Origin: Flavobacteriia bacterium
GTDB lineage: Bacteria > Bacteroidota > Bacteroidia > Flavobacteriales_D > Crocinitomicaceae
Assembly: GCA_947462925.1 (NCBI GenBank)
Contig: CANHQP010000010.1
Span: forward strand, 13,664-77,663
Direction of reading: 5' to 3'
Length of the DNA stretch: 64,000 bases
The translations under genes and the position numbers were made by a program. Shown piece by piece: positions 1 through 64,000 of the stretch; the stretch's first letter is position 1; each line of letters begins with the position of its first letter. The notes beneath the pieces are model-generated. The model saw only the letters and a list, made by a program, of their open reading frames with translations, was not told where the DNA came from and did no database searches.

Positions 1-23
1 CCGTAAATAATAACTTATTTTTG

Positions 24-56
24 AACAGGAATCTGATTTTTCGGATTCCTGTTTTT
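24..56 (+). terminator. Rho-independent terminator of the gene ending upstream of the window
   Basis: 12-bp stem, 24-35 aacaggaatctg pairing with 42-53 cggattcctgtt (one G-U pair). 6-nt loop, then a T-run at 52-56. Confidence 0.6.
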
Positions 57-72
57 ATTTAATCTTGTTTCG

Positions 73-1266
73 ATGAGCAACGAAGAATTGTTTTTAAATA
101 AACTGGGGCAAACGAATCAATTTCCATATTTAATTGAAGTTGAAAGCGCTGAGGGAATTTACATTTACGACAAAAATGGCAAAGCTTACATGGATATGAT
201 TGCTGGTGTTGCAGTAAACAATATCGGAAATCGCCACCCAAAAGTTGTTGAAGCAATTAAAAATCAAGTGGATAAATATTTGCACATCATGGTTTATGGC
301 GAATTTATCCAAGATTCAAATATTGCCTTTGCTCAAAACTTAACTTCCCTTCTCCCTGATTCTTTGAATTGTGTATATCCCGTAAATTCTGGAACTGAAG
401 CCAATGAAGCCGCTTTGAAATTGGCAAAACGCGTCACTGGAAGAACTGAAATCGTTTCATTCCGAGGATCCTATCACGGTAGCACACATGGTTCACTGAG
501 TGTTTCAGGAAATGAAACTAAAAAAATTGCATATCGTCCATTGTTGCCTGATGTCAAGTTTATTAAGCACAATGAATTTACTGATTTGGAACAAATTACT
601 GCAAAAACAGCTGGAGTAATTTTAGAAACAGTACAAGGAGATGCAGGCGTTCGCGTTTCAAATCCTGAATTTTTAAAAGCATTGCGCAAAAAATGCAATG
701 AAGTTGGCGCACTTTTGATTTTTGATGAAATTCAATGCGGTATGGGACGAGCCGGTAAAATGTTTGCATTTGAGCATAGCGGAGTGATTCCAGATATTTT
801 AACACTTGGAAAAGCATTGGGTGGCGGTTTGCCAATTGGTGCGCTGGTGTCTTCGAAAGAAAATTTATACGAATTTACTTACAATCCTATGTTGGGACAC
901 ATCACCACTTTTGGTGGACATCCAGTTGTAACTGCTGCAGCAAATGCATTTTTGGAAGTGATGCAAACTGAAATTGATTTTAAAGAAGTGGAAAGAAAAG
1001 GACAACTTTTAGTCGATATGCTGAAAGTAGATCCTGAAATTATTGAAATTCGTCGCATTGGAATGATGTTCGCTTTCGACATGAAATCCTTTGAGCGCGT
1101 AGAAAAAGTGGTCAAAAGATGTTTGGAATTGGGACTCATCAGTTTTTGGTTTTTGTCTCATCCTTACAGTTTCAGACTTTCGCCGCCTTTGAATATTACC
1201 GAAGCTGAAATGCACAAAGCGGGAGATATTATATTACAGGCAATTAGGGAAACGAGAGAAATTTAA
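73..1266 (+). CDS. Class-III (aspartate aminotransferase superfamily) PLP-dependent aminotransferase; substrate not assignable
   Basis: 397-aa ORF with acetylornithine/GABA-aminotransferase-like blocks: [49 protein letters not shown]. Confidence 0.85.
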
Positions 1267-1324
1267 TTTGTTTCATATTTCACAAATTATTTCTTACATT
1301 TACTCAAATCTAAAATTCAATTTT

Positions 1325-2254
1325 ATGCCAATTTATGTGCCTTTTTTGATTGTTGCAGTTTTATTGATTGTGCTTTCAGTGGTTACTGTTCAACAAGGAA
1401 CCGTAGCTGTAATTACCGTTTTCGGAAAATACAAAAGAATTTTAACGCCAGGTTTGAGTGTGAGAATTCCATTAATTGAAAAAGTTTACAAGAAAATTTC
1501 AATTCAAAACCGAAGTGTTGAACTTGGATTTCAAGCTGTTACTATCGATCAAGCCAATGTGAATTTCACTGCAATGTTATTGTATGCAGTTGTCAACCAA
1601 AATGAAGAATCTATCAAAAATGTCGCATTTAAGTTTGTGGATGACAGAAACTTGATGTCAGCTTTGGTGCGATCAATTGAAGGTTCTGTGAGAGCTTTCG
1701 TAGCGACGAAAAAGCAATCTGAAGTATTGTCTTTGCGCCGTGACATCGTAGAAGCTGTCAAGGAACAATTGGACATGATGTTGGAAGAATGGGGTTATCA
1801 TTTGATTGACTTACAATTAAACGACATCACTTTTGACGAAGAAGTCATGCGTTCGATGGCGAAAGTAGTGGCGAGTAACAACTTGAAAGCTGCCGCAGAA
1901 AATGAAGGTCAAGCTTTATTAATCACTAGAACAAAAGCGGCGGAAGCTGAAGGAAATTTCATCAAAATCTCTGCTACTGCGGAAAAAGAAGCTGCTCAAA
2001 TGCGTGGACAAGGGATTGCTTTATTTAGAGAAGAAGTTGCACGAGGAATGGCGGAAGCAGCCAAACAAATGCAAGAATCCAATTTAGATACCTCTTTGAT
2101 TTTATTCAGTATGTGGACAGAAGCGATTAAAAACTTCGCTGAACAAGGAAAAGGAAATGTAATATTCTTAGACGGAAGCATCGAAGGAATGGACAAAACA
2201 ATGCAACAAATGATGTCGATGACACAATTGGAGAATATTAAGAATAAAAAATAA
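1325..2254 (+). CDS. SPFH/band-7 (stomatin/HflC-like) membrane protein
   Basis: One N-terminal TM helix (MPIYVPFLIVAVLLIVLSVV) followed by an SPFH-type domain and an Ala/Glu-rich coiled tail. The ORF-track start at 1268 is TTG; the first ATG is 1325. Confidence 0.8.
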   Translation: MPIYVPFLIVAVLLIVLSVVTVQQGTVAVITVFGKYKRILTPGLSVRIPLIEKVYKKISIQNRSVELGFQAVTIDQANVNFTAMLLYAVVNQNEESIKNVAFKFVDDRNLMSALVRSIEGSVRAFVATKKQSEVLSLRRDIVEAVKEQLDMMLEEWGYHLIDLQLNDITFDEEVMRSMAKVVASNNLKAAAENEGQALLITRTKAAEAEGNFIKISATAEKEAAQMRGQGIALFREEVARGMAEAAKQMQESNLDTSLILFSMWTEAIKNFAEQGKGNVIFLDGSIEGMDKTMQQMMSMTQLENIKNKK

Positions 2255-2285
2255 TGATTTGTGTGGGATAGGAATTGAACCGTTT

Positions 2286-3383
2286 CTATCCCGCTAATTC
2301 TACCCCTATCAATTTGCCAATTCCAAATGTAACCGCTGCAGCTGCTAAACCAAAAAACACCTGACGAAAACCTGAATACCAAACATTTTTTCCAGTGAAA
2401 ATTGTGATTGCTGCTCCAATCAAAAATAAACCAATCGCACTGAAAATCGTACTCAAAACGATTGCCTGCATTCCGTTTGTGAACATGAAAGGTAAAACCG
2501 GAATTACAGCGCCAATTCCGAACAAAACAAAAGATGAAAGTGCCGCTTCAATTGCAGAACCTTTTAATTCTTCAGCGTTAATTCCCAATTCTTCTTTGAC
2601 CAAAACGTCATGTGCTTTGAATTTATCTTTCATCAATTCTTCAACGATTGCTTCCGCTTGTTCATTGGGAATACCTTTTGCCAAATAAATCAATTTCAAT
2701 TCTTTTCGTTCGCCTTCAGGATTGGTTTCCAATTCATCCATTTCCAAAGCCATTTGATTTTCGTATAATTCTTGCGAACTTTTCACCGAAATCCATTCGC
2801 CTAAAGCCATTGACAAAGCACCCGCCAATAGTCCAGCTAATCCAGCAACTAAAACGCCGGCTTGACCTTGCGTTGCGCCAGCAATTCCCATCACCAAACT
2901 GAAATTAGAAACAAGGCCATCATTTCCACCCAAAACAGCGGCGCGAATCGCATTTCCACCGACAGATCTGTGTCGTTTTTCAAATCTTGCCAATTGTGGT
3001 CCAGAAACCCTTGTTTCATTTTCCAAAATGGATTTCAAAATTTTAACGTGAGAATCTTCGTTTCCAGAAATAGGAATACTTGCTTTGTTTTTGTGTTGAA
3101 TTATAGCAGTTGCCAATTGCTTTTCAGTATCCATCAAAGCACCTAAAACATAATCGTAACCAAAAGTTTTACCAATTCGATTCAAAACTTTGGCTCTCCA
3201 AGAAGGACTGGAAATTTCATCAAAAGTTAGATTCATTTTTGCAGCAAAAGCAACCGCATGGCTTTTCTCAATTTCACTCATTTGCATAAAAACGCCTGAC
3301 AAAACTTCATCAGATTCATTTTCAGCTAATTTTGAATACAAATAAGAAGCGTCAACTTCAGTTTGTATGCTGCTTTTTTTCAT
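2286..3383 (-). CDS. VIT1/CCC1-family Fe/Mn transporter with N-terminal ferritin-like domain
   Basis: The C-terminal half has the VIT1 signature (GGNDGLVSNFSLVMG) and several TM helices. The N-terminal part is ferritin/rubrerythrin-like. Start moved to ATG 3383 (MKKSSIQ), 11 nt after the stop of the upstream gene. Confidence 0.8.
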   Translation of the reverse strand: MKKSSIQTEVDASYLYSKLAENESDEVLSGVFMQMSEIEKSHAVAFAAKMNLTFDEISSPSWRAKVLNRIGKTFGYDYVLGALMDTEKQLATAIIQHKNKASIPISGNEDSHVKILKSILENETRVSGPQLARFEKRHRSVGGNAIRAAVLGGNDGLVSNFSLVMGIAGATQGQAGVLVAGLAGLLAGALSMALGEWISVKSSQELYENQMALEMDELETNPEGERKELKLIYLAKGIPNEQAEAIVEELMKDKFKAHDVLVKEELGINAEELKGSAIEAALSSFVLFGIGAVIPVLPFMFTNGMQAIVLSTIFSAIGLFLIGAAITIFTGKNVWYSGFRQVFFGLAAAAVTFGIGKLIGVELAG

Positions 3384-3394
3384 TGAGATTGAGA

Positions 3395-3859
3395 TTAATT
3401 GCTGAATAGCTTTCCTGTGCTTACACCGTGACAAGAATTACAAGCACCTGAATTTAATGAACTTGACATGTAGCTCGTAGAACCACTTGGACCAGTTATT
3501 GCAGGATATAAACCGCTGTAGTCAACAGATTCAGTTGTATAAAAATTTCCTTTGTTATCGATTTGAATGGTATATTTCAAAGTTCCTGTTCCGTTCGCTC
3601 CCGTATACAATTTAATTGAGCCACCAGTTAAATTACTTGTCAATGCGCTGTTTGAAGCACTTCCTGCGACATTAAAACAACCTTCGCCTTCTCCTCCACT
3701 TTTATGGCAATTCAAACAATTTTGTCCGAAATTATGGCTCTTACTCCCACCAGAGAAACTTACATTGGTTTCACCGCACTTGTTTTTCTTACAACTTGGA
3801 AAAGCGAAAACTAAAATACTTCCCAAAAATACAACTGTTAAGAATGAATAAAATTTCAT
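3395..3859 (-). CDS. Small lipoprotein with two CXXCH haem-c binding motifs (putative dihaem cytochrome c)
   Basis: Lipoprotein-type signal (LVFAFPSC). CLNCH near the N-terminus and CNSCH near the C-terminus flank a Gly/Ser/Thr-rich middle segment. Confidence 0.55.
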   Translation of the reverse strand: MKFYSFLTVVFLGSILVFAFPSCKKNKCGETNVSFSGGSKSHNFGQNCLNCHKSGGEGEGCFNVAGSASNSALTSNLTGGSIKLYTGANGTGTLKYTIQIDNKGNFYTTESVDYSGLYPAITGPSGSTSYMSSSLNSGACNSCHGVSTGKLFSN

Positions 3860-3974
3860 GGTTTTGTTTTTTTATATTGACACATTATTTTCTTTCTTAA
3901 CAATAAATGTAAGGCTTTATTGCTGAAAAATTCTTATTCTTTGTTAATCGATATTAGATCTAAATAAAAAAGAA

Positions 3975-3982
3975 TAAATTTG
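3975..3982 (+). promoter_or_regulatory. Candidate Bacteroidota -7 promoter box (TAnnTTTG) for elbB
   Basis: taaatttg lies 20 nt upstream of ATG 4002. No well-spaced -33 TTTG was found. Confidence 0.3.
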
Positions 3983-4001
3983 ATCAATCAAAAAAATCAC
4001 A

Positions 4002-4682
4002 ATGAAAAAAATAGGCATTTTACTTTCAGGCTGTGGCGTTTATGACGGTTCTGAAATTCAAGAAACAGTGTTGGCCATGTTAGCGATTCAAGAAGCTGGT
4101 GCTGAATACATTTGCATTTCTATCGATAAAAATCAGCACCATGTAGTCAATCATTTAGATGGGTCAGAAATGGCAGAAACTCGAAATATGATGGTTGAAT
4201 CTGCAAGAATTGCGCGCGGAAATGTCAAAAATATCAATGAAGTAGAAATTCGCGACTTCGATGCTTTGGTGATTCCAGGTGGTTTTGGAAATGCGAAAAA
4301 TCTCAGTACTTGGGCTTTTGATGGTCCAAACGGAACAATTCTTCCAGAAGTAAAGTTGCTTATTGTGAATTGCATCAATGCCGGTCGACCAATCGCAGCG
4401 CTTTGCGTGAGTCCAATTTTGATTGCAAAAGCGTTGGAAGATTCAGATTTACATGTTGAATTGACGCTCGGAAATAATACAGACGCTTCACCATATAATA
4501 TCAACGATTTTCACGCTGGATTACAAACTGCTGGAGCCAAAACATTTGAAAAAAATATCCATGGAATTCAAATTGATGAAAAACTGAAAATTGTGAGTGC
4601 ACCTTGCTACATGTTTGAGGCTAATATATTAGAAATTAGAAACAATATCAAACAAGCAATAGATGCATTGATGTTGTTATAA
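4002..4682 (+). CDS. elbB: DJ-1/PfpI-family isoprenoid biosynthesis glyoxalase ElbB
   Basis: N-terminus MKKIGILLSGCGVYDGSEIQE and ALVIPGGFGNAKNLS are typical of ElbB. Confidence 0.8.
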   Translation: MKKIGILLSGCGVYDGSEIQETVLAMLAIQEAGAEYICISIDKNQHHVVNHLDGSEMAETRNMMVESARIARGNVKNINEVEIRDFDALVIPGGFGNAKNLSTWAFDGPNGTILPEVKLLIVNCINAGRPIAALCVSPILIAKALEDSDLHVELTLGNNTDASPYNINDFHAGLQTAGAKTFEKNIHGIQIDEKLKIVSAPCYMFEANILEIRNNIKQAIDALMLL

Positions 4683-4771
4683 AGTACGTTATTCGAACAT
4701 GATATTGGTCATTTTTTAATAAACTGTTTGAAAATAGTTGACCCAAATCGCTTTTCGAAAGAATATAGATG

Positions 4772-4779
4772 TAATTTTG
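4772..4779 (+). promoter_or_regulatory. Candidate -7 promoter box (TAnnTTTG) for pckA
   Basis: taattttg lies 40 nt upstream of ATG 4819. Only a TTTC-type -33 lies nearby. Confidence 0.3.
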
Positions 4780-4818
4780 CATCACGAAATCAAAGCGAAA
4801 GCTTAAAATTTAAAAAGT

Positions 4819-6429
4819 ATGAACGAATTTGGTAAAAGAGGAAACAATACCGATTTGAACGCTTCCATAGGTTTAAACAACTTAGGGGATATTTTTTGGA
4901 ATCTTACACCAGCTGAATTGGTGGAGGATACAATTCTCAATGGTCAAGGTATGCTAACAGACACGGGAGCAATTGCTATCGAAACTGGTGAATTCACAGG
5001 AAGATCACCTAAAGATAGATTTGTTGTTTGTGATGCTAAAACAGAAAATGCTGTTTGGTGGGGCGATGTAAACATTAAATTTTCTGAAGCTCAATTTGAC
5101 GCATTGTACAATCGCGTAAAAGCTTATTTGAACGGAAAAGACTTGTATGTACGTGATGCTTATGCATGTGCTGATCAAGCTCACAGAATGAATATTAGAG
5201 TGGTAAACGAATTCCCTTGGGCGAATATGTTTGCTTACAATATGTTTTTGCGTCCAACAGATGCAGAAATCGAAACTTTTGATCCAGAGTGGCACATTGT
5301 ATGCGCTCCAGGATTTATGGCTGATCCAGCAATCGACGGAACACGTCAACACAATTTCGCGATTTTGAACTTCACGAAAAAAATGATCTTAATTGGTGGT
5401 ACTGGTTATACAGGTGAAATCAAAAAAGGAATTTTCTCTGTGTTGAACTTTGTTTTGCCTCACGAGAAAAATGTATTGTCAATGCACTGTTCTGCAAACA
5501 TCGGTGAAGGTGGAGATACTGCTATTTTCTTCGGTCTTTCTGGAACTGGAAAAACAACGCTTTCTTCTGATCCTGATCGTCACTTGATTGGTGATGATGA
5601 GCACGGTTGGTCTGATAACACAGTTTTCAACTTTGAAGGTGGATGTTATGCGAAAACAATCGATCTTTCTGCTGAAAAAGAGCCACAAATTTACAACGCA
5701 ATCAAATTTGGAGCGATTTTAGAAAATATTGGTTTTGTAGAAGATTCTTCAACTCCTGACTATACTGACAATACAATCACAGAGAACACACGTGTTTCTT
5801 ACCCAATCGATTATATTGACAATATTGCAGTTCCATCTATTGGTTCTGCTCCAAAAAATATTTTCTTCTTAACAGCAGATGCTTTTGGTGTATTGCCTCC
5901 AATCTCAAGATTGACAAAAGAACAAGCGATGTATCACTTCATGTCTGGTTATACTGCAAAAGTAGCTGGAACCGAAATGGGAATTACAGAGCCAACAACG
6001 ACTTTCTCTGCTTGTTTTGGAAAAGCATTTTTACCTTTACACCCAGCGAAATACGCTAAATTGTTAGGTGAAAAATTAGAAGGAACTGACATCAAAGTTT
6101 GGTTGATCAACACCGGTTGGTCTGGTGGTTCTTACGGAGTTGGAAGCAGAATGAAATTGTCTTACACAAGAGCAATGATTACTGCAGCATTGAATGGAAA
6201 ATTAGACGATGTCGCTTTTGATACACTTCCAGTTTTTGATTTGGCAATTCCTACATCATGTGAAGGCGTTCCAAGTGAAATCTTGAATCCAAGAGGAACA
6301 TGGGCTGATAAAGCTGCTTACGATGAAACAGCAATCAATTTGGCTGGACAATTCGTTAAAAACTTCGATCAATACGCCGCTGAAACAAGCGCAGATATTT
6401 TAGCTGCCGCTCCTAAAGTGATGGCATAA
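4819..6429 (+). CDS. pckA: Phosphoenolpyruvate carboxykinase (ATP)
   Basis: 536 aa with the kinase-1a loop FFGLSGTGKTTLS, plus GDDEHGW and NTGWSGG blocks typical of ATP-dependent PEPCK. Confidence 0.95.
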   Translation: MNEFGKRGNNTDLNASIGLNNLGDIFWNLTPAELVEDTILNGQGMLTDTGAIAIETGEFTGRSPKDRFVVCDAKTENAVWWGDVNIKFSEAQFDALYNRVKAYLNGKDLYVRDAYACADQAHRMNIRVVNEFPWANMFAYNMFLRPTDAEIETFDPEWHIVCAPGFMADPAIDGTRQHNFAILNFTKKMILIGGTGYTGEIKKGIFSVLNFVLPHEKNVLSMHCSANIGEGGDTAIFFGLSGTGKTTLSSDPDRHLIGDDEHGWSDNTVFNFEGGCYAKTIDLSAEKEPQIYNAIKFGAILENIGFVEDSSTPDYTDNTITENTRVSYPIDYIDNIAVPSIGSAPKNIFFLTADAFGVLPPISRLTKEQAMYHFMSGYTAKVAGTEMGITEPTTTFSACFGKAFLPLHPAKYAKLLGEKLEGTDIKVWLINTGWSGGSYGVGSRMKLSYTRAMITAALNGKLDDVAFDTLPVFDLAIPTSCEGVPSEILNPRGTWADKAAYDETAINLAGQFVKNFDQYAAETSADILAAAPKVMA

Positions 6430-6455
6430 ATAATTGAAATAATTAGATTTTATAT

Positions 6456-6493
6456 GAATCCCGTTGATTTGATAATCAGCGGGATTTTTTTTT
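6456..6493 (+). terminator. Rho-independent terminator after pckA (convergent with relA)
   Basis: 13-bp stem, 6457-6469 aatcccgttgatt pairing with 6474-6486 aatcagcgggatt (one G-U pair). 4-nt loop, then a T-run at 6485-6493. Confidence 0.75.
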
Positions 6494-6514
6494 GAATAAA
6501 TCTCTAAACAAGAA

Positions 6515-8749
6515 TTAACTCAAAATCGGTTGCTCCTCCTCTTCTTCTGAATCCCAGCGTTCAACGCGTTTAACACCTTCAATTAATTCAAATTTTTGGG
6601 TCAATAAATCCAAGTGCTCGCGGTCGTATACCAACACTTTGATTTTTCCTTCAAACAAGCCGTCGTTGGCTTCAAATGAAATCGATTTCATGTTCACGTT
6701 GTGCTGATTTGAAATGATTTCTGTGATTTTGTTTACAATTCCCACATCGTCGATTCCAATCAAGCGCAAAGACGCTAAATGCGAAACCAAATCTTCTTTT
6801 TTCCATTTGGCTTTCACACAACGGTAAGCCATTTTGGACATCAAATGTTCCGCATTCGGGCAATTGTTTCTGTGAATTTTGATTCCTTCGTTGATGGTAA
6901 TAAATCCAAAAACGGCATCACCAGGAATTGGATTACAGCATTTTGCTAATTTGTATTGGATATTTTTGAAATCTTCCCCAATAATAATAATGTCTTCTTT
7001 TTTATTGATTTTTGGATAAACATCCAATTCGTGTTTGTCCTTGGGCGCAGTAGATTTCTTTTCCAATTGCAAAATCCCATTGACATTTTCGATTTCACGC
7101 AATTTATTCAAATCAATTTTTCCTTTGGCAATCCTGAAATACAATTCCGTGGAAGAAGGCATGCCGAAAAATTTCTCTAAGATTTGAATGTTTTCTAATT
7201 GAAAACGGATGTTGAATTGCTTCAATTTGCGTTCTAAAATCTCTTTTCCGTCTAACGCAATGGCTTTGCGCTCATCGTTTAAGGAAGTTTTTATTTTTTG
7301 TTTTGCACGCGCTGAAGTCACAAATCGCAACCACTCGTCACTTGGTTTTTGTTTTGGTGAAGTGATAATTTCAACTTGATCACCATTCAGCAATTGGTAA
7401 CTCAACGGAACCAATTTGGTATTCACTTTTGCTCCAATGCATTTGTCGCCGATCGCAGTATGTATGTCATACGCAAAATCTAAAATTGTTGCACCCGTTG
7501 GCAGAACGCGCAATTCACCTTTAGGAGTAAATACATAAATTTCGTCAGAAAACAAGTTCATTTTAAACTCGTTAACGAAATCCATCGCACTCAACTCTGG
7601 ATTTTCCATTAACTCACGGATTTCAGCAATCCAGCGGTCGAATTTTGAATCTTCAGATTTGTCTTCTTTGTATTTGTAATGCGCTGCTAATCCTTTTTCA
7701 GCAATTTCATCCATTCTTTTAGAACGAATTTGCACTTCCACCCATTTTCCTTGTGGCGACATGACTGTTGTGTGCAAAGATTCATATCCATTCGCTCTTG
7801 GCGTTGAAATCCAATCTCTTAATCGTTCAGGACTTGGTTGGTAAAAATCTGTAACGATACTATATATCCTCCAGCAATCTGGTTTTTCAAGTTCAACTGG
7901 CGTGTCGACAATGATACGAATGGCAAACAAATCATAAACTTCTTCGAAAGGAATTTCTTTCGTTTGCATTTTTCTCCAAATAGAAGAAACCGATTTTGTT
8001 CTGACTTTTACATCAAAGACATAACCTTCATGCAGCAAAGCTTCTCTGATTGGATGTGTAAATCGGCGAATGAATCTATTTCGAACATCTTGCGTCGATT
8101 TTAGATTGCTTTCGATGTTTTTATACACTTCAGGTTCCGTGTATTTAAAAGCCAAATCATCCAATTCGCTTTTGATTGAATACAATCCCAATCTGTGCGC
8201 CAATGGAGCATACAAAAACTTGGTCTCAGAAGCGATTTTCAATTGTTTGTCAGGCGCCATACTTCCCAAAGTACGCATGTTGTGGAGCCTATCAGCCAAC
8301 TTGATTAAAACAACCCTGATATCATCAGAAATTGTCAAAATCATTTTTCTAAAGTTTTCCGCTTGAATGGAAGCGTTTTCATCAAAAACTTCAGGAATTT
8401 TTGTCAAACCGTCTATAATTCTTCGTGGCTTTTCACCAAAAAGATCTTCTACATCTTGCAAAGTAATGTGCGTATCTTCAACTGTGTCGTGCAATAAAGC
8501 ACATACCACACTCGTAGCACCCAATCCCATCTCTTCCGCACAAATTCTGGCTACAGCGATAGGATGATAAATGTAAGGTTCACCAGATTTTCTTCGCATG
8601 TCTTTGTGCGCATCAACTGCCACATCAAAAGCCTTGCGAATCAATTTGGTGTTTTCACGCGTTCTATTTTTAGTTGCACGAAGCAGTCCTTTGAAAGCGT
8701 TCAATATTTCTTTGCGTTCTTTTTCTAAATCTATTTGTGTAATGTCCAT
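6515..8749 (-). CDS. relA: Bifunctional RelA/SpoT-family (p)ppGpp synthetase/hydrolase
   Basis: 744 aa. HD hydrolase motif (HDTVEDT), synthetase core (YESLHTTV), and TGS and ACT-like C-terminal regions. Confidence 0.9.
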   Translation of the reverse strand: MDITQIDLEKERKEILNAFKGLLRATKNRTRENTKLIRKAFDVAVDAHKDMRRKSGEPYIYHPIAVARICAEEMGLGATSVVCALLHDTVEDTHITLQDVEDLFGEKPRRIIDGLTKIPEVFDENASIQAENFRKMILTISDDIRVVLIKLADRLHNMRTLGSMAPDKQLKIASETKFLYAPLAHRLGLYSIKSELDDLAFKYTEPEVYKNIESNLKSTQDVRNRFIRRFTHPIREALLHEGYVFDVKVRTKSVSSIWRKMQTKEIPFEEVYDLFAIRIIVDTPVELEKPDCWRIYSIVTDFYQPSPERLRDWISTPRANGYESLHTTVMSPQGKWVEVQIRSKRMDEIAEKGLAAHYKYKEDKSEDSKFDRWIAEIRELMENPELSAMDFVNEFKMNLFSDEIYVFTPKGELRVLPTGATILDFAYDIHTAIGDKCIGAKVNTKLVPLSYQLLNGDQVEIITSPKQKPSDEWLRFVTSARAKQKIKTSLNDERKAIALDGKEILERKLKQFNIRFQLENIQILEKFFGMPSSTELYFRIAKGKIDLNKLREIENVNGILQLEKKSTAPKDKHELDVYPKINKKEDIIIIGEDFKNIQYKLAKCCNPIPGDAVFGFITINEGIKIHRNNCPNAEHLMSKMAYRCVKAKWKKEDLVSHLASLRLIGIDDVGIVNKITEIISNQHNVNMKSISFEANDGLFEGKIKVLVYDREHLDLLTQKFELIEGVKRVERWDSEEEEEQPILS

Positions 8750-8791
8750 GAAAAAATATTGGAATGAAAAAGGTTCTAAAAAAATAAGGGT

Positions 8792-9145
8792 TTAGAAATC
8801 TTTCATGAAATCATCATCCATTTCATAGTATCCTTTTGATTTCATTTTGTCTTTCCCAATATTTTTCACTTTGAGTTTGGCCAATTTTTCACTTGATTTT
8901 GTGCTTTCTTCTTCGCCTTTTGCTAATTCATCTTCTTCATCATTTTTGACTTTTCCTGACTTAGAAGTTTTGTCTTTTTTTGAAAATTCAAAGTAATCTT
9001 TTTCTTTAGATTTACCTTTTTTCGATTTATCTTTCTTTTTGGATTTTTCTTCTTTCATTGAAACTTCAAATCCAAGCTTTTCTGCAATTTGGGTAAGTAG
9101 CTCTACATTTTCACTTACTTCTGATCTTAAAACTAATTTCGGCAT
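8792..9145 (-). CDS. Hypothetical Lys/Glu-rich low-complexity protein
   Basis: 117-aa ORF. A short structured N-terminus (MPKLVLRSEVSENVELLTQIAEKLGFEV) is followed by KSKKKDKSKKGKSKEK-type repeats. It sits in the same orientation between fahA and relA. Confidence 0.45.
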   Translation of the reverse strand: MPKLVLRSEVSENVELLTQIAEKLGFEVSMKEEKSKKKDKSKKGKSKEKDYFEFSKKDKTSKSGKVKNDEEDELAKGEEESTKSSEKLAKLKVKNIGKDKMKSKGYYEMDDDFMKDF

Positions 9146-9171
9146 ATGGTCTTAATTAACAATTAAACAAT

Positions 9172-10455
9172 TCATTTAGCTGGTAAAACTTTGGTAGAAA
9201 CTTCACCAAAACCTATTCTAATTCCATTTTTTTCACTGAAACCTTTCATAATAACGGTATCATTATCTAAAATAAATCTTCTTTCAGAACCGTCTTTCAT
9301 CATCAATGGTTTCGTTCCCTTCCAAGCTAATTCTAGCATAGAACCATATGAATCTTCGGTTGGACCAGAAATTGTTCCTGATCCCATCAAATCTCCGCAG
9401 CGAACATTGCAACCGTTTACGGTATGATGCGCTAATTGTTGCGCCATATTCCAATACATGTGCTTAAAATTAGATCTACTCACAATATTTTCTTCTCCAG
9501 ATTGAGTTTGTATAATCACTTCTAAATTAATATCATAAGATTTTTGACCCTGAAATTCTAAATAACTCAAAACTGCAGGATCTTGATCTGGCCCATCCAC
9601 TTTAAAAGGCTGCAAAGCATCTAAAGTTACAATCCAAGGAGATAAACTTGACGCAAAGTTTTTAGCTAAAAATGGACCTAATGGCACATACTCCCAAGTT
9701 TGAATGTCTCTTGCAGACCAATCGTTAAACAAACACATTCCAAAAATATAATCCTCCGCTTCTTCTGTTGAAATAGAATCTCCCAAAGGTTTTCCATCAA
9801 AAGTGATAAAAGCAGTTTCCAATTCAAAATCTAGATTTCTACAAGGTGCAAAAATTGGATTTTCCTCCGGATTTGGTTTGATTTGTCCTTTAGGTCTATG
9901 AATTGGTTCGCCTGAAATAATTACAGAACTGGCGCGACCATGATAACCAACAGGAATCCACAACCAATTTGGCAACAAAGCATTCGCAGGATCGCGAAAC
10001 ATGGTTCCTACATTTGTTGCATGTTCTCTGCTCGAATAAAAATCCGTATAGTCACCAATTTGAACTGGCATACACATTTGCACTTTATCAATAGGAATAA
10101 GCACCTGTGCAACATGATGTTCGTTATTCTTCAAATCACTATTTTCAGTACTCAATAACTTTGAAATTCGATTTCTCAAATCTCTTGTTGCTTTTTTTCC
10201 CTTTTTCATTAGACTGTTAAGGAAAGGATTGTCAAAATCTTCAGGACCAAAAGCCAAGTTTTCAAGATAACCTAAAACATATAAAGTCTTTAAGTCAAGC
10301 ACAAAATCTCCAATTCGAACTGCTGCTCGTTTTGACAAACTACCAGATTCTATGATACCAAAGGGTAAATTTTGAATAGGAAAATCTGATCCTGTTGGGA
10401 TCTCAATCCATGACTTTAATGCGGGATTATTAGCTGCTATTTGAGTTGATTCCAT
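9172..10455 (-). CDS. fahA: Fumarylacetoacetase (tyrosine catabolism)
   Basis: The N-terminal FAH domain motif SWIEIPTGSDFPIQNLPFG and the C-terminal FAH fold are recognisable. The ORF-track start at 10491 is TTG; the first ATG is 10455 (MESTQ). Confidence 0.85.
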   Translation of the reverse strand: MESTQIAANNPALKSWIEIPTGSDFPIQNLPFGIIESGSLSKRAAVRIGDFVLDLKTLYVLGYLENLAFGPEDFDNPFLNSLMKKGKKATRDLRNRISKLLSTENSDLKNNEHHVAQVLIPIDKVQMCMPVQIGDYTDFYSSREHATNVGTMFRDPANALLPNWLWIPVGYHGRASSVIISGEPIHRPKGQIKPNPEENPIFAPCRNLDFELETAFITFDGKPLGDSISTEEAEDYIFGMCLFNDWSARDIQTWEYVPLGPFLAKNFASSLSPWIVTLDALQPFKVDGPDQDPAVLSYLEFQGQKSYDINLEVIIQTQSGEENIVSRSNFKHMYWNMAQQLAHHTVNGCNVRCGDLMGSGTISGPTEDSYGSMLELAWKGTKPLMMKDGSERRFILDNDTVIMKGFSEKNGIRIGFGEVSTKVLPAK

Positions 10456-10727
10456 CTTTGAACTTGAAATTAGTATTGAATTGAATGACAAATATAATGA
10501 ATTAGAAGCATTTAAAATTCTCTCTTTAATTAGTTTGAAGACAAAAAATTACATAAAAGTTTGCTCTAAAAGAACACAAATAAAGTAAAATAAAAACAAA
10601 AAGTAATTTTTACCATAAATTAAATAAAAAATACTTTCCATGGTAAATTAATTTATGGATTTTTGCAAAGTCTAATCGATTTGATTAAAGGACAAAAATT
10701 TATTTAAAAATTTACAAATTAAAAAAC

Positions 10728-11309
10728 ATGAAAACAATTAAAATTACTTTGATGCTTGCTGTCGTAGCATTATTCTCATTCACTGTTGTAGAACAATTTA
10801 GCTACACAGTTGACAATGCACACTCACGTTTAGGATTCACAATCAAACACATGGGTATTTCTGATTTCAACGGAAATTTCGGAAAATTCGAAACTAAAAT
10901 CACTACTTCTAAAGAAGATTTTTCTGATGCTGTTGTTGAACTTACAGCAGATGTAAATACAATCAATACAGGAAATGAAATGCGTGATGGCCACTTAAAA
11001 AGCGCAGACTTTTTCGAGACTGAAAAATTCCCAACATTGACTTTTAAAAGTACTTCTTTCAAGTTAGTAAAAGGTAAAAATTACAAAATTGAAGGTGATT
11101 TAACTATGCATGGTGTTACAAAGAAAATTATTTTAGACGCATTACATTACGGAAATGCTGAAAATCCTCAAAACAAAAAAGTGGTTGCTGGATTTAAAGT
11201 TTCAGGAGTTGTTAAACGTTCTGAGTTTGGTATTGGTGCAGGTTTCCCAGCTCCAGGTTTGAGTGATGAAGTTAATTTACTTGCTGACTTAGAATTGGGA
11301 AGAAACTAA
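10728..11309 (+). CDS. YceI-family periplasmic polyisoprenoid-binding protein
   Basis: Signal peptide, then the YceI core: YTVDNAHSRLGFTIKHMGISDFNGNF, INTGNEMRDGHLKSADFF, LTMHGVTK. Confidence 0.85.
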   Translation: MKTIKITLMLAVVALFSFTVVEQFSYTVDNAHSRLGFTIKHMGISDFNGNFGKFETKITTSKEDFSDAVVELTADVNTINTGNEMRDGHLKSADFFETEKFPTLTFKSTSFKLVKGKNYKIEGDLTMHGVTKKIILDALHYGNAENPQNKKVVAGFKVSGVVKRSEFGIGAGFPAPGLSDEVNLLADLELGRN

Positions 11310-11343
11310 TCAATCTTTTAGTTGTTTAGTAAAAAAACATTAT

Positions 11344-11380
11344 ACTGGGTTCGATTGTTTTTGCATCGGATCCAGTTTTT
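11344..11380 (+). terminator. Rho-independent terminator after the first yceI paralog
   Basis: 12-bp stem, 11344-11355 actgggttcgat pairing with 11365-11376 atcggatccagt (two G-U pairs), followed by TTTT. Confidence 0.5.
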
Positions 11381-11426
11381 ACAATACTAGTTCCAAAATT
11401 TACATTCAATTACAAATCAAACAATC

Positions 11427-11948
11427 ATGAAAAAATTAGTATTTTCTGCAATTACACTTTTATTTTTAACAGCTGTTTTTGCATTCACAACCTTACAAAA
11501 CTGGAAAATCAAAGAAACACACCAAATTACTTTTTCTAGCAATGACATAAATGGTGTTTTCAAAACTTTTACTGGTACAATCTCTTTTGATCCAGCAGAT
11601 TTGGCCAAATCTAAATTTGATTTAACAGTAGATGTAGCTTCAATCAATACGGGAAATGGTATGATGAATAAACATGCCAAAGGAGATGATTGGTTTAATG
11701 CTGAGAAATATCCTTCAATAAAATTCATTTCTTCAAAAATTGAAAAATCTGGAACAGATTTCAAAGCAACTGGAACTTTAGAAATGCACGGAATTAAAAA
11801 AGATTTTACAGTACCTTTTAGTTTCAAAAAGAACATTTTTAAAGCCAATTTTTCAGTTAACAGAACGGATTTCAAAGTTGGAAAAGCAGACAATGATGTG
11901 TCAACAGTATTAAAAATTGAGGCGACAATTCCTGTTGCAAAAAAATAA
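11427..11948 (+). CDS. YceI-family protein (second paralog)
   Basis: Signal peptide plus YceI blocks: INTGNGMMNKHAKGDDWF, LEMHGIKK. Confidence 0.85.
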   Translation: MKKLVFSAITLLFLTAVFAFTTLQNWKIKETHQITFSSNDINGVFKTFTGTISFDPADLAKSKFDLTVDVASINTGNGMMNKHAKGDDWFNAEKYPSIKFISSKIEKSGTDFKATGTLEMHGIKKDFTVPFSFKKNIFKANFSVNRTDFKVGKADNDVSTVLKIEATIPVAKK

Positions 11949-11965
11949 GTTGAAATTTTTCTAAG

Positions 11966-12004
11966 CAAAAAAAATGCTTCACAATTTGTGAAGCATTTTT
12001 TATT
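11966..12004. terminator. Bidirectional rho-independent terminator between yceI (+) and ychF (-)
   Basis: Perfect hairpin at 11971-11999: aaaatgcttcaca, loop att, tgtgaagcatttt. An A-run lies on the left and a T-run on the right. Confidence 0.8.
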
Positions 12005-12022
12005 TTCTATCAAGTCAATAGA

Positions 12023-13120
12023 TTAAACATTGAATCTAAAATGCATAATATCACCATCTTCAACTATGTACTCTTTTCCTTCCACTTTAAATTTTCCAGC
12101 TTCCTTAACAGCAGCTTCAGAACCAAGTGTTGTAAAATCGATAAATTTCATTACTTCAGCACGGATAAATCCTTTTTCAAAATCTGAATGAATTACACTT
12201 GCTGCTTGTGGTGCAGTCATACCACGTGTAATTGTCCAAGCGCGAACTTCTTTTACTCCTGCAGTGAAGTACGTTTGTAATTTCAACAAAGCATAAGCAG
12301 AGCGAATTAAACGGTTAACACCAGATTCTTCCAAACCTAATTCATCCAAGAACATTTGTCTTTCTTCGAAAGTTTCCAATTCAGTGATATCTGCCTCAAT
12401 TTTAGCACCAATAACCAAAACTTCTGCGTCTTCATCTTTCACATTTTCTTTGACAATGTCGACGTATTTATTTCCAGTTTTCACAGAAGCTTCGTCAACA
12501 TTACAAAGGTATAATACTGGTTTTGAAGTAATCAATTGAAATTTATGAACGATTTCCCATTCTTTTTCATCCAATTCCATAGCACGAACAGATTTTCCTT
12601 GCTCCAAATGTGCTTTGACCTTGATTGCCAATTCATTTTCTTTCAAAATATCTTTGTCGCCAGATTTTAAATTTCTTGCCAAACCTGCGATTCTTTTTTC
12701 GATCGTTTCAAAGTCTTTCAATTGCAATTCAATGTCAATCACTTCTTTGTCGCGAATTGGATTTACCGAACCATCGACGTGAATGATATTTCCATCGTCA
12801 AAACAACGCAAAACGTGAATAATTGCATCCGTCTCACGAATGTTTGCCAAAAACTGATTTCCGAGTCCTTCGCCTTTGGAAGCACCTTTTACCAATCCGG
12901 CGATATCTACGATTTCCATGGTTGTAGGAACTACGCGCTCAGGATTTACAATTGCTTCCAATTTTTCTAATCGAGGATCAGGAACAGAGATTGTACCAAC
13001 ATTCGGTTCGATTGTACAAAAAGGAAAATTCGCTGATTGCGCTTTTGCGTTGGATAAACAATTAAACAAAGTAGATTTACCTACATTTGGTAATCCAACA
13101 ATTCCACATTTTAATGCCAT
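12023..13120 (-). CDS. ychF: Redox-regulated ribosome-binding ATPase YchF
   Basis: 365 aa. G1 loop GIVGLPNVGKSTLFN, with the conserved YchF coiled-coil and TGS domains. Confidence 0.95.
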   Translation of the reverse strand: MALKCGIVGLPNVGKSTLFNCLSNAKAQSANFPFCTIEPNVGTISVPDPRLEKLEAIVNPERVVPTTMEIVDIAGLVKGASKGEGLGNQFLANIRETDAIIHVLRCFDDGNIIHVDGSVNPIRDKEVIDIELQLKDFETIEKRIAGLARNLKSGDKDILKENELAIKVKAHLEQGKSVRAMELDEKEWEIVHKFQLITSKPVLYLCNVDEASVKTGNKYVDIVKENVKDEDAEVLVIGAKIEADITELETFEERQMFLDELGLEESGVNRLIRSAYALLKLQTYFTAGVKEVRAWTITRGMTAPQAASVIHSDFEKGFIRAEVMKFIDFTTLGSEAAVKEAGKFKVEGKEYIVEDGDIMHFRFNV

Positions 13121-13231
13121 TTGAAAAAAATTTGTGCAAAGGTAAGGAAATCATTGGAAAATACAGGTTGAATTCACTTAAATATGAACCTAAGTTCAAT
13201 CAAAGAAGTATGATCAAACCTAAATATCTTA

Positions 13232-13684
13232 CTAATTTCTTGACAAAAAATCGCCTATTTTCATTTTAAATTTTGAATCCAAATCCCCAACTTTCTCTAC
13301 CAAGGGATTGTAAACAAAATGCTGTGAATGATCAATAATTTGTTTGAAAGGAACTAAATTCTGTTCGCCATTTTCATCTTCAACCCACATTTTTAAGCGA
13401 TTAAAAAAATCAACTTTTAATTCTTGACCAACTGATTTGATAAATCTTACAGAGGAGTCAATCGAACAACCTGAAGCGTTCTCGTGTGTTAAATCTACCG
13501 CCAATGCAACGAAATATGGATTCAAAACTTCACCTGCTGCTTTCAATTGATTTCCATGCGCGGCCCATTGTTTTGTAAATTCTTCCAATTGCTCATTCAA
13601 CCAAGTAATTTCGGTAGAATTAAGTGGTCGGTTGGTTTGATACAACCACAATTTTGACTCTGGATTTAATTCTTTGATGCGCAT
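13232..13684 (-). CDS. Conserved hypothetical protein, co-oriented with the Fe-S oxidoreductase pair
   Basis: 150-aa ORF starting 5 nt after the stop of the upstream gene. No motif recognised. Confidence 0.5.
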   Translation of the reverse strand: MRIKELNPESKLWLYQTNRPLNSTEITWLNEQLEEFTKQWAAHGNQLKAAGEVLNPYFVALAVDLTHENASGCSIDSSVRFIKSVGQELKVDFFNRLKMWVEDENGEQNLVPFKQIIDHSQHFVYNPLVEKVGDLDSKFKMKIGDFLSRN

Positions 13685-13689
13685 ATTTC

Positions 13690-14481
13690 TTATAAATCAG
13701 CAGCGTTTGCAATCAATTCGGCAACGTCTAATACTTGGATATCATTTTCTTTATTGAAGTTTTTCACGCCATCTGTCATCATGGTATTGCAAAATGGGCA
13801 ACCGGTTGCGATAATTTCAGCATTTGTTTCCAAAGCATCTTCGGTACGTTCAACGTTAATTTCTTTGTTTCCTTTTTCAGCTTCTTTGAACATTTGAGCA
13901 CCACCAGCACCACAACACAAACCGTTTGTTTTGCAACGTTTCATCTCAATCAATTCCGCATCTAGTTTTTCGATTAATGAGCGAGGTGCTTCATAGACAT
14001 CATTTGCACGACCCAAATAGCAAGGGTCGTGGAAAGTAATTTTTTTGCCTTTGTATGTTCCTCCACCTTCGATTGAAAGTTTTCCATCATTGATTAATCC
14101 TTGAATCAATTGCGTGTGGTGAATCACTTCATAATTTCCGCCTAGCTCAGGATATTCGTTTTTCAAAGTATTGAAACAGTGAGGACAAGCCGTAACGATT
14201 TTTTTCACTTCGTAACCGTCCAACACTTGAATATTCATCATTGCTTGCATTTGGAAAGTAAATTCATTTCCAGCGCGTTTTGCAGGATCTCCAGTACAAC
14301 TTTCTTCCGTTCCTAGCACTGCAAATTTCACATCACATTTGTTCAAAATTTTAACAACTGCTTTCGTGATTTTCTTTGCTCTATCATCAAAACTTCCAGA
14401 ACATCCTACCCAAAATAAAATATCAGGAGTTTCTCCTTGAGCCATCATTTCTGCCATTGTAGGCACTTTCAAAACACTCAT
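13690..14481 (-). CDS. (Fe-S)-binding protein with two cysteine-rich CCG domains (HdrB/GlpC/LutA-like)
   Basis: Two CCG-type modules: CPHCFNTL, then CCGAGGAQ and CPFCNTM. Confidence 0.75.
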   Translation of the reverse strand: MSVLKVPTMAEMMAQGETPDILFWVGCSGSFDDRAKKITKAVVKILNKCDVKFAVLGTEESCTGDPAKRAGNEFTFQMQAMMNIQVLDGYEVKKIVTACPHCFNTLKNEYPELGGNYEVIHHTQLIQGLINDGKLSIEGGGTYKGKKITFHDPCYLGRANDVYEAPRSLIEKLDAELIEMKRCKTNGLCCGAGGAQMFKEAEKGNKEINVERTEDALETNAEIIATGCPFCNTMMTDGVKNFNKENDIQVLDVAELIANAADL

Positions 14482-14502
14482 AATTCTTTTATTAAAGTCT
14501 AT

Positions 14503-15828
14503 TTAAGCTTCGTCTTTCCAATTCAACCTGTCTGCAGGTGAAAATTGCCAAGGCGCTCCATTATTTTCAATATTTGTCAACATTCCTGTTAATTCTGAAG
14601 GCATTTTAGATTCTTCCATCACCAAATATCTTCTCAAATCAACGATAATTGAAAGTGGGTCAATATTTACTGGACATTCCTGAACGCAAGCGTTGCAAGA
14701 AGTACAAGCCCAAATTTCCTCTTCAGAAATGTAATCGCCAATCAAACTTTTTCCGTCGTTATAATCTTTGCCATTCTTGCGAATTCCTTCTCCTACTTCC
14801 ACCAAACGATCTCTGGTGTCCATCATGATTTTTCTCGGAGACAACAATTTTCCAGTCTGGTTTGCAGGACATGCAGAAGTACATCTTCCACATTCTGTAC
14901 AAGTGTAAGCATCCAATAAATTTTTCCAAGTCAAATCGGTCACATCTTTCGCACCGAATCTTTGAGGAGTGGCATCTGCTGGAGCTGCTGCATATGGGTC
15001 AGCATTGGGGTCCATCATTAATTTTACTTCAGCAGTCACAGATTCCATATTGGTGAACTTTCCTTTTTTCTCCAAATTAGAATACCAAGTATTCGGAAAA
15101 GCCAACACGATGTGAAAATGTTTGGAATATGGCAAGTAATTCAAAAATCCAAAAACCATCGCAATATGTCCCCACCAGCCAATTCTTTCAATCAAATGTA
15201 AGCCATGTTCAGAAACAGAACCGAAAAGCGCTGGACCAATTAAACTGCTGATTGAAAAACCAAGTGATCCTTGTCCTTCTAGGTGCGATTTTCCTTGTGA
15301 ATACAAAACCTCATCAGCACCATTCATCATAAAAATAAAACAAATCAAGGTGATTTCTGCAATCAAAATCAAGTTAGCATCTTGCTTTGGCCAACCAGAT
15401 AATTCCTTCATTGTGAGTCTTGGTAATTTCAATAAATTTCTTCTTGCCAAAAATATAACCGTTGCGATAAAAGCTAAGACAGATAAAATTTCAATGAAAC
15501 TTACCATGAATGTATAAAAACCACCTAATGAATCATGAAACATTCTGTGATTGCCAGTTAAACCATCCGCAATAATTTCAATCAATTCAATTTGCGTAAT
15601 TACAAATGCCGCATACAAACACAAGTGCAACAAGGCAGGAATTGGTCTAGCGAACATCTTCTTTTGTCCCAAAGCAACCAAGGTCATGATTTTCCATCTT
15701 TCACCTTTTTGATCATTTCGATTGATGTCTTTTCCAAGTAAAATATTGGAACGAACCTTCGAAATGTTCCAACCAAAAAAACCAAAACCAACGATTGTTA
15801 AAACCGCAAAAACTATAATAGCTAACAT
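14503..15828 (-). CDS. Integral-membrane 2x[4Fe-4S] ferredoxin-domain protein (HdrC/DsrK-type module fused to a polytopic membrane domain)
   Basis: The N-terminal ~250 aa has about 5-6 TM helices containing conserved His residues. The C-terminus carries CTECGRCTSACP and CTSCNACVQECP cluster motifs. Confidence 0.7.
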   Translation of the reverse strand: MLAIIVFAVLTIVGFGFFGWNISKVRSNILLGKDINRNDQKGERWKIMTLVALGQKKMFARPIPALLHLCLYAAFVITQIELIEIIADGLTGNHRMFHDSLGGFYTFMVSFIEILSVLAFIATVIFLARRNLLKLPRLTMKELSGWPKQDANLILIAEITLICFIFMMNGADEVLYSQGKSHLEGQGSLGFSISSLIGPALFGSVSEHGLHLIERIGWWGHIAMVFGFLNYLPYSKHFHIVLAFPNTWYSNLEKKGKFTNMESVTAEVKLMMDPNADPYAAAPADATPQRFGAKDVTDLTWKNLLDAYTCTECGRCTSACPANQTGKLLSPRKIMMDTRDRLVEVGEGIRKNGKDYNDGKSLIGDYISEEEIWACTSCNACVQECPVNIDPLSIIVDLRRYLVMEESKMPSELTGMLTNIENNGAPWQFSPADRLNWKDEA

Positions 15829-15844
15829 GTTATTTATATTTTAT

Positions 15845-16879
15845 TTATGGCACTGAATCCAATAATTTTCTTAATTTTTTTTCTTCAATTTTTGTAATTG
15901 GAACACCTTTCGTTTTCGCTCCAAGCACAGAGAAATGAACATATCTTTCAGGATGCAACTGCAGATCGTTCACCAAATTTTGCAATTCTTTGTTTGTGTT
16001 TACCAATTCGTCATACAATTTCTGATCATTCAAAAGCATTCCCAAAGTACCTTTACCTTCAGAAGCATTTTTCATCAAATCGTTCATTGTTTTAATCGTC
16101 TTCTGTGCATCTCCAATTACCGTTTTAAAATCCGCAGTTACTAAATCATCTGTGATTTTCTTAGTGTTTCCTACAATCGCAGTGATTTTATCATTACTCA
16201 ATTTCAAATTGGTAGTGATTTCATCCACATTTCTTAAAATATTGTGCAATTGAACTTTTTCAGATTGAACCATTCCTTCAACTTCAATAGCTACATTTCC
16301 AAAACGCTTGATTGCGATTTTAACTTCCTGCATACTTCCTTCTAGAGAAGAAGTTGCTGTAGTATCCCAAAATGCTGAAATAGAACCAATAACACCATCA
16401 ACAGAATTCATCATCTTCTGCAATTTCTGATTGATTGGCTCGACGTATGACTTCACTTGAGAAATGATATCAACCGAAACGACACCTTGAATTTTATCAC
16501 CTGGATTGTAAAAACCTTTGGATAAATCGCCACCAGGTTGAATAATCATTCCTTTGGTGAAAAAATCCAATGCTCCTACCTCGACTGTTGATGAACGAGG
16601 GATTCTGAAATTATCATCTTGAATATTGAATGAAATTAAAACTCTTTTGGAAGAATCCTTTTCTTGTGTTAATTCAACTTTCAATACTTTACCAACCTCT
16701 ACTCCATTAACAATCACTGAACTCGATCCAACAACGCCACCTGAATTTGAAAAATAGGCATAATAAACATCATCACCTCCGAAAAAGCTATTTCCTTTCA
16801 AAAAATTGACACCCAATACCAACAAAGCGATGGCAAAAATGGCAATGATTCCTGTTTTTAATTCTTTAGAAATCGTCAT
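15845..16879 (-). CDS. MlaD/MCE-domain protein (lipid transport ABC system substrate-binding subunit)
   Basis: N-terminal TM anchor, MCE domain (VVGSSSVIVNGVEVGKV) and a long helical C-terminus. Confidence 0.75.
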   Translation of the reverse strand: MTISKELKTGIIAIFAIALLVLGVNFLKGNSFFGGDDVYYAYFSNSGGVVGSSSVIVNGVEVGKVLKVELTQEKDSSKRVLISFNIQDDNFRIPRSSTVEVGALDFFTKGMIIQPGGDLSKGFYNPGDKIQGVVSVDIISQVKSYVEPINQKLQKMMNSVDGVIGSISAFWDTTATSSLEGSMQEVKIAIKRFGNVAIEVEGMVQSEKVQLHNILRNVDEITTNLKLSNDKITAIVGNTKKITDDLVTADFKTVIGDAQKTIKTMNDLMKNASEGKGTLGMLLNDQKLYDELVNTNKELQNLVNDLQLHPERYVHFSVLGAKTKGVPITKIEEKKLRKLLDSVP

Positions 16880-17002
16880 TTATTTTATATTTTTTCAGTA
16901 TTTGTCATACATTTCGACTAAACAGTAATCATTAAAATTCAAAAATAATCAAATCCTTCAAATCAATCCTTACTAAATTAAATATTTAAAAAAAAGACAA
17001 TA

Positions 17003-18139
17003 TTATTTTGCCAATTTGATGGCCTTATCCAAACTAATTCTTTCTCCATTTTGAAAAGCAACTACAAAAGCATACTGAAATCCCTTTTCACGCATTTCGT
17101 TCTTGAATTTCGTCGCTCCTTCGTAATCATTTTCAAAGGTTCCAGCTGTATACTTGAACAATTTATCTTGCTGATACTCCCAGACTTGAACTCCTTTAAA
17201 TCGTGAAGAATTGAGTGCAACTTTTGTTTCTGACGTCTCAATTTGAACCCTGAAAATCACTTTATCATCTACTACAACAACTGGCTCATTCACTACAACA
17301 GGTGTAGGATTTTGCAATACAAATGGCACAGTTGGTTTAACTCCTTTCATCTCATCTACTCCATCCAACTCATTTTTGTACTTTTGAAAAGCTACAAACA
17401 TCGCATCAGCCATCTTGGTTTGTGAAAGTGTGTCACTCAAAAAGCGTTCTTCCTCAGGATTTGTTAAAAAACCTGATTCAATCAATACAGAAGGCATCGT
17501 CGTTTTGTATAAAACCAAAAATCCAGCTTGTTTTACACCACGATCATAACGTCCTAATTTTTTAAATTCACCTTGCAGTTTCGATGCAAAACTGATTGAT
17601 TGATCCAAGAAAATGGCCAATTGTAATTGCCTTGCAATCAACGCGTCCGGACTCAAGTCAAAATCTTTGTACTTTTCGCCACCATCAGCTTCCAAGTATA
17701 TGGTGCTATTTTCTCGTTCTGCTATTTTTTGTTGAGATTCAGTTCGATGCAAGCCTAAAACATAGGTTTCAGCACCAAAAGCACCAGCTGCAGCAGAATT
17801 AGCATGAATACAAATAAACAAATCTGCCTTGTTCTTATTGGCGATTTTTGCACGATCATCAAGTTCAACAAAGACATCCGAATCTCTTGTATAAACCACT
17901 TTTATCCCTGGAAAGGTGGACTTTATTTTTGCGCCCAATTTTAAGGCAATATTTAAACAAACTGTTTTTTCATTCGAGGAAGCACCATGACAACCTGGAT
18001 CTTTCCCACCATGACCCGCATCGATACAAACGGTTTTGATGACTGAAAGTCCAGATTCTTCAGTTTGAGCAATAGAATTTACCGATGTAAATAACATCAG
18101 CACAATAAAAATGGCATGGATTCTGTTAATAGCAAACAT
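17003..18139 (-). CDS. N-acetylmuramoyl-L-alanine amidase (Amidase_3) with C-terminal SPOR domain
   Basis: VCIDAGHGGKDPG and ICIHANS Zn-amidase motifs, with a SPOR-like C-terminus. Start moved to ATG 18139 (MFAINRIHAIFIVLML, signal peptide). Confidence 0.85.
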   Translation of the reverse strand: MFAINRIHAIFIVLMLFTSVNSIAQTEESGLSVIKTVCIDAGHGGKDPGCHGASSNEKTVCLNIALKLGAKIKSTFPGIKVVYTRDSDVFVELDDRAKIANKNKADLFICIHANSAAAGAFGAETYVLGLHRTESQQKIAERENSTIYLEADGGEKYKDFDLSPDALIARQLQLAIFLDQSISFASKLQGEFKKLGRYDRGVKQAGFLVLYKTTMPSVLIESGFLTNPEEERFLSDTLSQTKMADAMFVAFQKYKNELDGVDEMKGVKPTVPFVLQNPTPVVVNEPVVVVDDKVIFRVQIETSETKVALNSSRFKGVQVWEYQQDKLFKYTAGTFENDYEGATKFKNEMREKGFQYAFVVAFQNGERISLDKAIKLAK

Positions 18140-18229
18140 TTTTTCTGCTTGAGTATAGGTAATTTTATAGCTTTGTATTCGAATTTTCATTGCATAAATT
18201 GCTTTCAATACAAAAATAGTCTTAATTCA

Positions 18230-20770
18230 TTGGTCAAAAAGCGTTCCATATATCAACTTATCTTCGGTACATTGTTAATAATGTTTTCGAGTGAAAATGT
18301 TACGGCACAAAATCCGATCACAAAAGACACCATTTTTACTGTAGATGAATCTTTTGAAACTACTGCAAAATTTAGCGCCAAAGATTCTCTTTTCAATGAC
18401 TTAAAAAATAAACAAGTCCATCTTTTCGGTGAAGCCAAAGTTGAATATGAAAGTATCAATTTGACAGCTGATTACATTTTAATAGATTTTGAGAAGAAAG
18501 AAATTTTCGCTTCTTATACTTACGATAAGGACAGCACACGCATTGGACTTCCAAAACTTATTCAAGATGGCGAAACAGTGGAAGCAGCTAAAATCAGACT
18601 AAACTACGAAACGAAAAAAGCTTACATCCAAGAAGTTAAAATCAAACAAGACGAAAATTACCTTTACATGGGTGTTGCTAAGCGACAAGCAAACGAACAA
18701 ATTCATTTCAAACAGGGAAAATTTACAACTTGTGATTTGGAAGAACCACATTACCATTTCCAGCTTTCTAAAGCAATTTTGGTACCTGAAAAAAGAATAG
18801 TCTCTGGTCCGATGAACCTTTGGATCAAGGGCGTTCCTACTCCACTGGGATTGCCATTTGCATTCATTCCACAAAAAAAACCAAATGAAAGGACACACGG
18901 AGTTTTAGTTCCTAAGTTTGTTCCGCAATCTCAATTTGGAATGGGGATTCAAGATTTAGGTTATTATTTTCCTTTCAATGACAGTGTGCAAACAACTTTC
19001 CTTGCAAATCTTTATTCAAGAGGAAGTTGGGGTATTTCCAATAGAACAAATTACATCATTAAATACAAGTACCAAGGAAATCTAGACTTGGGTTTCCAGC
19101 AGTTTAAGGCACCTTTTCCTTCCAAAACAAAGAACAATAAAGTCAGTATCATTTGGACACATCGCCAAGATGCCAAAGCAAATCCTTTGTGGAATTTTTC
19201 TTCAAATGTGAATTTTATTTCTGACAACAATTCCAAAAATAGTTTGGACCCATTAAACAAAAATTATTTTACAAACAGTTTCAATTCAGACATCAATTTG
19301 ATAAGAAATTTCCCTGGAAAACCAATTTCAACTGGTTTAAAAGCATCTATTCGTCAAAATTCTCAAACCAAGAACTTCGATTTGACTTCTCCTGTTTTAA
19401 ATGTCAATGTTACTCGATTTTTCCCATTGAAAGCTTTGAGAAAATCAAAAATTGGCGCCACCAAATGGTATGAACAAATTGGTATGACATACAATTTTGA
19501 AGGAAAAAACAGTGCGTCATTTAAAGATACTTTGATTAGAGATAAAAATTACGCTGAAATTCAACGAAAATTTCAAAATGGAATTTCACAAAGTTCAGTA
19601 ATTCAAACTACGCTAAGTTTATTTGATAATGTCATTAAAGTGACACCTTCTATAAATTATTCGAATCGAATCAACTTTCAGCAAACGAGAAAGTTTGAAT
19701 TGAATGACACATTGCAAATTGATACTATTCAAAAAATGGGCGTTTCTCAGAATGTTTCATTTAATTTGCAAATGACAACCGTTGTTTATAGTTATTATAA
19801 AACCCTTGGTAAAAACAAACCGTTGATTAGACACATTTTAACACCTAGTTTCGGTTACCGATATGTCCCAAATCTAAATAAATCATTATCATATAACACT
19901 GGAATTGATACAGTTGTCAAATACTCTGCTTTTGAAAACAGTTTGTATCGCGAAAGTGTAACGTACGACCAATCAATTATCACTTTTGGTTTCAACAATA
20001 CCTTCGAAATGAAGAAGAAATCAGAAAAAGATACAATTACAGGATTCAAAAAGACAAGAATTATAGACGCCCTTTCATTCAGTGGAAATTATGATTTAAT
20101 CAAAGACTCAATGAAGCTTTCAAACATTGGTGTTGATTTAAGAATTAGTCCCGTGCCATTTTTCAGTTTTGTTGCCAATGGAAGTTTCAGTCCTTACAAT
20201 TGGAACGACTCAACTGGAAGGTCTGTCAAAGAATTTGCGCTGAAAGAAAAAGGAGTACTGGGTCGATTTATCCAAACGAATTTCAACAGTACTTTTACAA
20301 TTGCCCCTAAAAAAAGCAAGGACAAAATTCAAGACAACAAGGAACAATTTGCCACAAATTGGAATTCTGATTTTCAATACTTTGCTTTACACCCTGAAAC
20401 TTTCGTTGATTTCGAAATTCCATGGAAAGTCAATTTAGGACACACCTATTCAATCACAGCCAATCAAAATAAAAATTACAGCACGCCTGAAACAGCTAAA
20501 AACTATTTCATCAACAATACACTAACTATCAACGGAGATTTAAGTTTTACCAAAAGATGGAAAGTGGTAACTGATGTTTATTTTGACATCAAAACGCAAA
20601 AAATAACCAACGCGAGATTGAACTTTACACGCAATATGCACTGTTGGAACTTAGCCTTTTATTGGACACCAATCGGAACAAATAAAAGTTTCTTATTCAG
20701 CTTAACATCTAGTTCGAACCTTTTCAAGGATGCGAAAATTGATTTCAGAAAACCACCTGAAATCTTTTAA
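18230..20770 (+). CDS. Large outer-membrane LptD/OstA-like LPS-assembly protein (Bacteroidota type)
   Basis: ~850-aa beta-rich protein with an OstA-like N-domain, divergent from the amidase gene. The signal peptide KKRSIYQLIFGTLLIMFSSENVTAQ suggests a TTG start at 18230. The ORF-track ATG at 18116 overlaps the amidase gene. Start uncertain. Confidence 0.6.
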   Translation: MVKKRSIYQLIFGTLLIMFSSENVTAQNPITKDTIFTVDESFETTAKFSAKDSLFNDLKNKQVHLFGEAKVEYESINLTADYILIDFEKKEIFASYTYDKDSTRIGLPKLIQDGETVEAAKIRLNYETKKAYIQEVKIKQDENYLYMGVAKRQANEQIHFKQGKFTTCDLEEPHYHFQLSKAILVPEKRIVSGPMNLWIKGVPTPLGLPFAFIPQKKPNERTHGVLVPKFVPQSQFGMGIQDLGYYFPFNDSVQTTFLANLYSRGSWGISNRTNYIIKYKYQGNLDLGFQQFKAPFPSKTKNNKVSIIWTHRQDAKANPLWNFSSNVNFISDNNSKNSLDPLNKNYFTNSFNSDINLIRNFPGKPISTGLKASIRQNSQTKNFDLTSPVLNVNVTRFFPLKALRKSKIGATKWYEQIGMTYNFEGKNSASFKDTLIRDKNYAEIQRKFQNGISQSSVIQTTLSLFDNVIKVTPSINYSNRINFQQTRKFELNDTLQIDTIQKMGVSQNVSFNLQMTTVVYSYYKTLGKNKPLIRHILTPSFGYRYVPNLNKSLSYNTGIDTVVKYSAFENSLYRESVTYDQSIITFGFNNTFEMKKKSEKDTITGFKKTRIIDALSFSGNYDLIKDSMKLSNIGVDLRISPVPFFSFVANGSFSPYNWNDSTGRSVKEFALKEKGVLGRFIQTNFNSTFTIAPKKSKDKIQDNKEQFATNWNSDFQYFALHPETFVDFEIPWKVNLGHTYSITANQNKNYSTPETAKNYFINNTLTINGDLSFTKRWKVVTDVYFDIKTQKITNARLNFTRNMHCWNLAFYWTPIGTNKSFLFSLTSSSNLFKDAKIDFRKPPEIF

Positions 20771-20855
20771 TTTGACGAATCAAAAAAATGATTTTGCATT
20801 TCAAATAAATCTTAAGCCTTATTTATCATTATTTTTACATTTCAATTTTAAAAAA

Positions 20856-23747
20856 ATGAAGAACATTATTCTTGGAAGCCTCTTAATAGTAGGCTCACTT
20901 TCATTTGCACAAGACAATGCATATCCAACTTATGCTGATCCTTTAAATGCAAAACAATTTGTGTTAGAAAATGGATTGACAGTAATGTTGTCAGAAAACC
21001 ACAATACTTCTCAAATATTTGGAGTAATTGCAGTAAAAGCAGGCGGGAAAAATGACCCAAAAGATGCTACTGGAATGGCGCACTATTTAGAGCATATGCT
21101 ATTCAAAGGAACGGAACAAATGGGAACTTGGGACTATGAAAAGGAAGCTGTTCATTTGAAGGAAATTGAAAGATTGTATGAAGAATTAGGTAAAACCAAA
21201 GACGAAAAACAACGTGCTACAATTCAGCTAAAAATAAACGAAGAAGCTGTAAAAGCTGGTCAATATGCCATTCCAAACGAAATGGACAGAATGTTGAGCG
21301 AAATCGGTTCAACAGGAGTAAATGCCTTTACCACAGAAGATTTTACAGCATACCACAATGCTTTTCCTGCCAATAAATTGGACCAATGGTTACAAATTTA
21401 CGATCATCGATTTGAACAGCCCGTTTTCAGACTTTTTCAATCAGAATTAGAAACGGTTTATGAAGAAAAAAATAGAAGCATGGATTCACCTTTCTCTGCT
21501 GTTTTGGATGAATTCAATAAAAATTTCTGGAAAAACCATCCTTATGGGCAACAGCCAATTATTGGATTGACAGAGCATTTGAAAAATCCCTCATTGCAAA
21601 AAATGTATGAGTATTTTGATACGTACTATGTTGCAAATAACATGATTTTGTCACTATCAGGCGATTTTGATACAGATGAAGCCATTAAATTAATTAAAAA
21701 GTATTTTTCCGATTGGAGAAAAGGTGAAATTCCAGCATTTCCAAAATATGAAGAGGCTGATTTTAAAGGCAAAGAAGTTGTAAATATCAAAGCAACGCCA
21801 ATCAAAGCAGCAATTCGTGGTTATAGAATTCCTTCTAACGGTCACCCTGACCAACAAAAAATTCAATTGGCTAATTATCTTTTGACAAATAATGAAGGTT
21901 CTGGACTATTGGATAATTTAACAAGTCAAGGAAAAATTTCATTTTCTGGAATGTTTCCAATGGAATACAATGATTACTCTGGGTCAATAATTTTCGTAAT
22001 CCCTAAAATAATCGGACAAAGCTTTGATGAGGCTGATGTTTTGCTGAATGAGCAAATGGAAAAATTGAGGAAGGGTGATTTTGATGATGCCTTTTTTGAA
22101 GGCGCCAAGATTTCTCTACAAAAAACCTTCGACAAACAATTAGAAAGTAATGAAGAACGTGCACTTTTAATGATGAGCGCATACACTTCTAATACACCAT
22201 GGATTGATTATTTGAACAACTTCAAACAAATTAAAAACTTCAGCAAAGCTGAAATTGTAGAAGCCATCAATAAATATTATGGCGAAAACTATTTAGCCTT
22301 GTACTCAGGCATGGGAACAGCAAAAAAGGATAAACTTTCTAAACCAAAATTTGAGGCTGTAATTCCGCCAGACGGGAAAGTTTCTAGTTTTACTAAGACT
22401 TGGAGAGAAACGGAAACGCCTTGGATCAAGCCTAATTTTGTTGATTTTGACAAAGATATTACAAGATCAACCTTGGGTGAAAATATGACATTTAGATCCG
22501 TAAAAAATCCATTTAATCAAATATTTAATTTGCAAATTTCTTGGGGTGCCGGAATTCAACATGACTCATTATTGAATTATCTTCCAGCTTACTTGAATAA
22601 AATCGGAACCAAAGAATCTGATGTTACAACATTTAAGAATAAACTTTTTCAATTAGGCGCATCGATGAATTTTAGAGCGACAGAAAATGAACTTATTTTA
22701 GATATTGAAGGAATCGATGATAAAATTGAACCTACCATTGCTTTAGTGAATGATTTCTTAAAGAACTACAATCCAAACAAAGAGGCAATTTTATCTGTCG
22801 CTGATGAGACTGAATCAAATAGAAAATTAAGCAATAAAGATTTGATGAATTTGATGTCAGCAACTCAACAGTTTGCGCTTTTTGGAAACAAATCAACGTT
22901 TTTAACAGAATTGAGTTCGGCAGAAATCAAAAAATTAACATCAGAAAAACTAATTAATTCTTTCAAAGATGTACAAAATTACGGTGTTAAAATTAATTAT
23001 GTCGGAACAAAACCACACAATGAAGTTCAGAAAATCATTGTTGACAACATCCAGTTTGAAAAAGTAAGCAAGCCAGCTTTGGCGAAAATCAAATACGACA
23101 TGAAAGGATTTGACTCTAAAAAAGTCTATTTCTTAAATGACAAAAAGGCCGTTCAATCCCAAGTATTATTTTTGGTTGAAGGACTTCCAATGGAATCAAA
23201 TATGCTTGGAGAAGCAGAAGCATTCAATTTGTATTTTGGTGGAGACATGTCTTCTTTGGTATTCCAAGAAATCAGAGAGTTTAGATCGTTAGCGTATTCA
23301 ACGTCAGCAAAATATCAAATAGCTGAAAAACCAGGTGTTAAAAATTTATTTTACGGTTATGTTGGTTGTCAAGGTGACAAAACACCAGAAGCTGCTGATG
23401 TGATGTTTGATTTGATTACTAATATGCCTCTTAAAAAAGAACGTGAAGCAGCAATTCGCGCGGCATTAATATCTGAAGCAAAAACTAGTAAACCAGGATT
23501 TAGAACATTAATATCCAAAGTAGACGATTGGGAAAGAATGGGATTTACAAAAGATCCAAATTTGAATTTACTTCCATACTATACTGATTTAACTTTTGAA
23601 CAAATCAACGAATTTTATAAAAACCACATTTCTGGGAAAAATATGCAATTGGTTGTTGTAGGAAACAAAAAGAAATTTGATTTAAAAACAATCAAAAAAT
23701 ACGGGCAATTCGTCGAATTAAATACAAATCAAGTTGTCAAAAACTAA
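20856..23747 (+). CDS. M16-family (pitrilysin/insulinase-like) zinc peptidase, double-length
   Basis: Inverted zinc motif HYLEHMLFKG and a signal peptide MKNIILGSLLIVGSLSFAQ. Start moved to ATG 20856. Confidence 0.85.
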   Translation: MKNIILGSLLIVGSLSFAQDNAYPTYADPLNAKQFVLENGLTVMLSENHNTSQIFGVIAVKAGGKNDPKDATGMAHYLEHMLFKGTEQMGTWDYEKEAVHLKEIERLYEELGKTKDEKQRATIQLKINEEAVKAGQYAIPNEMDRMLSEIGSTGVNAFTTEDFTAYHNAFPANKLDQWLQIYDHRFEQPVFRLFQSELETVYEEKNRSMDSPFSAVLDEFNKNFWKNHPYGQQPIIGLTEHLKNPSLQKMYEYFDTYYVANNMILSLSGDFDTDEAIKLIKKYFSDWRKGEIPAFPKYEEADFKGKEVVNIKATPIKAAIRGYRIPSNGHPDQQKIQLANYLLTNNEGSGLLDNLTSQGKISFSGMFPMEYNDYSGSIIFVIPKIIGQSFDEADVLLNEQMEKLRKGDFDDAFFEGAKISLQKTFDKQLESNEERALLMMSAYTSNTPWIDYLNNFKQIKNFSKAEIVEAINKYYGENYLALYSGMGTAKKDKLSKPKFEAVIPPDGKVSSFTKTWRETETPWIKPNFVDFDKDITRSTLGENMTFRSVKNPFNQIFNLQISWGAGIQHDSLLNYLPAYLNKIGTKESDVTTFKNKLFQLGASMNFRATENELILDIEGIDDKIEPTIALVNDFLKNYNPNKEAILSVADETESNRKLSNKDLMNLMSATQQFALFGNKSTFLTELSSAEIKKLTSEKLINSFKDVQNYGVKINYVGTKPHNEVQKIIVDNIQFEKVSKPALAKIKYDMKGFDSKKVYFLNDKKAVQSQVLFLVEGLPMESNMLGEAEAFNLYFGGDMSSLVFQEIREFRSLAYSTSAKYQIAEKPGVKNLFYGYVGCQGDKTPEAADVMFDLITNMPLKKEREAAIRAALISEAKTSKPGFRTLISKVDDWERMGFTKDPNLNLLPYYTDLTFEQINEFYKNHISGKNMQLVVVGNKKKFDLKTIKKYGQFVELNTNQVVKN

Positions 23748-23762
23748 AGGAAGCTCTCCAAA

Positions 23763-24341
23763 ATGATTGATATCACTTTCAAAAATAAAATCCCTCCTAG
23801 AAAAGGCAGAATTTTGATTTCTGACCCATTTCTAGGAGATGATTATTTTGAACGATCTGTCGTTTACTTATGTGAGCACAATCAAGAAGGAAGTTTTGGT
23901 TTTGTACTGAATAATCTGGTGGAAATTAATCTCAATGATTTGAATGATCAATTTCCTGCAATCACCACAAAAATTAGTACTGGTGGACCTGTAGAAACGG
24001 AAAGTATGTTTTTTATACACACTCTAGGTGATCAATTGAATGAGAGCTTGGAAATCAGTCATGGGATTTTTGTTGGCGGTGATTTTGAACAATTGTACTT
24101 AAAAATTGAAGAAAAACATATCCAAGAAAACGAAATTAGATTCTTTTTAGGATATTCTGGTTGGTCAAAAGGACAATTAGAATCCGAAATTAAAGAAAAT
24201 GCCTGGGTAGTATCTGAAATTGATGATTGTAAGGAAATTATGCAAATTCATGAAACAGACACTTGGAAGTATTTTATGAGTAAACTTGGTTCAAAATATC
24301 AATTCATGACTAATTTTCCAATTGACCCAAATGAAAATTAA
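23763..24341 (+). CDS. YqgE/AlgH-family protein
   Basis: 192 aa with typical blocks: GRILISDPFLGDDYFERSVVYLCEHNQEGSFGFVLN, GYSGWSKGQLESE. Confidence 0.85.
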   Translation: MIDITFKNKIPPRKGRILISDPFLGDDYFERSVVYLCEHNQEGSFGFVLNNLVEINLNDLNDQFPAITTKISTGGPVETESMFFIHTLGDQLNESLEISHGIFVGGDFEQLYLKIEEKHIQENEIRFFLGYSGWSKGQLESEIKENAWVVSEIDDCKEIMQIHETDTWKYFMSKLGSKYQFMTNFPIDPNEN

Positions 24342-24383
24342 TTAGAGGGAAAAATTTATGTACCTTCAAAAAAAAATGTCCAA

Positions 24384-25397
24384 TTGAGCAAAGCTATCTC
24401 CAATCAAAACGATGTAAAACAGAACTTGAAATTTCAAAAAATCATTGTTGTTGTTGGAATTATTCTATTTACTGTAAAAGTTATTGCTTGGTATTTTACT
24501 AATTCTGTTGCCATTCTGACCGATACATTAGAAAGTATTGTCAATATAATAACCTCATTTGTTGGATTGTATAGTTTGTATCTTTCTTCCCTTCCAAAGG
24601 ACGAGAATCACCCCTATGGTCATGGAAAAGTAGAATTTATTTCTGCGGCGATTGAAGGAATGTTAATTGCAGTTGCTGGAATATTAATTGTGTTTGAAGC
24701 GATTTCCAATTTTAAACACCCACATCCAATTGCAAGATTAGACACTGGAATTTATTTGATTTCCGCAACTGCAATCATTAGTTATTTGATTGGAAGTATT
24801 GCGGTAAAAAAAGGCAAAAAGAATAAATCTCTGGCTTTAGAAGCTAGTGGAAAACACCTTCGCAGTGACACCTACTCTACTTTAGGAATCATAATTGGGT
24901 TGATTGTAATTTCATTTACTAAAATACTTTGGCTTGACAGTTTGGTTGCGCTGATTTTTGCAGGAATCATTTTTTATACAGGATTCAAAATCATCAAAGA
25001 TTCCATCAGCGGAATTATGGACGAAGCAGACAATCAATTAATTGATGAATTTGTGAAAGTAATGCAAACAGAAAGAAAAGCACAATGGATAGATTTGCAT
25101 AATTTACGAATTATCAAATATGGTTCGACACTTCATATGGACTGCCACTTAACATTGCCTTATTATTACAACGTAGCATCAGCACACGATGAAATAGAGG
25201 AATTAGATCAAATAGTTAACAATCATTTTGGCACAAAAGTAGAATTATTCATTCACACAGATCCTTGTCAACCATACTCTTGTGAGATTTGCTCATTAAA
25301 AGAATGTCCAGTTAGGAGAACTGATTTTAAACAAACTTGGGTTTGGGACAAAAATAATGTGTCACAAAATCAGAAGCATAACCTGAATAAAAACTAG
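24384..25397 (+). CDS. Cation diffusion facilitator (CDF) divalent-metal efflux transporter
   Basis: Six TM helices, a HPYGHGKVE motif and a C-terminal cytoplasmic domain with a Cys-rich tail. TTG start. Confidence 0.8.
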   Translation: MSKAISNQNDVKQNLKFQKIIVVVGIILFTVKVIAWYFTNSVAILTDTLESIVNIITSFVGLYSLYLSSLPKDENHPYGHGKVEFISAAIEGMLIAVAGILIVFEAISNFKHPHPIARLDTGIYLISATAIISYLIGSIAVKKGKKNKSLALEASGKHLRSDTYSTLGIIIGLIVISFTKILWLDSLVALIFAGIIFYTGFKIIKDSISGIMDEADNQLIDEFVKVMQTERKAQWIDLHNLRIIKYGSTLHMDCHLTLPYYYNVASAHDEIEELDQIVNNHFGTKVELFIHTDPCQPYSCEICSLKECPVRRTDFKQTWVWDKNNVSQNQKHNLNKN

Positions 25398-25514
25398 ATA
25401 TAGATTTTTTATTAAATAATAATTAATCGATGTTTATTAAATTATTATCAGCAAAATAATACCATTCATGGGTAATATTATTAAGTTTAGTATACTTTTT
25501 TAACAAAAAAAAAC

Positions 25515-25522
25515 TACTTTTG
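25515..25522 (+). promoter_or_regulatory. Candidate -7 box (TAnnTTTG) abutting the upxY start codon (possible leaderless transcript)
   Basis: tacttttg ends 4 nt before ATG 25527. No clear -33 TTTG. Confidence 0.25.
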
Positions 25523-25526
25523 CACT

Positions 25527-26048
25527 ATGAAAGTAATTTCAAAGGAAAAGTGGTATGTACTTCAAACTCGTTCGAGATTTGAGAAAAAGTCATTTGAATT
25601 ATTATCACTTCAAGGTGTTTCTGTTTTTTTACCAACACAGAAAGTGAAAAAAAATTGGAGCGATAGAATCAAAGAAATTGAAACCCCTTTATTTCCTGGT
25701 TATCTATTTATCCAATTTGAAGAAAAGGATAGATATAGAGTTTTAAATACAAGCGGAATTGTTCGTTTTGTTTCATTTGGAGGAAAATATGCCACTTTGG
25801 ATGAAAATCAAATCGAAATTTTTAGACAATTCGAAAGATTGGATACGGACATTCAAGTTATTGACCTTGAATTCTATATCGGTCAAGAAGTATTCATATC
25901 TTCTGGTCCATTTAAAGGACTTGAAGCCAAAATAGTTCAGTACAATGGGAAAGGAAAACTCTTACTTACAGTAGAAAGTATTGGAAAAGGAGTTTTGTTA
26001 GAAATTGGAAAAACAAAAATAGAAAATAAGAGTAATTTTTTAATTTAA
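25527..26048 (+). CDS. UpxY-family (NusG-like) transcription antiterminator heading the polysaccharide locus
   Basis: NGN domain start WYVLQTRSRFEKK, then PLFPGYLFI and a KOW motif (GQEVFISSGPFKGLEAKIV). It is the first gene of a long same-strand polysaccharide cluster. Confidence 0.85.
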   Translation: MKVISKEKWYVLQTRSRFEKKSFELLSLQGVSVFLPTQKVKKNWSDRIKEIETPLFPGYLFIQFEEKDRYRVLNTSGIVRFVSFGGKYATLDENQIEIFRQFERLDTDIQVIDLEFYIGQEVFISSGPFKGLEAKIVQYNGKGKLLLTVESIGKGVLLEIGKTKIENKSNFLI

Positions 26049-26170
26049 AATAAAAAACAAGATTCTTTTAATTGCTTCTAGCTCTTTTGATTGTAAAAAA
26101 AATCATGTGAGTGAAAGGGCGAAGCTGTGTTAAATTGTTTGTAATTTAACAGAAATGATTAAATTTGGGG

Positions 26171-27172
26171 ATGGAAAAAAAATCTAAAATTCTTATAACA
26201 GGTGGAGCTGGATTCATAGGTTCAAATCTATGTGAGTATTTTGTTAATAATGGATATAGCGTTGTATGTTTAGATAATTTTGCAACGGGTTATAGACACA
26301 ATTTAAATTCAGTTATTGATGCTCCAAATTTTGAACTGATAGAAGGTGACATTAGAAATTTGGAAACATGCAGACTAGCTGTTAAAGACTGTGAATACGT
26401 TCTGCATCAAGCTGCCCTAGGCTCGGTTCCTAGATCGATAAATGATCCAATAACCACCAATGAAGTAAATATAAATGGTTTCTTAAATATGTTGGTTGCA
26501 AGTAGAGATGAAAACGTAAAAAGGTTCATTTATGCTGCAAGTTCTTCTACATATGGAGATTCTCAATCACTTCCAAAAGTAGAAGATATAATAGGTAAAC
26601 CGCAATCACCTTATGCTATCACTAAGTATGTAAACGAATTGTACGCTCAAAATTTTTCAAAATTATACCAAATGGAAACAATTGGTTTGAGATATTTTAA
26701 TGTATTTGGAAGACGACAAGATCCAAATGGTGCTTACGCTGCAGTTATACCAAAGTTTGTGATTCAACTAATTAATCATGAAAGTCCTGTAATCAATGGA
26801 AATATCGAATATTCTAGAGATTTCACGCACATAGATAATGTAATCGCAATGAATGAATTAGCGATTCAAACTAAAAATTCAGAAGCTCTCAATACGGTAT
26901 TTAATACTGCTTTTGGAGAAAGAACAACATTACTTGAGCTGGTGAATCTATTGAAAAGTGAACTTTCACAATTTGATTCTAAAATAAGCTCCATTGAAAC
27001 TATTATTGGTCCTAGTCGTATGGGAGATATTCCTCATTCAATTGCAAGCATTGATAAAGCTAAATTGTTACTTGGTTATATCCCCAAAACAAGTCTGAAA
27101 ATAGGAATTAGTAAAACAATACAATGGTATTGGGAAAATTTAAATCAAAAAATAGATAAAATTGTTTCCTAA
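26171..27172 (+). CDS. SDR-family UDP-N-acetylhexosamine(uronate) C4-epimerase (WbpP/TviC-like)
   Basis: Rossmann motif GGAGFIGSN and catalytic YAITKY. LRYFNVFGRRQDP and GDIPHS blocks are typical of the WbpP/TviC/CapD group. First ATG is 26171. Confidence 0.75.
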   Translation: MEKKSKILITGGAGFIGSNLCEYFVNNGYSVVCLDNFATGYRHNLNSVIDAPNFELIEGDIRNLETCRLAVKDCEYVLHQAALGSVPRSINDPITTNEVNINGFLNMLVASRDENVKRFIYAASSSTYGDSQSLPKVEDIIGKPQSPYAITKYVNELYAQNFSKLYQMETIGLRYFNVFGRRQDPNGAYAAVIPKFVIQLINHESPVINGNIEYSRDFTHIDNVIAMNELAIQTKNSEALNTVFNTAFGERTTLLELVNLLKSELSQFDSKISSIETIIGPSRMGDIPHSIASIDKAKLLLGYIPKTSLKIGISKTIQWYWENLNQKIDKIVS

Positions 27173-28817
27173 AATTAATCCAACATCAACAAAAGCTTGG
27201 TCGCTTTTAAAAAATCATCAAACTGATGAAATGTCTTCGACCTACATGAAAGATTTGTTTTCGAATGATATTTCTAGGTTTAATAAATTTCATGTTCAAC
27301 AAGAATCATTTTTATTTGATTTCTCTAAAAACATTATCAACGAAAGAACGATTGAGTTGTTATTAGAACTAGCTGAGGAATGTAAGTTGAAGGATGCAAT
27401 TTCCGCCATGTTTGACGGATCCAAAATCAATGAAACAGAAAATCGTGCTGTTTTTCATGTTGGCTTACGAGATTTTTCAGATAACAAATTTATTATTGAT
27501 GGAACTGAAGTAAAATCAGAAATAAATTCTGTTAGAAATAAAATCAAACATTTTTCAAATGATGTTCACGATGGAAAATGGTTAGGTTGCACTGGTGAGC
27601 GAATCAAAAATATCGTAAATATTGGTATCGGAGGAAGTGATTTAGGACCAAACATGGTCTGCGAAGCTTTGAAACCTTATTGGAAAAAGGAAATCAACAG
27701 CTTTTTTATTAGTAATGTAGATGGAACTAATTTGGTAGAGGTTCTCAAAGAACTGAATGCTGAAGAGACTTTATTTGTAGTTGCTTCTAAAACTTTTACC
27801 ACTCAGGAAACGATGACCAATGCAAATTCTGCTAGAGAATGGTTTCTATCCAAAATGGAGAATCCTGATTTTGTGGCCAAACATTTTGTTGCAATTAGTT
27901 CAAACGTGTCCAAAGCCATTGAATTTGGCATCAATGAAAATAACATTTTCGAAATGTGGGATTGGGTTTGCGGACGATTCAGTGTTTATGGAGCTATAGG
28001 ATTGACTGTTTCTCTTACAATTGGTTATGAAAACTTTGAACAATTTCTAAAAGGCGCAGAATCTGCAGATTTCCATTTCAAAAATAATAAATTCGAATCA
28101 AATATTCCCGTAATAATGGGCTTGTTAAGTATTTGGTACATCAATTTTTGGAACGCTAAAAGCGAAGTTATCCTCTGTTATGACCAATACTTACATAAGT
28201 TTGCTACATACATGCAACAAGGTTTTATGGAAAGCAATGGGAAATCTGTCGATCGAAATGGACAACAAGTTTCTTATTCAACAGGCATTCCAATTTGGGG
28301 TGAACCAGGAACGAATGGTCAACATAGTTTTCACCAAATGTTCCACCAAGGTACTTCGATGATTCCATGCGATTTTGTAGCACCGCTTAAAAGCCATAAT
28401 CCAATTGGAGATCATCACACGAAACTGTTGTCGAACTTTTTTGCTCAAAGTGAAGCTTTAATGGTGGGAAAAACGAAGGAAGTGGTAGTTGAAGAGTTAG
28501 TTCAAAAAGGATTTAATCAAAGTGAAATTGAAAAACTGGCTCCTTTCAAAATATTTGAAGGAAATAAACCAACTAATTCAATTTTAATTGATATCATTGA
28601 CCCTTTTAATTTAGGGAAATTGACAGTTTTTTACGAACATAAGATATTTGTACAAGGAATTATCTGGAATATTTTTAGCTTTGACCAATGGGGAGTAGAA
28701 TTAGGTAAAGAATTATCTACTTATATTTTACCCGAATTAAATAATGTTGATGAAACGAAAAACTTTAGTTCATCTACAAATGGATTAATAAATTACTTTA
28801 AACAAAATACGATTTAA
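27162..28817 (+). CDS. pgi: Glucose-6-phosphate isomerase
   Basis: 551 aa. The conserved N-terminus INPTSTKAWSLL forces the TTG start at 27162, giving an 11-nt overlap with the epimerase gene. Also GIGGSDLGP, FTTQET and GQHSFHQ blocks. Confidence 0.9.
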   Translation: MFPKINPTSTKAWSLLKNHQTDEMSSTYMKDLFSNDISRFNKFHVQQESFLFDFSKNIINERTIELLLELAEECKLKDAISAMFDGSKINETENRAVFHVGLRDFSDNKFIIDGTEVKSEINSVRNKIKHFSNDVHDGKWLGCTGERIKNIVNIGIGGSDLGPNMVCEALKPYWKKEINSFFISNVDGTNLVEVLKELNAEETLFVVASKTFTTQETMTNANSAREWFLSKMENPDFVAKHFVAISSNVSKAIEFGINENNIFEMWDWVCGRFSVYGAIGLTVSLTIGYENFEQFLKGAESADFHFKNNKFESNIPVIMGLLSIWYINFWNAKSEVILCYDQYLHKFATYMQQGFMESNGKSVDRNGQQVSYSTGIPIWGEPGTNGQHSFHQMFHQGTSMIPCDFVAPLKSHNPIGDHHTKLLSNFFAQSEALMVGKTKEVVVEELVQKGFNQSEIEKLAPFKIFEGNKPTNSILIDIIDPFNLGKLTVFYEHKIFVQGIIWNIFSFDQWGVELGKELSTYILPELNNVDETKNFSSSTNGLINYFKQNTI

Positions 28818-28818
28818 G

Positions 28819-30099
28819 ATGATGAATGATAAGATTGCAATTGTAGGACTGGGTTATGTTGGATTGCCATTAGCAAGGCTTTTAGCTACTAAATATCCAG
28901 TAATTGGTTTCGACATAAATCAAGGAAGAATTGCTGAACTAAATTCAGGACACGACGCAACTTTAGAAGTTGAAGATGATATTTTAAAAGCTGTTTTAAC
29001 AGGAACTCCCAAAATGGACAAAGGACTTTTTTGTAGTTCTAATTTGGAGGACATCAAGGATTCAAACTATTTTATTGTAACAGTCCCAACTCCTGTGGAT
29101 AAACACAATAAGCCAGATTTAACACCTCTATATAGAGCAAGTGAAACAGTTGGAAAAGTTTTGAAAAAAGGCGATATTGTCATCTATGAATCTACTGTTT
29201 ACCCAGGTGTAACGGAAGAAGAATGTGTTCCCGTTTTGGAAAAAGTAAGTGGATTAAAATTCAATGTTGATTTCTTCGCAGGATATTCTCCAGAAAGAAT
29301 CAATCCAGGTGATAAAGAACATACTGTTGAGAAGATATTAAAAGTTACCTCAGGTTCAACACCTGAAATTGGGCAGAAAGTAGATGCACTTTACAAAAGC
29401 GTTATCATTGCTGGAACTCACCTTGCTCCCACCATTAGAGTAGCCGAAGCAGCAAAAGTGATTGAAAACTCTCAAAGAGACATCAATATTGCATTTGTAA
29501 ATGAATTAGCTAAAATTTTCAATTTATTAGATATCAATACACACGATGTTTTGGCTGCTGCCGGAACAAAATGGAATTTCCTTCCTTTCAAGCCAGGATT
29601 AGTTGGTGGTCACTGCATTGGTGTTGACCCGTATTATCTAGCACAAAAAGCGCAAGAAAAAGGATACAATCCGGAAATCATTTTAGCAGGAAGAAGAATG
29701 AATGACGGAATGGGAGAATATGTTGCTTCTCAGGTTGTTAAATTGATGATTAAAAAAGGTATTTCTATCTTGGGTGCAGAGCTTTTAATGCTAGGAATTA
29801 CATTTAAAGAAAATTGCCCAGATGTTAGAAATACAAAAATTGTAGATGTAATAAATGCTCTTGTATCGTACGGAATTACTGTAAAAACATATGATCCCTG
29901 GGCTAATCCGGATGAGGTTAGGCATGAATATGGATTAGACACAACTACGGATATTCCAAATCAAAAATTTGATGCAGTTGTATTAGGAGTTTCTCATAAC
30001 GAATTTTTAAATCTCAATTTTGAAAATTTAGTAAACGAAATAAATGTCATTTATGATGTAAAAGGAATACTTAACATCCAAGTAGACGGAGTTTTATAA
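28819..30099 (+). CDS. UDP-N-acetylhexosamine 6-dehydrogenase (TviB/WbpO/Cap5O-like nucleotide-sugar dehydrogenase)
   Basis: NAD fold IAIVGLGYVGLPLA and catalytic-Cys block GLVGGHCIGVDPYY. 426 aa. Confidence 0.8.
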   Translation: MMNDKIAIVGLGYVGLPLARLLATKYPVIGFDINQGRIAELNSGHDATLEVEDDILKAVLTGTPKMDKGLFCSSNLEDIKDSNYFIVTVPTPVDKHNKPDLTPLYRASETVGKVLKKGDIVIYESTVYPGVTEEECVPVLEKVSGLKFNVDFFAGYSPERINPGDKEHTVEKILKVTSGSTPEIGQKVDALYKSVIIAGTHLAPTIRVAEAAKVIENSQRDINIAFVNELAKIFNLLDINTHDVLAAAGTKWNFLPFKPGLVGGHCIGVDPYYLAQKAQEKGYNPEIILAGRRMNDGMGEYVASQVVKLMIKKGISILGAELLMLGITFKENCPDVRNTKIVDVINALVSYGITVKTYDPWANPDEVRHEYGLDTTTDIPNQKFDAVVLGVSHNEFLNLNFENLVNEINVIYDVKGILNIQVDGVL

Positions 30100-30121
30100 T
30101 CAATCTTAAATTAATAATACA

Positions 30122-30478
30122 ATGAATTTCCAATTTATTGAGTCTGATAACAGACCTTGGGGAAGATATTTTGTTCTTCACGATGAGCCAAATTACAAGG
30201 TAAAAAGAATTGAAGTTGAGCCAAATCAAAGATTAAGTTATCAATACCATTTCAAAAGAGCTGAGGCATGGACTATCGTTCAAGGTGAAGCTACAGTAAC
30301 TCTTGATGGTGTAGATAAAATTTTTACAGTTGGAGAAACAGCAATTATCCCTCTAAGTGCTAAGCATAGGGTTGCAAATATGGGTACAGAACTGTTGATT
30401 TTTATTGAAGTTCAAACAGGTGATTATTTTGGTGAAGATGACATCGTTAGAATCGAGGATGATTACTCGAGAAAATAA
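30122..30478 (+). CDS. Stand-alone cupin resembling the C-terminal domain of type II phosphomannose isomerase
   Basis: 118 aa with RPWGRY, SYQYHFKRAEAWTIVQGEA and AKHRVAN blocks. Confidence 0.65.
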   Translation: MNFQFIESDNRPWGRYFVLHDEPNYKVKRIEVEPNQRLSYQYHFKRAEAWTIVQGEATVTLDGVDKIFTVGETAIIPLSAKHRVANMGTELLIFIEVQTGDYFGEDDIVRIEDDYSRK

Positions 30479-30501
30479 AATTCAAAAAACATACTTTACT
30501 G

Positions 30502-30930
30502 ATGAAACAATTTTCTAGAAAAAGACATATTGCTAAGACTTTCACTTGGAGAGCAGTTGGGACCATGGATACAATTCTGTTATCTTGGTTAGTATCTGGA
30601 GACTTGAAAATTGGAGCTGCAATTGGTGGTGCTGAAGTTTTTTCAAAGTTGCTTTTGTATTACCTTCATGAAAGGTTATGGTATAAAACAAATATTTTAA
30701 AATCAGTTTCTAGTAAATTAAGACACGCAATCAAAACGGTTTCCTGGAGAATTGTCGGTACATTAGATACGATGATGATGGGATGGATTGTATCCGGTAA
30801 TCCAATGACCGGTCTAAAAATTGGCGGATTAGAATTAGTAACAAAAATGGGGCTTTACTATCTTCATGAAAGGGTTTGGTATAGAAGTGATTACGGACTA
30901 ATTATTGAAACAAAAAATCAAAAAGAATAA
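30502..30930 (+). CDS. DUF2061-type small membrane protein (internally duplicated)
   Basis: Two ~60-aa repeats, each matching R-H-x-x-K-T-x-(T/S)-W-R-x-V-G-T-x-D-T ... YYLHER(L/V)WY(K/R). Each repeat has two hydrophobic segments. Confidence 0.65.
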   Translation: MKQFSRKRHIAKTFTWRAVGTMDTILLSWLVSGDLKIGAAIGGAEVFSKLLLYYLHERLWYKTNILKSVSSKLRHAIKTVSWRIVGTLDTMMMGWIVSGNPMTGLKIGGLELVTKMGLYYLHERVWYRSDYGLIIETKNQKE

Positions 30931-30945
30931 TAAATTGATTTCAAA

Positions 30946-31566
30946 ATGAAAATCGAAAATGATAATCCTAACAATGTTTACAATCAAAATTATTCGATTA
31001 GTAAGCTTAATAGGAATAAAAAAAACAATCATTCATCCTTGATGATTTTGTTTACAGGTTTATCCGGTTCAGGAAAATCTACAATAGCCAGTAAATTAGA
31101 ACAACATCTTCATTCACAAAATTTGCAGACTTACACCCTCGATGGCGACAATATGCGATTGGGTTTGAATAGCGACTTAGGATTTTCGCCAGAAGACCGA
31201 AATGAAAACCTAAGACGAATTGGTGAAGTGTCTAAACTGATGGTAGATGCAGGTTTGATTACACTCGCAGCATTTGTTTCACCATTAAAATCCGATCGGA
31301 AATTAATTGAAACAATTGTTGGTTCCGACAATTTCATAGAAATTTTCGTAAATACCTCATTAGAAGAGTGTGAACGGAGAGATGTTAAAGGACTGTATGC
31401 GAAAGCGAGAAAAGGTGAAATTCCAAACTTTACCGGTATTAGTTCACCTTATGAGGCACCTGAAAATCCTAGTTTAGAAATAAATACAGAAAATACTTCT
31501 GTCGAAAATGCGGTTGAAATTATTACCGAATATCTTAAAAATAAAATATCTTTGCACCATGAATAA
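30946..31566 (+). CDS. cysC: Adenylyl-sulfate (APS) kinase
   Basis: P-loop FTGLSGSGKSTIA, plus LDGDNMRLGLN and the FVSP motif. Confidence 0.9.
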   Translation: MKIENDNPNNVYNQNYSISKLNRNKKNNHSSLMILFTGLSGSGKSTIASKLEQHLHSQNLQTYTLDGDNMRLGLNSDLGFSPEDRNENLRRIGEVSKLMVDAGLITLAAFVSPLKSDRKLIETIVGSDNFIEIFVNTSLEECERRDVKGLYAKARKGEIPNFTGISSPYEAPENPSLEINTENTSVENAVEIITEYLKNKISLHHE

Positions 31567-32464
31567 ATATTATTTGAATTACTTAGACGAATTAGAGTCA
31601 GAAGCAATCTTCGTTCTAAGAGAAGTTGCAGCACAATTTGAAAATCCTGTAATTTTATTTTCAGGAGGAAAAGATTCAATTGTAGTTACATATTTAGCTC
31701 AAAAAGCTTTCTACCCTGCGAAAATGCCGTTCGCTTTGTTGCATGTTGACACGGGACATAACTTTCCCGAAACGATAGAATTTAGAGACAAATTGGTTAA
31801 TTCATTAGGTGTTCAACTATTGGTAGGTTCTGTGCAAGATTCTATTGATGATGGAAGAGTTGCTGAGGAAAAAGGCAAAAATGCATCTAGAAATGTATTG
31901 CAAATTACCACTTTGCTAGATACTGTTGAAAAATACAAAATCGATTGTGCGATTGGTGGCGGAAGAAGAGACGAAGAAAAAGCAAGAGCAAAAGAACGTT
32001 TTTTCTCACACAGAGATGAATTTGGACAATGGGATCCAAAAAATCAAAGACCTGAATTGTGGAATCTATTTAATGGAAAACAATTCAAAGGTGAACACTT
32101 TAGAGCATTCCCTATTTCAAACTGGACAGAAATGGATGTTTGGAATTACATCAATCGTGAGCAATTAGCTATACCTTCTTTATATTTTGCGCACGAAAGA
32201 GAAGTAATTTGGAGAGATGATGCTTGGATTCCACTTTCAGAACACATCAAGCTTGATGCAAATGAAATAGTTTCTACTAAAAGAATCAGATTTAGAACTT
32301 TAGGTGATATTACAATTACAGGAGGTATCGAATCTGACGCAGATACATTAGAAAAAATTGTTGATGAAGTTAGTACAATGAGATTAACTGAAAGAGGAAA
32401 TAGATCTGATGATAAAAGATCTGAAAGCGCTATGGAAGATAGAAAACGCGAAGGATATTTTTAA
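31559..32464 (+). CDS. cysD: Sulfate adenylyltransferase subunit 2
   Basis: PP-loop FSGGKDS and blocks LHVDTGHNFPE, GGRRDEEKARAKERFFS, MRLTERG. ATG 31559 overlaps the cysC stop by 8 nt. Confidence 0.9.
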   Translation: MNKYYLNYLDELESEAIFVLREVAAQFENPVILFSGGKDSIVVTYLAQKAFYPAKMPFALLHVDTGHNFPETIEFRDKLVNSLGVQLLVGSVQDSIDDGRVAEEKGKNASRNVLQITTLLDTVEKYKIDCAIGGGRRDEEKARAKERFFSHRDEFGQWDPKNQRPELWNLFNGKQFKGEHFRAFPISNWTEMDVWNYINREQLAIPSLYFAHEREVIWRDDAWIPLSEHIKLDANEIVSTKRIRFRTLGDITITGGIESDADTLEKIVDEVSTMRLTERGNRSDDKRSESAMEDRKREGYF

Positions 32465-32492
32465 TTAATCAAATCATTGAAATAAAAAAATT

Positions 32493-33749
32493 ATGGAATT
32501 ACATAACAGTCAATTATTGCGTTTTACAACTGCAGGTAGTGTAGATGATGGTAAAAGTACGCTTATCGGAAGATTACTTTATGACTCAAAATCAATTTTT
32601 GAAGATCAACTTTCATCAATAGAAACAACTTCAAAGAAAAAAGGGCACGAAGGTGTCGACTTGGCTCTTTTTACCGATGGTTTGAGAGACGAACGTGAGC
32701 AAGGTATTACGATTGATGTTGCATACAGATATTTTACCACTCCAAAACGTAAATTTATCATTGCAGATACTCCTGGACACATCCAATATACCAGAAACAT
32801 GGTAACTGGAGCATCTACAGCGAATGCCGCAATCATTTTAATTGATGCTAGAAATGGTGTTATTGAACAAACAAAAAGACACTCTTTTATTGCATCTTTA
32901 CTTCAAATTCCACACATTATTGTTTGCGTAAACAAAATGGATTTAGTGGAATACAGTGAAAAAAGATTCAATGAAATCGTTGAAGAGTTTGAAGTAATCT
33001 CTTCAAAATTAATGATTAAAGACGTCCATTTTATTCCAATCAGTGCATTGGATGGAGACAACGTTGTTAATCGCTCTGAAAATATGCCTTGGTTCAGTGG
33101 TGCGCCAATGTTGCATACTTTAGAAACACTTCACATTAGCAGCGATATCAATAAAGTTGATGCTCGTTTCCCTGTTCAAACCGTTATTCGTCCGCAATCT
33201 GATGAACATAGAGACTACAGAGGTTATGCTGGTAGATTAGAAAGTGGAATTTTAAGAGTTGGTGACGACATTACAGTACTACCTTCAGGATTTACATCGA
33301 AAATCAAGTCAATTAATTGTTTCGAAACTAATTATCAAGAAGCATTTGCACCAATGTCTGTATCTATAACTTTAGAAAACGATATCGATATTAGCAGAGG
33401 TGATATGATTGTAAGATCAAATAATCAACCAACTTGTTCGCAAGAGTTTGATGTCATGATTTGTTGGTTAAATAACAATTCTGCACGTCCCGGAGCAAAA
33501 TATTCAATCAAGCATACGAGTAACGATCAAAAAGCAATTATCAAGGAAGTTGTTTACAAAATGGATATCAACGCCATTGAAAGAAATAACGAAGATAAAT
33601 CTATCAATATGAATGACATTTGTAGAGTTAAAATTAGAACTACAAAGCCATTAATGATTGACGAATATAGAGATAATCGTATGACTGGAAGTATCATTTT
33701 AGTTGATGATGCAACCAATGAAACAGTTGCCGCAGGGATGGTAATCTGA
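32493..33749 (+). CDS. cysN: Sulfate adenylyltransferase subunit 1 (GTPase)
   Basis: GTPase motifs G1 GSVDDGKST, G3 DTPGH and G4 NKMD. There is no fused APS-kinase domain. Confidence 0.9.
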   Translation: MELHNSQLLRFTTAGSVDDGKSTLIGRLLYDSKSIFEDQLSSIETTSKKKGHEGVDLALFTDGLRDEREQGITIDVAYRYFTTPKRKFIIADTPGHIQYTRNMVTGASTANAAIILIDARNGVIEQTKRHSFIASLLQIPHIIVCVNKMDLVEYSEKRFNEIVEEFEVISSKLMIKDVHFIPISALDGDNVVNRSENMPWFSGAPMLHTLETLHISSDINKVDARFPVQTVIRPQSDEHRDYRGYAGRLESGILRVGDDITVLPSGFTSKIKSINCFETNYQEAFAPMSVSITLENDIDISRGDMIVRSNNQPTCSQEFDVMICWLNNNSARPGAKYSIKHTSNDQKAIIKEVVYKMDINAIERNNEDKSINMNDICRVKIRTTKPLMIDEYRDNRMTGSIILVDDATNETVAAGMVI

Positions 33750-33773
33750 TAAATAAACAAATTATTTGAAAAA

Positions 33774-34568
33774 ATGTCAGATTTAAATTTACTAAAAATT
33801 GCGATAGCTGCCGCGCTTGAAGCTGGTGAAAAAATCATGGAAATCTACGAAACCGAAGATTTTGGTGTAGATTTTAAAAGTGACAATTCCCCACTAACAA
33901 AAGCTGATGTTGCTTCTCATAATATTATTGAAAGTCATTTACTTACAACAAATATCCCAATTTTATCTGAAGAAGGGAAAAATATTCCATACGAAGATAG
34001 AAAGGATTGGAAGCAACTTTGGATAGTTGACCCAATAGACGGAACAAAAGAATTTATCAAAAGAAATGGAGACTTCACAGTTAATATTGCTTTGATTGAA
34101 AATCAAATTCCCGTTTTAGGTGTGATCTATACTCCTGTTTTAAATGAGTTGTTTTTCTCAACAAAAGAAAGTGGTGCATTCAAAGTAATTACTACCTCTC
34201 ATTCAGATGATTTCCAGTATTTACAAACAAATGCTATAAAACTTCCAATTGAAACAATTAAAGAGGCTTTCACAGTCGTTGCCAGTAAATCTCACATGTC
34301 TGTCGAAACAGAAGACTATGTCAAGGAACTGGAAAAAACACACGGAAAGGTTGAATTGATTTCCAGAGGAAGTTCATTAAAACTTTGCATGGTGGCAGAA
34401 GGAAAAGCGGATTGTTATCCACGTTTTGCTCCTACAATGGAATGGGATACAGCGGCTGGACAAGCTATTTGCATGCATGCAGGTTTTGAGGTGATCGATT
34501 GGTCAACTCAAAAGCAAATGCTTTACAATAGAGAAAATTTATTAAATAATTGGTTCTTAGTAAGATGA
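33774..34568 (+). CDS. cysQ: 3'(2'),5'-bisphosphate nucleotidase (PAP phosphatase)
   Basis: Inositol-monophosphatase superfamily motifs: [24 protein letters not shown]. Confidence 0.85.
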
Positions 34569-35440
34569 AAGGTATAGTTTTAGCTGGTGGTTCAGGCACG
34601 CGTTTGTTTCCAATTACAAAAGGAGTTTCCAAACAGTTACTTCCGATTTATGATAAACCAATGATTTACTATCCAATATCAGTTTTGATGTTGGCTGGAA
34701 TTAGAGAAATACTTATTATTTCAACGCCACAAGATCTTCCAAATTTTGAAAAATTATTGGGTGATGGAAGTGATTTTGGAGTAAAGTTTAGCTACAAAGT
34801 ACAACCAAGTCCAGATGGATTGGCCCAAGCGTTTATCCTAGGTGAAGAATTTATTGGTTCGGATGATGTTTGTCTTGTATTAGGAGATAATATTTTCTAT
34901 GGACACGGACTGACAGAACTTTTAAAATCAGCTAAATCAAATGTAATCGATAAAGGAAATGCGACGGTATTTGGCTATTATGTAAATGATCCTGAACGAT
35001 ATGGTGTTGCTGAATTTGATAATACTGGTAAAGTAGTTTCTATCGAAGAAAAGCCGCTTTCGCCAAAATCAAATTACGCTGTTGTAGGTTTGTATTTTTA
35101 TCCAAATGAAGTGATTGAAATCGCAAAATCAATCAAACCTTCTGAACGTGGAGAACTTGAAATTACGACAGTAAATGAAGTGTTTCTCTCAAAAGAAAAT
35201 TTAAAGGTTGAATTGATGGGACGAGGATACGCTTGGTTAGATACAGGAACACATGATTCTTTAATTGAAGCAAGTAGTTTTATTCAAACAATTGAAAAAC
35301 GTCAAGGTTTGAAAGTGGCTTGTTTAGAGGAAATTGCTTTCGATCAAGGATTTATTTCAAAGGAAAAAGTTTTGGACCTTGCAAAACCGCTTGCTAAAAC
35401 TGGTTACGGTCAATATTTAATTAAAAAAGTTTCAAAGTGA
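34565..35440 (+). CDS. rfbA: Glucose-1-phosphate thymidylyltransferase
   Basis: [18 protein letters not shown] and YDKPMIYYP blocks. ATG 34565 forms an ATGA overlap with the cysQ stop. Confidence 0.95.
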
Positions 35441-35985
35441 ATATAACAGAAACAAATATTGACGGTTTGGTTATCATTGAACCAAAGGTTTTTGGCGATG
35501 CTCGCGGATATTTCATGGAAACATTCCAAAAAAATACATTTAATTCAAACGTAACAGAAACTGAATTCATTCAAGACAATGAATCGAAATCCTCCAAAGG
35601 AGTTTTAAGAGGTTTACATTTTCAACTTCCACCCTATCAGCAAGCAAAATTGGTTAGGGTTATTGAAGGCGAAGTATTGGATGTTGCCGTAGATTTGAGA
35701 AAAGATTCAAAAACCTATGGTAAACATTATTCGATTTTGTTGTCAGGCGAAAATAAAAAGCAATTTTTTGTTCCAAGAGGATTTGCACATGGATTTGTTG
35801 TTTTAAGTGAAACTGCTATTTTCAGTTATAAAGTCGACAATCTATATGCTCCGACGCATGATTCTGGCATTCTGTGGAATGACGAAACATTGAACATTGA
35901 TTGGAATATCGATAGTGCATTGATCCAACTTTCTGAAAAAGACAAAAATTTAAGTTCATTTAAAGACTTTAATAGTCCATTTTAA
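35437..35985 (+). CDS. rfbC: dTDP-4-dehydrorhamnose 3,5-epimerase
   Basis: [18 protein letters not shown] and PRGFAHGF blocks. GTG start in a GTGA overlap with rfbA. Confidence 0.9.
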
Positions 35986-35986
35986 A

Positions 35987-36859
35987 ATGAAAATATTAGT
36001 AACGGGAAAAAATGGTCAATTAGGATCTGAAATCAATTCGTTGGTTACCAATTATCCTCAGCACCATTTTCATTTTACTGGATCTAGTGAATTCAATCTT
36101 TCTAGTAAAGAATCGATGAGTTCATTTTTAAGTAATTACCAGTTCGATTTAATTATCAATTGTGCTGCATACACAGCTGTTGATAAAGCAGAAGACGACT
36201 CTGAAATGGCTGAAATGGTAAATGTTGAAGGAGTTCATTTTTTAGCCGAATATTGCGCTGAAAAGAACATCAAAATCATCCATATTTCAACAGATTATGT
36301 TTTTGATGGTTCCAAAAACACGCCCTATATCGAAAGCGACATTACAAACCCAACAGGAGTTTACGGTGAAACAAAGCGAAAAGGAGAAATCGAATTAATA
36401 AACAGCCGAGCAAATAGCATTATCATCAGAACTTCTTGGGTTTATTCAACTTTTGGAAATAACTTTGTAAAAACGATGTTGAAACTTGGCTCTGAAAGAG
36501 AGAGTTTAAACGTTGTTATAGATCAAATTGGAACGCCAACATATGCCAAAGATTTGGCTAATATATGTTTGACAATTGCCAATCAAATCGACAATTGGAA
36601 ATCTGGTTGTACAATTTATCACTATTCAAATGAAGGCGTGACGAGTTGGTACGACTTTGCACACCAGATCATGTCTTTAGCTAAATTGAAATGTAAGGTC
36701 TCCCCTATTGAAACTTATGAATATCCTACCAAAGCAAAAAGGCCACACTTTTCAGTTTTGAACAAAAACAAAATCCGTACAGATTTCAATTTGGAAATTC
36801 CTAATTGGAAGGAATCATTGCAAAAAATGTTACTAGCAAGTTCTAGGAATCTTAGATAG
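35987..36859 (+). CDS. rfbD: dTDP-4-dehydrorhamnose reductase
   Basis: MKILVTGKNGQLG, NCAAYTAVDKAE, STDYVFDG and YGETKRKGE blocks. Confidence 0.9.
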   Translation: MKILVTGKNGQLGSEINSLVTNYPQHHFHFTGSSEFNLSSKESMSSFLSNYQFDLIINCAAYTAVDKAEDDSEMAEMVNVEGVHFLAEYCAEKNIKIIHISTDYVFDGSKNTPYIESDITNPTGVYGETKRKGEIELINSRANSIIIRTSWVYSTFGNNFVKTMLKLGSERESLNVVIDQIGTPTYAKDLANICLTIANQIDNWKSGCTIYHYSNEGVTSWYDFAHQIMSLAKLKCKVSPIETYEYPTKAKRPHFSVLNKNKIRTDFNLEIPNWKESLQKMLLASSRNLR

Positions 36860-36870
36860 GTATAAAATAA

Positions 36871-38133
36871 ATGAATTTATCTAACATCATAAAGAAACTA
36901 TCAGGACCTGTAATATTTAATATACTTGGTTCATTATTTGGAATTTTATCTACGATAATAATTAGTCGATATTATGGTTCAGAAAAACTAGGAACAATAA
37001 GTTTAAGTTTAAAAATAACCCAAATCTTAATGGTGGTTTCATTATTTGGATTTAGAGAACAAATTATCAAAAACATTTCCATCTACTTAAAAGAAAATGA
37101 TTCACATAGTGCCTCAAACCTTGTGAGTAATATAAAATTCTTTTCTAGAATTAGCTCACTCATTATTACAGCAATAGTTTTAGTCATCCTTTATTTTTTC
37201 TCTATTCTTTTCGACAAAGATAAAAACTTTGTGCCATTCATGCAGATTTTTATCTTTTCACTTGTTTTTATTGTTCAAACAAAGAATAACACTTTTATAC
37301 TTATCTCTATGGGTAAATATAAAAAAAGTGTACTATTTGATGGATTTTATAATACTTTGTTTCTGTTGGTTTTACTACTAATTGTGATACTTTTAAAAAT
37401 TAATGTAACAATTGAAATTTTAGCTGTTGTATATTTTTTGTCTAGAATATTCAATTATGTGACATCGATATACTTATTTCGCAGAAACCCGTTTTTTAAA
37501 AAAATAAAAAATAGGGATTTTTCGTATATTAAAAATGGAAAAGATTTTTTTGCTATTTCTGTTATTAACACATTAATTGCAAATATAGACTTGGTAATTA
37601 TTGGCATCATTTTAAATCCAAAACTAGTTGCTATTTATGCAGTATGTTCTCGAATCTCACAAATTCTTGAACTTGTAACATATGTCCTATCGACTGCGAT
37701 TTCACCCGAGATTGCGACGCTATTTCATGACAAAAATTTTACTCAATTAAAACATGTTATTTTAAAATACATGTCTTTTTCTTTTTTAATTGCGTCTATT
37801 TTTTGTTTGTCTAGTTTGTTCTTAAGTTCTACACTATTAAATCTCTGGGGTGATGATTTTTCAAATTATTCTAAAGAATTAACAATAATGATTATTGCAA
37901 CTTCAATTGGATTCGTTTTTTCTCCCTATGCCAACTTCTTGTCCATGACTGGTCATCAAAAAGTGGAACTCAGGTTAAATTTTATCATTTCAATTATTTT
38001 TATTTTGATATTATTATTTTTAACCATTAACTTTGGATTAATTGGAAGTGCATTAGCTTTTCTTGTTAGAATTTTTTCAATAAATTTTTCAAGATTTTAT
38101 TTTTCGAAACAAATATTAAAAGAGACTATATGA
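36871..38133 (+). CDS. wzx: Wzx-type oligosaccharide flippase (MOP superfamily)
   Basis: 420 aa with ~12 predicted TM helices, placed inside a Wzy-type locus. No strongly conserved motif is expected for this family. Confidence 0.65.
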   Translation: MNLSNIIKKLSGPVIFNILGSLFGILSTIIISRYYGSEKLGTISLSLKITQILMVVSLFGFREQIIKNISIYLKENDSHSASNLVSNIKFFSRISSLIITAIVLVILYFFSILFDKDKNFVPFMQIFIFSLVFIVQTKNNTFILISMGKYKKSVLFDGFYNTLFLLVLLLIVILLKINVTIEILAVVYFLSRIFNYVTSIYLFRRNPFFKKIKNRDFSYIKNGKDFFAISVINTLIANIDLVIIGIILNPKLVAIYAVCSRISQILELVTYVLSTAISPEIATLFHDKNFTQLKHVILKYMSFSFLIASIFCLSSLFLSSTLLNLWGDDFSNYSKELTIMIIATSIGFVFSPYANFLSMTGHQKVELRLNFIISIIFILILLFLTINFGLIGSALAFLVRIFSINFSRFYFSKQILKETI

Positions 38134-38900
38134 TAATCAGTCATAAACACAAATACATCTTCGTTGGAATTCCTTTTTCCGCATCGTCTACGATTTCAAA
38201 AGAATTGCTCGAAAATTATGACGGAGAATTCATTTTAAACAAACACACCAATATACCTACGCTACTTAACGAATTTAAAGGTAATATCAACGAATATTTC
38301 GTTTTTGGAATATACAGATCTCCAATAGAGATAATAAAATCTAGGTATAATAAACTTCGAAACAATCCTGAAAATAGATTTTCAGATGAAAAATTTGCAC
38401 GAAAAAATGGTGGATATGTTTCAGAAAAGTCAAGAAAATTTTCAAAACTAATACGGGAGAACGATTTGACTTTTTTAGAGTATCTAAAATTAAATTATAA
38501 GTTGCTTCCCTACAATAATGAATTTACGATAAATGCACCGTATTTAAATTTTATATTAGATTTTAATAATCTTGAAAATGATTTTGAGTTAGTTCTAAGA
38601 AAAATAGGATTAAAAATGGCAACAAATCTCGACAAGACAAATTCCACCAAAAAACGAAGTGACATAGATTATAATGTTCCTGAATCTATTATTTCTAAAT
38701 ATTTTGCTCCCTTTCTAAAATATAATTCAAAGTATATTCCTCATTATTCTGAGCCAAAAGTCAATTACTTTTTTTATTTAGTTTTCCTATTAACAAATAA
38801 AATGCGTGCAAAAAGGACTTTAAGTGCTGATAAATATAGAACACTAAAAAATGACCTACACTTCTCTGAAAATAAGTTTTTAAGGAATAAAATAAAATAA
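38130..38900 (+). CDS. Divergent sulfotransferase-like protein (Sulfotransfer_2-like; PAPS-loop lysine missing)
   Basis: KYIFVGIPFSASSTISKEL aligns by eye with the 5'-PSB loop (IPKTGGTS), but Lys is replaced by Phe. FGIYRSPIEIIKSRY resembles the 3'-PB motif RxPxxRxxSxY. ATGA overlap with wzx. Confidence 0.4.
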   Translation: MIISHKHKYIFVGIPFSASSTISKELLENYDGEFILNKHTNIPTLLNEFKGNINEYFVFGIYRSPIEIIKSRYNKLRNNPENRFSDEKFARKNGGYVSEKSRKFSKLIRENDLTFLEYLKLNYKLLPYNNEFTINAPYLNFILDFNNLENDFELVLRKIGLKMATNLDKTNSTKKRSDIDYNVPESIISKYFAPFLKYNSKYIPHYSEPKVNYFFYLVFLLTNKMRAKRTLSADKYRTLKNDLHFSENKFLRNKIK

Positions 38901-39219
38901 TCATTTTTATGCGAAATCATCAAATTTACTTTTGGATTTGTTTGTGCGTCTGCTCTTTTTTATTAGTGCGCAAATTGTTTACGATTAAATTTTCAATTAT
39001 AAAATATATTTCGTCAGCACTAATACTATTTATTTATCGTCTTTTTTACGTCATTTAAAGACAAATCAGCTATTTTCAATCTGACATTATTCTTATTGTG
39101 CCTTTCAATTATTTCTATTGTTTATCCAAATTCAATTAAAAGCTCAAATAAACGGCCGAAAAATATATGAGAAAGCGTTTATGTAAAATATTGAAAGCAA
39201 ATTCTAATATAAAATTGAT

Positions 39220-40131
39220 ATGACAGAAAAAAGTTTTAAAGATAAAACATTAATTTTAGTTGTTGGTGTTCACAAAGCTGCAACAACTTCCTTTTATGAA
39301 TACCTTACAAATCAAGAAGAAATATTTACTCCTAGCATTAAGGAACTACATTTTTTCACACCATTGGTTTACAATTCTAATGTGGAGTTAAACATCAATA
39401 AATATTTAAAATATTTTGAGAACACAACGAAAAAACATATACTCGATGTAAGTCCGTCTTATTTTTATGGCGGAAACGTAATAATAGATGAAATAAGAAA
39501 GTATACCGACCGAGTTAAAATTGTTCTCATTTTGCGTGATCCTACCGAAAGATTTATATCTTTTTACAAACAAGGAATAAAAACGGGTAGAATAAAGAAC
39601 AAAATGTCACTTTCTGCTTATTTCGAGCAATGCAAAATCGAGCATTCCAAATACTTGGAAAATAAAATTCACTATGACACATTTACCAACAGAGGGTTGC
39701 GAGAAGGATGTTATTCTCTCTACATTAATGAATGGTTAACGAATTTCAAAGAAAATCTACATATAATATTTTTTGAAGATTTAGTTAAGGATAGTAAAGA
39801 AGAAATGGATATTTTTGCTGAATCAGCAAATCTGAAATTGAATTTAAATCAAGTTTCTTTTGAAGCAGTAAATGTATCAAGAAAACCAAGAAGTCAATTT
39901 TTGGGAAAAATAAAATCAAAATTATTTAGACAAAATGAATCCTTTTTAAGAAAAAATAAAAAATTGAAAGACTTCTTGAAAAAATTGTACAATTCAATTA
40001 ATACCACTGAATATAAAAAAGAAGCATACATAGAAGAAAAATTGAAAATTTCTGAGTTTTATGAACAATATAATAAGAAATTAGTAAATATATTAACTAA
40101 TAAAGCTGAAAAAATTAAAAAATGGAAATAA
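39220..40131 (+). CDS. PAPS-dependent sulfotransferase
   Basis: 5'-PSB loop LILVVGVHKAATTSFYEYL and 3'-PB motif LILRDPTERFISFY. No signal peptide or TM segment seen. Confidence 0.7.
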   Translation: MTEKSFKDKTLILVVGVHKAATTSFYEYLTNQEEIFTPSIKELHFFTPLVYNSNVELNINKYLKYFENTTKKHILDVSPSYFYGGNVIIDEIRKYTDRVKIVLILRDPTERFISFYKQGIKTGRIKNKMSLSAYFEQCKIEHSKYLENKIHYDTFTNRGLREGCYSLYINEWLTNFKENLHIIFFEDLVKDSKEEMDIFAESANLKLNLNQVSFEAVNVSRKPRSQFLGKIKSKLFRQNESFLRKNKKLKDFLKKLYNSINTTEYKKEAYIEEKLKISEFYEQYNKKLVNILTNKAEKIKKWK

Positions 40132-40294
40132 ACAACATTGCTCTTCTATCGGATTGTTTCACAAAAGTAGAAAACTAAAAAAACTCCAATCAGCAACAGA
40201 AGATAAATTAAAAAATTAAAAGTTTTTGAGTTTGAAAAATATTAAAATAACAATAAATTGAAATTTTAATAGTGTTGTTAAATTTAAATAAAAA

Positions 40295-41500
40295 ATGAAT
40301 TACCTCATTATACTTTATATAGTCTCCATCTTCAATGTTTTTTACTTGACACCAGTATCAATCTTTGCTGATATTTATATACAAGCGTTTTCTTTATTAG
40401 GGATATTCACTATCTTCAGCCACAGATATTACAAACAAAAAAGCACTAGATATTTGATATTTTCACTAATAGTATTAATTATATCTTCTGTTTTTTCCTC
40501 TATATTATTTTTAAACCAAGATGGTATTTCAGCATTAATTGCTACACAAAATCTCTTCAAAGGATTTTCTGTATTTTATTTTGTCCAAAATATTAAATCA
40601 AATAAAATTGACTTAACACTTGTATTAAAAAGCTTGATAAGAATAGTTTGGTATTTTACCATATTCCTAACATTTGCTTCCTTAACAAAATTTGCATTCA
40701 CTTTTATCTCTCCGGTTTCTGGAAACCAGCTTGAAATTACAGCTGATAAATATTCAAAAGATTTACTGTACCTTGGTGAAATGTATTTTTTAGCAAAATA
40801 TTTTAAAACAGGTAAATTCATCAATATAATTTATTTGGGGCTAATTTTTACTTCAACTCAACTTTACGATATTCAAAGGGGTGATTTCATCTTTATGATT
40901 GCTATTTTGATTATTTGCTTGTTTCTTTATCGTAAATACTTTTCATCCTTCAAGATTTATTTAATAGCACCAATATTTATAGTTTTACTAATAAATTCAT
41001 TTAATAATTCGGAAATAAAAAGTAACATCACTAATAAATTTGGACAGATGTTGATGGTTTTCAATGCAGAAGAATCTGGTAAGATTGATGATGCGTCTAT
41101 TTTTGTTAGATTAAAGGAGATTGACTTTGCTGTAAATGGTTTCATGGAAAGTCCGATTTCAGGTAAAGGACTTATTAGAAGTTCTAAACAAAAAGATTTA
41201 ATTGGTGACGTATACTTCTATACAGGTGATATCGGAATTTATGGTATATTATTTACATTTGGAATAATTGGGATGGTTATTCTCTCTTATTACGTCATTT
41301 GGGCGATAAAAATTAAATATAGGCAACTAAATATAGTTTTTTCTGGATTTTATATATACACCATTTATATATTGCTTTACACTCTTAAAGATGGATTTAT
41401 TATGTTCAATATAACACAATTTATTTTTTGTGTTCTCTTAACAAAACTTTCTCTCGAACATTCATTAAAACACAGAAATCATGTCTCAATTGCAAATTAA
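40295..41500 (+). CDS. wzy: Wzy-type polysaccharide polymerase / O-antigen ligase-like membrane protein
   Basis: 401 aa with ~10 TM helices and one larger loop (NAEESGKIDDASIFVRLKEIDFAVNGF). Placed in a Wzx/Wza/Wzc locus. Confidence 0.55.
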   Translation: MNYLIILYIVSIFNVFYLTPVSIFADIYIQAFSLLGIFTIFSHRYYKQKSTRYLIFSLIVLIISSVFSSILFLNQDGISALIATQNLFKGFSVFYFVQNIKSNKIDLTLVLKSLIRIVWYFTIFLTFASLTKFAFTFISPVSGNQLEITADKYSKDLLYLGEMYFLAKYFKTGKFINIIYLGLIFTSTQLYDIQRGDFIFMIAILIICLFLYRKYFSSFKIYLIAPIFIVLLINSFNNSEIKSNITNKFGQMLMVFNAEESGKIDDASIFVRLKEIDFAVNGFMESPISGKGLIRSSKQKDLIGDVYFYTGDIGIYGILFTFGIIGMVILSYYVIWAIKIKYRQLNIVFSGFYIYTIYILLYTLKDGFIMFNITQFIFCVLLTKLSLEHSLKHRNHVSIAN

Positions 41501-42374
41501 ACCGAATCTCTTCATTGTCGGCGCACCAAAATCAGGAACTACCTTTTTGTATAACAAATTGCAAATATTTAGTGAATTTTATTTTACTGAAATAAAAGAA
41601 TTAAACTATTTTTCATATGATGAAATAGCAGAATCAAAATCTTACTACAATGATTACAAAGTAAAAGAAATAGAACGGTACTTAAATTTCTTTAAAAATG
41701 CTGATAAACAAAAATATAAAGTAGATACAAGTGTTTCCTATTTTTCATATCCTAGGACAGCAAATAGAATTTTTGAATTCAATCCTGAATCGAAAATTAT
41801 TGCTATATTGAGAAATCCTATTAAAAGGGCATTTTCGCACTACCAAATGGATGTTAGAATGGGGCATGCAAAACACTCTTTCAAAAATTATATTGAAGAC
41901 AAAAATGAACATCAAGCTCATTACCATCAATATATTACAAACAGTTTATATCATAGTAATATTTCTAGATATATCGAAAAATTTGGAACCAAAAACGTTT
42001 TAGTACTAATATTAGAAGAAATAGAAGTGGAATTGCCAAAGTTGTTTGATTTTTTGAATATCGAAAATAGCTCATCTGAAATTGACACAGGAGATAAAAT
42101 TAATGTTAATAAGAAACCTAAAAATTTTATTTCGAAATTTTTTCAAAATAATCGCAGATTAGCAGAGAAATTGAAAAAATATACTCCAGAATATTTGGTC
42201 AATTTTTACAAAAAATATTTTTATGAAAATGCAGAAATAATTACAATAACTGATGAAGAATATGAAATTTGCAGAAAACTACTTTCTAAAGAAGTAGATG
42301 AATTATCCACCTTATTAAACAAAAATTTATCGAACTTATGGCTGATGAATTTACCTCAAAAAAACAAAAATTAA
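41481..42374 (+). CDS. PAPS-dependent sulfotransferase (canonical motifs)
   Basis: 5'-PSB loop LFIVGAPKSGTTFLYNKL and 3'-PB motif AILRNPIKRAFSHYQM. 20-nt overlap with wzy. No signal peptide. Confidence 0.8.
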   Translation: MSQLQIKPNLFIVGAPKSGTTFLYNKLQIFSEFYFTEIKELNYFSYDEIAESKSYYNDYKVKEIERYLNFFKNADKQKYKVDTSVSYFSYPRTANRIFEFNPESKIIAILRNPIKRAFSHYQMDVRMGHAKHSFKNYIEDKNEHQAHYHQYITNSLYHSNISRYIEKFGTKNVLVLILEEIEVELPKLFDFLNIENSSSEIDTGDKINVNKKPKNFISKFFQNNRRLAEKLKKYTPEYLVNFYKKYFYENAEIITITDEEYEICRKLLSKEVDELSTLLNKNLSNLWLMNLPQKNKN

Positions 42375-43492
42375 TGCCAATAAAACATTTAAAAATAGCT
42401 TTGATAGATCCTGTTGGGGGGAAAGGTGGAATGGATTTTTACGACTATGGGCTCGCACAAGGTCTTGCTAGTAACAACTGTGAAGTATTTTATTTCACTT
42501 GCAATCAAACCCGTGAAATAAAAAACAATAATATAAATACAATATTTTTCTTTGGGGAAATTTGGAATAAAAAAAAGTTTTTTAAGTTAATCTTACTATT
42601 AAATGGTTATAAAAAAGCTTTCAAATATTGTAAAAAAAATAAAATAGAAATTATTCATTTTCAATTTTTTAGTTTAAAAATACCAAATCTAATCGCTCTC
42701 CTAATGTGTAAGTTTTTTGGTTTAAAAAGAATAGTAACACTTCACGACATTGACTCATTTAGAGGGAAAGAAAGATTATTTCTCCAAAAAAAAGCATTTT
42801 CATTGACTCAGAAATTAATCGTTCATAATCAGTTTTCTTTAAATGAAATTACCAAAAAAGGAATTTCAAAACAGAAGGTAGCGATAATTCCCCACGGAAA
42901 CTATATTCCTTTCGTTGAAAAAGTAACAGCTAATGAACCTTCAAGAATATTAAATTTGTTATTTTTTGGACAAATCAAAGAAGTAAAAGGATTAGAAATT
43001 CTACTCAACGCCTTTGCAAAAGCTTACAAAGAAAATGGAAACATCAGATTGACAATTGCAGGAAAACCATGGGGAACAAGTTCTGAAAAATATTCAAAAA
43101 TGATTTCTAACTTGAAAATAGAAAAAGTAGTTCATACCAATTTTAGTTATATTCCAAATGATGAAATTCATTTATATTTTCAAAAAAGTGATGTGGTAGT
43201 TTTGCCATATAAAAAGATTTACCAAAGTGGTGTGTTGTTACTTTCAATGAGCTACGGGCGCGTATGTTTGTGTTCAGATTTAGATGCTTTTAAAGAAATT
43301 GTAGTAGATAATGAAACAGGTTATATTTTCGAAAATAAAAATGTAGACTCACTCTCAAAAAAAATTCTCGAAATTTATAAAGACAAAAGTGATATAACTA
43401 GAATTGAAAATAACGCACAAGAATTACTAAAGAAAAATTTTGGATGGAACAACATAGCTATAATGTCAATAGAACTTTATCAAACAGTATAA
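42374..43492 (+). CDS. GT4-family (GT-B, Glycos_transf_1) glycosyltransferase
   Basis: The C-terminal half has the typical LLFFGQIKEVKGLE ... VVVLPY ... ETGYIF (EX7E region). ATG 42374 gives a TAATG overlap with the preceding stop. Confidence 0.75.
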   Translation: MPIKHLKIALIDPVGGKGGMDFYDYGLAQGLASNNCEVFYFTCNQTREIKNNNINTIFFFGEIWNKKKFFKLILLLNGYKKAFKYCKKNKIEIIHFQFFSLKIPNLIALLMCKFFGLKRIVTLHDIDSFRGKERLFLQKKAFSLTQKLIVHNQFSLNEITKKGISKQKVAIIPHGNYIPFVEKVTANEPSRILNLLFFGQIKEVKGLEILLNAFAKAYKENGNIRLTIAGKPWGTSSEKYSKMISNLKIEKVVHTNFSYIPNDEIHLYFQKSDVVVLPYKKIYQSGVLLLSMSYGRVCLCSDLDAFKEIVVDNETGYIFENKNVDSLSKKILEIYKDKSDITRIENNAQELLKKNFGWNNIAIMSIELYQTV

Positions 43493-43571
43493 AATTATAT
43501 TAAGTGTAACTCGCCTGATAAATGAAAATCAATGAAGAGTTTTGAAATCTATACTTAAAAATAAATTACAG

Positions 43572-44921
43572 ATGAAAAATAAAATCGCTATCATTTTGCT
43601 GGTATTTGTTGGATTATTTTCTTGTAATAATTTATCCGATAGCATACAGCTAAGTGCTTCAAATGTCTCTAACGAAAAAAATAAAATAAATTTTGAAATT
43701 ACTGATAGTACAAGATTTTTCATCGCAAATGAACTAACAAAGATATCTTATACAGGGAATTATCCAACTTCATTTCCTATAATCGCAATTTTTTTAGAAG
43801 AATCGGTTAGGAAACAAAATGAAGGGTCAAAATCAGAAACAGAATTAAAGATAATTAAAGATGTTTTAATAAAGGGCCGCCCTAAAAGTTACTTTAAAAT
43901 AGATATTGGAGAAAAAATAACCACAATTTCAGCTGCAGAAGACGAAGGCTTGCACAATGGCATAAATTATTTCAGAAAATTAATTTTAGAAAAATCAGGA
44001 AAAATACCTTTGATGAAATATGAAGATTTCTCTGCAATTGAAAACCGGACACTTCATTTAGTAATGAGAAACGATTCAATAGAAAAATTTTATTCTTACA
44101 TAGATTCAGCAAGATATTATAATTACAATAAAATTATACTAGAAATTTCAAATCAAATTGATCTTCAGTTTTTTAATAGAATTGAAGTAACGAAAAAAAA
44201 ATTAAATAGAAAAGATTTTTTGAAGTTTATTGATTATACAATAAAATCAGGATTTGATATTATTCCTGAAATTAAACTACTAACAAAACAAAAAAAAACA
44301 TTTTCAAATAAGTATCCAGAATTGCTATTTAACGATCAAACCTACGACCCGAGAAACAGTAAAGTTTATGAAAAAATTTTCCAGCTAATAGATGAAGTAA
44401 TTACTTTAATACCATGTAATTCAATTCACATTGGGCATGATGAGGTATATGGATTCGGAGAAAAAGAAGCTGAAAAAAAAATCAAGATTTTGCCCGCTAG
44501 TTTATTTGCAGAAGATGTTAATATATTGTTTCAATATCTAAAAAGCAAAAATAAAAAAACGCTGATTTGGGGAGATATGATTTGGAGCAGGAAAGAGTTT
44601 CCAAATGAGAGAGGTAATAAATTAAGTCTGGAAAATTATGAAAACGTTGTAAATTTAATCCCAAGGGAAATAATAATTTGTGATTGGCATTACAAATCAA
44701 AATTCTCTGAATTTCCAACTTTTAAAAAATTTGATGATTTGGGATTTGAAGTATGGGGAGCAACTTGGGATGACTTGTTAGTTATGTCCAATTTCACTGC
44801 ATACGCCAAGAAACAAAAATTAAAAAAAGAATTTGGAATGATAGCTACCACTTGGAATAGAGACATTAAAACAGTATATGAAATCATCAGAAAATCAGGA
44901 AAAAAATTCTGGAATGAATAA
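43572..44921 (+). CDS. Lipoprotein with a GH20-like (beta-N-acetylhexosaminidase-type) catalytic domain
   Basis: Lipobox LLVFVGLFSC. TIM-barrel-like blocks are in GH20 order: RTLHLVM, YNKIILEI, IIPEIKLL, NSIHIGHDEV (Asp-Glu pair), LIWGDM, CDWHY. Confidence 0.5.
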   Translation: MKNKIAIILLVFVGLFSCNNLSDSIQLSASNVSNEKNKINFEITDSTRFFIANELTKISYTGNYPTSFPIIAIFLEESVRKQNEGSKSETELKIIKDVLIKGRPKSYFKIDIGEKITTISAAEDEGLHNGINYFRKLILEKSGKIPLMKYEDFSAIENRTLHLVMRNDSIEKFYSYIDSARYYNYNKIILEISNQIDLQFFNRIEVTKKKLNRKDFLKFIDYTIKSGFDIIPEIKLLTKQKKTFSNKYPELLFNDQTYDPRNSKVYEKIFQLIDEVITLIPCNSIHIGHDEVYGFGEKEAEKKIKILPASLFAEDVNILFQYLKSKNKKTLIWGDMIWSRKEFPNERGNKLSLENYENVVNLIPREIIICDWHYKSKFSEFPTFKKFDDLGFEVWGATWDDLLVMSNFTAYAKKQKLKKEFGMIATTWNRDIKTVYEIIRKSGKKFWNE

Positions 44922-45993
44922 GTCAGTTGCAATTATAGGATCTGTCGGAATACCCGCAAAATATGGTGGTTTTGAGACATTAGCAGAATATTTAACGAAG
45001 AATTTATCAGATAAGGTAGATTTTACTGTTTATTGCTCAGCAAAAGCATATCCTAAAAAATTAAAAGAGTACAATCATAGCAAACTAGAATATATTCCGT
45101 TGAAAGCAAACGGTATACAGAGTATTCCCTACGACATTATTTCCCTGCTTAAGGTCAAGAGAAAAACAAAAACGGTTCTTATTTTAGGAGTTGCTTGTGG
45201 TATAATTTTGCCTTTATATCGATTGTTTTATTCAAAAAAGCTCATTGTAAATATAGATGGTCTTGAATGGAAGCGAGAAAAGTGGGGAAAAGTAGCAAAA
45301 TGGTACTTGAAGTTTTCAGAAAAAGTTGCTGTTAAATCAGCAGATGTAGTTATTGCAGACAATAAAGTTATCCAGGATTATGTTCAAAATGAATATGGAA
45401 AAAATGCTGTATTAATAGAATATGGAGCTGATCATTCGATATCATTACCACTTTCCGATGAAATCAAAAAAGAATTTTCTTTTACCAATTTTGAGTATGC
45501 ATTTAAAGTTTGTAGAATTGAGCCCGAAAATAATATTAAAATGATTTTGGAGGCATTTTCAAAGCAAACAAAATATCATTTAGTTATTGTAGGGAATTGG
45601 GAAAACAGTGAATATGGAATAGACTTATTTTCAAAATTTAGTAAGTTTGAAAATATTCATCTTTGTGATCCGATATATGATTTATTGATATTGAACCAAT
45701 TAAGAAGTAATGCTTTTCTATATATTCATGGACACAGTGCCGGTGGTACCAATCCTTCGCTTGTCGAGGCTATGTACTTATCTATACCTATCATATCTTT
45801 TGATATAAACTACAATAGAGAAACAACAGAAAATAAAGCATATAGCTATTTTAAAAATTCAACAGAATTAGTAGAAACTTTGAAAAATATTGATAAAACA
45901 AATCTAATAACTTCAAAAAATGCGCTATTTATAGTTGCTGAAAGAAGATATCAGTGGGAAAATATAACAGATAAGTATTTAAAAAAATTTTAA
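44914..45993 (+). CDS. DUF1972-type GT4 glycosyltransferase (RgpA/WchF-like, probable rhamnosyltransferase)
   Basis: N-terminus KSVAIIGSVGIPAKYGGFETLAEYL is the DUF1972 signature. C-terminus HGHSAGGTNPSLVEAM is the GT-B donor site. Overlaps the preceding gene by 8 nt. Confidence 0.7.
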   Translation: MNKSVAIIGSVGIPAKYGGFETLAEYLTKNLSDKVDFTVYCSAKAYPKKLKEYNHSKLEYIPLKANGIQSIPYDIISLLKVKRKTKTVLILGVACGIILPLYRLFYSKKLIVNIDGLEWKREKWGKVAKWYLKFSEKVAVKSADVVIADNKVIQDYVQNEYGKNAVLIEYGADHSISLPLSDEIKKEFSFTNFEYAFKVCRIEPENNIKMILEAFSKQTKYHLVIVGNWENSEYGIDLFSKFSKFENIHLCDPIYDLLILNQLRSNAFLYIHGHSAGGTNPSLVEAMYLSIPIISFDINYNRETTENKAYSYFKNSTELVETLKNIDKTNLITSKNALFIVAERRYQWENITDKYLKKF

Positions 45994-46107
45994 TTACTTC
46001 TCTGCCGAATCAAACAGAGCAGCTTCAATATTGAATTAATAAAATTGAATTAACATAAACAAACGAATTTTTCAATAATTTTACAAATAATTTCTACAAT
46101 TAATTAT

Positions 46108-47232
46108 ATGAAGCCATCAATATTTGAGATGATAATTGTTTTAATGTCCTCATTTTTGGTCAGCTATATGCTTTATCCAAAAATAATAAGTGTTGTGTCA
46201 TTCAAAAAATTAATGGATAAGCCCAATGATAGGAGCTCACATTCAACAGCAACTCCTAGTTTGGGCGGTATCGCTTTTTATATCGTTCTCATTCTATCTT
46301 TTTATTTTCTTGAACCTTTTGATAAATACAATACAATTCCCTCTTTGATTCCAGGGTTGACAATTCTATTTATAATTGGATTAAAGGATGATTTAGTTGT
46401 GATCTCACCACTGACCAAACTTGGTGCTGAAATAGTCGCAGCAACTTTTTTAGTATTACATCCAAGTTTTGAGATTGAAAGTCTTCATGGATTTTTTGGT
46501 TTGTACGAAGTAAGTAAATTTATTACAGTTCCATTAAGTGTTTTCATTGTTATAGTAATTATCAATTCTTTTAACTTGATAGATGGAATCGACGGTCTTG
46601 CAGCTACAATTGGCACAGTAATATTTGGAACTTTTGGTGCTATATTTTACATGAGCCATTCCTATCTCCTATTGGGAGTTTGTATTGTAATGATAGGTTG
46701 TTTAACCGCATTTTTAAGATTCAATATTTCGCACTCAAAGAAAATATTTATGGGGGACACAGGTTCTCTAATTGTTGGATTTATAATCGGAATGTTAGTA
46801 TTAAGATTCTTAGCATTAACAGATGATAAAATTGCTTTATTACCATTCAAAACAGACAATTATCCATACATTGTGCTTGCAATACTAATTGTTCCATTTT
46901 TTGACACAGCGCGGGTTTTTACAATTCGAATAATGAATAAACGAGGTCCATTTTCGCCAGACCGTAATCACATTCATCACTTACTCATTGATTTCCTTCA
47001 TCTTTCACACATTAAAGCAAGTATTTTTTTAGGGGTATTTAATTTGATATTTGTTTCTATATTTTTATCAATCTCAATATTTTTTAGTCAAAATATAATG
47101 TTTGCTATTAGCGTAATTGCTGTTTTACTTTTAATTTATTTTTTCTTTTTGATAAATAAAAATACAAATGCAATAAAAGCGAAATCAAAAATAAAGAAGC
47201 AATTCAAAAAAAAACTGAGTAGTTATTTATAA
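46108..47232 (+). CDS. Polyprenyl-phosphate N-acetylhexosamine-1-phosphate transferase (WecA/MraY family initiating enzyme)
   Basis: ~10 TM helices. PNPT motifs GLKDD, NSFNLIDGIDGLA and MGDTGS. Confidence 0.8.
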   Translation: MKPSIFEMIIVLMSSFLVSYMLYPKIISVVSFKKLMDKPNDRSSHSTATPSLGGIAFYIVLILSFYFLEPFDKYNTIPSLIPGLTILFIIGLKDDLVVISPLTKLGAEIVAATFLVLHPSFEIESLHGFFGLYEVSKFITVPLSVFIVIVIINSFNLIDGIDGLAATIGTVIFGTFGAIFYMSHSYLLLGVCIVMIGCLTAFLRFNISHSKKIFMGDTGSLIVGFIIGMLVLRFLALTDDKIALLPFKTDNYPYIVLAILIVPFFDTARVFTIRIMNKRGPFSPDRNHIHHLLIDFLHLSHIKASIFLGVFNLIFVSIFLSISIFFSQNIMFAISVIAVLLLIYFFFLINKNTNAIKAKSKIKKQFKKKLSSYL

Positions 47233-47279
47233 TACATGAAATTATCTTATTTCTACTTTAAACTTTGAAAAAAATAACT

Positions 47280-47287
47280 TAATTTTG
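47280..47287 (+). promoter_or_regulatory. Candidate internal -7 box (TAnnTTTG) ahead of wza-wzc
   Basis: taattttg lies 25 nt upstream of ATG 47312, in a 79-nt gap. The nearest TTTG (47264-47267) is spaced only 12 nt away, which is sub-optimal. Confidence 0.25.
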
Positions 47288-47311
47288 CCATTTTTAAAAC
47301 AAGTCATCTAC

Positions 47312-48094
47312 ATGAAGTACATATATTTATTTTTGCTTGCCTTATCAGTATTTTCTTGCGGTATAAAAAAGAAAATCATTTACTTCAATGGTGCTAATTA
47401 TCAAAATGATACAATTAACAAAAGTCAACTTTCAAATCTACCAAAGTACACGCTCATTTTCAAGAAAGATGATTTGGTATATATTGATATAAATTCAGCT
47501 GACATAGAATCATTGAAACCATTCATGAAAGAAGATATGTCTGCGGGTAATCAAATGCCAGGATACGTAAATGGTATTTCAGCTAAAGGTGGTTATTTAA
47601 TTGATGAAAATGGAAAAATTAATTTTCCTTTGATAGGAGAAATTCAATTGGTCGGTCTCACAAGAACTGAAGCGACAAACTTGATTCAGAATAAATTAAG
47701 AGAGTTCATCAATGATGCAATTGTAACACTTAGAATTCAAAATTTCAAAATTACAATTTTGGGAGATGTTAAAATCCCAGGAACTTATAATATTCCTAAT
47801 GAAAGATTAACACTAATTGAAGCAATTGGTCTTGCAGGTGACCTTAATATTACTGGCGTTAGAAATAATGTTCTTGTAATTAGAGAAGAAAATGGAATTA
47901 AAAAGGAGTACCGTGTAGATCTAACTAAAAATGATATTTTTACTTCACCAGTTTACTACCTAAATCAAAATGACGTAGTATACGTTGAGCCAAATAGGGC
48001 GAAAAGAAATACATCCATTGTTAGTTCTACAGCTGGCATTTTTATTTCTGTAGCCTCGCTTGTTATTACTACAATTAATGTTATTATTAAATAA
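47312..48094 (+). CDS. wza: Wza-type outer-membrane polysaccharide export protein
   Basis: Lipoprotein signal LALSVFSCG. Poly_export motif (INFPLIGEIQLVGLTRTEA), SLBB domain and a C-terminal hydrophobic helix. The ORF-track TTG at 47285 was replaced by ATG 47312. Confidence 0.8.
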   Translation: MKYIYLFLLALSVFSCGIKKKIIYFNGANYQNDTINKSQLSNLPKYTLIFKKDDLVYIDINSADIESLKPFMKEDMSAGNQMPGYVNGISAKGGYLIDENGKINFPLIGEIQLVGLTRTEATNLIQNKLREFINDAIVTLRIQNFKITILGDVKIPGTYNIPNERLTLIEAIGLAGDLNITGVRNNVLVIREENGIKKEYRVDLTKNDIFTSPVYYLNQNDVVYVEPNRAKRNTSIVSSTAGIFISVASLVITTINVIIK

Positions 48095-48096
48095 GA

Positions 48097-50478
48097 ATGA
48101 ATCAAATCCAAAATAATTCTTTCCTTGACGAGGTGCAGGAAAAAGATTTTAAAATTAAAGAGCAATTAAGTATCTATTTACATCAATGGAGATGGTTTTT
48201 AATTTCTATTATTATTTCGATAACTTTTGGCTTCCTATATTTAAAATACACTTTACCGAAATATGACGTAAAAGCAGCTATTTTAATTAAAGATGAAGAT
48301 AAAAATGCTCCAATTTCCGAATTATCAGCATTTGCCGACTTAGGTATTTTAGGTGGGAAGAGTAATCTTGAAAATGAAATCGAAATTTTTAAATCTAGAA
48401 CTTTAATTTTAAATGTTGTAAAAGACCTAAGTTTAAATATAAGCTATTTAGATAACAATGGAATTATACCTTTTGGGATATTCAGTAATACGCCAATAAG
48501 AATCAATTTTATAAAAGGCGACTCAATTGTTTACGAACAGGAAGCAATTTTTAATATTCACATTTTATCAAATCAGAAATTTGAATTAACTGAAGAAGAA
48601 TCTAACTTTAAAGGTACTTTTAGTTTTGGTAAAGTAATTAAACATCCAATCGGTGACTTTATCATAACTCCGAAAACTGTTGATAACGATTTTTTAGATA
48701 GCAAAAAATATATCATTAAAATCAAACCAATAGATGATGTAGTTTCTTACTTTAAAAAAGAAATAAAAGTTGAAGCGGCTAATGATGAATCTAATGTAAT
48801 CACTATTTCACTTCAGGATTTTGATAGGATTAAATCAAAAGCAATCATAAACAACTTAATTGAACAACATAATAAAGATGCCATCAGTGATAAAAATCAA
48901 ATATCCAAAAATACGGCTGATTTTATAAATGAAAGAATAAAATACATCACCACAGAACTGTCAGATGTAGAACAAAATGTAGAAAGTTATAAAGCAGATC
49001 ACAAGCTTGTTGATATGGCTTCTGAAGCTGAAATATTTCTTAAAACCGGAAGCGATAATCATACTCTTATTTTGCAAAACGAGACTCAAATTCGTTTAGT
49101 TGAATTTGTATATGATTATTTACTGAATCATATTGAAACAAATGATCTAGTTCCTTCCAATCTCGGTCTCTATGATGTCTCAATAGAAAAGATGATAGAG
49201 TCATACAATAAATTGGTTTTAGAAAAAAATCGATTGACTAAAAATTCATCAGAAAAGCACCCAATTATTCAAAATTTAAATGTTCAGATTTTAGGAATTC
49301 ATAAAAACCTGAAAGAAAGTTTATTAAACCTGAAAGAATCTTTAAAAATTAAAAATAGAGAATTACAAAGATTAGAAAATGAAATAAATTCTAAAATATC
49401 CTCTGTCCCAAAGTATGAAAGAGAATATCGCGAAATTCAAAGACAACAGCAAATCAAAGAATCTTTGTACTTGTATTTGCTTCAAAAAAGAGAAGAAACA
49501 GCCATTACACTTGCTGTAACAGTATCAAATACAAAAATTATTGACGAAGCCTTTTCTGACAATCTTATTGTTTCTCCGAATAAAAAAATTATTTATGCAA
49601 TTTCATTCTTATTGGGTATTTTGATTCCATTTGGAATTATATATATTAAAAGACTTCTTGATACTAAAATACATGGAAAAAATGATATAATCGGAGCAAA
49701 TCTTCCTTACATAGGAGACATTCCACTTTCTGAAACTAAAGATAAAATTGTTGTCGCGCATGGTGAAAGCAACGATGTTTCAGAAGCATTTAGAATACTC
49801 AGAACAAACGCAGATTTTATATTAAAATCAAATTCAAATGTTTCCAAGAGTAAGGTGATATTTGTTACTTCTACTATTGAAAAAGAGGGTAAATCTTTCA
49901 TTTCAATTAACCTTGCTTCCATTATCGCTTTATCTGGAAAAAAAGTATTACTAATTGGAATGGACTTACGAGCGCCAAAAATCCTTGAATATACTGGTGT
50001 TGCAAAAACTAAAGGAGTTACTAATTTTATTACCGATTTAGATTTAACCCTACAAGATGTTATTATTGAAAAACCTGATGATATTAACTTTGATTTATTA
50101 GTTTCTGGAGATATTCCACCAAATCCATCAGAATTATTGATAAATCCTAGGGTGAGTGAGATGTTTATTCAAGTTAGAGAAATGTATGATTACATCATTG
50201 TAGATACCGCGCCGGTGGCACCAGTAACTGATACATTATTAATTAGCAAAATTGCAAACATGACCATCTATGTTTCAAGAGCCAATTATTTAGATAAACG
50301 TCTTTTAAATATTCCTCAAACATTGTATAGAGAAAATAAACTTTCTAATATGGTTGTATTGGTGAATGGATCCACTCAGCAAAAAGGATATGGTTATGGA
50401 TACGGCTATGGTATTGGATACGGCTACGGAAACGAAAAAGCTAAAATACCTTGGTACAAAAGGATTTTTAAAAAATAA
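48097..50478 (+). CDS. wzc: Wzc-type polysaccharide co-polymerase / tyrosine autokinase
   Basis: Wzz-like periplasmic domain between two TM helices. Walker A TSTIEKEGKS, A' LLIGMDLR, B IIVDTAP. C-terminal tyrosine cluster GYGYGYGYGIGYGYG. Confidence 0.9.
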   Translation: MNQIQNNSFLDEVQEKDFKIKEQLSIYLHQWRWFLISIIISITFGFLYLKYTLPKYDVKAAILIKDEDKNAPISELSAFADLGILGGKSNLENEIEIFKSRTLILNVVKDLSLNISYLDNNGIIPFGIFSNTPIRINFIKGDSIVYEQEAIFNIHILSNQKFELTEEESNFKGTFSFGKVIKHPIGDFIITPKTVDNDFLDSKKYIIKIKPIDDVVSYFKKEIKVEAANDESNVITISLQDFDRIKSKAIINNLIEQHNKDAISDKNQISKNTADFINERIKYITTELSDVEQNVESYKADHKLVDMASEAEIFLKTGSDNHTLILQNETQIRLVEFVYDYLLNHIETNDLVPSNLGLYDVSIEKMIESYNKLVLEKNRLTKNSSEKHPIIQNLNVQILGIHKNLKESLLNLKESLKIKNRELQRLENEINSKISSVPKYEREYREIQRQQQIKESLYLYLLQKREETAITLAVTVSNTKIIDEAFSDNLIVSPNKKIIYAISFLLGILIPFGIIYIKRLLDTKIHGKNDIIGANLPYIGDIPLSETKDKIVVAHGESNDVSEAFRILRTNADFILKSNSNVSKSKVIFVTSTIEKEGKSFISINLASIIALSGKKVLLIGMDLRAPKILEYTGVAKTKGVTNFITDLDLTLQDVIIEKPDDINFDLLVSGDIPPNPSELLINPRVSEMFIQVREMYDYIIVDTAPVAPVTDTLLISKIANMTIYVSRANYLDKRLLNIPQTLYRENKLSNMVVLVNGSTQQKGYGYGYGYGIGYGYGNEKAKIPWYKRIFKK
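50386..50430 (+). repeat. Imperfect hexanucleotide (GGN-TAY)n repeat encoding the Wzc tyrosine cluster
   Basis: ggatatggttatggatacggctatggtattggatacggctacgga encodes GYGYGYGYGIGYGYG. Confidence 0.9.
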
Positions 50479-50487
50479 TTAATCATG

Positions 50488-50517
50488 AAAGCTGTTCAAT
50501 GTTGGACAGCTTTTTTT
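50488..50517 (+). terminator. Rho-independent terminator closing the polysaccharide locus (overlaps the recG stop)
   Basis: Stem aaagctgt (50488-50495) pairs with acagcttt (50506-50513), followed by a T7 run at 50511-50517. Confidence 0.65.
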
Positions 50518-52612
50518 ATGAAATCTTACTCCAATTTGGCTTATCAGAAAGGATTTTCACAATTTTAGATCTGATTCCAAAGTGCTCCTTCAAATTTAAT
50601 CCAGTATCTTTCAAAAGAATCTCCCTGGCTTTTTCTCTAGCCAAAGCAACCAATGGTCCATCCTTGGTCAAGTCTGCAATTTTTAGATCTAAAATTCCAC
50701 TTTGTTGCGTTCCCATGATGTCACCAGGACCACGGAGTTCCATGTCAACTTCAGCGATTTCAAATCCATCTTGCGTCCGAACCATCGTTGACAATCGCTT
50801 TTTGCTTTCCTTTGAGAGTTTGTTTCCCGTCATCAATATGCAATACGATTTTTCGGCTCCACGCCCCACTCTACCGCGCAATTGATGTAATTGTGACAAT
50901 CCGAATCGTTCTGCGCTTTCAATGATCATAATCGATGCGTTTGGGACATTTACTCCAACTTCAATAACCGTTGTTGCTACCATGATTTGAGTTTGACCCT
51001 CAACGAAACGCTTCATCTCAAAATCTTTCACTTCTGGTTTCATCTGTCCATGTACAATACTTATCTGATAGGTTGGTAATGGAAAAACCCTTGAGATCGA
51101 TTCAAAACCTTCCATCAAATTGTGGTAATCCAAGGTTTCAGATTCTTTTATAAGCGGAAAAACGACATAAACTTGTCTTCCCTTTTCAATTTCTCTTCTG
51201 ATAAATCCAAAAACTACCGAACGGTCATTTTCAAAACGATGTTCAGTTGTAATCGCTTTTCTTCCTGGTGGTAATTCATCTATTACAGAAACATCTAAAT
51301 CACCATAAACTGTCATTGCTAGCGTTCGAGGAATTGGCGTTGCTGTCATGACTAAAATATGTGGAGGAATGTGATTTTTGGCCCACAATCTTGCCCTTTG
51401 TGCTACACCAAATCGATGTTGTTCATCAATGACAACCAACCCCAAATTTTGAAATTCAACGACATCCTCCAACAAAGCATGCGTTCCAATCAAAATTTTG
51501 ATTTCTCCATTTAGCAGTGATTGATGTATGTCTTTTCGCTTAGATTTTTTAACAGAACCTGTCAATTTCTCTACACGAATTCCCATTGGAGCTAATAGTT
51601 CGCTAATAGAATCGAAATGTTGTTGCGCCAAAATCTCTGTGGGAGCCATCATCGCCGCTTGAAAACCATTTCCGACTGCAATAAGCATTGTCAGGAGAGC
51701 AACCAATGTTTTACCACTTCCAACGTCCCCTTGCAAAAGCCGATTCATGTGGTTTCCATGGCGAAAATCATTTCTAATTTCCTTGATTACTCTTTTTTGA
51801 GCGTTTGTCAATTGGAATGGTAAATGATTCTCGTAAAAATCTAGAAAAACCTGTCCAACTTCCTCAAATACAAAGCCTTTATTTTTCTGCATTGCAATTT
51901 GCTTTCGCAACAAAAGTTCAATTTGAAGTAAAAACAATTCTTCAAACTTCAATCTGAAACTGGCTCGTTGAGCCAATTCATCATTTTGAGGACAGTGAAT
52001 TTGTTTAATTGCTGTTTCTCTAGGAAGCAATTGCAATTCTTGAATCAACTCTGGCGGAAAAATCTCCAAGATGTGATTTCTCAACATCGGAACCAACGTA
52101 CTTGTCAATTTTTCAATTCCTTTGGAATGAAGTCCTTTAGCGTTTAATTTTTCTGTACTTCTGTAAACAGCCTTTAATCCTTTCGAAGGATCTGTTTTGT
52201 CTAATTCAACAATTTCAGGGTGCGGAATATTGAATGAATTTCCAAAGATTTTAGCTTTTCCGTATACTTGATATTCAACACCAGGTCTTAAAAGCGGTTT
52301 GATCCATTTGATTCCTTGAAACCAAACCAAATCTATTTGTCCACTTCGATCTTGAAATTTGGCAATCAATCTTTTTTGACGACCAGTAGTGACTTCATCT
52401 ATTTTAGTAATAAAACCTCGTAATTGCGCGAAACCGTCGAAGGTGTGTAAATCGCCAACCTGATTATAATAAGAACGATCGACATATCGAAAAGGAAAAT
52501 ACTCCAATAAATCTCCAAAATTGAAAATTTTCAATTCCTTTTGAAGCAATTCTGCCCTTTGCGGACCAACTCCTTTTAGGAATTCAATGGGCGTATTTAA
52601 AAATTCAGACAT
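50516..52612 (-). CDS. recG: ATP-dependent DNA helicase RecG
   Basis: Wedge domain, Walker A GDVGSGKT, DEQHRFG box and the TRG region. The ORF-track start at 52621 is TTG; the ATG is at 52612 (MSEFLNTPIEFLKGVG). Confidence 0.95.
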   Translation of the reverse strand: MSEFLNTPIEFLKGVGPQRAELLQKELKIFNFGDLLEYFPFRYVDRSYYNQVGDLHTFDGFAQLRGFITKIDEVTTGRQKRLIAKFQDRSGQIDLVWFQGIKWIKPLLRPGVEYQVYGKAKIFGNSFNIPHPEIVELDKTDPSKGLKAVYRSTEKLNAKGLHSKGIEKLTSTLVPMLRNHILEIFPPELIQELQLLPRETAIKQIHCPQNDELAQRASFRLKFEELFLLQIELLLRKQIAMQKNKGFVFEEVGQVFLDFYENHLPFQLTNAQKRVIKEIRNDFRHGNHMNRLLQGDVGSGKTLVALLTMLIAVGNGFQAAMMAPTEILAQQHFDSISELLAPMGIRVEKLTGSVKKSKRKDIHQSLLNGEIKILIGTHALLEDVVEFQNLGLVVIDEQHRFGVAQRARLWAKNHIPPHILVMTATPIPRTLAMTVYGDLDVSVIDELPPGRKAITTEHRFENDRSVVFGFIRREIEKGRQVYVVFPLIKESETLDYHNLMEGFESISRVFPLPTYQISIVHGQMKPEVKDFEMKRFVEGQTQIMVATTVIEVGVNVPNASIMIIESAERFGLSQLHQLRGRVGRGAEKSYCILMTGNKLSKESKKRLSTMVRTQDGFEIAEVDMELRGPGDIMGTQQSGILDLKIADLTKDGPLVALAREKAREILLKDTGLNLKEHFGIRSKIVKILSDKPNWSKIS

Positions 52613-52668
52613 TCCATACAAAAATAAGGAAAGTCTTTAAGATTAAATTCTATTGATCAGATATAAAA

Positions 52669-54054
52669 TCAATTCTGAGAAATATAATTTGCCAGATTCT
52701 CTGCTTGACTTCTTAATTCATTCACTGCTGCACTTTCCCAAAAAATTCCTTTCAAATTGGTACCTAACGTAAAAATATTACGTTGAACTTCCCCATTTTT
52801 ACCAACTAGTTCGTAATTTGTAGGGTCTGCATTAAATCCTAAGCAAAATTCATCTTGTGTAATGATTCCTTTTTCCAAACAATTTTTGAGTAATTGACTA
52901 TCTGAAAGTTTAATATTCGATTCAGGACCAGTGCAATTAATTACCCTACTCACAAAAATCTTTTCCAAAGTTTTACTGTTTTTCTCTAAAAAGGAGACTT
53001 CTATAATGCCGTTGTTTTCTTTCAAAGATTTAATTGTACCGGCAAAAACCTTCAACTTAATGGAAAACATCAGTTTAAGTAGGAAATCATTCATATGAAT
53101 TGGAATCCTGTGTCTTGCAACACCCCACGCGTGTCTATATTTTCTTAAAAACTCACGCTTGTCTTTTATCGAAAAATTCTTCCAAATATTTTGACTAAAT
53201 GGTCTCAATGAATCGATTACTGGTTCTGCTGATACTCCAAGTTTTCTAACTGAACGAACGTGTTTTACAATTAAATTTCTAATTGTTTTTAAATCAATTA
53301 CATCTGGTAATTCTTCCACCAATTTATTGTATTTGATTGGCGCATGTCTGTGAGAAAGAATGTGGTAACCATTGGGAGAAATTGAATATATTATTCCTTT
53401 AAAATTTCGCTCCTGCAACGCTAAAACTGTATCCACCATTGTGAGACCATTTCCGATAATCAACACATTTTCATTTTTATTCAAATTTTCAACGGACTCA
53501 ATTTTCCATGGATTTTGAAAATAGTTTTCGCTTTCGTAAAAATCCATATTTTCAATGGATTGATTTCTCGGTACTAGATTTCCAGTTGCAAGTACACAAT
53601 AATCCACGATAAAAACTTCATTATTATCGCCAATCAATTCAATTTCAGAATCTTTCCTGACCATATCAATGATGTTCGATCTCAATATTTTTACTTGAAT
53701 TGACTTTGATTTTGCGGTTACTAAAGCTTCGTTCCAAACAAATTCCAAATATTGCCCATACAAGTACCTCGGTAAAAATGCACCAGCAAGAATTGAGTCA
53801 TCTACATCTTTATATTGATCCAAGGATTTGGTCCAATTAAAGAAATGATCTGGAAGATCTTTGAAAGCGCTCATCTTCGCAGAAGGCACATTTAATAATT
53901 GCTTTTTGGAATAAGGAGAATAAGCGATTCCTTTGGCAATTGGATTTTCCTTTTCAAAAATGAATATTTCAATGCTACTATCTGACTTATTAATTAAATT
54001 AACCGCAGTCATAATCCCTGAAAATCCAGCACCAATAATTCCGATTCTTTTCAT
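52669..54054 (-). CDS. FAD/NAD(P)-binding domain protein of unknown function
   Basis: Dinucleotide fold MKRIGIIGAGFSGIMTAV and a second GxG region (VLIIGNGLTMVD). Starts 9 nt after the pstB stop. Confidence 0.6.
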   Translation of the reverse strand: MKRIGIIGAGFSGIMTAVNLINKSDSSIEIFIFEKENPIAKGIAYSPYSKKQLLNVPSAKMSAFKDLPDHFFNWTKSLDQYKDVDDSILAGAFLPRYLYGQYLEFVWNEALVTAKSKSIQVKILRSNIIDMVRKDSEIELIGDNNEVFIVDYCVLATGNLVPRNQSIENMDFYESENYFQNPWKIESVENLNKNENVLIIGNGLTMVDTVLALQERNFKGIIYSISPNGYHILSHRHAPIKYNKLVEELPDVIDLKTIRNLIVKHVRSVRKLGVSAEPVIDSLRPFSQNIWKNFSIKDKREFLRKYRHAWGVARHRIPIHMNDFLLKLMFSIKLKVFAGTIKSLKENNGIIEVSFLEKNSKTLEKIFVSRVINCTGPESNIKLSDSQLLKNCLEKGIITQDEFCLGFNADPTNYELVGKNGEVQRNIFTLGTNLKGIFWESAAVNELRSQAENLANYISQN

Positions 54055-54063
54055 AAACCTATT

Positions 54064-54882
54064 TTAATGTCCTACTTGAAGATAGTCTTTGAATATCTCT
54101 GTCTTTGGGTTTTCAAACAAATCAGATGGCTTGCCTTTTTCAACCACTTCACCATAATACATAAATGCAGTATAATCAGCCAATCTCTTAGCTTGTCGCA
54201 AAATATGCGTCACCAAAACGATTGCAAATTCTTTACTCAACTCTTGAAATTGTTCCTCAATTTTTCGACTTGAAATAGGATCTAATGCAGAAGTTGGTTC
54301 GTCAGCTAAAATAACCCTTGGTTCAATGGCTAATCCACGAGCCAAACACAAACGTTGTTGCTGCCCAATCGAAAGACTGTTTGCTGAATATTTCAATCTA
54401 TCTTTTACCTCATCCCAAAGGGCGACTTTTTTGATGTAATATTCAATTCGATCGTCTTGTTCTACTTTTGATTTTATCCCTTTCAATTTCAAAGCATATC
54501 TTATATTGTCTGAAATGGTTCCAGGAAGTGGATGTGGTCTTTGTGACAACAATCCCATTTTTTGCCTTAATGCATAAACATCAATATTTTTTGTCAAAAT
54601 ATCTTTATCCTCAAAAAATATCGAACCAGTTGTTTTGATATCTGGATCCAAATCTGTTAAACGATTGAATGTCTTTAAAAGGGTTGTTTTTCCGCATCCT
54701 GAAGGACCAAGTAACACGGTAATTCCTTTGTCACGAATATTCAATTCAACGTTTTTCAACGTTTGTTGTTTTCCATGCCAAAGACTTAAATCTTTCACGT
54801 AAATCAAATTGTGTAAGCCTTTAGATTCATCTTTTCTGATGATTTCTTCATCGATTAAGCTTGTATTATTTTCTAAACTCAT
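54064..54882 (-). CDS. pstB: Phosphate ABC transporter ATP-binding protein
   Basis: Walker A GPSGCGKTT, signature LSIGQQQRL, Walker B ILADEPTSALD, and the PstB-typical YYGEVVE. Confidence 0.9.
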   Translation of the reverse strand: MSLENNTSLIDEEIIRKDESKGLHNLIYVKDLSLWHGKQQTLKNVELNIRDKGITVLLGPSGCGKTTLLKTFNRLTDLDPDIKTTGSIFFEDKDILTKNIDVYALRQKMGLLSQRPHPLPGTISDNIRYALKLKGIKSKVEQDDRIEYYIKKVALWDEVKDRLKYSANSLSIGQQQRLCLARGLAIEPRVILADEPTSALDPISSRKIEEQFQELSKEFAIVLVTHILRQAKRLADYTAFMYYGEVVEKGKPSDLFENPKTEIFKDYLQVGH

Positions 54883-55739
54883 TTTATTCTATTTTTTGAA
54901 AATCTCTTACTTAACACTCGTGACAAGATGCTAATTACCAAGATTATTATTGTCAACACGATTGCAGCTGCGTAAGCGCGTTCTTTAACTTCTGGAATAG
55001 GTGAACTTAACTGAAAGAAAATCGCCAACGGCAAAGTTGCAGCTGGTTCGGTAATACTTTCTGGAATGTAGTCAGTGAAACCGGCGGTAAACAAAACCGA
55101 TGCTGTATCTCCCAAACCTTTACCAAGTGCCAATAAAAAAGCCGTTGTTATTCCAGGTAATGATTGTTTGAAAAGAAATTTAAATCCAATTTCACCTTTA
55201 AAAAAACCAAGTGAAAGTGCTGATTCAAAAAGTCCTTTGGAGTTGTGTTGAAGAGACTCATCCATTGATCGAATCATCACCGGACTTATTAGTAAAGCAA
55301 CTGTAATCATCGCAGCCAATAAAGATGAAGGCCAGCCCATGAAAAGCATAAAGTTAAATGCAAATGCGCCATAAACGATTGGTGGAATTCCCCACAAAAC
55401 ATCTAACCAAAGTCTGACTCTTTTCTGCCATTTTGGATACGAGAACAAATAGGTATGAATAAAAAAAGCAGCAGGAATACTAATAACGAGTGCAATTAAT
55501 GACGCACCAATCGCTAAATACAATGAACCAACGATTGCATTGAGTATTCCCCCTTCTTTTCCAAAATAGTAACCACCTTTTGGCACTTGACTGATAATTT
55601 CCCAATTCAATGCTGGCAATCCTTTTTTAAAGATTCCATAAAAAATGGAAAGCAAAACAAAAACAATGAAAATTGTAAAAATGAGCAATATGATTTTAAC
55701 AATTTTCTCGACTAAATACTTTCTAGAATTCATAATCAC
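54879..55739 (-). CDS. pstA: Phosphate ABC transporter permease PstA
   Basis: Six TM helices and an EAA-like loop (ESALSLGF). The GTG start at 55739 forms a GTGA overlap with pstC. An alternative ATG is at 55733. Confidence 0.85.
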   Translation of the reverse strand: MIMNSRKYLVEKIVKIILLIFTIFIVFVLLSIFYGIFKKGLPALNWEIISQVPKGGYYFGKEGGILNAIVGSLYLAIGASLIALVISIPAAFFIHTYLFSYPKWQKRVRLWLDVLWGIPPIVYGAFAFNFMLFMGWPSSLLAAMITVALLISPVMIRSMDESLQHNSKGLFESALSLGFFKGEIGFKFLFKQSLPGITTAFLLALGKGLGDTASVLFTAGFTDYIPESITEPAATLPLAIFFQLSSPIPEVKERAYAAAIVLTIIILVISILSRVLSKRFSKNRIK

Positions 55740-56629
55740 ATTTTAGATTGGTAAAAGCGAATAACCTTGTGAGCAAAATAATTGAATAGAATCACAATGA
55801 TTAATAACATCAGTGCAGAAAGCATCAAGGCCGAGTCGTATTTTGGGATCGACATCATTTCACCATAATTATTTGCAAGTAAAGCTGGTAATGGATATCC
55901 TGCCGCGAAAATAGAATCTGGAATTTGAACAACATTTCCAACAACCATCAAAACTGCGATTGTTTCTCCAAATGCTTTGCTCAATCCTAAAGTAAACGCC
56001 GCAATAATTCCCGGTCTAATTTTTTTCAGAATAACATCTTTGATCGTTTGCCAATGACTTGCTCCCATCGCTAACGTTGATTCTTTGAGTTCTCTCGGAA
56101 CAGATTCAAACAATTCTATCAACATATTGAGAACAAAAGGCAATGTTGTCACCGCCACAACAATTCCAGCTGCTAAAATAGAATAACCACTTGCGTTTGC
56201 GGAATTTGCTGAAGTTGCCCATTCTGAAACCATTGGTACAATTACTATAATTCCCCATAAACCAAAAATCACAGAAGGAATTCCGGCGAGAATATCAATA
56301 ACTGTTCTTAATACTTTTGATATCCAATTAGGAGCAAACTGAGTGATATAAATCGCTGACGCCAAAGTGAATGGAATCATAATCAACAATCCAAGAAGAG
56401 AAACAACGATTGAACTGAATATAAACGGCCAAAGACCAAAGTTTCCTTTGGTCGGCATCCAGTTTGAACTAAAAATAATTTCAGAAATTGGCGTTGAAAC
56501 CAATAATGGCCAAGATTTGAAAAGCAATGAAATTCCTATCAAAAAAGGAAGAGAAAGGATGATAACCAAAGAGATTATCATCCAACTTTTTCTTAATTTT
56601 TCAATGTAATATCTTAATGAAAAATTCAT
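55736..56629 (-). CDS. pstC: Phosphate ABC transporter permease PstC
   Basis: Six TM helices and an EAA loop (ESTLAMGASHWQT). Confidence 0.85.
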   Translation of the reverse strand: MNFSLRYYIEKLRKSWMIISLVIILSLPFLIGISLLFKSWPLLVSTPISEIIFSSNWMPTKGNFGLWPFIFSSIVVSLLGLLIMIPFTLASAIYITQFAPNWISKVLRTVIDILAGIPSVIFGLWGIIVIVPMVSEWATSANSANASGYSILAAGIVVAVTTLPFVLNMLIELFESVPRELKESTLAMGASHWQTIKDVILKKIRPGIIAAFTLGLSKAFGETIAVLMVVGNVVQIPDSIFAAGYPLPALLANNYGEMMSIPKYDSALMLSALMLLIIVILFNYFAHKVIRFYQSKM

Positions 56630-56631
56630 TC

Positions 56632-57597
56632 TTATAGTCTATTTATTTGATCAATGATTTTTTGTTTTTCCAACAAAATATATCCGTTCGGAACAACATG
56701 TTTTTGACCTTCAGTAAGTACCCAATTTAAAAACACTTTAACAGCGTAATTTTTCGGTTTTCCTTTGGTCACCAAAAATAAATCTCTAGCAGGTGGCGAT
56801 GGGTACTTTCCGTTTGCAATTGCAGTTGTGATATCTTTCAATGAATTATAGAAATTTTCATCTTGGTCAATTGTTCCATTACCATTAATATCAATCGGAG
56901 CCACATCCATACCTGGATATTTTTGACCGGTTTTTACATCGTAAACAAAAATAACGTTGTTGTATCCGATACTATTTTTGTCTTTTCTAACTGCATCAGC
57001 AACTCCAGGGTCACCAAATACCGCAATTCCTTTCAATTCTTCTTGTGCAGAACCACCCAGGTATTTCGCCCATACTTCAGCAGCACCTGAAGCATCAGAT
57101 CTTGTATAAACATTTACTTTAGTAGATGATTTTTTCCAAACTTTTGCTCCGTTTCCTAGGAATAATTTTGTCAATTCGTCTTTAGTCATTCCTTCTGATT
57201 TTATCTGATTTAAGACAGGATTTTGGGAATTAATTGTCGGAATAACAGCATCTTTAGTTACCGAAAAACCATATGCTCCTTGACTTTTTTCTATATCACT
57301 AATATCTTTAGAATACATTGCCAAATCAGCAGCTCCTCCAAGTAAATCTGCCATTCCTTTTCCTGCTCCACCACCTGAAATATTAAATTTCACATCAGGA
57401 TACTGTTTTCTAAACTCTTCTGCCCACACATTGACCAACGGATAAAGCGCAAATGCCCCTGAAATCGTGATTGTACCTTCAACTTTTTTAGCTTCATCAC
57501 CGCTTGATTTCTCATCAGAACCACAAGCACTAGCTAACACCAAGGCAGTTGTAAGAACAACAAAACCTGCTTTTTTGATCGAAAAAAATTGTTTCAT
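56632..57597 (-). CDS. pstS: Phosphate ABC transporter substrate-binding lipoprotein (PstS family)
   Basis: Lipobox LVLASACGS. SGGGAGKG and GSGAAEVWAKYLG blocks of the PBP-like_2 family. Confidence 0.85.
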   Translation of the reverse strand: MKQFFSIKKAGFVVLTTALVLASACGSDEKSSGDEAKKVEGTITISGAFALYPLVNVWAEEFRKQYPDVKFNISGGGAGKGMADLLGGAADLAMYSKDISDIEKSQGAYGFSVTKDAVIPTINSQNPVLNQIKSEGMTKDELTKLFLGNGAKVWKKSSTKVNVYTRSDASGAAEVWAKYLGGSAQEELKGIAVFGDPGVADAVRKDKNSIGYNNVIFVYDVKTGQKYPGMDVAPIDINGNGTIDQDENFYNSLKDITTAIANGKYPSPPARDLFLVTKGKPKNYAVKVFLNWVLTEGQKHVVPNGYILLEKQKIIDQINRL

Positions 57598-57618
57598 AAT
57601 TATTTATTTTTGATTAGT

Positions 57619-58923
57619 TTATTTTTGAATTTTCAAGAATTGAGGCGTAAACGTGACCATCAAATAAGCCCACTCTTGCCACAAATCACTATTACCCGAC
57701 TTTTTAATGTATTCCATTGATTTAGTTAGGAATGCAAATGAGTACCCTAATTGCAATTCAGTGATTGCGTTTGGTTTATAGATTAATAACAAGTCATTTT
57801 CATAACCCAAATATTTATTAATAACTTCATTATTTGCAATGAAATTATTCTGACTAAAGAACAAATGCTGTTCAACTTTCAATGAAACTTTTTTATTGAA
57901 ATCAATCACTGTAAAAAAGTAAGGATTCACGATTCCAGCGTTGTTAAAATCTTTAGGAAATCTTGTAAACAAATCCATTGTTCCTAGAAATCTGTGGTTT
58001 ACACCATACAAAGCATCAAAAGACCTGGAGGTTGAACTTGGTTTTTTCGCGTCATCGCCGCTGAAAATTTCTGCCCCTAATCTAAAAGTGAAATACTTTT
58101 TCAATTTTAATTTAGCTTCCGGCTGAAAATAAAAAGCATCTAATTTCTTTCCAGCGGTTGTTTTTCCATATTGGTAATATCCAGCAAGTGTTAAATATAA
58201 ATTCTTTTTAGTGTACTCTACTCTACCCCCACTGGTAAAGCGATTGTTAATTTTTTCAGAAACAGTCGCATCTTGAAATCCATCATTAGCATTAATCAAA
58301 GTAAGTACAAAAGCGTCATTGAATTTATATTTTAAAAAATTGACAAACAAAGTTTTATAATTTGCAAATCCAGGGTTGTAATCAATGTTGGCATATTTAT
58401 CCTGCGCTCCATGAGCTTGATTGAAAGCACCAATTAAATCAGCCTCTAATTTTTTTCCTTTAAAAATGAATCGCACAGCATCGTGTGTTCCACCATTTTG
58501 TCTCCAATCATTTTGAGCAAAAAGCCTTTGGTTGTCATACATCACTTTTTGTCTTCCAATTCTTGCCGTGATTCTTTTTGTTATTGAAGGCTCAACATAA
58601 GTTTCAAACAATTGCAGTGTTGCACCTGTTGATCTTGGATCTTGTTCTCCCCAAATTCTAATGTCTTGAATCGAAGTATGCCACGTAAAACGAGGTGCTT
58701 TGTAATCTAAATAAATTCTACTTCTTTGTTCTACGAAAAAAGCAGCATCAGACGTATCAGAATTTAATTCTCTATATCCATTTCTATATTCAGCTCTTGG
58801 TCTAAACTCTGCCGAAATTGTAAAAATTTTAGCTGTGTCTTTGACTATTTTTAAAGAGTCTTTTTGAGCACTTGAGATTATTACAAAGGATAAAAAAGTA
58901 AAAAATATAATCGTTTTTATCAT
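57619..58923 (-). CDS. Outer-membrane beta-barrel porin (alginate-export-like family), first gene of the pst operon
   Basis: Signal peptide MIKTIIFFTFLSFVIISSAQ. Blocks EFRPRAEYRNGY, IGRQKVMYDNQRLF and NDWRQNGGTHDAVRF. C-terminal aromatic residues. Start moved to ATG 58923. Confidence 0.7.
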   Translation of the reverse strand: MIKTIIFFTFLSFVIISSAQKDSLKIVKDTAKIFTISAEFRPRAEYRNGYRELNSDTSDAAFFVEQRSRIYLDYKAPRFTWHTSIQDIRIWGEQDPRSTGATLQLFETYVEPSITKRITARIGRQKVMYDNQRLFAQNDWRQNGGTHDAVRFIFKGKKLEADLIGAFNQAHGAQDKYANIDYNPGFANYKTLFVNFLKYKFNDAFVLTLINANDGFQDATVSEKINNRFTSGGRVEYTKKNLYLTLAGYYQYGKTTAGKKLDAFYFQPEAKLKLKKYFTFRLGAEIFSGDDAKKPSSTSRSFDALYGVNHRFLGTMDLFTRFPKDFNNAGIVNPYFFTVIDFNKKVSLKVEQHLFFSQNNFIANNEVINKYLGYENDLLLIYKPNAITELQLGYSFAFLTKSMEYIKKSGNSDLWQEWAYLMVTFTPQFLKIQK

Positions 58924-59441
58924 ATTGAAGTGATTTCTTAACAATACCATTTTTACTAACTCTATTTACTTAATAGAATTAGTAAGGGACAAATTTAAAA
59001 TTAATCTTAATACATTAGTATTTATTAACTAAATAAATTAAATTTTAACATTAGCCTAATCAAATATTTACATTTCAAAATTACCCGGAAACATCCGTTC
59101 TTGCAATTCTTAAGGTTTTGACTTTAACAAATATAATTGAGCCCCCACCCTAGAATTGGAGTAATTAGTGGTATAGCGTTTTCTTTTTGAAAACGTAAAG
59201 AAGGAAGAATATTTTTTCCAAAATGAAACGATTTAGCCCTAAATTTTATTCATGGCCACCGAAATTAATGAAACAATAGTTTGCGTTTGTCCTTAAAGCG
59301 AATTGACCTTCAAAATACAATTCAACAGGTTTTTGATCTTGAGCATTTTTTAACTGAAAAGAAAAAAATGTAAGAAGAGAAAAATATGTTTCATCATTTT
59401 TAATAGAATCGATTTTATTTTAAAAGTTAATCACTTACTTT

Positions 59442-60053
59442 CTAAGTTAATCTTAAATAGGGTTAAATTGTTTCAAAACCTTTTGGGAAGTTTTCCAAAG
59501 ACAACTCATAACTCACACTTGGAGAGATAACAACCTTATCTCCCCAATTCTAGTTTGCTGAAGTTGCTACCGAATAATCGAGAGTGAGCTGAAGAGAAAC
59601 AATGACGGGTAATAACACATCAAAATTCAGGGCTATTGAGGCAGGATATATTAATATTATTTTAATAAGGTTCTATAATGAAAACAGCGCACAAAGTAAA
59701 TATTTCCAATGCTTTTGGATGAAGCATTTCGTAGAAGTTGACAACTGCAAAATCTATATCTGCGATGATTGGACATTGAACATTAGTCAGTTGAGTTTCA
59801 TTAATATCTTCTACCCACTTCAAGTGAGACTCTAAAGAATCAACAGTAAATGCATTTTTTTTATCTTTCTTTTTTTAAATTCCTTTTGCAATTTTGTTAC
59901 AGTTCCTAATTCTGCTGTAGACAATAGTGTTAAATCTGTCAGATGAGAAAATAATATTGTCTAACTATCACCAACCCATCTGTGCAAATCAATTGTACCT
60001 TTTGATTTTTCTGCTTTGAGATCTGGAGCGATTTCTCCTAATTTTAATGACAT
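59442..60053 (-). pseudogene. Decayed 1-Cys/Prx6-type peroxiredoxin gene
   Basis: Minus-strand reading gives MSLKLGEIAPDLKAEKSKGTIDLHRWVGDS, then TAG at 59961-59963, then TILFSHLTDLTLLSTAELG. A frameshift follows in the homopolymer at 59855-59862. Reading continues NAFTVDSLESHLKWVEDINETQLTNVQCPIIAD...AVFIIEPY, then further shifts and stops, then YPASIALNFDVLLPVIVSLQLTLDYSVATSAN*NWGDKVVISPSVSYE...FPKGFETI*PYLRLT. Confidence 0.85.
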
Positions 60054-60078
60054 AATTACTCGTTTTTATTCTTTTTTG

Positions 60079-62670
60079 TTAATAATTAAATCGAAGGGTA
60101 AATCCATTTGTTCTTGGGTCTCCTAATACACCAGCATAAAGTCCTGAATTTCCTGCAGCAGCTTGTAGTTGCTCGAAATAATTAGTTCCACCAATGTTTC
60201 TTGACCAAAAGAACGCTGTAAATTGACCTGATTTAAATCCTATTCTTGAATTTACAAGTGCATAAGCGTCGATTTTCAATACTTCTGAAGGTGTTGGATT
60301 GGAAGAGTATTCTGAGCGATAACTTGCATCTGTGGCTATAAAGAAACGTCCTTTTTTTCCAAATAAGGATCCTTTAGTACTTAATTCAAAGCCTACTGCT
60401 CCATTCCATTTGGAAATACCTGGTAATACACCTCCCGAAGCATCTGTAAATGCTTGTTGAACCGTTGTTCCATTCTGATTAACAGCTGTTTGTCCTGTTA
60501 ATTCAAGCGGTAGAGGAGCATTAGTGAATGAGACATACTTTCCATCTGTATATGCAACTGAACCAAAAATAGAAAGGAAATTTCTTATTTGATAATTGAT
60601 GTCAACTTCTGCACCTTTTACATTTACCCTTTCGGCATTGGCCAAATATCCGCGGTTTACGCCTAGCTGTGGAGATTGAACAATCGTTTGGTAATCTTTA
60701 ATATCTGTATTGTAAACAGAAACATTTACAATTGCTCCTTTAAATGGTTTAGTTTTAATACCAAATTCAAGATGTTGCACAAATTCAGGTTTAATAATTG
60801 CCAAAGACAAATCTGCTTCTCCTGTAGTTAATGTTGGTAATCCTCCAACGTTAACTCCTACCGGTTTGTAGGCTGTTGAATAAGTACCAAATAGATTTAT
60901 TTTACTAGTAGGTTGGTATGAAGTGGTAAAGTTTCCAGATAAATTCGTGTTTTCTGTTTCTGTATTAAAACTTTGGTCGGAATATACAGCTTTCTTTAGC
61001 GATTGAAGTATTGCGTCAGAAGTTTCCAACCCCCCGTAAGTTTTACGATCGTAATTAATCGTTTTTTTATCGTAATTATAACGCAAACCTCCAATTAAAT
61101 GAATAACTTTGAATAATTTCCAATCTAATTGAGCAAATGCGGCAGCACTAAGTGAATTAAGCTTAGAATATGTTCTAATTCCATAATTATCCAACAAACC
61201 TGGTGTAGAATAAAATGCTTGATTCCCAGTTGTACTAGTTTGAACAAATCTCCATTGGTCTGCTCCAACTTCTTCCTCGTGATAAGGTGATGTTTCCAAA
61301 ATTTGAGTTAGAGCATAAACACCTAACACACCGCTAAGTTTTTTAAAAATATTACCAGCGAATCGAATTTCTTGTGAATATTGTTCATGTCTAGATGGTG
61401 CTTGCGATTTTGTCAAAGCAGCTATTTCTGTAAAATCTCTATCATTTACAGGATCCCAATTCCAAAAACGCCATGCAGTTGTTGATGTTAAAGTACCTTT
61501 TCCAATTTTATAATCTATATTTAAGGAAACACCACCTATTGATTGATCATGGCGATAAGGAGTATTTGTATTGATTTTTCTTGAAAACGGGTCTATTTTT
61601 GGTTTTGTATAACCTAAATCTTCAATAATTTTAAAGTATTGTCTATAAGCTGAACGTAAAGTTGGTGTCACTCCGGCAACAACTAATGCAGATCCGTCAG
61701 GTCGTTGATTATTATAGTCCCCAATGAGTTGAATTTCTAATTTGCTTGATGGTGTAAAATACAATTGACCTTTTATCCCAATATTATTTAACCCGCTGTA
61801 TCGTTGTTGATCACGCTCGTTAAAAATTGTTCCATTTCGTTGTGTTCCACTAAACGAAATACGAGTGCTAAGATTTTTTGCAAGCCTTCCTGCTAGGGAA
61901 GCTTTTGCTTGAATGAAGTTATAATTTCCATAACTCAATTCAATCTTTGCAGTGGGCTCAGTAGTTGGTTTTTTACTTGTGATATTAAATGCTCCAGCTG
62001 TTGTGTTTTTTCCAAATAATGTTCCTTGAGGTCCTCTTAAAATTTCAATTTGGTCCACATCAATAAAGTCTAATGCAGTTGCCGCTGGTCTTGCATGATA
62101 AACACCATCAATGTAAAATCCAACCCCAGGATCAATACCGTCATTTGTTAGTCCAAAAGTAGATCCTAAACCTCTTATGTTAAGAGTTGTATTTCTTGCG
62201 TTGGAAGAATATAATTGCACTGAAGGAACTAATTCTTTCAAGCGATTAACATTAAAGGCACCCGCATTTTCCGCTTGTTGCCCACTAATTACCGTTATTG
62301 GAATAGGAATTTCTTGAACAACTTCTTTTCTTCTTCTACCGGCAACAATTATCTCACTTAAATTAACTTGTTTTTCAACTTTAATAAGAATTTCACTTGT
62401 CTCACTTTTTAATTCATACTCAGTCTCTTGATAACCAATTGCTGAAACGACAAAGGTTAATGGGAAAATTTGTTTAGCCACTATAATAAATTTACCTTCT
62501 TGATCTGTTAGAACTCCAGTATTTTCTCCTTTTAAATCTACTTTTGCCCCAAAAATCCCTAAATTAGTGTATACATCTTTAACGGTTCCTTTTAGTTCGA
62601 TGTTTTTTTCTTGTGCATTTGCTATTTTAACAAATGCTACTAACAACATGATAATAAGTTTTGCTTTCAT
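60079..62670 (-). CDS. TonB-dependent outer-membrane receptor with CarboxypepD_reg-like N-domain
   Basis: Signal peptide MKAKLIIMLLVAFVKIANAQ and N-domain GTVKDVYTNLGIFGAKVDL...DQEGKFII. Plug blocks (RLKELVPSVQ, IEILRGPQGTLFGKNTTAG). 22-strand-size barrel ending in TLRFNY. An upstream in-frame ATG at 62733 is also possible. Confidence 0.85.
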   Translation of the reverse strand: MKAKLIIMLLVAFVKIANAQEKNIELKGTVKDVYTNLGIFGAKVDLKGENTGVLTDQEGKFIIVAKQIFPLTFVVSAIGYQETEYELKSETSEILIKVEKQVNLSEIIVAGRRRKEVVQEIPIPITVISGQQAENAGAFNVNRLKELVPSVQLYSSNARNTTLNIRGLGSTFGLTNDGIDPGVGFYIDGVYHARPAATALDFIDVDQIEILRGPQGTLFGKNTTAGAFNITSKKPTTEPTAKIELSYGNYNFIQAKASLAGRLAKNLSTRISFSGTQRNGTIFNERDQQRYSGLNNIGIKGQLYFTPSSKLEIQLIGDYNNQRPDGSALVVAGVTPTLRSAYRQYFKIIEDLGYTKPKIDPFSRKINTNTPYRHDQSIGGVSLNIDYKIGKGTLTSTTAWRFWNWDPVNDRDFTEIAALTKSQAPSRHEQYSQEIRFAGNIFKKLSGVLGVYALTQILETSPYHEEEVGADQWRFVQTSTTGNQAFYSTPGLLDNYGIRTYSKLNSLSAAAFAQLDWKLFKVIHLIGGLRYNYDKKTINYDRKTYGGLETSDAILQSLKKAVYSDQSFNTETENTNLSGNFTTSYQPTSKINLFGTYSTAYKPVGVNVGGLPTLTTGEADLSLAIIKPEFVQHLEFGIKTKPFKGAIVNVSVYNTDIKDYQTIVQSPQLGVNRGYLANAERVNVKGAEVDINYQIRNFLSIFGSVAYTDGKYVSFTNAPLPLELTGQTAVNQNGTTVQQAFTDASGGVLPGISKWNGAVGFELSTKGSLFGKKGRFFIATDASYRSEYSSNPTPSEVLKIDAYALVNSRIGFKSGQFTAFFWSRNIGGTNYFEQLQAAAGNSGLYAGVLGDPRTNGFTLRFNY

Positions 62671-62729
62671 TTTAATCTTTTGTTTTTTTAAAAATTGTTT
62701 TTTTCGTCTTTGATACGAAATCTTTTCTT

Positions 62730-62906
62730 TCATTCAAATAAAAAAATAGGGAATGTTTTTCCAGATTTATTTTGATTTAGTTGCAACAAAAATTTAGAAA
62801 ATATCTTTTCTCCATCTAATCCGCAGCTTGCAAAAAGATTTTTATCAAAATCATCTATAATTCCTCGATATGTATTGCAACGAACTTGTAATAGTTTTGA
62901 TTTCAT
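62730..62906 (-). CDS. Small ORF (58 aa) upstream of the TonB-dependent receptor
   Basis: MKSKLLQVRCNTYRGIIDDFDKNLFASCGLDGEKIFSKFLLQLNQNKSGKTFPIFLFE. Its TGA forms an ATGA overlap with the in-frame ATG at 62733 of the receptor ORF. It is below the 60-aa cut-off of the ORF track. No family recognised. Confidence 0.3.
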   Translation of the reverse strand: MKSKLLQVRCNTYRGIIDDFDKNLFASCGLDGEKIFSKFLLQLNQNKSGKTFPIFLFE

Positions 62907-63179
62907 TTTTTGGGTTATTTTGATTCTTAACTTATTTCAATTATACTAATTCAATTAACTCTATGTATTTGGTAGAATTAATAGATATCAAAACTAAGAA
63001 GTAATTTCGTCTTATCAATCAAATTGTAAAAAATTAACTTATTTTAACAAAAGGTAAATAAAAGTTGTTTTTTCGAAAATAGACCAGTTATACCAAACTC
63101 TACAGAATTTGATTTTAAAAACTAAATAAAGTACTAGAGAAAATAAAGAAAAAAATTGATTAAAATTTAAAGAAAACTA

Positions 63180-63590
63180 CTATTCAATGAAAGTTTTAAA
63201 ATTGATTTCTTTCATAATCAACCTACTTTGCTCTTTGATTTTCGCAAATTCCCTTTTAATTGCACAAGAAACTTCATCTGTACAATCTTCACATTTTTCG
63301 TAATAATTTACAGAAACGCATGGAACAAGTGCAATTGCTCCATCAAAAACACGGTAAACTTCCGCTAGGTTAATTTCTTTTGGCGCTTTGATTAGATAGT
63401 AGCCACCTCTATAACCTTGGTGACTTCCCACAAAACCAGCATGTTTTAAATCTAACAAGATTTGCTCCAAAAATTTTTTAGGAATATTTCCTTTTTTTGC
63501 AATATCAGCAGTAAACATATTCCCTTGTTGATAGTTTTCACTCAAACAGATCAATGCTTTTATTGCATATTTACATTTTTTTGACATCAT
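63180..63590 (-). CDS. Rrf2-family (IscR/NsrR-like) transcriptional regulator with a Cys cluster
   Basis: wHTH N-terminus MSKKCKYAIKALICL...FLEQILLDLKHAGFVGS. Cys residues in LVPCVSVNYYEKCEDCTDEVSCAIK. The ORF-track start at 63599 is TTG; ATGs lie at 63590 and 63587. Confidence 0.85.
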   Translation of the reverse strand: MMSKKCKYAIKALICLSENYQQGNMFTADIAKKGNIPKKFLEQILLDLKHAGFVGSHQGYRGGYYLIKAPKEINLAEVYRVFDGAIALVPCVSVNYYEKCEDCTDEVSCAIKREFAKIKEQSRLIMKEINFKTFIE

Positions 63591-63596
63591 GATATT

Positions 63597-63628
63597 CAAA
63601 GGTAGCTATTCCGAAAAGAAATGACAAA
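63597..63628 (-). promoter_or_regulatory. Candidate Bacteroidota sigma-A promoter (-33 TTTG / -7 TAnnTTTG) for the Rrf2 gene
   Basis: The minus strand reads TTTG (63628-63625), a 20-nt spacer, then TACCTTTG (63604-63597). The box ends 6 nt before ATG 63590, so the leader would be very short or absent. Confidence 0.4.
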
Positions 63629-63689
63629 CTTTTGTAAAAATTGAACTAAATAGTCGTAACATTGTTCAAACATCAATTTTAATAAACTT

Positions 63690-64000
63690 ATGGAAAATCA
63701 AAGTTACAACAATCATTCTCGATACTATGTCCCTCATCACTTAGTATTCTATCCGCTAACATTAGTTTTAGGCGTATTTTGCTTTTACCAAGGAAATAAA
63801 AATCCAGCATTGAAAGAAATTTGGTGGACGTTAACTGCTATCATGATTATGATTGTATTTCTAGCGTTTATGGTACGTCAACATTATGGATTGAAAAATC
63901 AGGATCGCATTATTAGAATTGAAATGCGTTATCGATATTTTGTTGTTACCGGAGAACGCTTTGAATTATTGGAATCGAAATTGACAAACAGTCAAATTTT
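63690..64000 (+). CDS. Small membrane protein, 5' part only (runs off the window); possibly DUF6526-type
   Basis: From ATG 63690 the frame is open to the window end: MENQSYNNHSRYYVPHHLVFYPLTLVLGVFCFYQ...WWTLTAIMIMIVFLAFMVRQHY, with two TM helices. Absent from the ORF track because no stop falls in the window. Confidence 0.5.
   Translation, partial: MENQSYNNHSRYYVPHHLVFYPLTLVLGVFCFYQGNKNPALKEIWWTLTAIMIMIVFLAFMVRQHYGLKNQDRIIRIEMRYRYFVVTGERFELLESKLTNSQI

Follow-up and report, generated by a model that had tools for sequence, protein, structure and literature searches.

Whether a single stretch of DNA can build a polysaccharide, supply the PAPS for its sulfation, and export the product is the question raised by an operon of ~25 kb from an uncultured member of the Crocinitomicaceae (Flavobacteriales), a marine-type flavobacterium. 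The answer we consider likely is that a Wzx/Wzy-type capsule or exopolysaccharide is built, decorated with sulfate, and exported by one UpxY-controlled operon. The sulfated-capsule reading is a well-supported prediction that draws on gene identities, active-site motifs, operon structure, a conserved/variable split, and recurrent synteny, and every element of the original prediction that could be examined computationally came out in its favor.

Operon structure and the precursor half

Gene calls give 24 consecutive plus-strand ORFs at 25527-50478 that are tightly packed and co-directional, with no minus-strand gene among them and with most junctions formed by overlaps or gaps of 1-28 nt. The operon begins with an UpxY antiterminator gene (25527) and ends at a strong hairpin terminator (50488-50517), which a simple terminator scan overlooked and which was found by folding against shuffles. 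The gene calls, the NF033644 match, and the hairpin folding confirm the run and both of its predicted boundaries. All of the coupled junctions described earlier were also recovered in the sequence or gene calls: ATGA at 34565 and 38130, GTGA at 35437, TAATG at 42372-42376, and overlaps of 8 nt for cysC/cysD (31559-31566), 20 nt for wzy and a sulfotransferase gene (41481-41500), and 11 nt for the epimerase gene and pgi, whose TTG start at 27162 was read in the sequence. The locus falls into two halves: up to 36850 it encodes precursor supply and is conserved, and beyond that point it encodes assembly, is variable, and is low in GC, with GC content passing from 31-34% to 26-29%. Nucleotide colinearity with two relatives, L002 (82.7%) and L082 (a 3.9-Mb assembly, 89.7%), ends at 36850, and the breakpoint in both related strains is exactly the rfbD/wzx junction. 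The conserved half contains the following genes.

25527-26048, plus strand: UpxY-family NusG-like antiterminator, opening the operon (NF033644, 124 bits, cut-off 100; Pfam NusG, KOW)
26165-27172, plus strand: TviC/WbpP-like NAD-dependent sugar-nucleotide 4-epimerase (best NCBIfam match TviC, 354 bits, below the equivalog cut-off of 760; Pfam Epimerase)
27162-28817, plus strand: glucose-6-phosphate isomerase (PGI) (Pfam PGI, 705 bits)
28819-30099, plus strand: TviB/WbpO-like UDP-GlcNAc 6-dehydrogenase (NF011729, 533 bits, below the equivalog cut-off of 592; TIGR03026, 388 bits)
30122-30478, plus strand: 118-aa cupin of the mannose-6-phosphate isomerase C-terminal type (Pfam MannoseP_isomer, 117 bits; matches the C-terminal end of GMP_PMI)
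30502-30930, plus strand: DUF2061 protein with two 52-aa repeats and a four-helix model (Pfam DUF2061)
30946-31566, plus strand: CysC, APS kinase, makes PAPS (TIGR00455, 240 bits, cut-off 139)
31559-32464, plus strand: CysD, sulfate adenylyltransferase small subunit (NF009214, 423 bits, cut-off 413; start from gene call)
32493-33749, plus strand: CysN, sulfate adenylyltransferase GTPase subunit (NF003478, 593 bits, cut-off 590)
33774-34568, plus strand: CysQ, 3'(2'),5'-bisphosphate nucleotidase, removes PAP (TIGR01331, 271 bits, cut-off 229)
34565-35440, plus strand: RfbA, glucose-1-phosphate thymidylyltransferase (TIGR01207, 495 bits, cut-off 361)
35437-35985, plus strand: RfbC, dTDP-4-dehydrorhamnose 3,5-epimerase (TIGR01221, 253 bits, cut-off 156)
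35987-36859, plus strand: RfbD, dTDP-4-dehydrorhamnose reductase, closing the conserved half (TIGR01214, 306 bits, cut-off 224)

CysC, CysD, CysN, and CysQ all score above NCBIfam curated cut-offs, as do RfbA, RfbC, and RfbD. The TviB-/TviC-like pair, named earlier as a source of precursor, matches but stays below its equivalog cut-offs. Because rfbB was found neither in the locus nor in the whole window (the 64-kb stretch of DNA that was analyzed), the dTDP-rhamnose set is incomplete here. Loci L002, L082, and L083 likewise lack the gene at the corresponding position, a pattern suggesting that it is encoded in another part of the genome and was not recently lost. Joined to the PAPS module is the DUF2061 gene, a conserved cysC partner that accompanies 24 of the 29 Flavobacteriales-type cysCDNQ sets in a CysQ-anchored survey covering the 80 best of at least 596 matches; no fold match was found for its AF2 model (pLDDT 84). 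The cupin (30122), the DUF2061 protein (30502), and the GH20-like lipoprotein (43572-44921) had been left undescribed in the original prediction, which also overlooked the absence of rfbB.

Sulfotransferases and assembly genes of the variable half

The variable half runs from wzx to the terminator.

36871-38133, plus strand: Wzx flippase, first gene of the variable half (Pfam Polysacc_synt, 51 bits, cut-off 28; 11 hydrophobic segments)
38130-38900, plus strand: third sulfotransferase-like ORF, putative divergent Sulfotransfer_2-family protein
39220-40131, plus strand: sulfotransferase A (ST-A), heparan-sulfate 3-O-sulfotransferase-like, soluble (Sulfotransfer_1, 35 bits, cut-off 22; PDB 3bd9, 8e-11)
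40295-41500, plus strand: probable Wzy polymerase (Wzy_C, 28.2 bits, below the cut-off of 31.7; 8 hydrophobic segments)
41481-42374, plus strand: sulfotransferase B (ST-B), soluble (Sulfotransfer_1, 43 bits, and Sulfotransfer_3, 44 bits, both above cut-offs; PDB 3rnl, 6e-24)
42374-43492, plus strand: GT4 glycosyltransferase, alternative start 42338 (Pfam Glycos_transf_1, Glyco_transf_4)
43572-44921, plus strand: GH20-like lipoprotein (Pfam GH20, 26 bits; PDB 9fym, 1e-16, and 8bal, 8e-12; lipobox LFSC; HIGHDE catalytic motif)
44878-45993, plus strand: DUF1972 glycosyltransferase, probable beta-1,4-rhamnosyltransferase (Pfam DUF1972, 111 bits; best NCBIfam match Cps2T, 222 bits, below the cut-off of 500)
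46129-47232, plus strand: WecA-like initiating HexNAc-1-phosphate transferase, alternative start 46108 (Pfam Glycos_transf_4, 119 bits; TIGR02380, 134 bits, below cut-off; 10 hydrophobic segments)
47312-48094, plus strand: Wza-type outer-membrane polysaccharide export lipoprotein, alternative start 47285 (Pfam Poly_export, SLBB; lipobox VFSC)
48097-50478, plus strand: Wzc-type co-polymerase/tyrosine kinase (Pfam Wzz, GNVR, AAA_31; C-terminal GYGYGYGYGIGYGYG tail)
50488-50517, plus strand: intrinsic terminator, hairpin and U7 (-16.6 kcal/mol, z = -5.1 against shuffles), common to the convergent recG

Three sulfotransferase-like ORFs had been proposed, with a Pfam/HMM search suggested as the check. 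That search did not come back empty: ST-A and ST-B pass sulfotransferase gathering scores and have complete motifs. Both align with 3-OST-1/5, NDST1, and 3rnl through the Lys of PKxGT(T/S), the Glu of KE(L/V)(H/N)(F/Y)F, and RxPxxRxxS, and in sequence alignment they retain the heparan-sulfate-type PAPS-binding Lys, catalytic Glu, and 3'-phosphate Arg/Ser. The aligned residues are K19, E42, R106, and S114 in ST-A (with 3bd9) and K17, E40, R111, and S119 in ST-B, which also matches NDST1 and 3-OST. No signal peptide or TM segment was found in either protein. The third ORF matched no Pfam model directly and had no sequence match in the PDB, and its putative link to Sulfotransfer_2 (PF03567) runs through its family, whose profile covers 5702 representatives and for which 60 of 81 strong matches sampled belong to Sulfotransfer_2. 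Within this family, R63 is invariant and H39 occurs in 80 of 82 sequences. The ORF has Phe16 in place of the basic residue of the PAPS 5'-phosphosulfate loop; Phe, Tyr, or Leu at this position is common to its nearest subfamily members, which retain R63, H39, and S71. The best Foldseek matches of its AF2 model (pLDDT 88) are sulfotransferases, but they are weak.

The assembly line was recovered for the WecA-like, GT4, DUF1972, Wzx, Wza, and Wzc proteins. The Wzy candidate falls below the Pfam threshold though it is multi-spanning, and it shares 50-52% identity with genes of L082 and L085 that match Wzy_C. The alignment of the GT4 enzyme with its L085 homologue starts at 42392. GacB is a precedent for assigning a DUF1972 protein as a rhamnosyltransferase (PMC6802508), and the predicted composition of HexNAc, HexNAc-uronic acid, and rhamnose is plausible given three transferases, one of them Cps2T/GacB-like, although rfbB is missing. 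The alternative cassettes of related strains also carry sulfotransferases, arranged as sulfotransferase, ORF256-family gene, sulfotransferase in L002 and as wzx-ST-wzy-ST in L082 and L083. The sulfotransferase-like genes sit in a serotype-variable cassette and change between strains together with the glycosyltransferases.

Recurrence across Bacteroidota and other readings of the locus

Flavobacteriales and other Bacteroidota repeatedly show cysCDNQ adjoining rfb, wzx, and sulfotransferase genes. Among the best 80 of at least 596 CysQ matches, a sample that gives no unbiased estimate of prevalence, 49 loci have the full cysCDNQ set and 26 of these have at least one sulfotransferase-like ORF within 10 kb. 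Polysaccharide or sulfotransferase genes lie near 22 of the 29 Flavobacteriales-type sets in this sample. Gene order varies by lineage, with rfbBACD-cysQ-DUF2061-cysCDN-wzx-ST in Pontimicrobium, Formosa, Winogradskyella, and Algicola and cysCDNQ-rfbBACD-wzx-...-5 STs on a TARA contig. Culturable bacteria with this design include Pontimicrobium sp. IMCC45349, Winogradskyella aurantia, Aequorivita soesokkakensis, and Algoriphagus halophytocola. The synteny comparison that the original prediction called for finds PAPS genes repeatedly linked, in differing orders, to rfb, wzx, sulfotransferase, and glycosyltransferase genes.

Could cysDNC-cysQ instead be ordinary sulfate activation for cysteine synthesis, with the sulfotransferases using the general PAPS pool and having no supply of their own? 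The block lies in the strain-invariant half alongside housekeeping pgi, and since a gene of central metabolism shares that half, co-location alone is no proof of dedicated cys genes. Also in line with a cysteine role, 18 of the 29 Flavobacteriales-type loci (from the best 80 of at least 596) have the module with no sulfotransferase within 10 kb, although the flank limit may hide some, and PAPS reductase use likewise requires CysQ. Yet the 64-kb window contains no CysH, CysI, or CysJ homologue and none of 86 loci has one within 10 kb, the cys block is translationally coupled to rfbA by the ATGA at 34565 within the UpxY operon, and the polysaccharide-gene linkage of 22 of the 29 loci holds across several gene orders. 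[quoted passage not shown] We regard the cysteine-only explanation as unlikely, and the two roles are not mutually exclusive.

Less probable still is that the sulfotransferases act on a lipid, small molecule, or protein glycan and leave the polysaccharide without sulfate. Sequence does not reveal substrates, and in Bacteroides-type loci the cysCDNQ set has one 368-aa sulfotransferase ~5 kb away and no detected capsule genes, an arrangement resembling the cholesterol-sulfation cluster BT0411-0416 of B. thetaiotaomicron. The three sulfotransferase-like genes here, however, are interleaved with wzx, wzy, and glycosyltransferase genes, with overlapping reading frames at 38130 and 41481, they are exchanged with the transferases between strains, and their nearest solved relatives are carbohydrate (heparan sulfate) sulfotransferases. 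A locus decayed or incomplete in this strain, making no sulfated polymer, seems the most improbable case. The missing rfbB, Phe16 in the third ORF, and non-coding gaps of 319 nt (38901-39219) and 163 nt (40132-40294) in the cassette would fit such decay, but none of the 24 reading frames is interrupted or truncated in comparison with its homologues, the rfbB gap and the loop substitution are shared with relatives as described above, and the 319-nt gap contains no remnant of the extra sulfotransferase genes of the TARA contig.

Known systems and the proposed pathway

The original prediction treated such loci as rare, which was overstated: its list of known systems was incomplete, and the design is not unusual among Bacteroidota genomes. 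The capsules of Vibrio sp. KMM 8419 and Cobetia marina KMM 1449 have been proven by chemistry to be sulfated, and their clusters include cysDNC(Q) and sulfotransferases (PMC11641403, PMC11766843). Like these clusters, the present locus combines PAPS genes and sulfotransferases; the Cobetia cluster includes a sulfate transporter, whereas none was found in this locus. Since the design recurs in many other Bacteroidota genomes, the locus is not a one-off but a real member of a system type already known from Vibrio, Cobetia, and cyanobacteria. As such it is apparently not yet in the literature, where we found no published chemistry for this or any related flavobacterial locus and no chemical evidence that this organism, or a flavobacterium carrying a locus of this kind, makes a sulfated polymer.

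For the sulfated-capsule reading, we infer which sugars are used and in what order, how many sulfates are added and where, that sulfation happens at the cytoplasmic stage, and what the GH20-like protein does. The conserved half (26.1-36.9 kb) would supply activated precursors: UDP-N-acetylhexosaminuronic acid from the TviB-like dehydrogenase and TviC/WbpP-like epimerase, dTDP-L-rhamnose from RfbA, RfbC, and RfbD with RfbB presumably encoded elsewhere, and the sulfate donor PAPS from CysDN and then CysC, with CysQ removing the inhibitory product PAP. The variable half (36.9-50.5 kb) would carry out assembly and export. The WecA-like enzyme would place HexNAc-phosphate onto undecaprenyl phosphate, the Cps2T/GacB-like DUF1972 transferase would add rhamnose, and the GT4 enzyme would contribute a third sugar. 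The lipid-linked repeat would then be O-sulfated by the two soluble heparan-sulfate-type sulfotransferases, perhaps with the third, divergent protein, on the cytoplasmic side, where PAPS can be drawn on. Wzx would flip the repeat, Wzy would polymerize it, and Wzc/Wza would export the polymer, which is probably trimmed or released by the exported GH20-like lipoprotein, a conserved cassette member found at the equivalent position in two other sulfotransferase-rich loci.

Gene content and control of the operon

The ORF listing of the locus at 25527-50478 gives exactly 24 consecutive reading frames on the + strand, as the original prediction had it, and nothing credible on the - strand. They are given below with their Pfam/NCBIfam assignments, and with coordinates for those discussed individually.

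Reading frames of the locus, in order, all on the + strand
1, UpxY-family NusG paralogue
2, TviC-like epimerase
3, PGI
4, TviB-like dehydrogenase
5, small mannose-6-phosphate-isomerase-type cupin
6, 30502-30930, DUF2061 protein
7, CysC
8, CysD
9, CysN
10, CysQ
11, RfbA
12, RfbC
13, RfbD
14, 36871-38133, Wzx flippase
15, 38130-38900, 256-aa ORF with no Pfam match (ORF256)
16, 39220-40131, sulfotransferase A (ST-A)
17, 40295-41500, probable Wzy
18, 41481-42374, sulfotransferase B (ST-B)
19, GT4 glycosyltransferase
20, 43572-44921, GH20-like protein
21, DUF1972 transferase
22, 46129-47232, WecA-like initiating transferase
23, Wza
24, Wzc

Every coupled junction that had been claimed was confirmed, either directly in the sequence or by independent gene calls, and the largest gaps inside the operon are 319, 163, 116, and 114 nt. 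The terminator proposed for its end is real, with a 9-10-bp stem and seven U (-16.6 kcal/mol), and 0 of 200 shuffles fold as well. The UpxY-family NusG paralogue was correctly placed at the head; it scores 124 bits against NF033644 (cut-off 100) and is the first of the 24 + strand genes in its operon. A UpxZ partner is absent, the gene after UpxY being the epimerase, and a search for an invertible promoter at the UpxY leader found no convincing inverted repeats, the 129-nt upstream region being flanked by weak AT-rich ones only. A UpxZ partner and an invertible promoter are typical of gut Bacteroides, not universal. A search for riboswitches gave zero Rfam matches across the window.

In terms of precursor supply, CysC, CysD, CysN, CysQ, RfbA, RfbC, and RfbD all pass the curated NCBIfam cut-offs, which confirms the four predicted PAPS genes (CysC, CysD, and CysN make PAPS and CysQ removes PAP). 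All four lie between sugar-precursor genes within the one operon. The assignment of rfbA, rfbC, and rfbD to dTDP-L-rhamnose holds to the extent that all three are present and coupled, but rfbB was found neither in the locus nor anywhere in the 64-kb window. L002, L082, and L083, three of the loci compared with the window, likewise lack rfbB at this position, but Flavobacteriaceae relatives have it (6671-7720 in locus L056), where the equivalent position holds a true dTDP-glucose 4,6-dehydratase (TIGR01181, 468 bits). The dehydrogenase/epimerase pair is indeed closest to the TviB and TviC models of the Vi antigen, but with scores under the equivalog cut-offs that do not fix the substrates; the Vi antigen itself comes from a synthase/ABC pathway and bears acetyl groups instead of sulfate.

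The Wzy-dependent assembly line had been called complete. This stands for the initiating transferase (Pfam Glycos_transf_4, 119 bits; 10 hydrophobic segments), the GT4 and DUF1972 transferases, Wzx (Polysacc_synt, 51 bits versus a cut-off of 28), Wza (Poly_export and SLBB domains, lipobox), and Wzc (Wzz, GNVR, and AAA_31 domains, Tyr-rich C-terminal tail). The multi-spanning candidate Wzy, however, reaches only 28.2 bits against Wzy_C, under the cut-off of 31.7; its homologues in loci L082 and L088 match Wzy_C. Export genes are of the Wzx/Wzy/Wza/Wzc kind, and kps-type ABC-transporter export is not the route of this locus. Pfam annotation found no sulfate permease in 25.5-50.5 kb. On the - strand at 54064-58950 there is a PstS-type ABC transporter (PBP_like_2, two permeases, and an ATPase), preceded by an Alginate_exp-like outer-membrane protein. 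This system is not a sulfate transporter and probably serves phosphate uptake with its own porin.

Three sulfotransferase-like proteins

Three sulfotransferase-like ORFs had been claimed, and HMM searches place two of them, ST-A and ST-B, above the Pfam gathering scores. Against Sulfotransfer_1 they score 35.4 and 43.4 bits, respectively, and ST-B also scores 44.2 bits against Sulfotransfer_3 (the cut-offs for these matches are 22 and 27 bits). Sequence searches of the PDB matched ST-A to heparan-sulfate 3-O-sulfotransferases 5 and 1 and ST-B to the bacterial sulfotransferase 3rnl (6e-24) and to the NDST1 sulfotransferase domain. Residue-by-residue alignment to the solved enzymes locates the 5′-phosphosulfate-loop lysine at K19 of ST-A and K17 of ST-B, the glutamate of the KE(V/I)HFF motif at E42 and E40, and the RxPxxRxxS 3′-phosphate motif at R106/S114 and R111/S119. 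The catalytic roles of the loop lysine, the glutamate, and the 3′-phosphate Arg/Ser are established for 3-OST and NDST enzymes. Neither ST-A nor ST-B has a signal peptide or hydrophobic segment, so that both must work in the cytoplasm, the site of PAPS synthesis.

The third ORF, ORF256, has no Pfam, NCBIfam, or PDB match from its single sequence, and a profile of its family found nothing among PDB sequences. An initial search returned 25 relatives, three of which match Sulfotransfer_2. The family profile was searched against 1.84 billion representatives and collected 5702 proteins at a threshold of E <= 1e-3, and 219 representative clusters when this was tightened to E <= 1e-30; Sulfotransfer_2 (PF03567) is matched by 60 of 81 sampled strong finds (E <= 1e-41), at best with 3.4e-13. 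ORF256 thus owes its tie to Sulfotransfer_2 to this large profile search, by way of its family and not through a Pfam match of its own. Membership in Sulfotransfer_1/3 was considered and rejected because hhalign to the ST-A/ST-B family aligned 37 columns at 51% probability. Within the family, R63 (82/82), S/T71 (80/82), H39 (80/82), and K38 (70/82) are kept, and the canonical loop-lysine position is occupied by R (33), H (21), F (7), or Q (7) among the 82 sequences, never by K. ORF256 itself retains R63, S71, and H39 and has Phe16 at the 5′-phosphosulfate loop, that is, no basic residue there. Its AF2 model (pLDDT 88) contains the expected strand-loop-helix at residues 9-29 and strand-helix at 57-78, and the top Foldseek matches of the model are sulfotransferases, all weak (E >= 0.09, TM 0.33). 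In the five contexts examined (the window, L002, L084, and L085/L086), the family adjoins wzx and canonical sulfotransferases. On these alignments and profiles, ST-A and ST-B are two sound predicted sulfotransferases, and ORF256 is a divergent member whose catalytic competence is uncertain.

A fixed precursor block and a variable cassette

A CysQ-anchored scan with one genome per GTDB species gave at least 596 relatives, and the best 80 were taken with 10-kb flanks. The genes cysC, cysD, cysN, and cysQ occur together in 49 of these best 80 of at least 596 loci, and 26 of the 49 have at least one sulfotransferase-like ORF (iterated HMM) within the flanks. Among the same best 80 of at least 596, 29 loci have a Flavobacteriales-type CysD; DUF2061 adjoins cysC in 24 of the 29, polysaccharide or sulfotransferase genes are nearby in 22, and sulfotransferases in 11. 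The typical Flavobacteriaceae order, rfbB-rfbA-rfbC-rfbD-cysQ-DUF2061-cysC-cysD-cysN-wzx-ST-transferases, was found in Pontimicrobium, Algicola, Formosa, Winogradskyella, and Aequorivita, and Algoriphagus halophytocola (Cytophagales) has a similar set in which an ORF256-family gene is flanked by two sulfotransferases. A tblastn search of limited sensitivity with E. coli CysH, CysI, and CysJ as queries found none of them in the window or in 86 loci, only cross-hits to CysD. The synteny comparison thus finds PAPS genes linked to capsule genes across lineages despite rearrangement, and this linkage, together with the lack of linkage to reductive genes, is our main argument that the module serves sulfation.

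The window comes from a 124-kb metagenome contig (ENA ERZ27263776, k141_698911). Crocinitomicaceae is a family within Flavobacteriales, and the closest species-level genome to the window is the MAG Crocinitomicaceae bacterium EUL_059 (CysQ 93% identical). The 3.9-Mb assembly GCA_965284445.1, from which locus L082 derives, and a 3.6-Mb JGI contig share the conserved genes with the window, with amino-acid identities of 88-99%. Nucleotide colinearity with the window runs over 23787-36850 for L002 (82.7%) and over 20525-36850 for L082 (89.7%), and in both it stops at the rfbD/wzx junction (36850/36871). GC content goes from 31-34% to 26-29% over 36-50 kb, a drop of about 6 points, and then to 33-37% past the terminator. 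The shared break and the GC drop therefore divide the locus into a precursor half, PAPS genes included, that is invariant between strains and an assembly half that is exchangeable. The rfbD/wzx junction is a sharp recombination boundary common to these two independent relatives, and capsule type appears to be swapped as a cassette, with precursor genes fixed.

Sulfotransferases are present in the alternative cassettes too. L002 has wzx, a sulfotransferase, an ORF256-family gene, two unknowns, and a sulfotransferase; L082 and L083 have wzx, a sulfotransferase, wzy, and a sulfotransferase. In L085, a TARA Oceans contig whose organism is far more distant, the PAPS genes are 59-69% and the cassette 44-58% identical to those of the window, and the order reads cysCDNQ-rfbBACD-wzx-ORF256 family-ST-ST-wzy-ST-ST-GT4-DUF1972-GH5-ST-deacetylase. 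The 319-nt gap between ORF256 and ST-A (38901-39219) was considered as a relic of a lost sulfotransferase, a candidate that we rejected since no remnant of the extra sulfotransferase genes of L085 was present. A strongly hydrophobic 49-codon ORF within this gap (38909-39058) is not called in the source assembly.

There are also two conserved partners. The DUF2061 gene lies directly upstream of cysC, with further copies in L002 (6715-7152), L060 (10777-11202), L070 (10854-11273), and others. The protein consists of two 52-residue repeats that share many invariant residues in the pattern W-R...G-T-x-D-T...Y-L-H-E-R-x-W, and it has no strongly hydrophobic segment despite Pfam's "membrane protein" label. 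Its AF2 model is a four-helix bundle without a significant match in a PDB fold comparison, and nothing on its function was found in the literature. DUF2061 could have an unrecognised part in activating sulfate or taking it up. The GH20-like protein is a lipoprotein (lipobox LFSC) with an intact GH20 HxGxDE motif. Its nearest solved relatives in a PDB search, TrdeGH20 and Niako3494, belong to GH20, have an open active site, and release disaccharides or may cleave in endo fashion (PMC11776370). The slot GT-GH20L-DUF1972-WecA is common to at least two more sulfotransferase-rich capsule loci (L088, 8001-9347, and a contig of GCA_041443025.1), and the GH20-like gene therefore belongs to the cassette. 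The TARA locus L085 has a GH5 cellulase-family gene at a comparable place (17538-18596), which suggests a dedicated polymer-processing hydrolase. Other exopolysaccharide operons contain hydrolases or lyases such as PslG, BcsZ, AlgL, and dispersin B, and by analogy the GH20-like lipoprotein probably trims or releases the polymer.

The predicted polymer and its relation to known systems

The PAPS module, the two motif-complete sulfotransferases, and the recurrent synteny support the original reading, and we consider it probable, with good though incomplete confidence, that this is a sulfated-capsule locus. Its three transferases would be the WecA-like enzyme, the DUF1972 enzyme, and the GT4. The closest NCBIfam model for the DUF1972 enzyme is the Cps2T beta-1,4-rhamnosyltransferase (below the equivalog cut-off), and, like its characterised relative GacB, which adds rhamnose to lipid-linked GlcNAc, it adjoins a GlcNAc-1-P transferase (PMC6802508). 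As judged from gene content, these transferases imply a three-sugar repeat in which HexNAc and rhamnose are joined by a further residue, most simply the N-acetylhexosaminuronic acid that the TviB/TviC-like pair supplies. Sulfation of the repeat by two or three cytoplasmic sulfotransferases would come before Wzx flips it, and Wzy, Wzc, and Wza would then polymerise and export it. The resulting polymer would bear, per three sugars, about one carboxylate and two or more sulfates. The repeat, the timing of sulfation, the order of export, and the charge estimate all derive from gene content.

The usual view of marine Bacteroidota is that they consume the sulfated glycans of algae and animals. More tentatively, and with the balance tipped slightly toward doubt, we suggest that they commonly coat themselves in densely sulfated, glycosaminoglycan-like capsules built from a three-part modular locus. 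The first part would be a strain-invariant precursor block with a PAPS factory that is accompanied by the uncharacterised DUF2061 protein. The second, an exchangeable cassette, would combine wzx and wzy with glycosyltransferases and two to six sulfotransferases, among them a member of the Sulfotransfer_2 subfamily in which the canonical loop lysine never occurs, and the third would be a dedicated GH20-like lipoprotein. If this is true, flavobacteria would be an unrecognised marine source of sulfated polysaccharide and would offer a large number of untapped carbohydrate sulfotransferases; working bacterial enzymes of this kind are wanted for heparin and chondroitin manufacture. If the polymer is sulfated, the trait would extend widely through Flavobacteriales and other Bacteroidota, open-ocean (TARA) populations among them. 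It would then matter for the marine cycles of carbon and sulfur, for recognition of capsule types by phages and grazers, and for the question of why so many sulfatases are found in these bacteria. The main value of the locus is that its design is common in Bacteroidota and that it points to testable strains and enzymes: there are culturable carriers for chemistry and genetics, soluble predicted sulfotransferases with intact active sites, and, in DUF2061 and the GH20-like lipoprotein, two conserved partners that call for an explanation.

Bacterial sulfated polysaccharides are still called rare; the 2021 synechan paper describes them as exclusive to cyanobacteria (PMC8205485), and a 2024 review places them in six genera. 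No paper on a flavobacterial sulfated capsule locus was found in the open-access full-text literature, but the claimed rarity of genetically defined sulfation is overstated: capsule clusters from Cobetia and Vibrio are published, and the concept of PAPS genes and sulfotransferases within a capsule cluster is already known. Cobetia marina KMM 1449, whose capsule polymer is chemically proven to be sulfated, has a cluster with its own cysN/C, cysD, and cysQ, a sulfotransferase, and dTDP-rhamnose genes, and so shares the logic of PAPS production and PAP removal beside the transferases (PMC11766843). In contrast to the window's locus, it belongs to a gammaproteobacterium, exports by an ABC transporter (kpsETMD/kpsSC) instead of Wzx/Wzy/Wza/Wzc, has a fused CysN/C and an in-cluster sulfate permease, and lacks UpxY, the DUF2061 gene, and the GH20-like gene. 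Vibrio sp. KMM 8419, with a sulfated capsule, carries a second cysC/cysN/cysD copy and three sulfotransferase genes in a polysaccharide locus that bears a rhamnose operon, and its authors regard in-cluster PAPS genes and sulfotransferases as a hallmark of sulfated polysaccharide synthesis (PMC11641403). That capsule is of the ABC-transporter type with no Wzy, in another phylum, and its genes are dispersed over an 80-gene, 95-kb region, whereas those here form one compact operon. The Synechocystis xss cluster, genetically tied to the rhamnose-containing sulfated exopolysaccharide synechan, is Wzx/Wzy-dependent and has two sulfotransferases interleaved with glycosyltransferases (PMC8205485). Unlike the window's locus, it is plasmid-borne and cyanobacterial, includes neither cysQ nor genes for PAPS synthesis, has its OPX gene elsewhere, and is regulated by XssQ/R/S and not by a NusG paralogue. 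The window's locus, which is from a different phylum and headed by a UpxY antiterminator, joins the in-cluster PAPS supply of the Cobetia and Vibrio type to the Wzx/Wzy route of the xss type. Closer by lineage, a Lacinutrix comparison noted that some strains have an APS kinase, a PAP phosphatase, and a putative sulfotransferase (PMC4755562), and a Shark Bay survey with a single Pfam query reported no sulfotransferase in its Bacteroidetes MAGs (PMC9723792).

Two further likenesses lie within Bacteroidota itself, one in assembly and the other in sulfate activation. Bacteroides capsule loci are likewise long one-strand operons headed by a NusG-like UpxY, with Wzx/Wzy chemistry and strain-variable transferases; there UpxY is paired with UpxZ, often with an invertible promoter, and to our knowledge these loci have not been described as carrying PAPS genes or sulfotransferases. 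The BT0411-0416 cluster of B. thetaiotaomicron, by contrast, has a cysC/cysD/cysN/cysQ module near a PAPS-dependent sulfotransferase (compare L037, L064, and L075), a single, longer enzyme that acts on sterols, and loci of this type have no capsule assembly or export machinery around them. In the scan, gut Bacteroides/Parabacteroides-type loci in which one sulfotransferase of about 368 aa lies some 5 kb from cysCDNQ, and in which no capsule genes were detected, were L037, L042, L057, L061, L063, L064, L073, L075, L079, and L080, which we take to match the B. thetaiotaomicron sterol-sulfation cluster.

Follow-up and report, generated by a model that had tools for sequence, protein, structure and literature searches.

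A sulfate-activation module in a capsule-type operon of an uncultured Crocinitomicaceae bacterium, a likely PAPS supply for polysaccharide sulfation

In Bacteroides, capsule loci headed by an UpxY gene are long one-strand operons in which the 5' genes are conserved and the glycosyltransferase region varies, and to our knowledge no PAPS genes have been described as part of them; in E. coli, cysQ is unlinked to cysDNC. The placing of PAPS genes within polysaccharide clusters is already documented in other marine bacteria. The capsule cluster of Cobetia marina KMM 1449 contains cysN/C, cysD, cysQ, a sulfate permease and a sulfotransferase, and Rha-2-sulfate has been proven chemically (PMC11766843). 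A cluster of Vibrio sp. KMM 8419 holds second copies of cysC, cysN and cysD together with three sulfotransferases and rml genes, and its authors regard the combination of PAPS genes with sulfotransferases as a hallmark of clusters for sulfated polysaccharides (PMC11641403). Closer in taxonomy, Kordia antarctica (Flavobacteriaceae) has two cysND sets, and the cysC-linked one is additional to a cysND-cysH-sir assimilatory cluster (PMC7477175).

The locus described here lies in a 64-kb stretch of DNA (the window), in which essentially every ORF of 100 aa or more was searched against Pfam or NCBIfam. It occupies 25527-50478 and comprises 24 genes on one strand, from an UpxY antiterminator to Wzc, with the following features (scores are given against the model cutoff).

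25527-26048, +: UpxY-family (NusG-like) antiterminator, first gene (NF033644, 124.2 against 100; Pfam NusG and KOW)
26171-30478, +: nucleotide-sugar supply genes (NCBIfam and Pfam best matches; gaps of -11 to +22 nt)
30502-30930, +: DUF2061 protein, 142 aa, two repeats (PF09834, E 6.7e-42)
30946-31566, +: cysC, APS kinase, APS to PAPS (TIGR00455, 239.7 bits against 138.7)
31559-32464, +: cysD, ATP sulfurylase small subunit (NF009214, 423.3 against an equivalog cutoff of 413)
32493-33749, +: cysN, ATP sulfurylase GTPase subunit (NF003478, 592.9 against an equivalog cutoff of 590)
33774-34568, +: cysQ, 3'(2'),5'-bisphosphate nucleotidase, removes PAP (TIGR01331, 271.4 against 228.8)
34565-36859, +: rmlA, rmlC and rmlD, dTDP-L-rhamnose supply (TIGR01207, TIGR01221 and TIGR01214, all above cutoff)
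36871-38133, +: wzx-type flippase, opening the low-GC variable half (Pfam Polysacc_synt and MatE)
38130-38900, +: 256-aa protein with no assigned family (no Pfam hit)
39220-40131, +: sulfotransferase 1 (PF00685, 35.4 bits against a gathering score of 22)
40295-41500, +: probable wzy-type repeat-unit polymerase (PF04932 Wzy_C, 28.2 bits, under the cutoff of 31.7)
41481-42374, +: sulfotransferase 2 (PF00685, 43.4 against 22; PF13469, 44.2 against 27)
42338-47232, +: GT4 glycosyltransferase, 459-aa protein, rhamnosyltransferase and phosphoglycosyltransferase (Pfam and NCBIfam)
47285-50478, +: Wza-type outer-membrane exporter and Wzc-type chain-length regulator/tyrosine kinase, at the operon end

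Thus cysD, cysN, cysC and sulfotransferases, the set expected of a sulfated-polysaccharide cluster with or without cysQ, are all found within 25527-50478, here with cysQ and together with wzx, wzy, glycosyltransferase, wza and wzc genes. The locus resembles that of Cobetia marina in having a PAPS module in a capsule cluster with rml genes and a sulfotransferase (PMC11766843). However, Cobetia marina is a gammaproteobacterium with export by an ABC transporter (Kps) instead of the Wzx/Wzy of the window, and without UpxY; its CysN and CysC are fused, whereas CysN here stands alone without a kinase domain, and a conventional sulfate permease, absent from the window, is present where the window has DUF2061. 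The Vibrio cluster likewise groups cysC, cysN and cysD with sulfotransferases and rml genes in a polysaccharide cluster, but it belongs to another phylum, comprises 80 genes with Kps-type export, and cysQ is not reported in it. The rhizobial nodP-nodQ-nodH genes are similar in providing a dedicated extra cysD/cysN-C copy beside its own sulfotransferase (bioRxiv 10.1101/2022.04.26.489235), and differ in their lipochitooligosaccharide acceptor (Nod factor), in the lack of cysQ and in being plasmid-borne. On a plasmid of Mesorhizobium huakuii 583 a DUF2061 gene is found directly upstream of cysD, coding for a single repeat of 77 aa as against two repeats in the window. Kordia antarctica, as a member of the Flavobacteriales with a cysC-linked cysND, also resembles the window; there, however, the second cysND and cysC lie beside an NRPS cluster and were read by the authors as completing assimilation (PMC7477175). 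E. coli has the same four enzyme families (CysD, CysN and CysC are 46%, 50% and 51% identical to those of the window), but its cysDNC serves assimilation via CysH and CysIJ under CysB control, with no sulfotransferase. As in the Bacteroides UpxY loci, the first gene encodes an UpxY-family NusG paralogue (NF033644), whereas no upxZ was recognised in the window and Wza/Wzc are at the 3' end of the operon.

The profile searches upheld the gene calls and identities of the sequence-only reading, an earlier description of this DNA, which had placed DUF2061, cysC, cysD, cysN and cysQ at 30502-34568. Motif checks found the P-loop of CysC (GLSGSGKS), the SGGKDS motif of CysD at residue 35 (PAPS_reduct/ATP-PPase fold) and the G1, G3 and G4 motifs of CysN (GSVDDGKS for GxxxxGKS, DTPG and NKMD) to be intact, and all five genes are under purifying selection (dN/dS 0.02-0.07). 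Upstream, the nucleotide-sugar genes encode a TviC-like UDP-GlcNAcA 4-epimerase, a glucose-6-phosphate isomerase (PGI), a TviB-like UDP-GlcNAc 6-dehydrogenase and a 118-aa mannose-6-P-isomerase-type cupin; the TviB and TviC matches score below their equivalog cutoffs, so the substrates named are putative. In the downstream genes, the 459-aa protein has a weak GH20-like match, the rhamnosyltransferase is Cps2T-like and the initiating phosphoglycosyltransferase WecA-like; Wza was assigned from Pfam Poly_export and SLBB, and Wzc from Wzz, GNVR and AAA_31.

The cys genes are tightly coupled to the sugar genes on both sides. Two overlaps, one of 8 nt between cysC and cysD (ATGAATAA, 31559-31566) and a shared ATGA between cysQ and rmlA (34565-34568), were read directly from the sequence, as they had been described before (with rmlA as rfbA). 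The gaps between the cupin gene and DUF2061, between DUF2061 and cysC, and between cysD and cysN are 23, 15 and 28 nt, and the 13 consecutive junctions from the tviC-like gene to the gene after wzx range from -11 to +28 nt. No convincing terminator on the + strand was found within 24.3-41 kb. Between the cys-containing block and the first sulfotransferase gene lies a gap of 319 nt (38901-39219), and so more than one transcript is possible. The operon-like packing, the synteny and its conservation are direct observations; from gene order alone, co-transcription under UpxY would be expected.

Two relatives were compared with the window, a 3.9-Mb chromosome (OZ260085.1, 90% nucleotide identity) and a metagenome-assembled genome (EUL_059, 83%). 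Both are colinear with the window up to the end of rmlD (colinearity ends at 36850) and divergent beyond. The conserved 5' half common to all three includes the cys genes and ends with the rml genes; at wzx the GC content drops from 0.34 to 0.26. The variable halves of the two relatives differ, yet each encodes Pfam-confirmed sulfotransferases. In OZ260085.1, a 53% identical homologue annotated Wzy_C occupies the position of our wzy candidate.

We also compared CysD loci with 10-kb flanks, namely the closest 80 of at least 593 matches in Bacteroidota genomes. Cassettes of the cysC-cysD-cysN type were found in all of these best 80, with cysC in 76/80, cysN in 74/80 and cysQ in 66/80. Of the best 80, 64 have one or more polysaccharide gene families in their 10-kb flanks, and 49 have two or more. 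A sulfotransferase-like ORF was found within 10 kb in 19 of them, a lower bound given that the sulfotransferase genes of the window are themselves 7.7-9.9 kb from cysD, near the flank limit. Annotation pipelines label such genes 'sulfate assimilation', and they might be ordinary assimilation genes that lie among sugar genes by chance, with the sulfotransferases unrelated to them. We consider this extremely unlikely, given that sugar genes abut or overlap the cys genes at either end, that the relatives keep them at this position in their capsule loci and always have sulfotransferases in the variable halves, and that the association with polysaccharide genes recurs across the phylum with cysQ co-located in most of the best 80 of at least 593 loci.

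Neither profile searches nor tblastn detected cysH, cysI, cysJ or a sulfate transporter in the 64 kb, in agreement with the absence of cysH, cysI, cysJ, sulfite reductase and sulfate permease claimed earlier. Using E. coli CysH, CysI and CysJ and an SLC13-type permease as tblastn queries, only the expected weak family match of CysH to CysD was obtained in the window, and the same CysH, CysI and CysJ queries detected cysH, cysI and cysJ in Microvirga loci as a positive control. There were no SulP, SLC13, CysZ or CysPTWA homologues in the window, and no sulfur genes in the next 10 kb past its right end on the metagenome contig from which it comes. The only ABC importer in the 64 kb (54064-57597, -) is PstSCAB, which is for phosphate and not for sulfate. 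Across the window and the best 80 of at least 593 loci, no CysH was linked to cysDN (E. coli CysH matches CysD itself) and no CysIJ or Sir was linked; cysH, cysI and cysJ were found in 0/80 of these loci within the 10-kb flanks.

The sequence-only reading had called a separate APS kinase and a PAP phosphatase necessary when sulfotransferases consume PAPS. This does not discriminate, because E. coli-type assimilation through PAPS reductase needs both too. Since E. coli uses cysC and cysQ in this way and its cysDNC lies about 11 kb from cysJIH, gene content and the local absence of cysH are, taken by themselves, weak evidence. The module could therefore have a dual use, as the sole cysDN and cysC of the genome, with cysH and a sulfite reductase elsewhere drawing on the same PAPS pool for cysteine while the capsule draws on it as well. 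PAPS is a common intermediate in E. coli-type assimilation, where cysDNC is apart from cysJIH; the nearest genome, JBBALI01, gives one cysD locus among the best 80 of at least 593, although a divergent second copy could rank lower; and the clearly assimilatory cysH-cysD-cysN-DUF2061 of Microvirga, beside cysJI, also links DUF2061 to cysDN. However, dual use would tie essential cysteine synthesis to a capsule operon headed by an antiterminator, no cassette among the best 80 of at least 593 has a linked cysH, cysI or cysJ, and Kordia keeps its assimilatory genes in a distinct cysND-cysH-sir set without cysC, the cysC-linked cysND being extra (PMC7477175). On balance we find dual use rather doubtful, and favour a PAPS supply for the capsule locus. 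The sequence-only reading had further suggested that the module is dedicated to the capsule and that the genome may carry a second, assimilatory copy elsewhere; for such a pair of separate cysND sets, Kordia offers a precedent in the Flavobacteriaceae (PMC7477175).

Both sulfotransferase genes are surrounded by those for Wzx, Wzy and glycosyltransferases, and the gene for sulfotransferase 2 shares 20 nt with wzy and 37 nt with the GT4 gene. Sulfotransferase 1 has the 5'-PSB loop HKAATT, in which the Lys and Thr-Thr of PKxGTT are kept while Pro is replaced by His and Gly by Ala, and the 3'-PB motif RDPTERFIS; its top PDB match is heparan sulfate 3-O-sulfotransferase 5 (E 8e-11). Sulfotransferase 2 has PKSGTT and RNPIKRAFS (pattern R[DN]PxxRxxS), and its top PDB match is the bacterial sulfotransferase 3rnl (E 5.7e-24), followed by NDST and 3-OST. 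Neither has a signal peptide, and both are predicted to be cytoplasmic PAPS-type enzymes with intact PAPS-binding motifs. These two genes had been left out of the evidence given earlier for the PAPS finding. The protein encoded at 38130-38900 has distant homologues carrying PF03567 or PF00685, and the Foldseek top matches of its AF2 model (pLDDT 88.6) are nearly all sulfotransferases, but weak (best E 0.04); its 5'-PSB Lys is replaced by Phe. It is possibly a divergent third sulfotransferase-like protein.

Bacterial sulfotransferase acceptors are diverse (PMC13449962), and the similarity of these enzymes to those of heparan sulfate is low (E 1e-7 to 1e-11). Their PAPS might be used on acceptors other than polysaccharides, for example lipids, small metabolites or tyrosines in proteins, as happens in Bacteroides steroid sulfation, the mycobacterial sulfolipid pathway and RaxST. 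This seems very unlikely to us, as both genes are intermingled with those for Wzx, Wzy and glycosyltransferases, as are the sulfotransferase genes of OZ260085.1, and the best solved relatives beyond 3rnl are carbohydrate sulfotransferases.

We therefore think it highly likely that the five genes provide the sulfate donor within an operon for a Wzx/Wzy-dependent capsule or exopolysaccharide. This is because two PAPS-type sulfotransferases are in the same operon; because the cys genes lie in the conserved half while the exchanged variable halves again carry sulfotransferases; because cysC-cysD-cysN, with or without cysQ and DUF2061, recur in the company of polysaccharide genes and, in the best 80 of at least 593 loci, never next to cysH, cysI or cysJ; and because chemically validated precedents exist (PMC11766843, PMC11641403). 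The earlier proposal of a PAPS supply for the capsule locus, as opposed to a cysteine-biosynthesis cluster, is thus supported, while the UpxY control that it included is a prediction from gene order. The support is mainly evidence absent from that proposal.

Judging from the encoded functions, this uncultured member of the Crocinitomicaceae very probably produces a sulfated capsule. CysD and CysN would convert sulfate and ATP to APS, which CysC would phosphorylate to PAPS. The two or possibly three cytoplasmic sulfotransferases, whose genes lie about 5-8 kb downstream, would then sulfate the undecaprenyl-linked repeat unit before Wzx flips it, and CysQ would convert the inhibitory by-product PAP to AMP. 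The repeat unit may consist of a WecA-type primer, rhamnose (RmlACD) and probably a 2-acetamido-uronic acid (TviB/TviC-like enzymes), and Wzy, Wzc and Wza would polymerise and export the sulfated polymer. The acceptor sugar, sulfation ahead of flipping and a truly sulfated polymer are what we infer. Placed like rml in the conserved 'precursor' half, the cys genes could serve whichever sulfotransferases the exchangeable, serotype-specific half carries.

The newest lead at the locus is DUF2061. The AF2 model of this protein (pLDDT 82) has four long helices, and no fold match to it was found in the PDB. Its gene is conserved against OZ260085.1 (dN/dS 0.044), occurs in at least 41 related cassettes among the best 80 of at least 593, and adjoins cysDN in Mesorhizobium, Microvirga and Gemmatirosa, accompanying cysDN in three phyla. 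DUF2061 is thus a conserved companion of cysC/cysDN, and in 11 related cassettes among these best 80 an SLC13-like permease is found at the slot that DUF2061 holds in the window.

Five contiguous plus-strand genes, identified by the ORF map and by profile searches, make up the sulfate-activation module:

30502-30930, plus strand, DUF2061 (PF09834), two repeats
30946-31566, plus strand, cysC, above the NCBI curated cutoff, P-loop intact
31559-32464, plus strand, cysD, above the NCBI curated cutoff, SGGKDS motif intact
32493-33749, plus strand, cysN, above the NCBI curated cutoff, G1, G3 and G4 motifs intact
33774-34568, plus strand, cysQ, above the NCBI curated cutoff

The 8 nt ATGAATAA are common to cysC and cysD, ATGA is common to cysQ and rmlA, and the spacing is 23 nt between the cupin gene and DUF2061 and 15 nt between DUF2061 and cysC. 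A mechanical ORF list puts the cysD start at 31508 and the rmlA start at 34550 (TTG); the starts at 31559 and 34565 are favoured by profile alignments, by the overlaps and by the gene calls of the public contig, a 124-kb metagenome contig (ENA ERZ27263776 k141_698911) of which the window is part. The ORF map, profile searches and overlaps together bear out the five-gene block and junctions described in the sequence-only reading.

The module is contained in an operon-like block of 24 genes on one strand (25527-50478), which reads in order as follows:

UpxY-family antiterminator (NusG-like), the first gene, NF033644 above cutoff
TviC-like epimerase, glucose-6-phosphate isomerase (27162-28817), TviB-like dehydrogenase, small cupin (30122-30478)
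DUF2061, cysC, cysD, cysN, cysQ
rmlA, rmlC, rmlD (34565-36859)
wzx, 256-aa protein (38130-38900)
sulfotransferase 1 (39220-40131), wzy, sulfotransferase 2 (41481-42374)
GT4 glycosyltransferase, 459-aa protein (43542-44921), Cps2T-like rhamnosyltransferase, WecA-like primer transferase
wza and wzc, ending the locus

From the tviC-like gene to the gene after wzx, 13 consecutive junctions have gaps of only -11 to +28 nt. In this otherwise tightly packed operon a 319-nt non-coding gap (38901-39219) lies directly upstream of sulfotransferase 1, and it could hold an internal promoter or be the remnant of a lost gene. A scan for sigma-70 promoters and terminators gave matches no commoner than in shuffled sequence, with a consensus that is not that of Bacteroidota, whose promoters differ from sigma-70. 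TAnnTTTG motifs are present upstream of upxY, upstream of the tviC-like gene and in the 319-nt gap, and are uninformative because 60 occur in the window.

Several of the sugar genes deserve mention in their own right. The glucose-6-phosphate isomerase between the TviC-like and TviB-like genes is full-length (NF001211, 769 bits), and for the stand-alone cupin of 118 aa the match is confined to the C-terminal part of mannose-6-phosphate isomerase/GMP enzymes. Although rmlA, rmlC and rmlD are present, rmlB (dTDP-glucose 4,6-dehydratase) was not recognised in the 64 kb, and the sole other SDR in the locus has TviC as its best match. The 459-aa protein, encoded between two glycosyltransferase genes, gave only a weak match to the GH20 catalytic domain (E 9e-6), a glycoside-hydrolase-like gene sitting within a biosynthetic operon.

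The nearest genomes are the Crocinitomicaceae MAG EUL_059 (L004) and the 3.9-Mb chromosome OZ260085.1 (L086). Nucleotide colinearity with both, at 83% and 90% identity respectively, stops exactly at 36850, the end of rmlD. Here, at a sharp boundary (36850-36871), the relatives diverge, and the GC content is about 0.34 before it and about 0.26 after it. The locus is thus laid out in the classical way, with one half that is conserved and supplies precursors and another that is serotype-specific and exchangeable, and the boundary marks the start of an exchangeable cassette running from wzx to wzc. The cys genes are part of the conserved half, and between the window and L086 all five module genes, DUF2061 included, have dN/dS values of 0.02-0.07. 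Pfam-confirmed sulfotransferases are found in all three variable halves (window, L086 and L004).

The pair of sulfotransferases is the decisive addition to the evidence available from the sequence-only reading. Both are above the Pfam gathering scores and lack a signal peptide. The 5'-phosphosulfate-binding loop is HKAATT in sulfotransferase 1 and PKSGTT in sulfotransferase 2, and the 3'-phosphate-binding motif is RDPTERFIS and RNPIKRAFS, respectively. Among solved structures they come closest to a bacterial sulfotransferase (3rnl, E 5.7e-24) and to heparan sulfate N- and 3-O-sulfotransferases. The 256-aa protein has no Pfam match, but its AlphaFold model (pLDDT 88.6) gave top Foldseek matches that are almost all PAP-bound sulfotransferases, weak ones at E values of at least 0.04. 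It has a Phe in place of the 5'-phosphosulfate-binding lysine, and neither hhalign against the two sulfotransferases nor a profile search of PDB sequences was significant. A homologue, 44% identical, adjoins a sulfotransferase in L004. The locus may thus encode a third sulfotransferase-like protein, of divergent sequence.

The best-supported reading of the module is that it supplies PAPS, the activated sulfate donor, to the sulfotransferases of a Wzx/Wzy-exported polymer. PAPS would be made by CysDN and CysC, the lipid-linked repeat unit would be decorated by the cytoplasmic sulfotransferases before flipping, the by-product PAP would be removed by CysQ, and the polymer would be assembled and exported by Wzx, Wzy, Wzc and Wza. 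We infer co-transcription, dependence on UpxY, the acceptor sugar and sulfate in the polymer. The earlier proposal of a dedicated PAPS supply under capsule control, rather than a part of cysteine biosynthesis, is supported with caveats; the module may be exclusive to the capsule, and it is the operon context that discriminates. Its premise that cysC together with cysQ indicates sulfotransferase use does not discriminate, because assimilation through PAPS reductase also needs both.

Assimilation would call for reduction genes, and their reported absence from the 64 kb held up. Neither profile searches (Pfam or NCBIfam) of essentially every window ORF of at least 100 aa nor tblastn against the window, with E. 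coli CysH, CysI and CysJ and an SLC13-type permease as queries, revealed a cysH gene, a sulfite reductase or any transporter for sulfate. Sulfur genes were not found in 10 kb more of the source contig to the right of the window. The sole ABC importer in the window (54064-57597, minus strand) was considered as CysPTWA and rejected, being PstSCAB. In the region 54064-58950 (minus strand) this phosphate operon, which could be misread as a sulfate ABC transporter, is preceded by a gene whose 443-aa porin-like product matches Alginate_exp weakly. An Rrf2 regulator (63180-63587) was likewise rejected as the CymR-like head of an assimilatory cluster on the basis of its neighbours, a TonB-dependent receptor, DUF6526 and glutamate dehydrogenase.

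Related loci were surveyed among GTDB species representatives, using 10-kb flanks. The CysD proteins of the 80 best loci (of at least 593) are 68-99% identical to that of the window, and these loci span Flavobacteriales, Cytophagales, Chitinophagales, Sphingobacteriales and Bacteroidales.

Gene content of the 80 best loci of at least 593 CysD matches
cysC-cysD-cysN-type cassette: 80 of 80
cysC: 76 of 80
cysN: 74 of 80
cysQ: 66 of 80
DUF2061: at least 41 of 80
one or more families of polysaccharide genes within 10 kb: 64 of 80
two or more families of polysaccharide genes within 10 kb: 49 of 80
sulfotransferase-like ORF within 10 kb: 19 of 80, a lower bound because the sulfotransferases of the window lie 7.7-9.9 kb from cysD
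cysH, cysI or cysJ in the 10-kb flanks: 0 of 80, in E. coli cysDNC and cysJIH being about 11 kb apart and so beyond such flanks

As a control, the same E. coli queries detected cysH, cysI and cysJ in Microvirga loci, and their sensitivity is therefore adequate. The window's CysD shares only 46% identity with the E. coli protein and so belongs to a Bacteroidota-specific clade; among the matches listed in a CysD protein search all were at least 82% identical, that is, close homologues only.

A second, assimilatory cysDN elsewhere in the genome would have a precedent in the Flavobacteriaceae, by analogy with Kordia, where there is a cysND-cysH-sir cluster without cysC and, in K. antarctica, an additional copy of cysND in a cysC cluster of its own (PMC7477175).

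The concept of PAPS genes inside sulfated-capsule clusters, and in nodPQ, is already known, and the rhizobial nodPQ-nodH system is the classical dedicated PAPS supply. In Cobetia marina KMM 1449 the capsule cluster has cysN/C, cysD, cysQ, a sulfate permease, rml genes and a sulfotransferase, and its product contains Rha-2-sulfate (PMC11766843). In Vibrio sp. KMM 8419 the capsule cluster carries a second set of cysC, cysN and cysD along with three sulfotransferases, a combination of PAPS genes and sulfotransferases that its authors termed a hallmark of sulfated-polysaccharide clusters (PMC11641403). The window differs from these systems in its phylum, its Wzx/Wzy-type assembly, the UpxY head and the unfused CysN and CysC, and it has DUF2061 instead of a recognisable permease, the equivalent module of Cobetia including a sulfate permease. 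A literature search found no paper on such a cassette in Bacteroidota capsule loci. As a type the arrangement is ordinary, but it is well documented here.

The locus predicts a sulfated-polysaccharide coat in an uncultured freshwater or marine Crocinitomicaceae lineage, and judging by the related cassettes many Flavobacteriales, Cytophagales and Chitinophagales may have such a coat too. Work on Bacteroidota has dealt mostly with their breakdown of sulfated algal glycans. Should production of sulfated glycans also be widespread among them, this would affect the reading of sulfated-polysaccharide pools in the sea, of phage receptors and of particle stickiness, and would offer compact PAPS-plus-sulfotransferase cassettes for glycoengineering. 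In MAG metabolic reconstructions, a cysDNC/cysQ set is not in itself a reason to score 'assimilatory sulfate reduction'.

Of the module's parts, DUF2061 is the one least understood, and it is a lead worth following. A literature search found no paper on its function. The window's protein has two repeats of about 50 residues with invariant K, WR, DT, E, K, YY and HER-W positions, and its AlphaFold model (pLDDT 82) has four helices of 27-28 residues in two hairpins; no PDB fold matched this model significantly. Its dN/dS of 0.044 (window versus L086) indicates purifying selection. There are two repeats in Bacteroidota and one in alphaproteobacteria and Gemmatimonadota. At least 41 of the 80 best Bacteroidota cassettes (of at least 593) have the gene immediately 5' of cysC. 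An SLC13/DASS-like permease (591 aa; CitMHS, two TrkA_C and Na_sulph_symp domains) is near cysC in 11 other cassettes (L011, L053, L055, L057, L068, L071, L073, L074, L076, L081 and L082), in 10 of the 11 on the same strand and immediately upstream, which is the slot of DUF2061. The two were found together in none of the 80 best loci (of at least 593), an exclusivity that is only suggestive because it follows taxonomy.

DUF2061 adjoins cysD/cysN in three phyla (L087 and L090-L093), the contexts outside Bacteroidota coming from tblastn of plasmids:

Mesorhizobium: nodH-DUF2061-cysD-cysNC
Microvirga: DUF2061 after cysD-cysN; on two replicons, assimilatory cysH-cysD-cysN-DUF2061 beside cysJI
Gemmatirosa: cysQ-DUF2061-cysC-cysD

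The DUF2061 gene within the Mesorhizobium nod locus has also been noted in a bioRxiv paper (10.1101/2022.04.26.489235). In Bradyrhizobium, Chondrinema, Photobacterium and three haloarchaea the same plasmid search found DUF2061 without cys linkage, and the Caulobacter gene, which is iron-/Fur-regulated (PMC3751524), is not cys-linked. Such unlinked genes speak against one function for the whole Pfam family. A subset of DUF2061 proteins is thus linked to sulfate activation as a whole and not to sulfation in particular. That DUF2061 is an unrecognised sulfate-activation component, a small helical-hairpin membrane protein importing sulfate or tethering or feeding CysDN at the membrane, is a tentative but testable idea which we consider rather unlikely. 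In its favour stand the adjacency to cys genes in and outside Bacteroidota, the slot shared with the SLC13-type permease, the permease of the Cobetia module, the purifying selection and a predicted fold for which no relative has been solved. In Salegentibacter agarivorans (L047) two complete cys cassettes stand in tandem within 13 kb, in the order cysQ-cysC-cysD-cysN, epimerase, dehydrogenase, cysQ-DUF2061-cysC-cysD-cysN, with DUF2061 in one cassette only.

Follow-up and report, generated by a model that had tools for sequence, protein, structure and literature searches.

A sulfotransferase-like clade without the loop lysine, represented in a Wzx/Wzy-dependent capsule locus of a Crocinitomicaceae-like Bacteroidota bacterium

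Wzx/Wzy-dependent loci for sulfated capsules have been described for synechan, for a Vibrio capsule and for Actinoplanes (PMC8205485, PMC11641403, PMC13390465). The sulfotransferase family itself is defined in a review by a lysine or arginine in the 5′-phosphosulfate-binding loop, and this residue is treated as catalytic (PMC11625862). The loop lysine is regarded as "essential", yet it is missing from the large, uncharacterised clade of ORF1, one of three sulfotransferase-like proteins described here. A search of the literature found no assayed member of this clade.

The three genes lie in a 64,000-nt stretch of DNA from a Flavobacteriia bacterium (the window; all positions refer to it). A one-strand capsule locus of 25 kb runs from UpxY to Wzc at 25527-50478, with every gene on the + strand. 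It opens with a NusG-like antiterminator of the UpxY family (25527-26048; NCBIfam NF033644, 124 bits vs a cut-off of 100; Pfam NusG). Two genes for nucleotide-sugar uronates, both scoring below the curated cut-offs of the Tvi models, encode a TviC-like UDP-HexNAc-uronate 4-epimerase of the SDR family (26165-27172; NCBIfam NF011728, E=7e-106; Pfam Epimerase) and a TviB-like UDP-N-acetylglucosamine 6-dehydrogenase for uronate supply (28819-30099; NCBIfam NF011729, E=4e-160, 533 bits vs 592; TIGR03026, 388 vs 190). A predicted DUF2061 membrane protein (30502-30930; Pfam PF09834, E=7e-42) directly precedes cysC, an adjacency seen again in four other loci (L002, L004, L089 and L090). The locus carries its own PAPS supply, each enzyme of which exceeds its NCBIfam cut-off: the APS kinase CysC (30946-31566; NF003013, 278 bits vs 163), the small and large sulfate adenylyltransferase subunits CysD (31559-32464; NF003587, 441 vs 195) and CysN (32493-33749; NF003478, 593 vs 590; TIGR02034, 564 vs 336), and the 3′(2′),5′-bisphosphate nucleotidase CysQ, which removes the by-product PAP (33774-34568; TIGR01331, 271 vs 229). 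The dTDP-L-rhamnose genes rmlA, rmlC and rmlD follow (34550-36859; TIGR01207, TIGR01221 and TIGR01214, each above cut-off); rmlB is absent from the 64,000-nt window.

Downstream, the Pfam-supported gene order is wzx, ORF1, ORF2, wzy, ORF3, so that the sulfotransferase-like genes are interleaved with wzx and wzy as the first-pass annotation had reported. The Wzx flippase (36871-38133; Pfam Polysacc_synt, 51 bits vs 28) has a stop codon that overlaps the start of ORF1 (ATGA), an overlap that is conserved in locus L002. ORF1 and ORF2 are separated by a 319-bp non-coding spacer (38901-39219). Its counterpart in L089 shows 94% identity and carries indels that frameshift a 49-residue ORF (38909-39058), and neither a terminator nor a promoter excess was found in the spacer. 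The Wzy-like polymerase (40295-41500; Pfam Wzy_C, E=2e-6) scores 28.2 bits, below the cut-off of 31.7. All three glycosyltransferases named in the earlier annotation are recovered with Pfam and NCBIfam: a GT4 enzyme (42338-43492; Glycos_transf_1, E=2e-24), a DUF1972/GT4 enzyme that is a putative, Cps2T-like rhamnosyltransferase (44878-45993; DUF1972, E=6e-32; NCBIfam Cps2T, E=8e-66, below cut-off) and a WecA-like initiating phosphoglycosyltransferase (46108-47232; Glycos_transf_4, E=3e-34; TIGR02380, E=7e-39, below cut-off). An exported GH20-like lipoprotein (43542-44921; Glyco_hydro_20, E=9e-6), with an N-terminal hydrophobic segment and an LFSC lipobox, is possibly a polymer-trimming hydrolase. 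The locus closes with a Wza-like exporter (47285-48094; Poly_export and SLBB, on an identical contig) and a Wzc-like co-polymerase/tyrosine kinase (48097-50478; Wzz, GNVR and AAA_31). Within this Wzx/Wzy-dependent capsule locus, the 38130-42374 region is the serotype-specific core, and the locus most likely makes a sulfated polysaccharide.

Two of the three sulfotransferase-like proteins, ORF2 and ORF3, are canonical members of Sulfotransfer_1/3 and belong to the heparan 3-OST/NDST/3rnl type. ORF2 (39220-40131) matches Pfam Sulfotransfer_1 (E=1e-8, 35.4 bits vs a cut-off of 22) and aligns with the PDB entry for heparan 3-OST-5 (E=8e-11) with its motifs in register. ORF3 (41481-42374) matches both Sulfotransfer_1, at 43.4 bits vs a gathering cut-off of 22, and Sulfotransfer_3 (E ~3.5e-11), and its PDB matches include 3rnl (E=6e-24) and NDST1 (E=2e-8). 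The loop lysine, the glutamate base and the R...S motif for the 3′-phosphate are all kept: K19, E42 and R106...S114 in ORF2, within GVHKAATTS (16-24) and RDPTERFISFY (106-116) for the two motifs, and K17, E40 and R111...S119 in ORF3, within GAPKSGTT (14-21) and RNPIKRAFSHY (111-121). The two proteins are paralogs (27% identity, E=6e-15).

ORF1 (38130-38900) is a divergent Sulfotransfer_2-like protein whose tie to the sulfotransferase fold comes through its relatives. ORF1 itself stays below every Pfam and NCBIfam threshold and has no match among PDB sequences. PF03567 (Sulfotransfer_2) is matched by 81 of 143 representatives of the ORF1 family, with a best E-value of 3.4e-13. A Sagittula relative that shares the ORF1 N-terminus matches it over profile positions 4-252 (E=3e-13). 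In hhalign, ORF1 aligns with the ORF2/3 profile over the 3′-phosphate-binding (PB) motif and the next strand (94% probability, E=8e-8), and the R..S motif of the ORF1 family profile aligns with the PB motif of SULT7A1 and 3rnl. The AF2 model of ORF1 has a pLDDT of 88.6; its top Foldseek matches in the PDB are nearly all sulfotransferases, at weak scores (best E=0.04, TM ~0.3). ORF1 therefore has a sulfotransferase fold of a PF03567-like lineage and not of PF00685/PF13469. It had been taken for a paralog of ORF2 and ORF3; a decayed copy of either is rejected, since BLAST detects no similarity to them and ORF1 falls in a separate, PF03567-like clade. Compared with the near-identical cassette in L089, ORF1 has a dN/dS of 0.24, which indicates purifying selection.

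The three ORFs lie at the positions first reported, and all motifs given for them are present, including IPFSASST (14-21, no lysine), YRSPIEIIKSRY (62-73) and VNYFFYLVFLLT (211-222) in ORF1. The claim that ORF1 keeps the spacing fails, as its loop lies 47 residues from the second motif vs 87 in ORF2 and 94 in ORF3. In the loop P15-F16-S17-A18-S19-S20-T21 (38172-38192), F16 (38175-38177) occupies the canonical lysine position: the lysine-bearing Sagittula relative aligns there (MILSHKHKFIFICNGKTGTTSI vs MIISHKHKYIFVGIPFSASSTI in ORF1), and P-F-S-A-S-S pairs with G-K-T-G-T-T without a gap. The clade comprises 228 cluster representatives at E<1e-30; column counts cover 143 family representatives. 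At position 16 these have F (38), R (37), H (30), L (13), Q (8) or Y (6), and K almost never. This is the most variable position of the loop (entropy 2.69 bits vs 0.7-1.5 at positions 15 and 17-20), flanked by S/T at 17 (140/143), G/A at 18 (143/143) and S/T/C at 19 (141/143). Among the aligned sequences, the loop lysine has been lost throughout the clade.

The rest of the presumed active site is kept. The remaining loop, K38-H39, R63 and S71 are about 95-100% conserved across the clade. H39 (141/143), the presumed catalytic base, and the adjacent K38 (130/143; both at 38241-38246) are present in 44/44 and 31/31 members of subgroups with a non-basic position 16. The 3′-phosphate-binding strand-turn-helix (38316-38354) holds R63 (142/143), S/T71 (141/143) and, one turn further, K75 (38352-38354). 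Position 75 is K/R in 133/143 representatives (132/141 in the sister-clade comparison) and in 79 of 81 members with a non-basic position 16, and it lies inside the PB helix (residues 65-78) of the AF2 model. The reverse arrangement is seen in a sister clade whose N-terminus is the same (MI[IL]SHKxKFIF): it has K16 in 120/120 sequences and M75 in 115/120 (S71+4), vs non-K16 and K/R75 in the ORF1 clade. It also has K68 in 118/120, a basic residue of the PB motif that ORF1 lacks. Because the swap divides two clades, it amounts to a single evolutionary event rather than repeated covariation, and because K75 also accompanies Arg or His at position 16, it is a feature of the clade and not strict compensation.

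Based on these patterns, the reading that we favor, at a probability of roughly 55%, is that the locus makes a sulfated capsule and that ORF1 catalyses PAPS-dependent sulfate transfer, with K75 or K38 providing the stabilising charge for the leaving group. Conservation of the PAPS-binding and catalytic positions, also in members with F, L, Q or Y at position 16, argues against simple inactivation, which had been raised as one possibility for ORF1. Gene context also favors this reading: ORF1-type genes occur in many loci with cysC, cysD, cysN, cysQ, wzx and one to four canonical sulfotransferases, and the wzx-ORF1 overlap is conserved.

ORF1 could instead be a pseudo-sulfotransferase that keeps the fold and perhaps binds PAPS/PAP or an acceptor without catalysis. 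It would then assist ORF2/ORF3, or the translationally coupled Wzx, as a scaffold or chaperone or by setting specificity. The phenylalanine at the defining position, the missing basic residue 68 and the conserved wzx-ORF1 overlap suit this reading. So does one aspect of gene context: every polysaccharide locus with an F-, Q-, Y- or L-type member that was read far enough contains canonical enzymes, so that sulfation there needs no active ORF1. However, Arg/His-16 members co-occur with canonical enzymes as well, and the association is thus not specific to non-basic members. Pseudoenzymes usually lose several catalytic residues, whereas members with a non-basic position 16 retain H39, R63, S/T71, K/R38 and the loop Ser/Thr at 98-100%. 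Moreover, about 36 marine Flavobacteriales species carry an F- or L-type copy alone in one syntenic slot, where 10 kb of surrounding sequence holds no second sulfotransferase. A non-catalytic ORF1 is considered unlikely.

More doubtful is a different chemistry or target that does without the loop lysine. The donor might be a compound other than PAPS, for instance APS or an aryl sulfate, or the acceptor might be a lipid carrier or some other envelope molecule rather than a polysaccharide. Many homologs are indeed found away from polysaccharide loci, in the slot asd-X-lspA-dksA-ileS, and K38, K75, N171, T173 and Y30/G32 are invariant in the ORF1 clade, unlike in the sister clade. In contrast, conservation is highest at the Arg and Ser that bind the 3′-phosphate, which points to PAPS rather than APS; each of the closest relatives of ORF1 (44-71% identity) sits in a capsule locus that also carries cysC, cysD, cysN and cysQ, and the sequences give no positive sign of another donor. 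An alignment artefact, with K6 or K8 of MIISHKHK as the true catalytic lysine of an ordinary enzyme, is very improbable: K/R8 (129/143) and K/R6 (109/143) are common just ahead of the loop strand, but the gapless loop alignment speaks against it, residues 5-8 are predicted to form a turn at the end of strand 9-12 far from the loop, and the sister clade has both this segment and the loop lysine, so that the N-terminal lysines are older than the loss and did not arise with it as replacements.

Under the favored reading, PAPS would be made in the cytoplasm by CysD/CysN and CysC, with PAP removed by CysQ. The repeat unit would be begun on undecaprenyl phosphate by the WecA-like enzyme, with rhamnose probably added by the Cps2T-like DUF1972 enzyme. 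The GT4 enzyme would add the third sugar, which may be a HexNAc uronate supplied by the TviB/TviC-like pair. The trisaccharide with uronate suggested earlier fits these genes; one sulfate per sugar does not hold as a rule, since the 20.8 kb read of L084, a related locus, contains six sulfotransferase genes but only two for glycosyltransferases. Three soluble cytoplasmic sulfotransferases would decorate the lipid-linked unit, after which Wzx would flip it, Wzy polymerise it and Wzc/Wza export the polymer. The ORF1 clade has lost the loop lysine, retains the loop backbone with its Ser/Thr, K38-H39, R63 and S71, and has acquired the almost invariant K75 on the 3′-phosphate-binding helix as a candidate relocated catalytic lysine; K75, or K38, would supply the charge stabilising the leaving group in place of the loop.

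Hydropathy agrees with the suggestion that all three proteins are cytoplasmic. No signal peptide or membrane segment was found in ORF1, ORF2 or ORF3, as no 19-residue window reaches 1.6, vs 94 such windows in Wzx and 1.82 for the signal peptide of the GH20-like lipoprotein as positive controls. The C-terminal hydrophobic run of ORF1 (residues 211-222) was rejected as a membrane span, being too short and inside a confidently modelled helix (213-234). With no export signal in the three proteins, it is reasonable to infer that the unit is sulfated on the cytoplasmic face and flipped afterwards. The synechan model likewise has cytoplasmic-face sulfation before flipping (PMC8205485). The locus is therefore a further example of a known architecture, and what is new is the lysine-less clade.

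The three sulfotransferase-like genes, ORF1 (38130-38900), ORF2 (39220-40131) and ORF3 (41481-42374), lie in a 25-kb capsule locus whose genes are all on one strand. Every ORF named in the first-pass annotation was recovered on the plus strand with its coordinates unchanged, as were the quoted peptide motifs. The locus opens with an UpxY-family NusG-like antiterminator (25527-26048, plus strand), which is typical of the head of Bacteroidota capsule operons; with it, the true upstream boundary of the locus falls far from the interval originally singled out (38130-42374). A TviC-like epimerase (26165-27172) and a TviB-like dehydrogenase (28819-30099), both on the plus strand, separated by pgi and scoring below the equivalog cut-offs, suggest that the acidic sugar is a 2-acetamido uronic acid (GalNAcA or GlcNAcA) and not glucuronate. 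A small cupin gene and the gene for a predicted DUF2061 membrane protein (30502-30930, plus strand) follow, the latter directly upstream of cysC; this protein may have a part in handling sulfate or PAPS. The DUF2061-cysC adjacency recurs in four related loci from other genomes (L002, L004, L089 and L090) and is not seen in L084, a TARA metagenome locus. The order then continues with CysC, CysD, CysN and CysQ, followed by rmlA, rmlC, rmlD, a block from wzx to wecA, Wza and Wzc. The locus contains a dedicated PAPS supply module, with CysD (441 bits), CysN (593), CysC (278) and CysQ (271) all above the curated NCBIfam cut-offs (195, 590, 163 and 229, respectively). Although rmlA, rmlC and rmlD are present, no rmlB homolog was found anywhere in the window (1-64000). 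In L084, a 351-residue epimerase/dehydratase-family gene sits between cysQ and rmlA and was taken as rmlB.

The export machinery is that of a Wzx/Wzy-dependent capsule or EPS pathway: Wzx, the Wzc domains, Wza and a WecA-like enzyme were detected in the one locus, and the evidence for Wzy is weak. The Wzx-type flippase (36871-38133) matches Pfam Polysacc_synt with 51 bits, and the Wzy-like protein (40295-41500) falls just under the Wzy_C cut-off (28.2 vs 31.7 bits). Pfam also identifies a GT4 glycosyltransferase (42338-43492), a DUF1972/GT4 glycosyltransferase (44878-45993), whose best NCBIfam match, the beta-1,4-rhamnosyltransferase Cps2T, is below cut-off (E=8e-66), and the WecA-like phosphoglycosyltransferase (46108-47232). 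Also inside the cassette and, like all of these, on the plus strand is a GH20-like protein with a lipoprotein signal (LFSC; 43542-44921), which may be an exported polymer-trimming enzyme. Related cassettes carry a hydrolase at a similar place, GH5 in L084 (17538-18596) and GH10 in L086 (4697-5836). The G+C content is 26-29% between 36 and 50 kb and 33-37% around it. The 319-bp gap between ORF1 and ORF2 (38901-39219) holds no terminator, and its promoter-like sites are at the level of shuffled sequence. A 49-aa hydrophobic ORF within it (38909-39058) was rejected as a gene because a frameshift disrupts it in L089, a near-identical cassette in which the gap is 94% identical.

Judged by family and motif, ORF2 and ORF3 are ordinary canonical Sulfotransfer_1/3-type enzymes, and PAPS-dependent sulfate transfer is predicted for both. 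They score 35.4 and 43.4 bits on Pfam PF00685 (Sulfotransfer_1; gathering threshold, 22), ORF3 reaches 44.2 bits on PF13469 (cut-off, 27), and the two proteins share 27% identity (E=6e-15). Among solved structures, ORF3 matches the bacterial sulfotransferase 3rnl (E=6e-24), NDST1 and 3-OST-1, and ORF2 matches 3-OST-5 (E=8e-11). The loop Lys residues (K19 in GVHKAATT of ORF2, K17 in GAPKSGTT of ORF3) align to the loops of 3-OST-5, NDST1 and 3rnl, and the 3'-phosphate motif (R106...S114 in ORF2, R111...S119 in ORF3) is invariant in a 23-sequence alignment (A3). Invariant in A3 as well are K39 and E40 of ORF3, the counterparts of K41-E42 in ORF2, which align to the E-x-H-F-F segment of 3-OST-5 and 3rnl; in 3-OST and NDST this Glu is the catalytic base. 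The likeness to the heparan sulfate 3-OSTs, the NDST domain and 3rnl (PF00685/PF13469) covers the Lys of the 5'-phosphosulfate-binding (PSB) loop, the K-E-x-H/N-F/Y-F segment with its Glu base and the R-x-P...S 3'-phosphate-binding (PB) motif. However, identity is only 20-30%, the acceptor would be a bacterial lipid-linked repeat unit in place of heparan sulfate, and ORF2 and ORF3 are cytoplasmic, without a Golgi membrane anchor.

The proposal that all three proteins are cytoplasmic is supported by hydropathy. No 19-residue window in any of them reaches a Kyte-Doolittle mean of 1.6 (maxima of 0.95 for ORF1, 1.01 for ORF2 and 1.22 for ORF3), compared with 94 windows at or above 1.6 in Wzx and a value of 1.82 for the signal of the GH20-like lipoprotein. 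The C-terminal hydrophobic run of ORF1 was rejected as a membrane anchor: it is too short for a span, its protein's maximum window is 0.95 and it lies inside a confidently modelled helix. The tails of ORF2 and ORF3 carry basic amphipathic segments that would suit peripheral membrane association.

In contrast to ORF2 and ORF3, ORF1 has no Pfam match even at E<=1 and none in NCBIfam or the PDB sequences. The sulfotransferase assignment made earlier for all three proteins therefore holds directly for ORF2 and ORF3, which exceed the PF00685 threshold, and for ORF1 by way of its relatives, since ORF1 itself does not reach the gathering threshold of PF03567 (Sulfotransfer_2). Whereas a word-indexed search returned only 25 relatives, an exhaustive profile search returned 228 cluster representatives at E<1e-30, 867 at E<1e-10 and 6,496 at E<1e-3. 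PF03567 is matched at E<=0.01 by 81 of the 143 full-length clade representatives (best E=3.4e-13), and Sulfotransfer_1 by 19 of the 143. The R-N-P-x-D-x-x-x-S segment of the family profile aligns to the 3'-phosphate motif of SULT7A1 and 3rnl. Neither ORF1 nor the family profile found anything significant among PDB sequences (best E=0.02, over the PB motif only), and hhalign of the family against 23 ORF2/3-type sequences gave a 94% probability (E=8e-8) solely over the PB motif and the strand that follows it. The AlphaFold (AF2) model of ORF1 has a pLDDT of 88.6, with a strand (9-12), a loop, a helix (19-29), a second strand (57-62) and a second helix (65-78). In a Foldseek search of this model against the PDB, the best matches are nearly all sulfotransferases, none of them significant (best E=0.04, TM ~0.3), a ranking that lends weak support to the fold. 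Taken from profiles and model, ORF1 is a predicted sulfotransferase-fold protein of a lineage other than that of ORF2 and ORF3. It had been described as their lysine-less paralog with the motif spacing kept. "Paralog" is the wrong word because BLASTP finds no similarity between ORF1 and either protein, and the spacing is not kept.

The first loop of ORF1 can be read against a plasmid protein of Sagittula stellata that is annotated as sulfotransferase family 2 (PF03567, E=3e-13). The N-termini of this protein, MILSHKHKFIFICNGKTGTTSI, and of ORF1, MIISHKHKYIFVGIPFSASSTI, align without a gap, which sets F16 on the canonical Lys. Across the 143 representatives, position 16 is the most variable of the loop (entropy of 2.69 bits), with F in 38, R in 37, H in 30, L in 13, Q in 8, Y in 6, M in 4, N in 3 and K about once. 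The remainder of the loop is conserved: P at position 15 (130/143), S/T at 17 (140/143), G/A at 18 (143/143) and S/T/C at 19 (141/143). So are K38 (130/143), H39 (141/143), R63 (142/143), S/T71 (141/143), N171 (135/143) and T173 (133/143). As far as these alignments can tell, the loss of the loop Lys is real and clade-wide. ORF1 retains R63, the 3'-phosphate Arg ahead of the PB motif, together with P65 and S71 of the motif, all 99% conserved, and has Ile at position 68, the inner basic position of that motif, where a sister clade has Lys. H39, the putative catalytic base, follows the loop and precedes the PB motif, an arrangement shared with other members. Arg replaces the loop Lys in TPST. 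A review of polysaccharide sulfotransferases gives the PB motif as P-x-x-R-x-x-S, defines the family by a loop Lys or Arg and considers bacterial enzymes without the consensus motifs likely to be missed (PMC11625862). Arg-loop enzymes such as Stf0 and NodH, the latter with its loop motif written RXG, show that Lys is dispensable at this loop position (PMC11625862), and about a quarter of the ORF1 clade has Arg there. However, ORF1 is non-basic at this position, as is about half of its clade (F, L, Q, Y, M or N), and a loop of this kind is absent from the review's description (PMC11625862). The clade is counted as new because a search of the literature on sulfotransferase motifs and bacterial sulfated polysaccharides found no description of a clade without a basic loop residue.

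The reading of ORF1 as a degenerate paralog is unsupported. Members that are non-basic at position 16 keep H39, R63, S71 and K/R38 in 98-100% of cases, the same as members that bear Arg or His, and conservation of this kind is not the pattern that a decaying paralog would be expected to leave. A specific need of the non-basic members for a canonical partner was also rejected, since by HMM detection the Arg/His members co-occur with canonical enzymes too. A search with two K-bearing relatives defined a sister clade (5,154 proteins at E<=1e-5) with the same N-terminal signature, and the two clades differ reciprocally. In the sister clade, position 16 is Lys in 120 of 120, position 68 in the PB helix is Lys in 118 of 120 and position 75 (S71+4) is Met in 115 of 120. 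In the ORF1 clade, position 16 is not Lys, position 68 is mixed and position 75 is Lys/Arg in 132 of 141, including 79 of the 81 members with a non-basic position 16. K75 lies within the modelled helix 65-78, one turn past S71. The position S+4 is that of Phe142 in SULT1A1 and SULT1E1, a residue in the wall of the acceptor pocket next to the sulfuryl group, and K38-H39 resembles the Lys106-x-His108 pair of mouse estrogen sulfotransferase. Because of these reciprocal differences, the position in the helix and the parallels in SULT and estrogen sulfotransferase, K75, or else K38, is proposed as the residue that would supply the charge normally given by the loop Lys. Within the clade, no position compensates cleanly for position 16; the signal appears only against the K-type sister clade, and the K16/K75 comparison, which separates two clades, therefore amounts to one evolutionary event. 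We put at roughly 40% the probability that clade members are active sulfotransferases whose catalytic Lys has moved to the 3'-phosphate-binding helix (K75) or beside the His base (K38). WNK kinases have relocated a catalytic Lys in a comparable way. If the clade is active with a relocated Lys, the accepted catalytic signature is incomplete, and a motif definition that requires a loop Lys or Arg overlooks an entire class of enzymes that sulfate bacterial polysaccharides, among them the copy that many marine Flavobacteriales retain in a conserved housekeeping slot; motif-based searches would under-count such enzymes, and new regioselective enzymes for making sulfated glycans would be at hand. 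If the clade is instead inactive, it would be a pseudo-sulfotransferase family coupled to the flippase, to our knowledge the first in bacteria.

Counted at E<1e-30, the clade has no fewer than 228 cluster representatives, and it spans Bacteroidota, Chloroflexota, Pseudomonadota, Cyanobacteria and Planctomycetota. It occurs in polysaccharide loci, with Q at position 16 in Chitinophagales and R or H in Chloroflexota, Pseudomonadota and Cyanobacteria, and the genes around it often include cysC or cysN as well as between one and four canonical sulfotransferases. In about 36 species of marine Flavobacteriales, a lone F- or L-type copy is instead found in a syntenic asd-X-lspA-dksA-ileS slot (loci L007-L041, L055, L059 and L082-L083; e.g., L082:10001-10774), with no polysaccharide, cys or other sulfotransferase genes within 10 kb. 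Closer to the window, a 124-kb metagenome contig is identical to it. A Crocinitomicaceae MAG (L002) has flanks of 93-100% protein identity around a differing centre (wzx, 83%; ORF1, 71%; wzy, 51%; ORF3, 51%), and L089 has a centre of 97-99.6% DNA identity with rmlD at only 89% (dS of 0.52 vs 0.004-0.1); both patterns look like capsule-cassette exchange, and the lower G+C of the centre points the same way. Between ORF1 and its L089 counterpart, dN/dS is 0.24, from 7 synonymous and 7 non-synonymous differences. Each of the variant cassettes L002-L006 and L084 has one ORF1-type gene and two to five canonical sulfotransferases. The wzx stop and ORF1 start overlap as ATGA in the window and L002, and the two genes overlap in L084 too. 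In L084 (10001-19479), wzx and the ORF1 homolog are accompanied by five Pfam Sulfotransfer_1 genes, which makes six sulfotransferases, and only the GT4 and DUF1972 glycosyltransferases are seen beside them. Sulfotransferases can therefore outnumber sugars, and the earlier idea of up to one sulfate per sugar is not supported; sulfation on the cytoplasmic side and a roughly trisaccharide unit, proposed with it, are reasonable. The locus and its relatives would constitute complete, exchangeable sulfated-capsule cassettes in Crocinitomicaceae-like Bacteroidota, each equipped with three to six sulfotransferases and a PAPS supply of its own. The isolate name of one cassette-bearing MAG points to Lake Mendota.

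Bacterial sulfated polysaccharides have long been considered rare. Even in recent papers they are described as essentially confined to cyanobacteria (PMC8205485, PMC13390465). The synechan cluster xss of Synechocystis sp. PCC 6803 resembles the window in its Wzx/Wzy dependence, its two sulfotransferases of distinct subfamilies and a modelled cytoplasmic-side modification before flipping (PMC8205485). Unlike the window, it is plasmid-borne and cyanobacterial, with two sulfotransferases per eight glycosyltransferases, and PAPS genes are absent from the cluster description (PMC8205485). Searched against PLSDB by tblastn, a cyanobacterial member of the ORF1 clade matched no Synechocystis plasmid and only a Sagittula plasmid, so ORF1 is not closely related to XssA or XssE. 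The capsule locus of Vibrio sp. KMM 8419 likewise contains a second copy of cysN, cysD and cysC, several sulfotransferases and rhamnose genes, and its authors regard PAPS genes together with sulfotransferases as a hallmark of sulfated polysaccharide synthesis (PMC11641403). In contrast, it belongs to a different phylum and exports by an ABC transporter (Kps type), not Wzx/Wzy, and its sulfotransferase families were not analysed at motif level (PMC11641403). The Wzx/Wzy cluster wps-1 of Actinoplanes missouriensis has two sulfotransferases of different families, both needed for the phenotype, and a glycoside hydrolase (PMC13390465); in gene content, the window matches it with two sulfotransferase families and a GH20-like hydrolase. 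It differs in being from an actinomycete, its description as used here mentions no PAPS genes, and sulfation is not demonstrated chemically (PMC13390465). Pontiella provides another published case of sulfotransferases in Wzx/Wzy or capsule clusters (PMC7356697). Because such clusters have been published, the architecture of the locus is rated as already known in kind, and the lysine-less clade as the new part. PF03567, which includes HS2ST, HS6ST and chondroitin sulfotransferases and has a bacterial K-type example in S. stellata WP_347100789.1, is among the closest comparisons for this clade. The ORF1 and K-type clades share the N-terminal signature, loop geometry, R-x-P...S motif and overall length, but in the ORF1 clade the loop Lys is replaced (by F in ORF1), the basic residue of the PB motif (P+3) is lost, and a new invariant Lys at S+4 is present together with a Lys-His pair.
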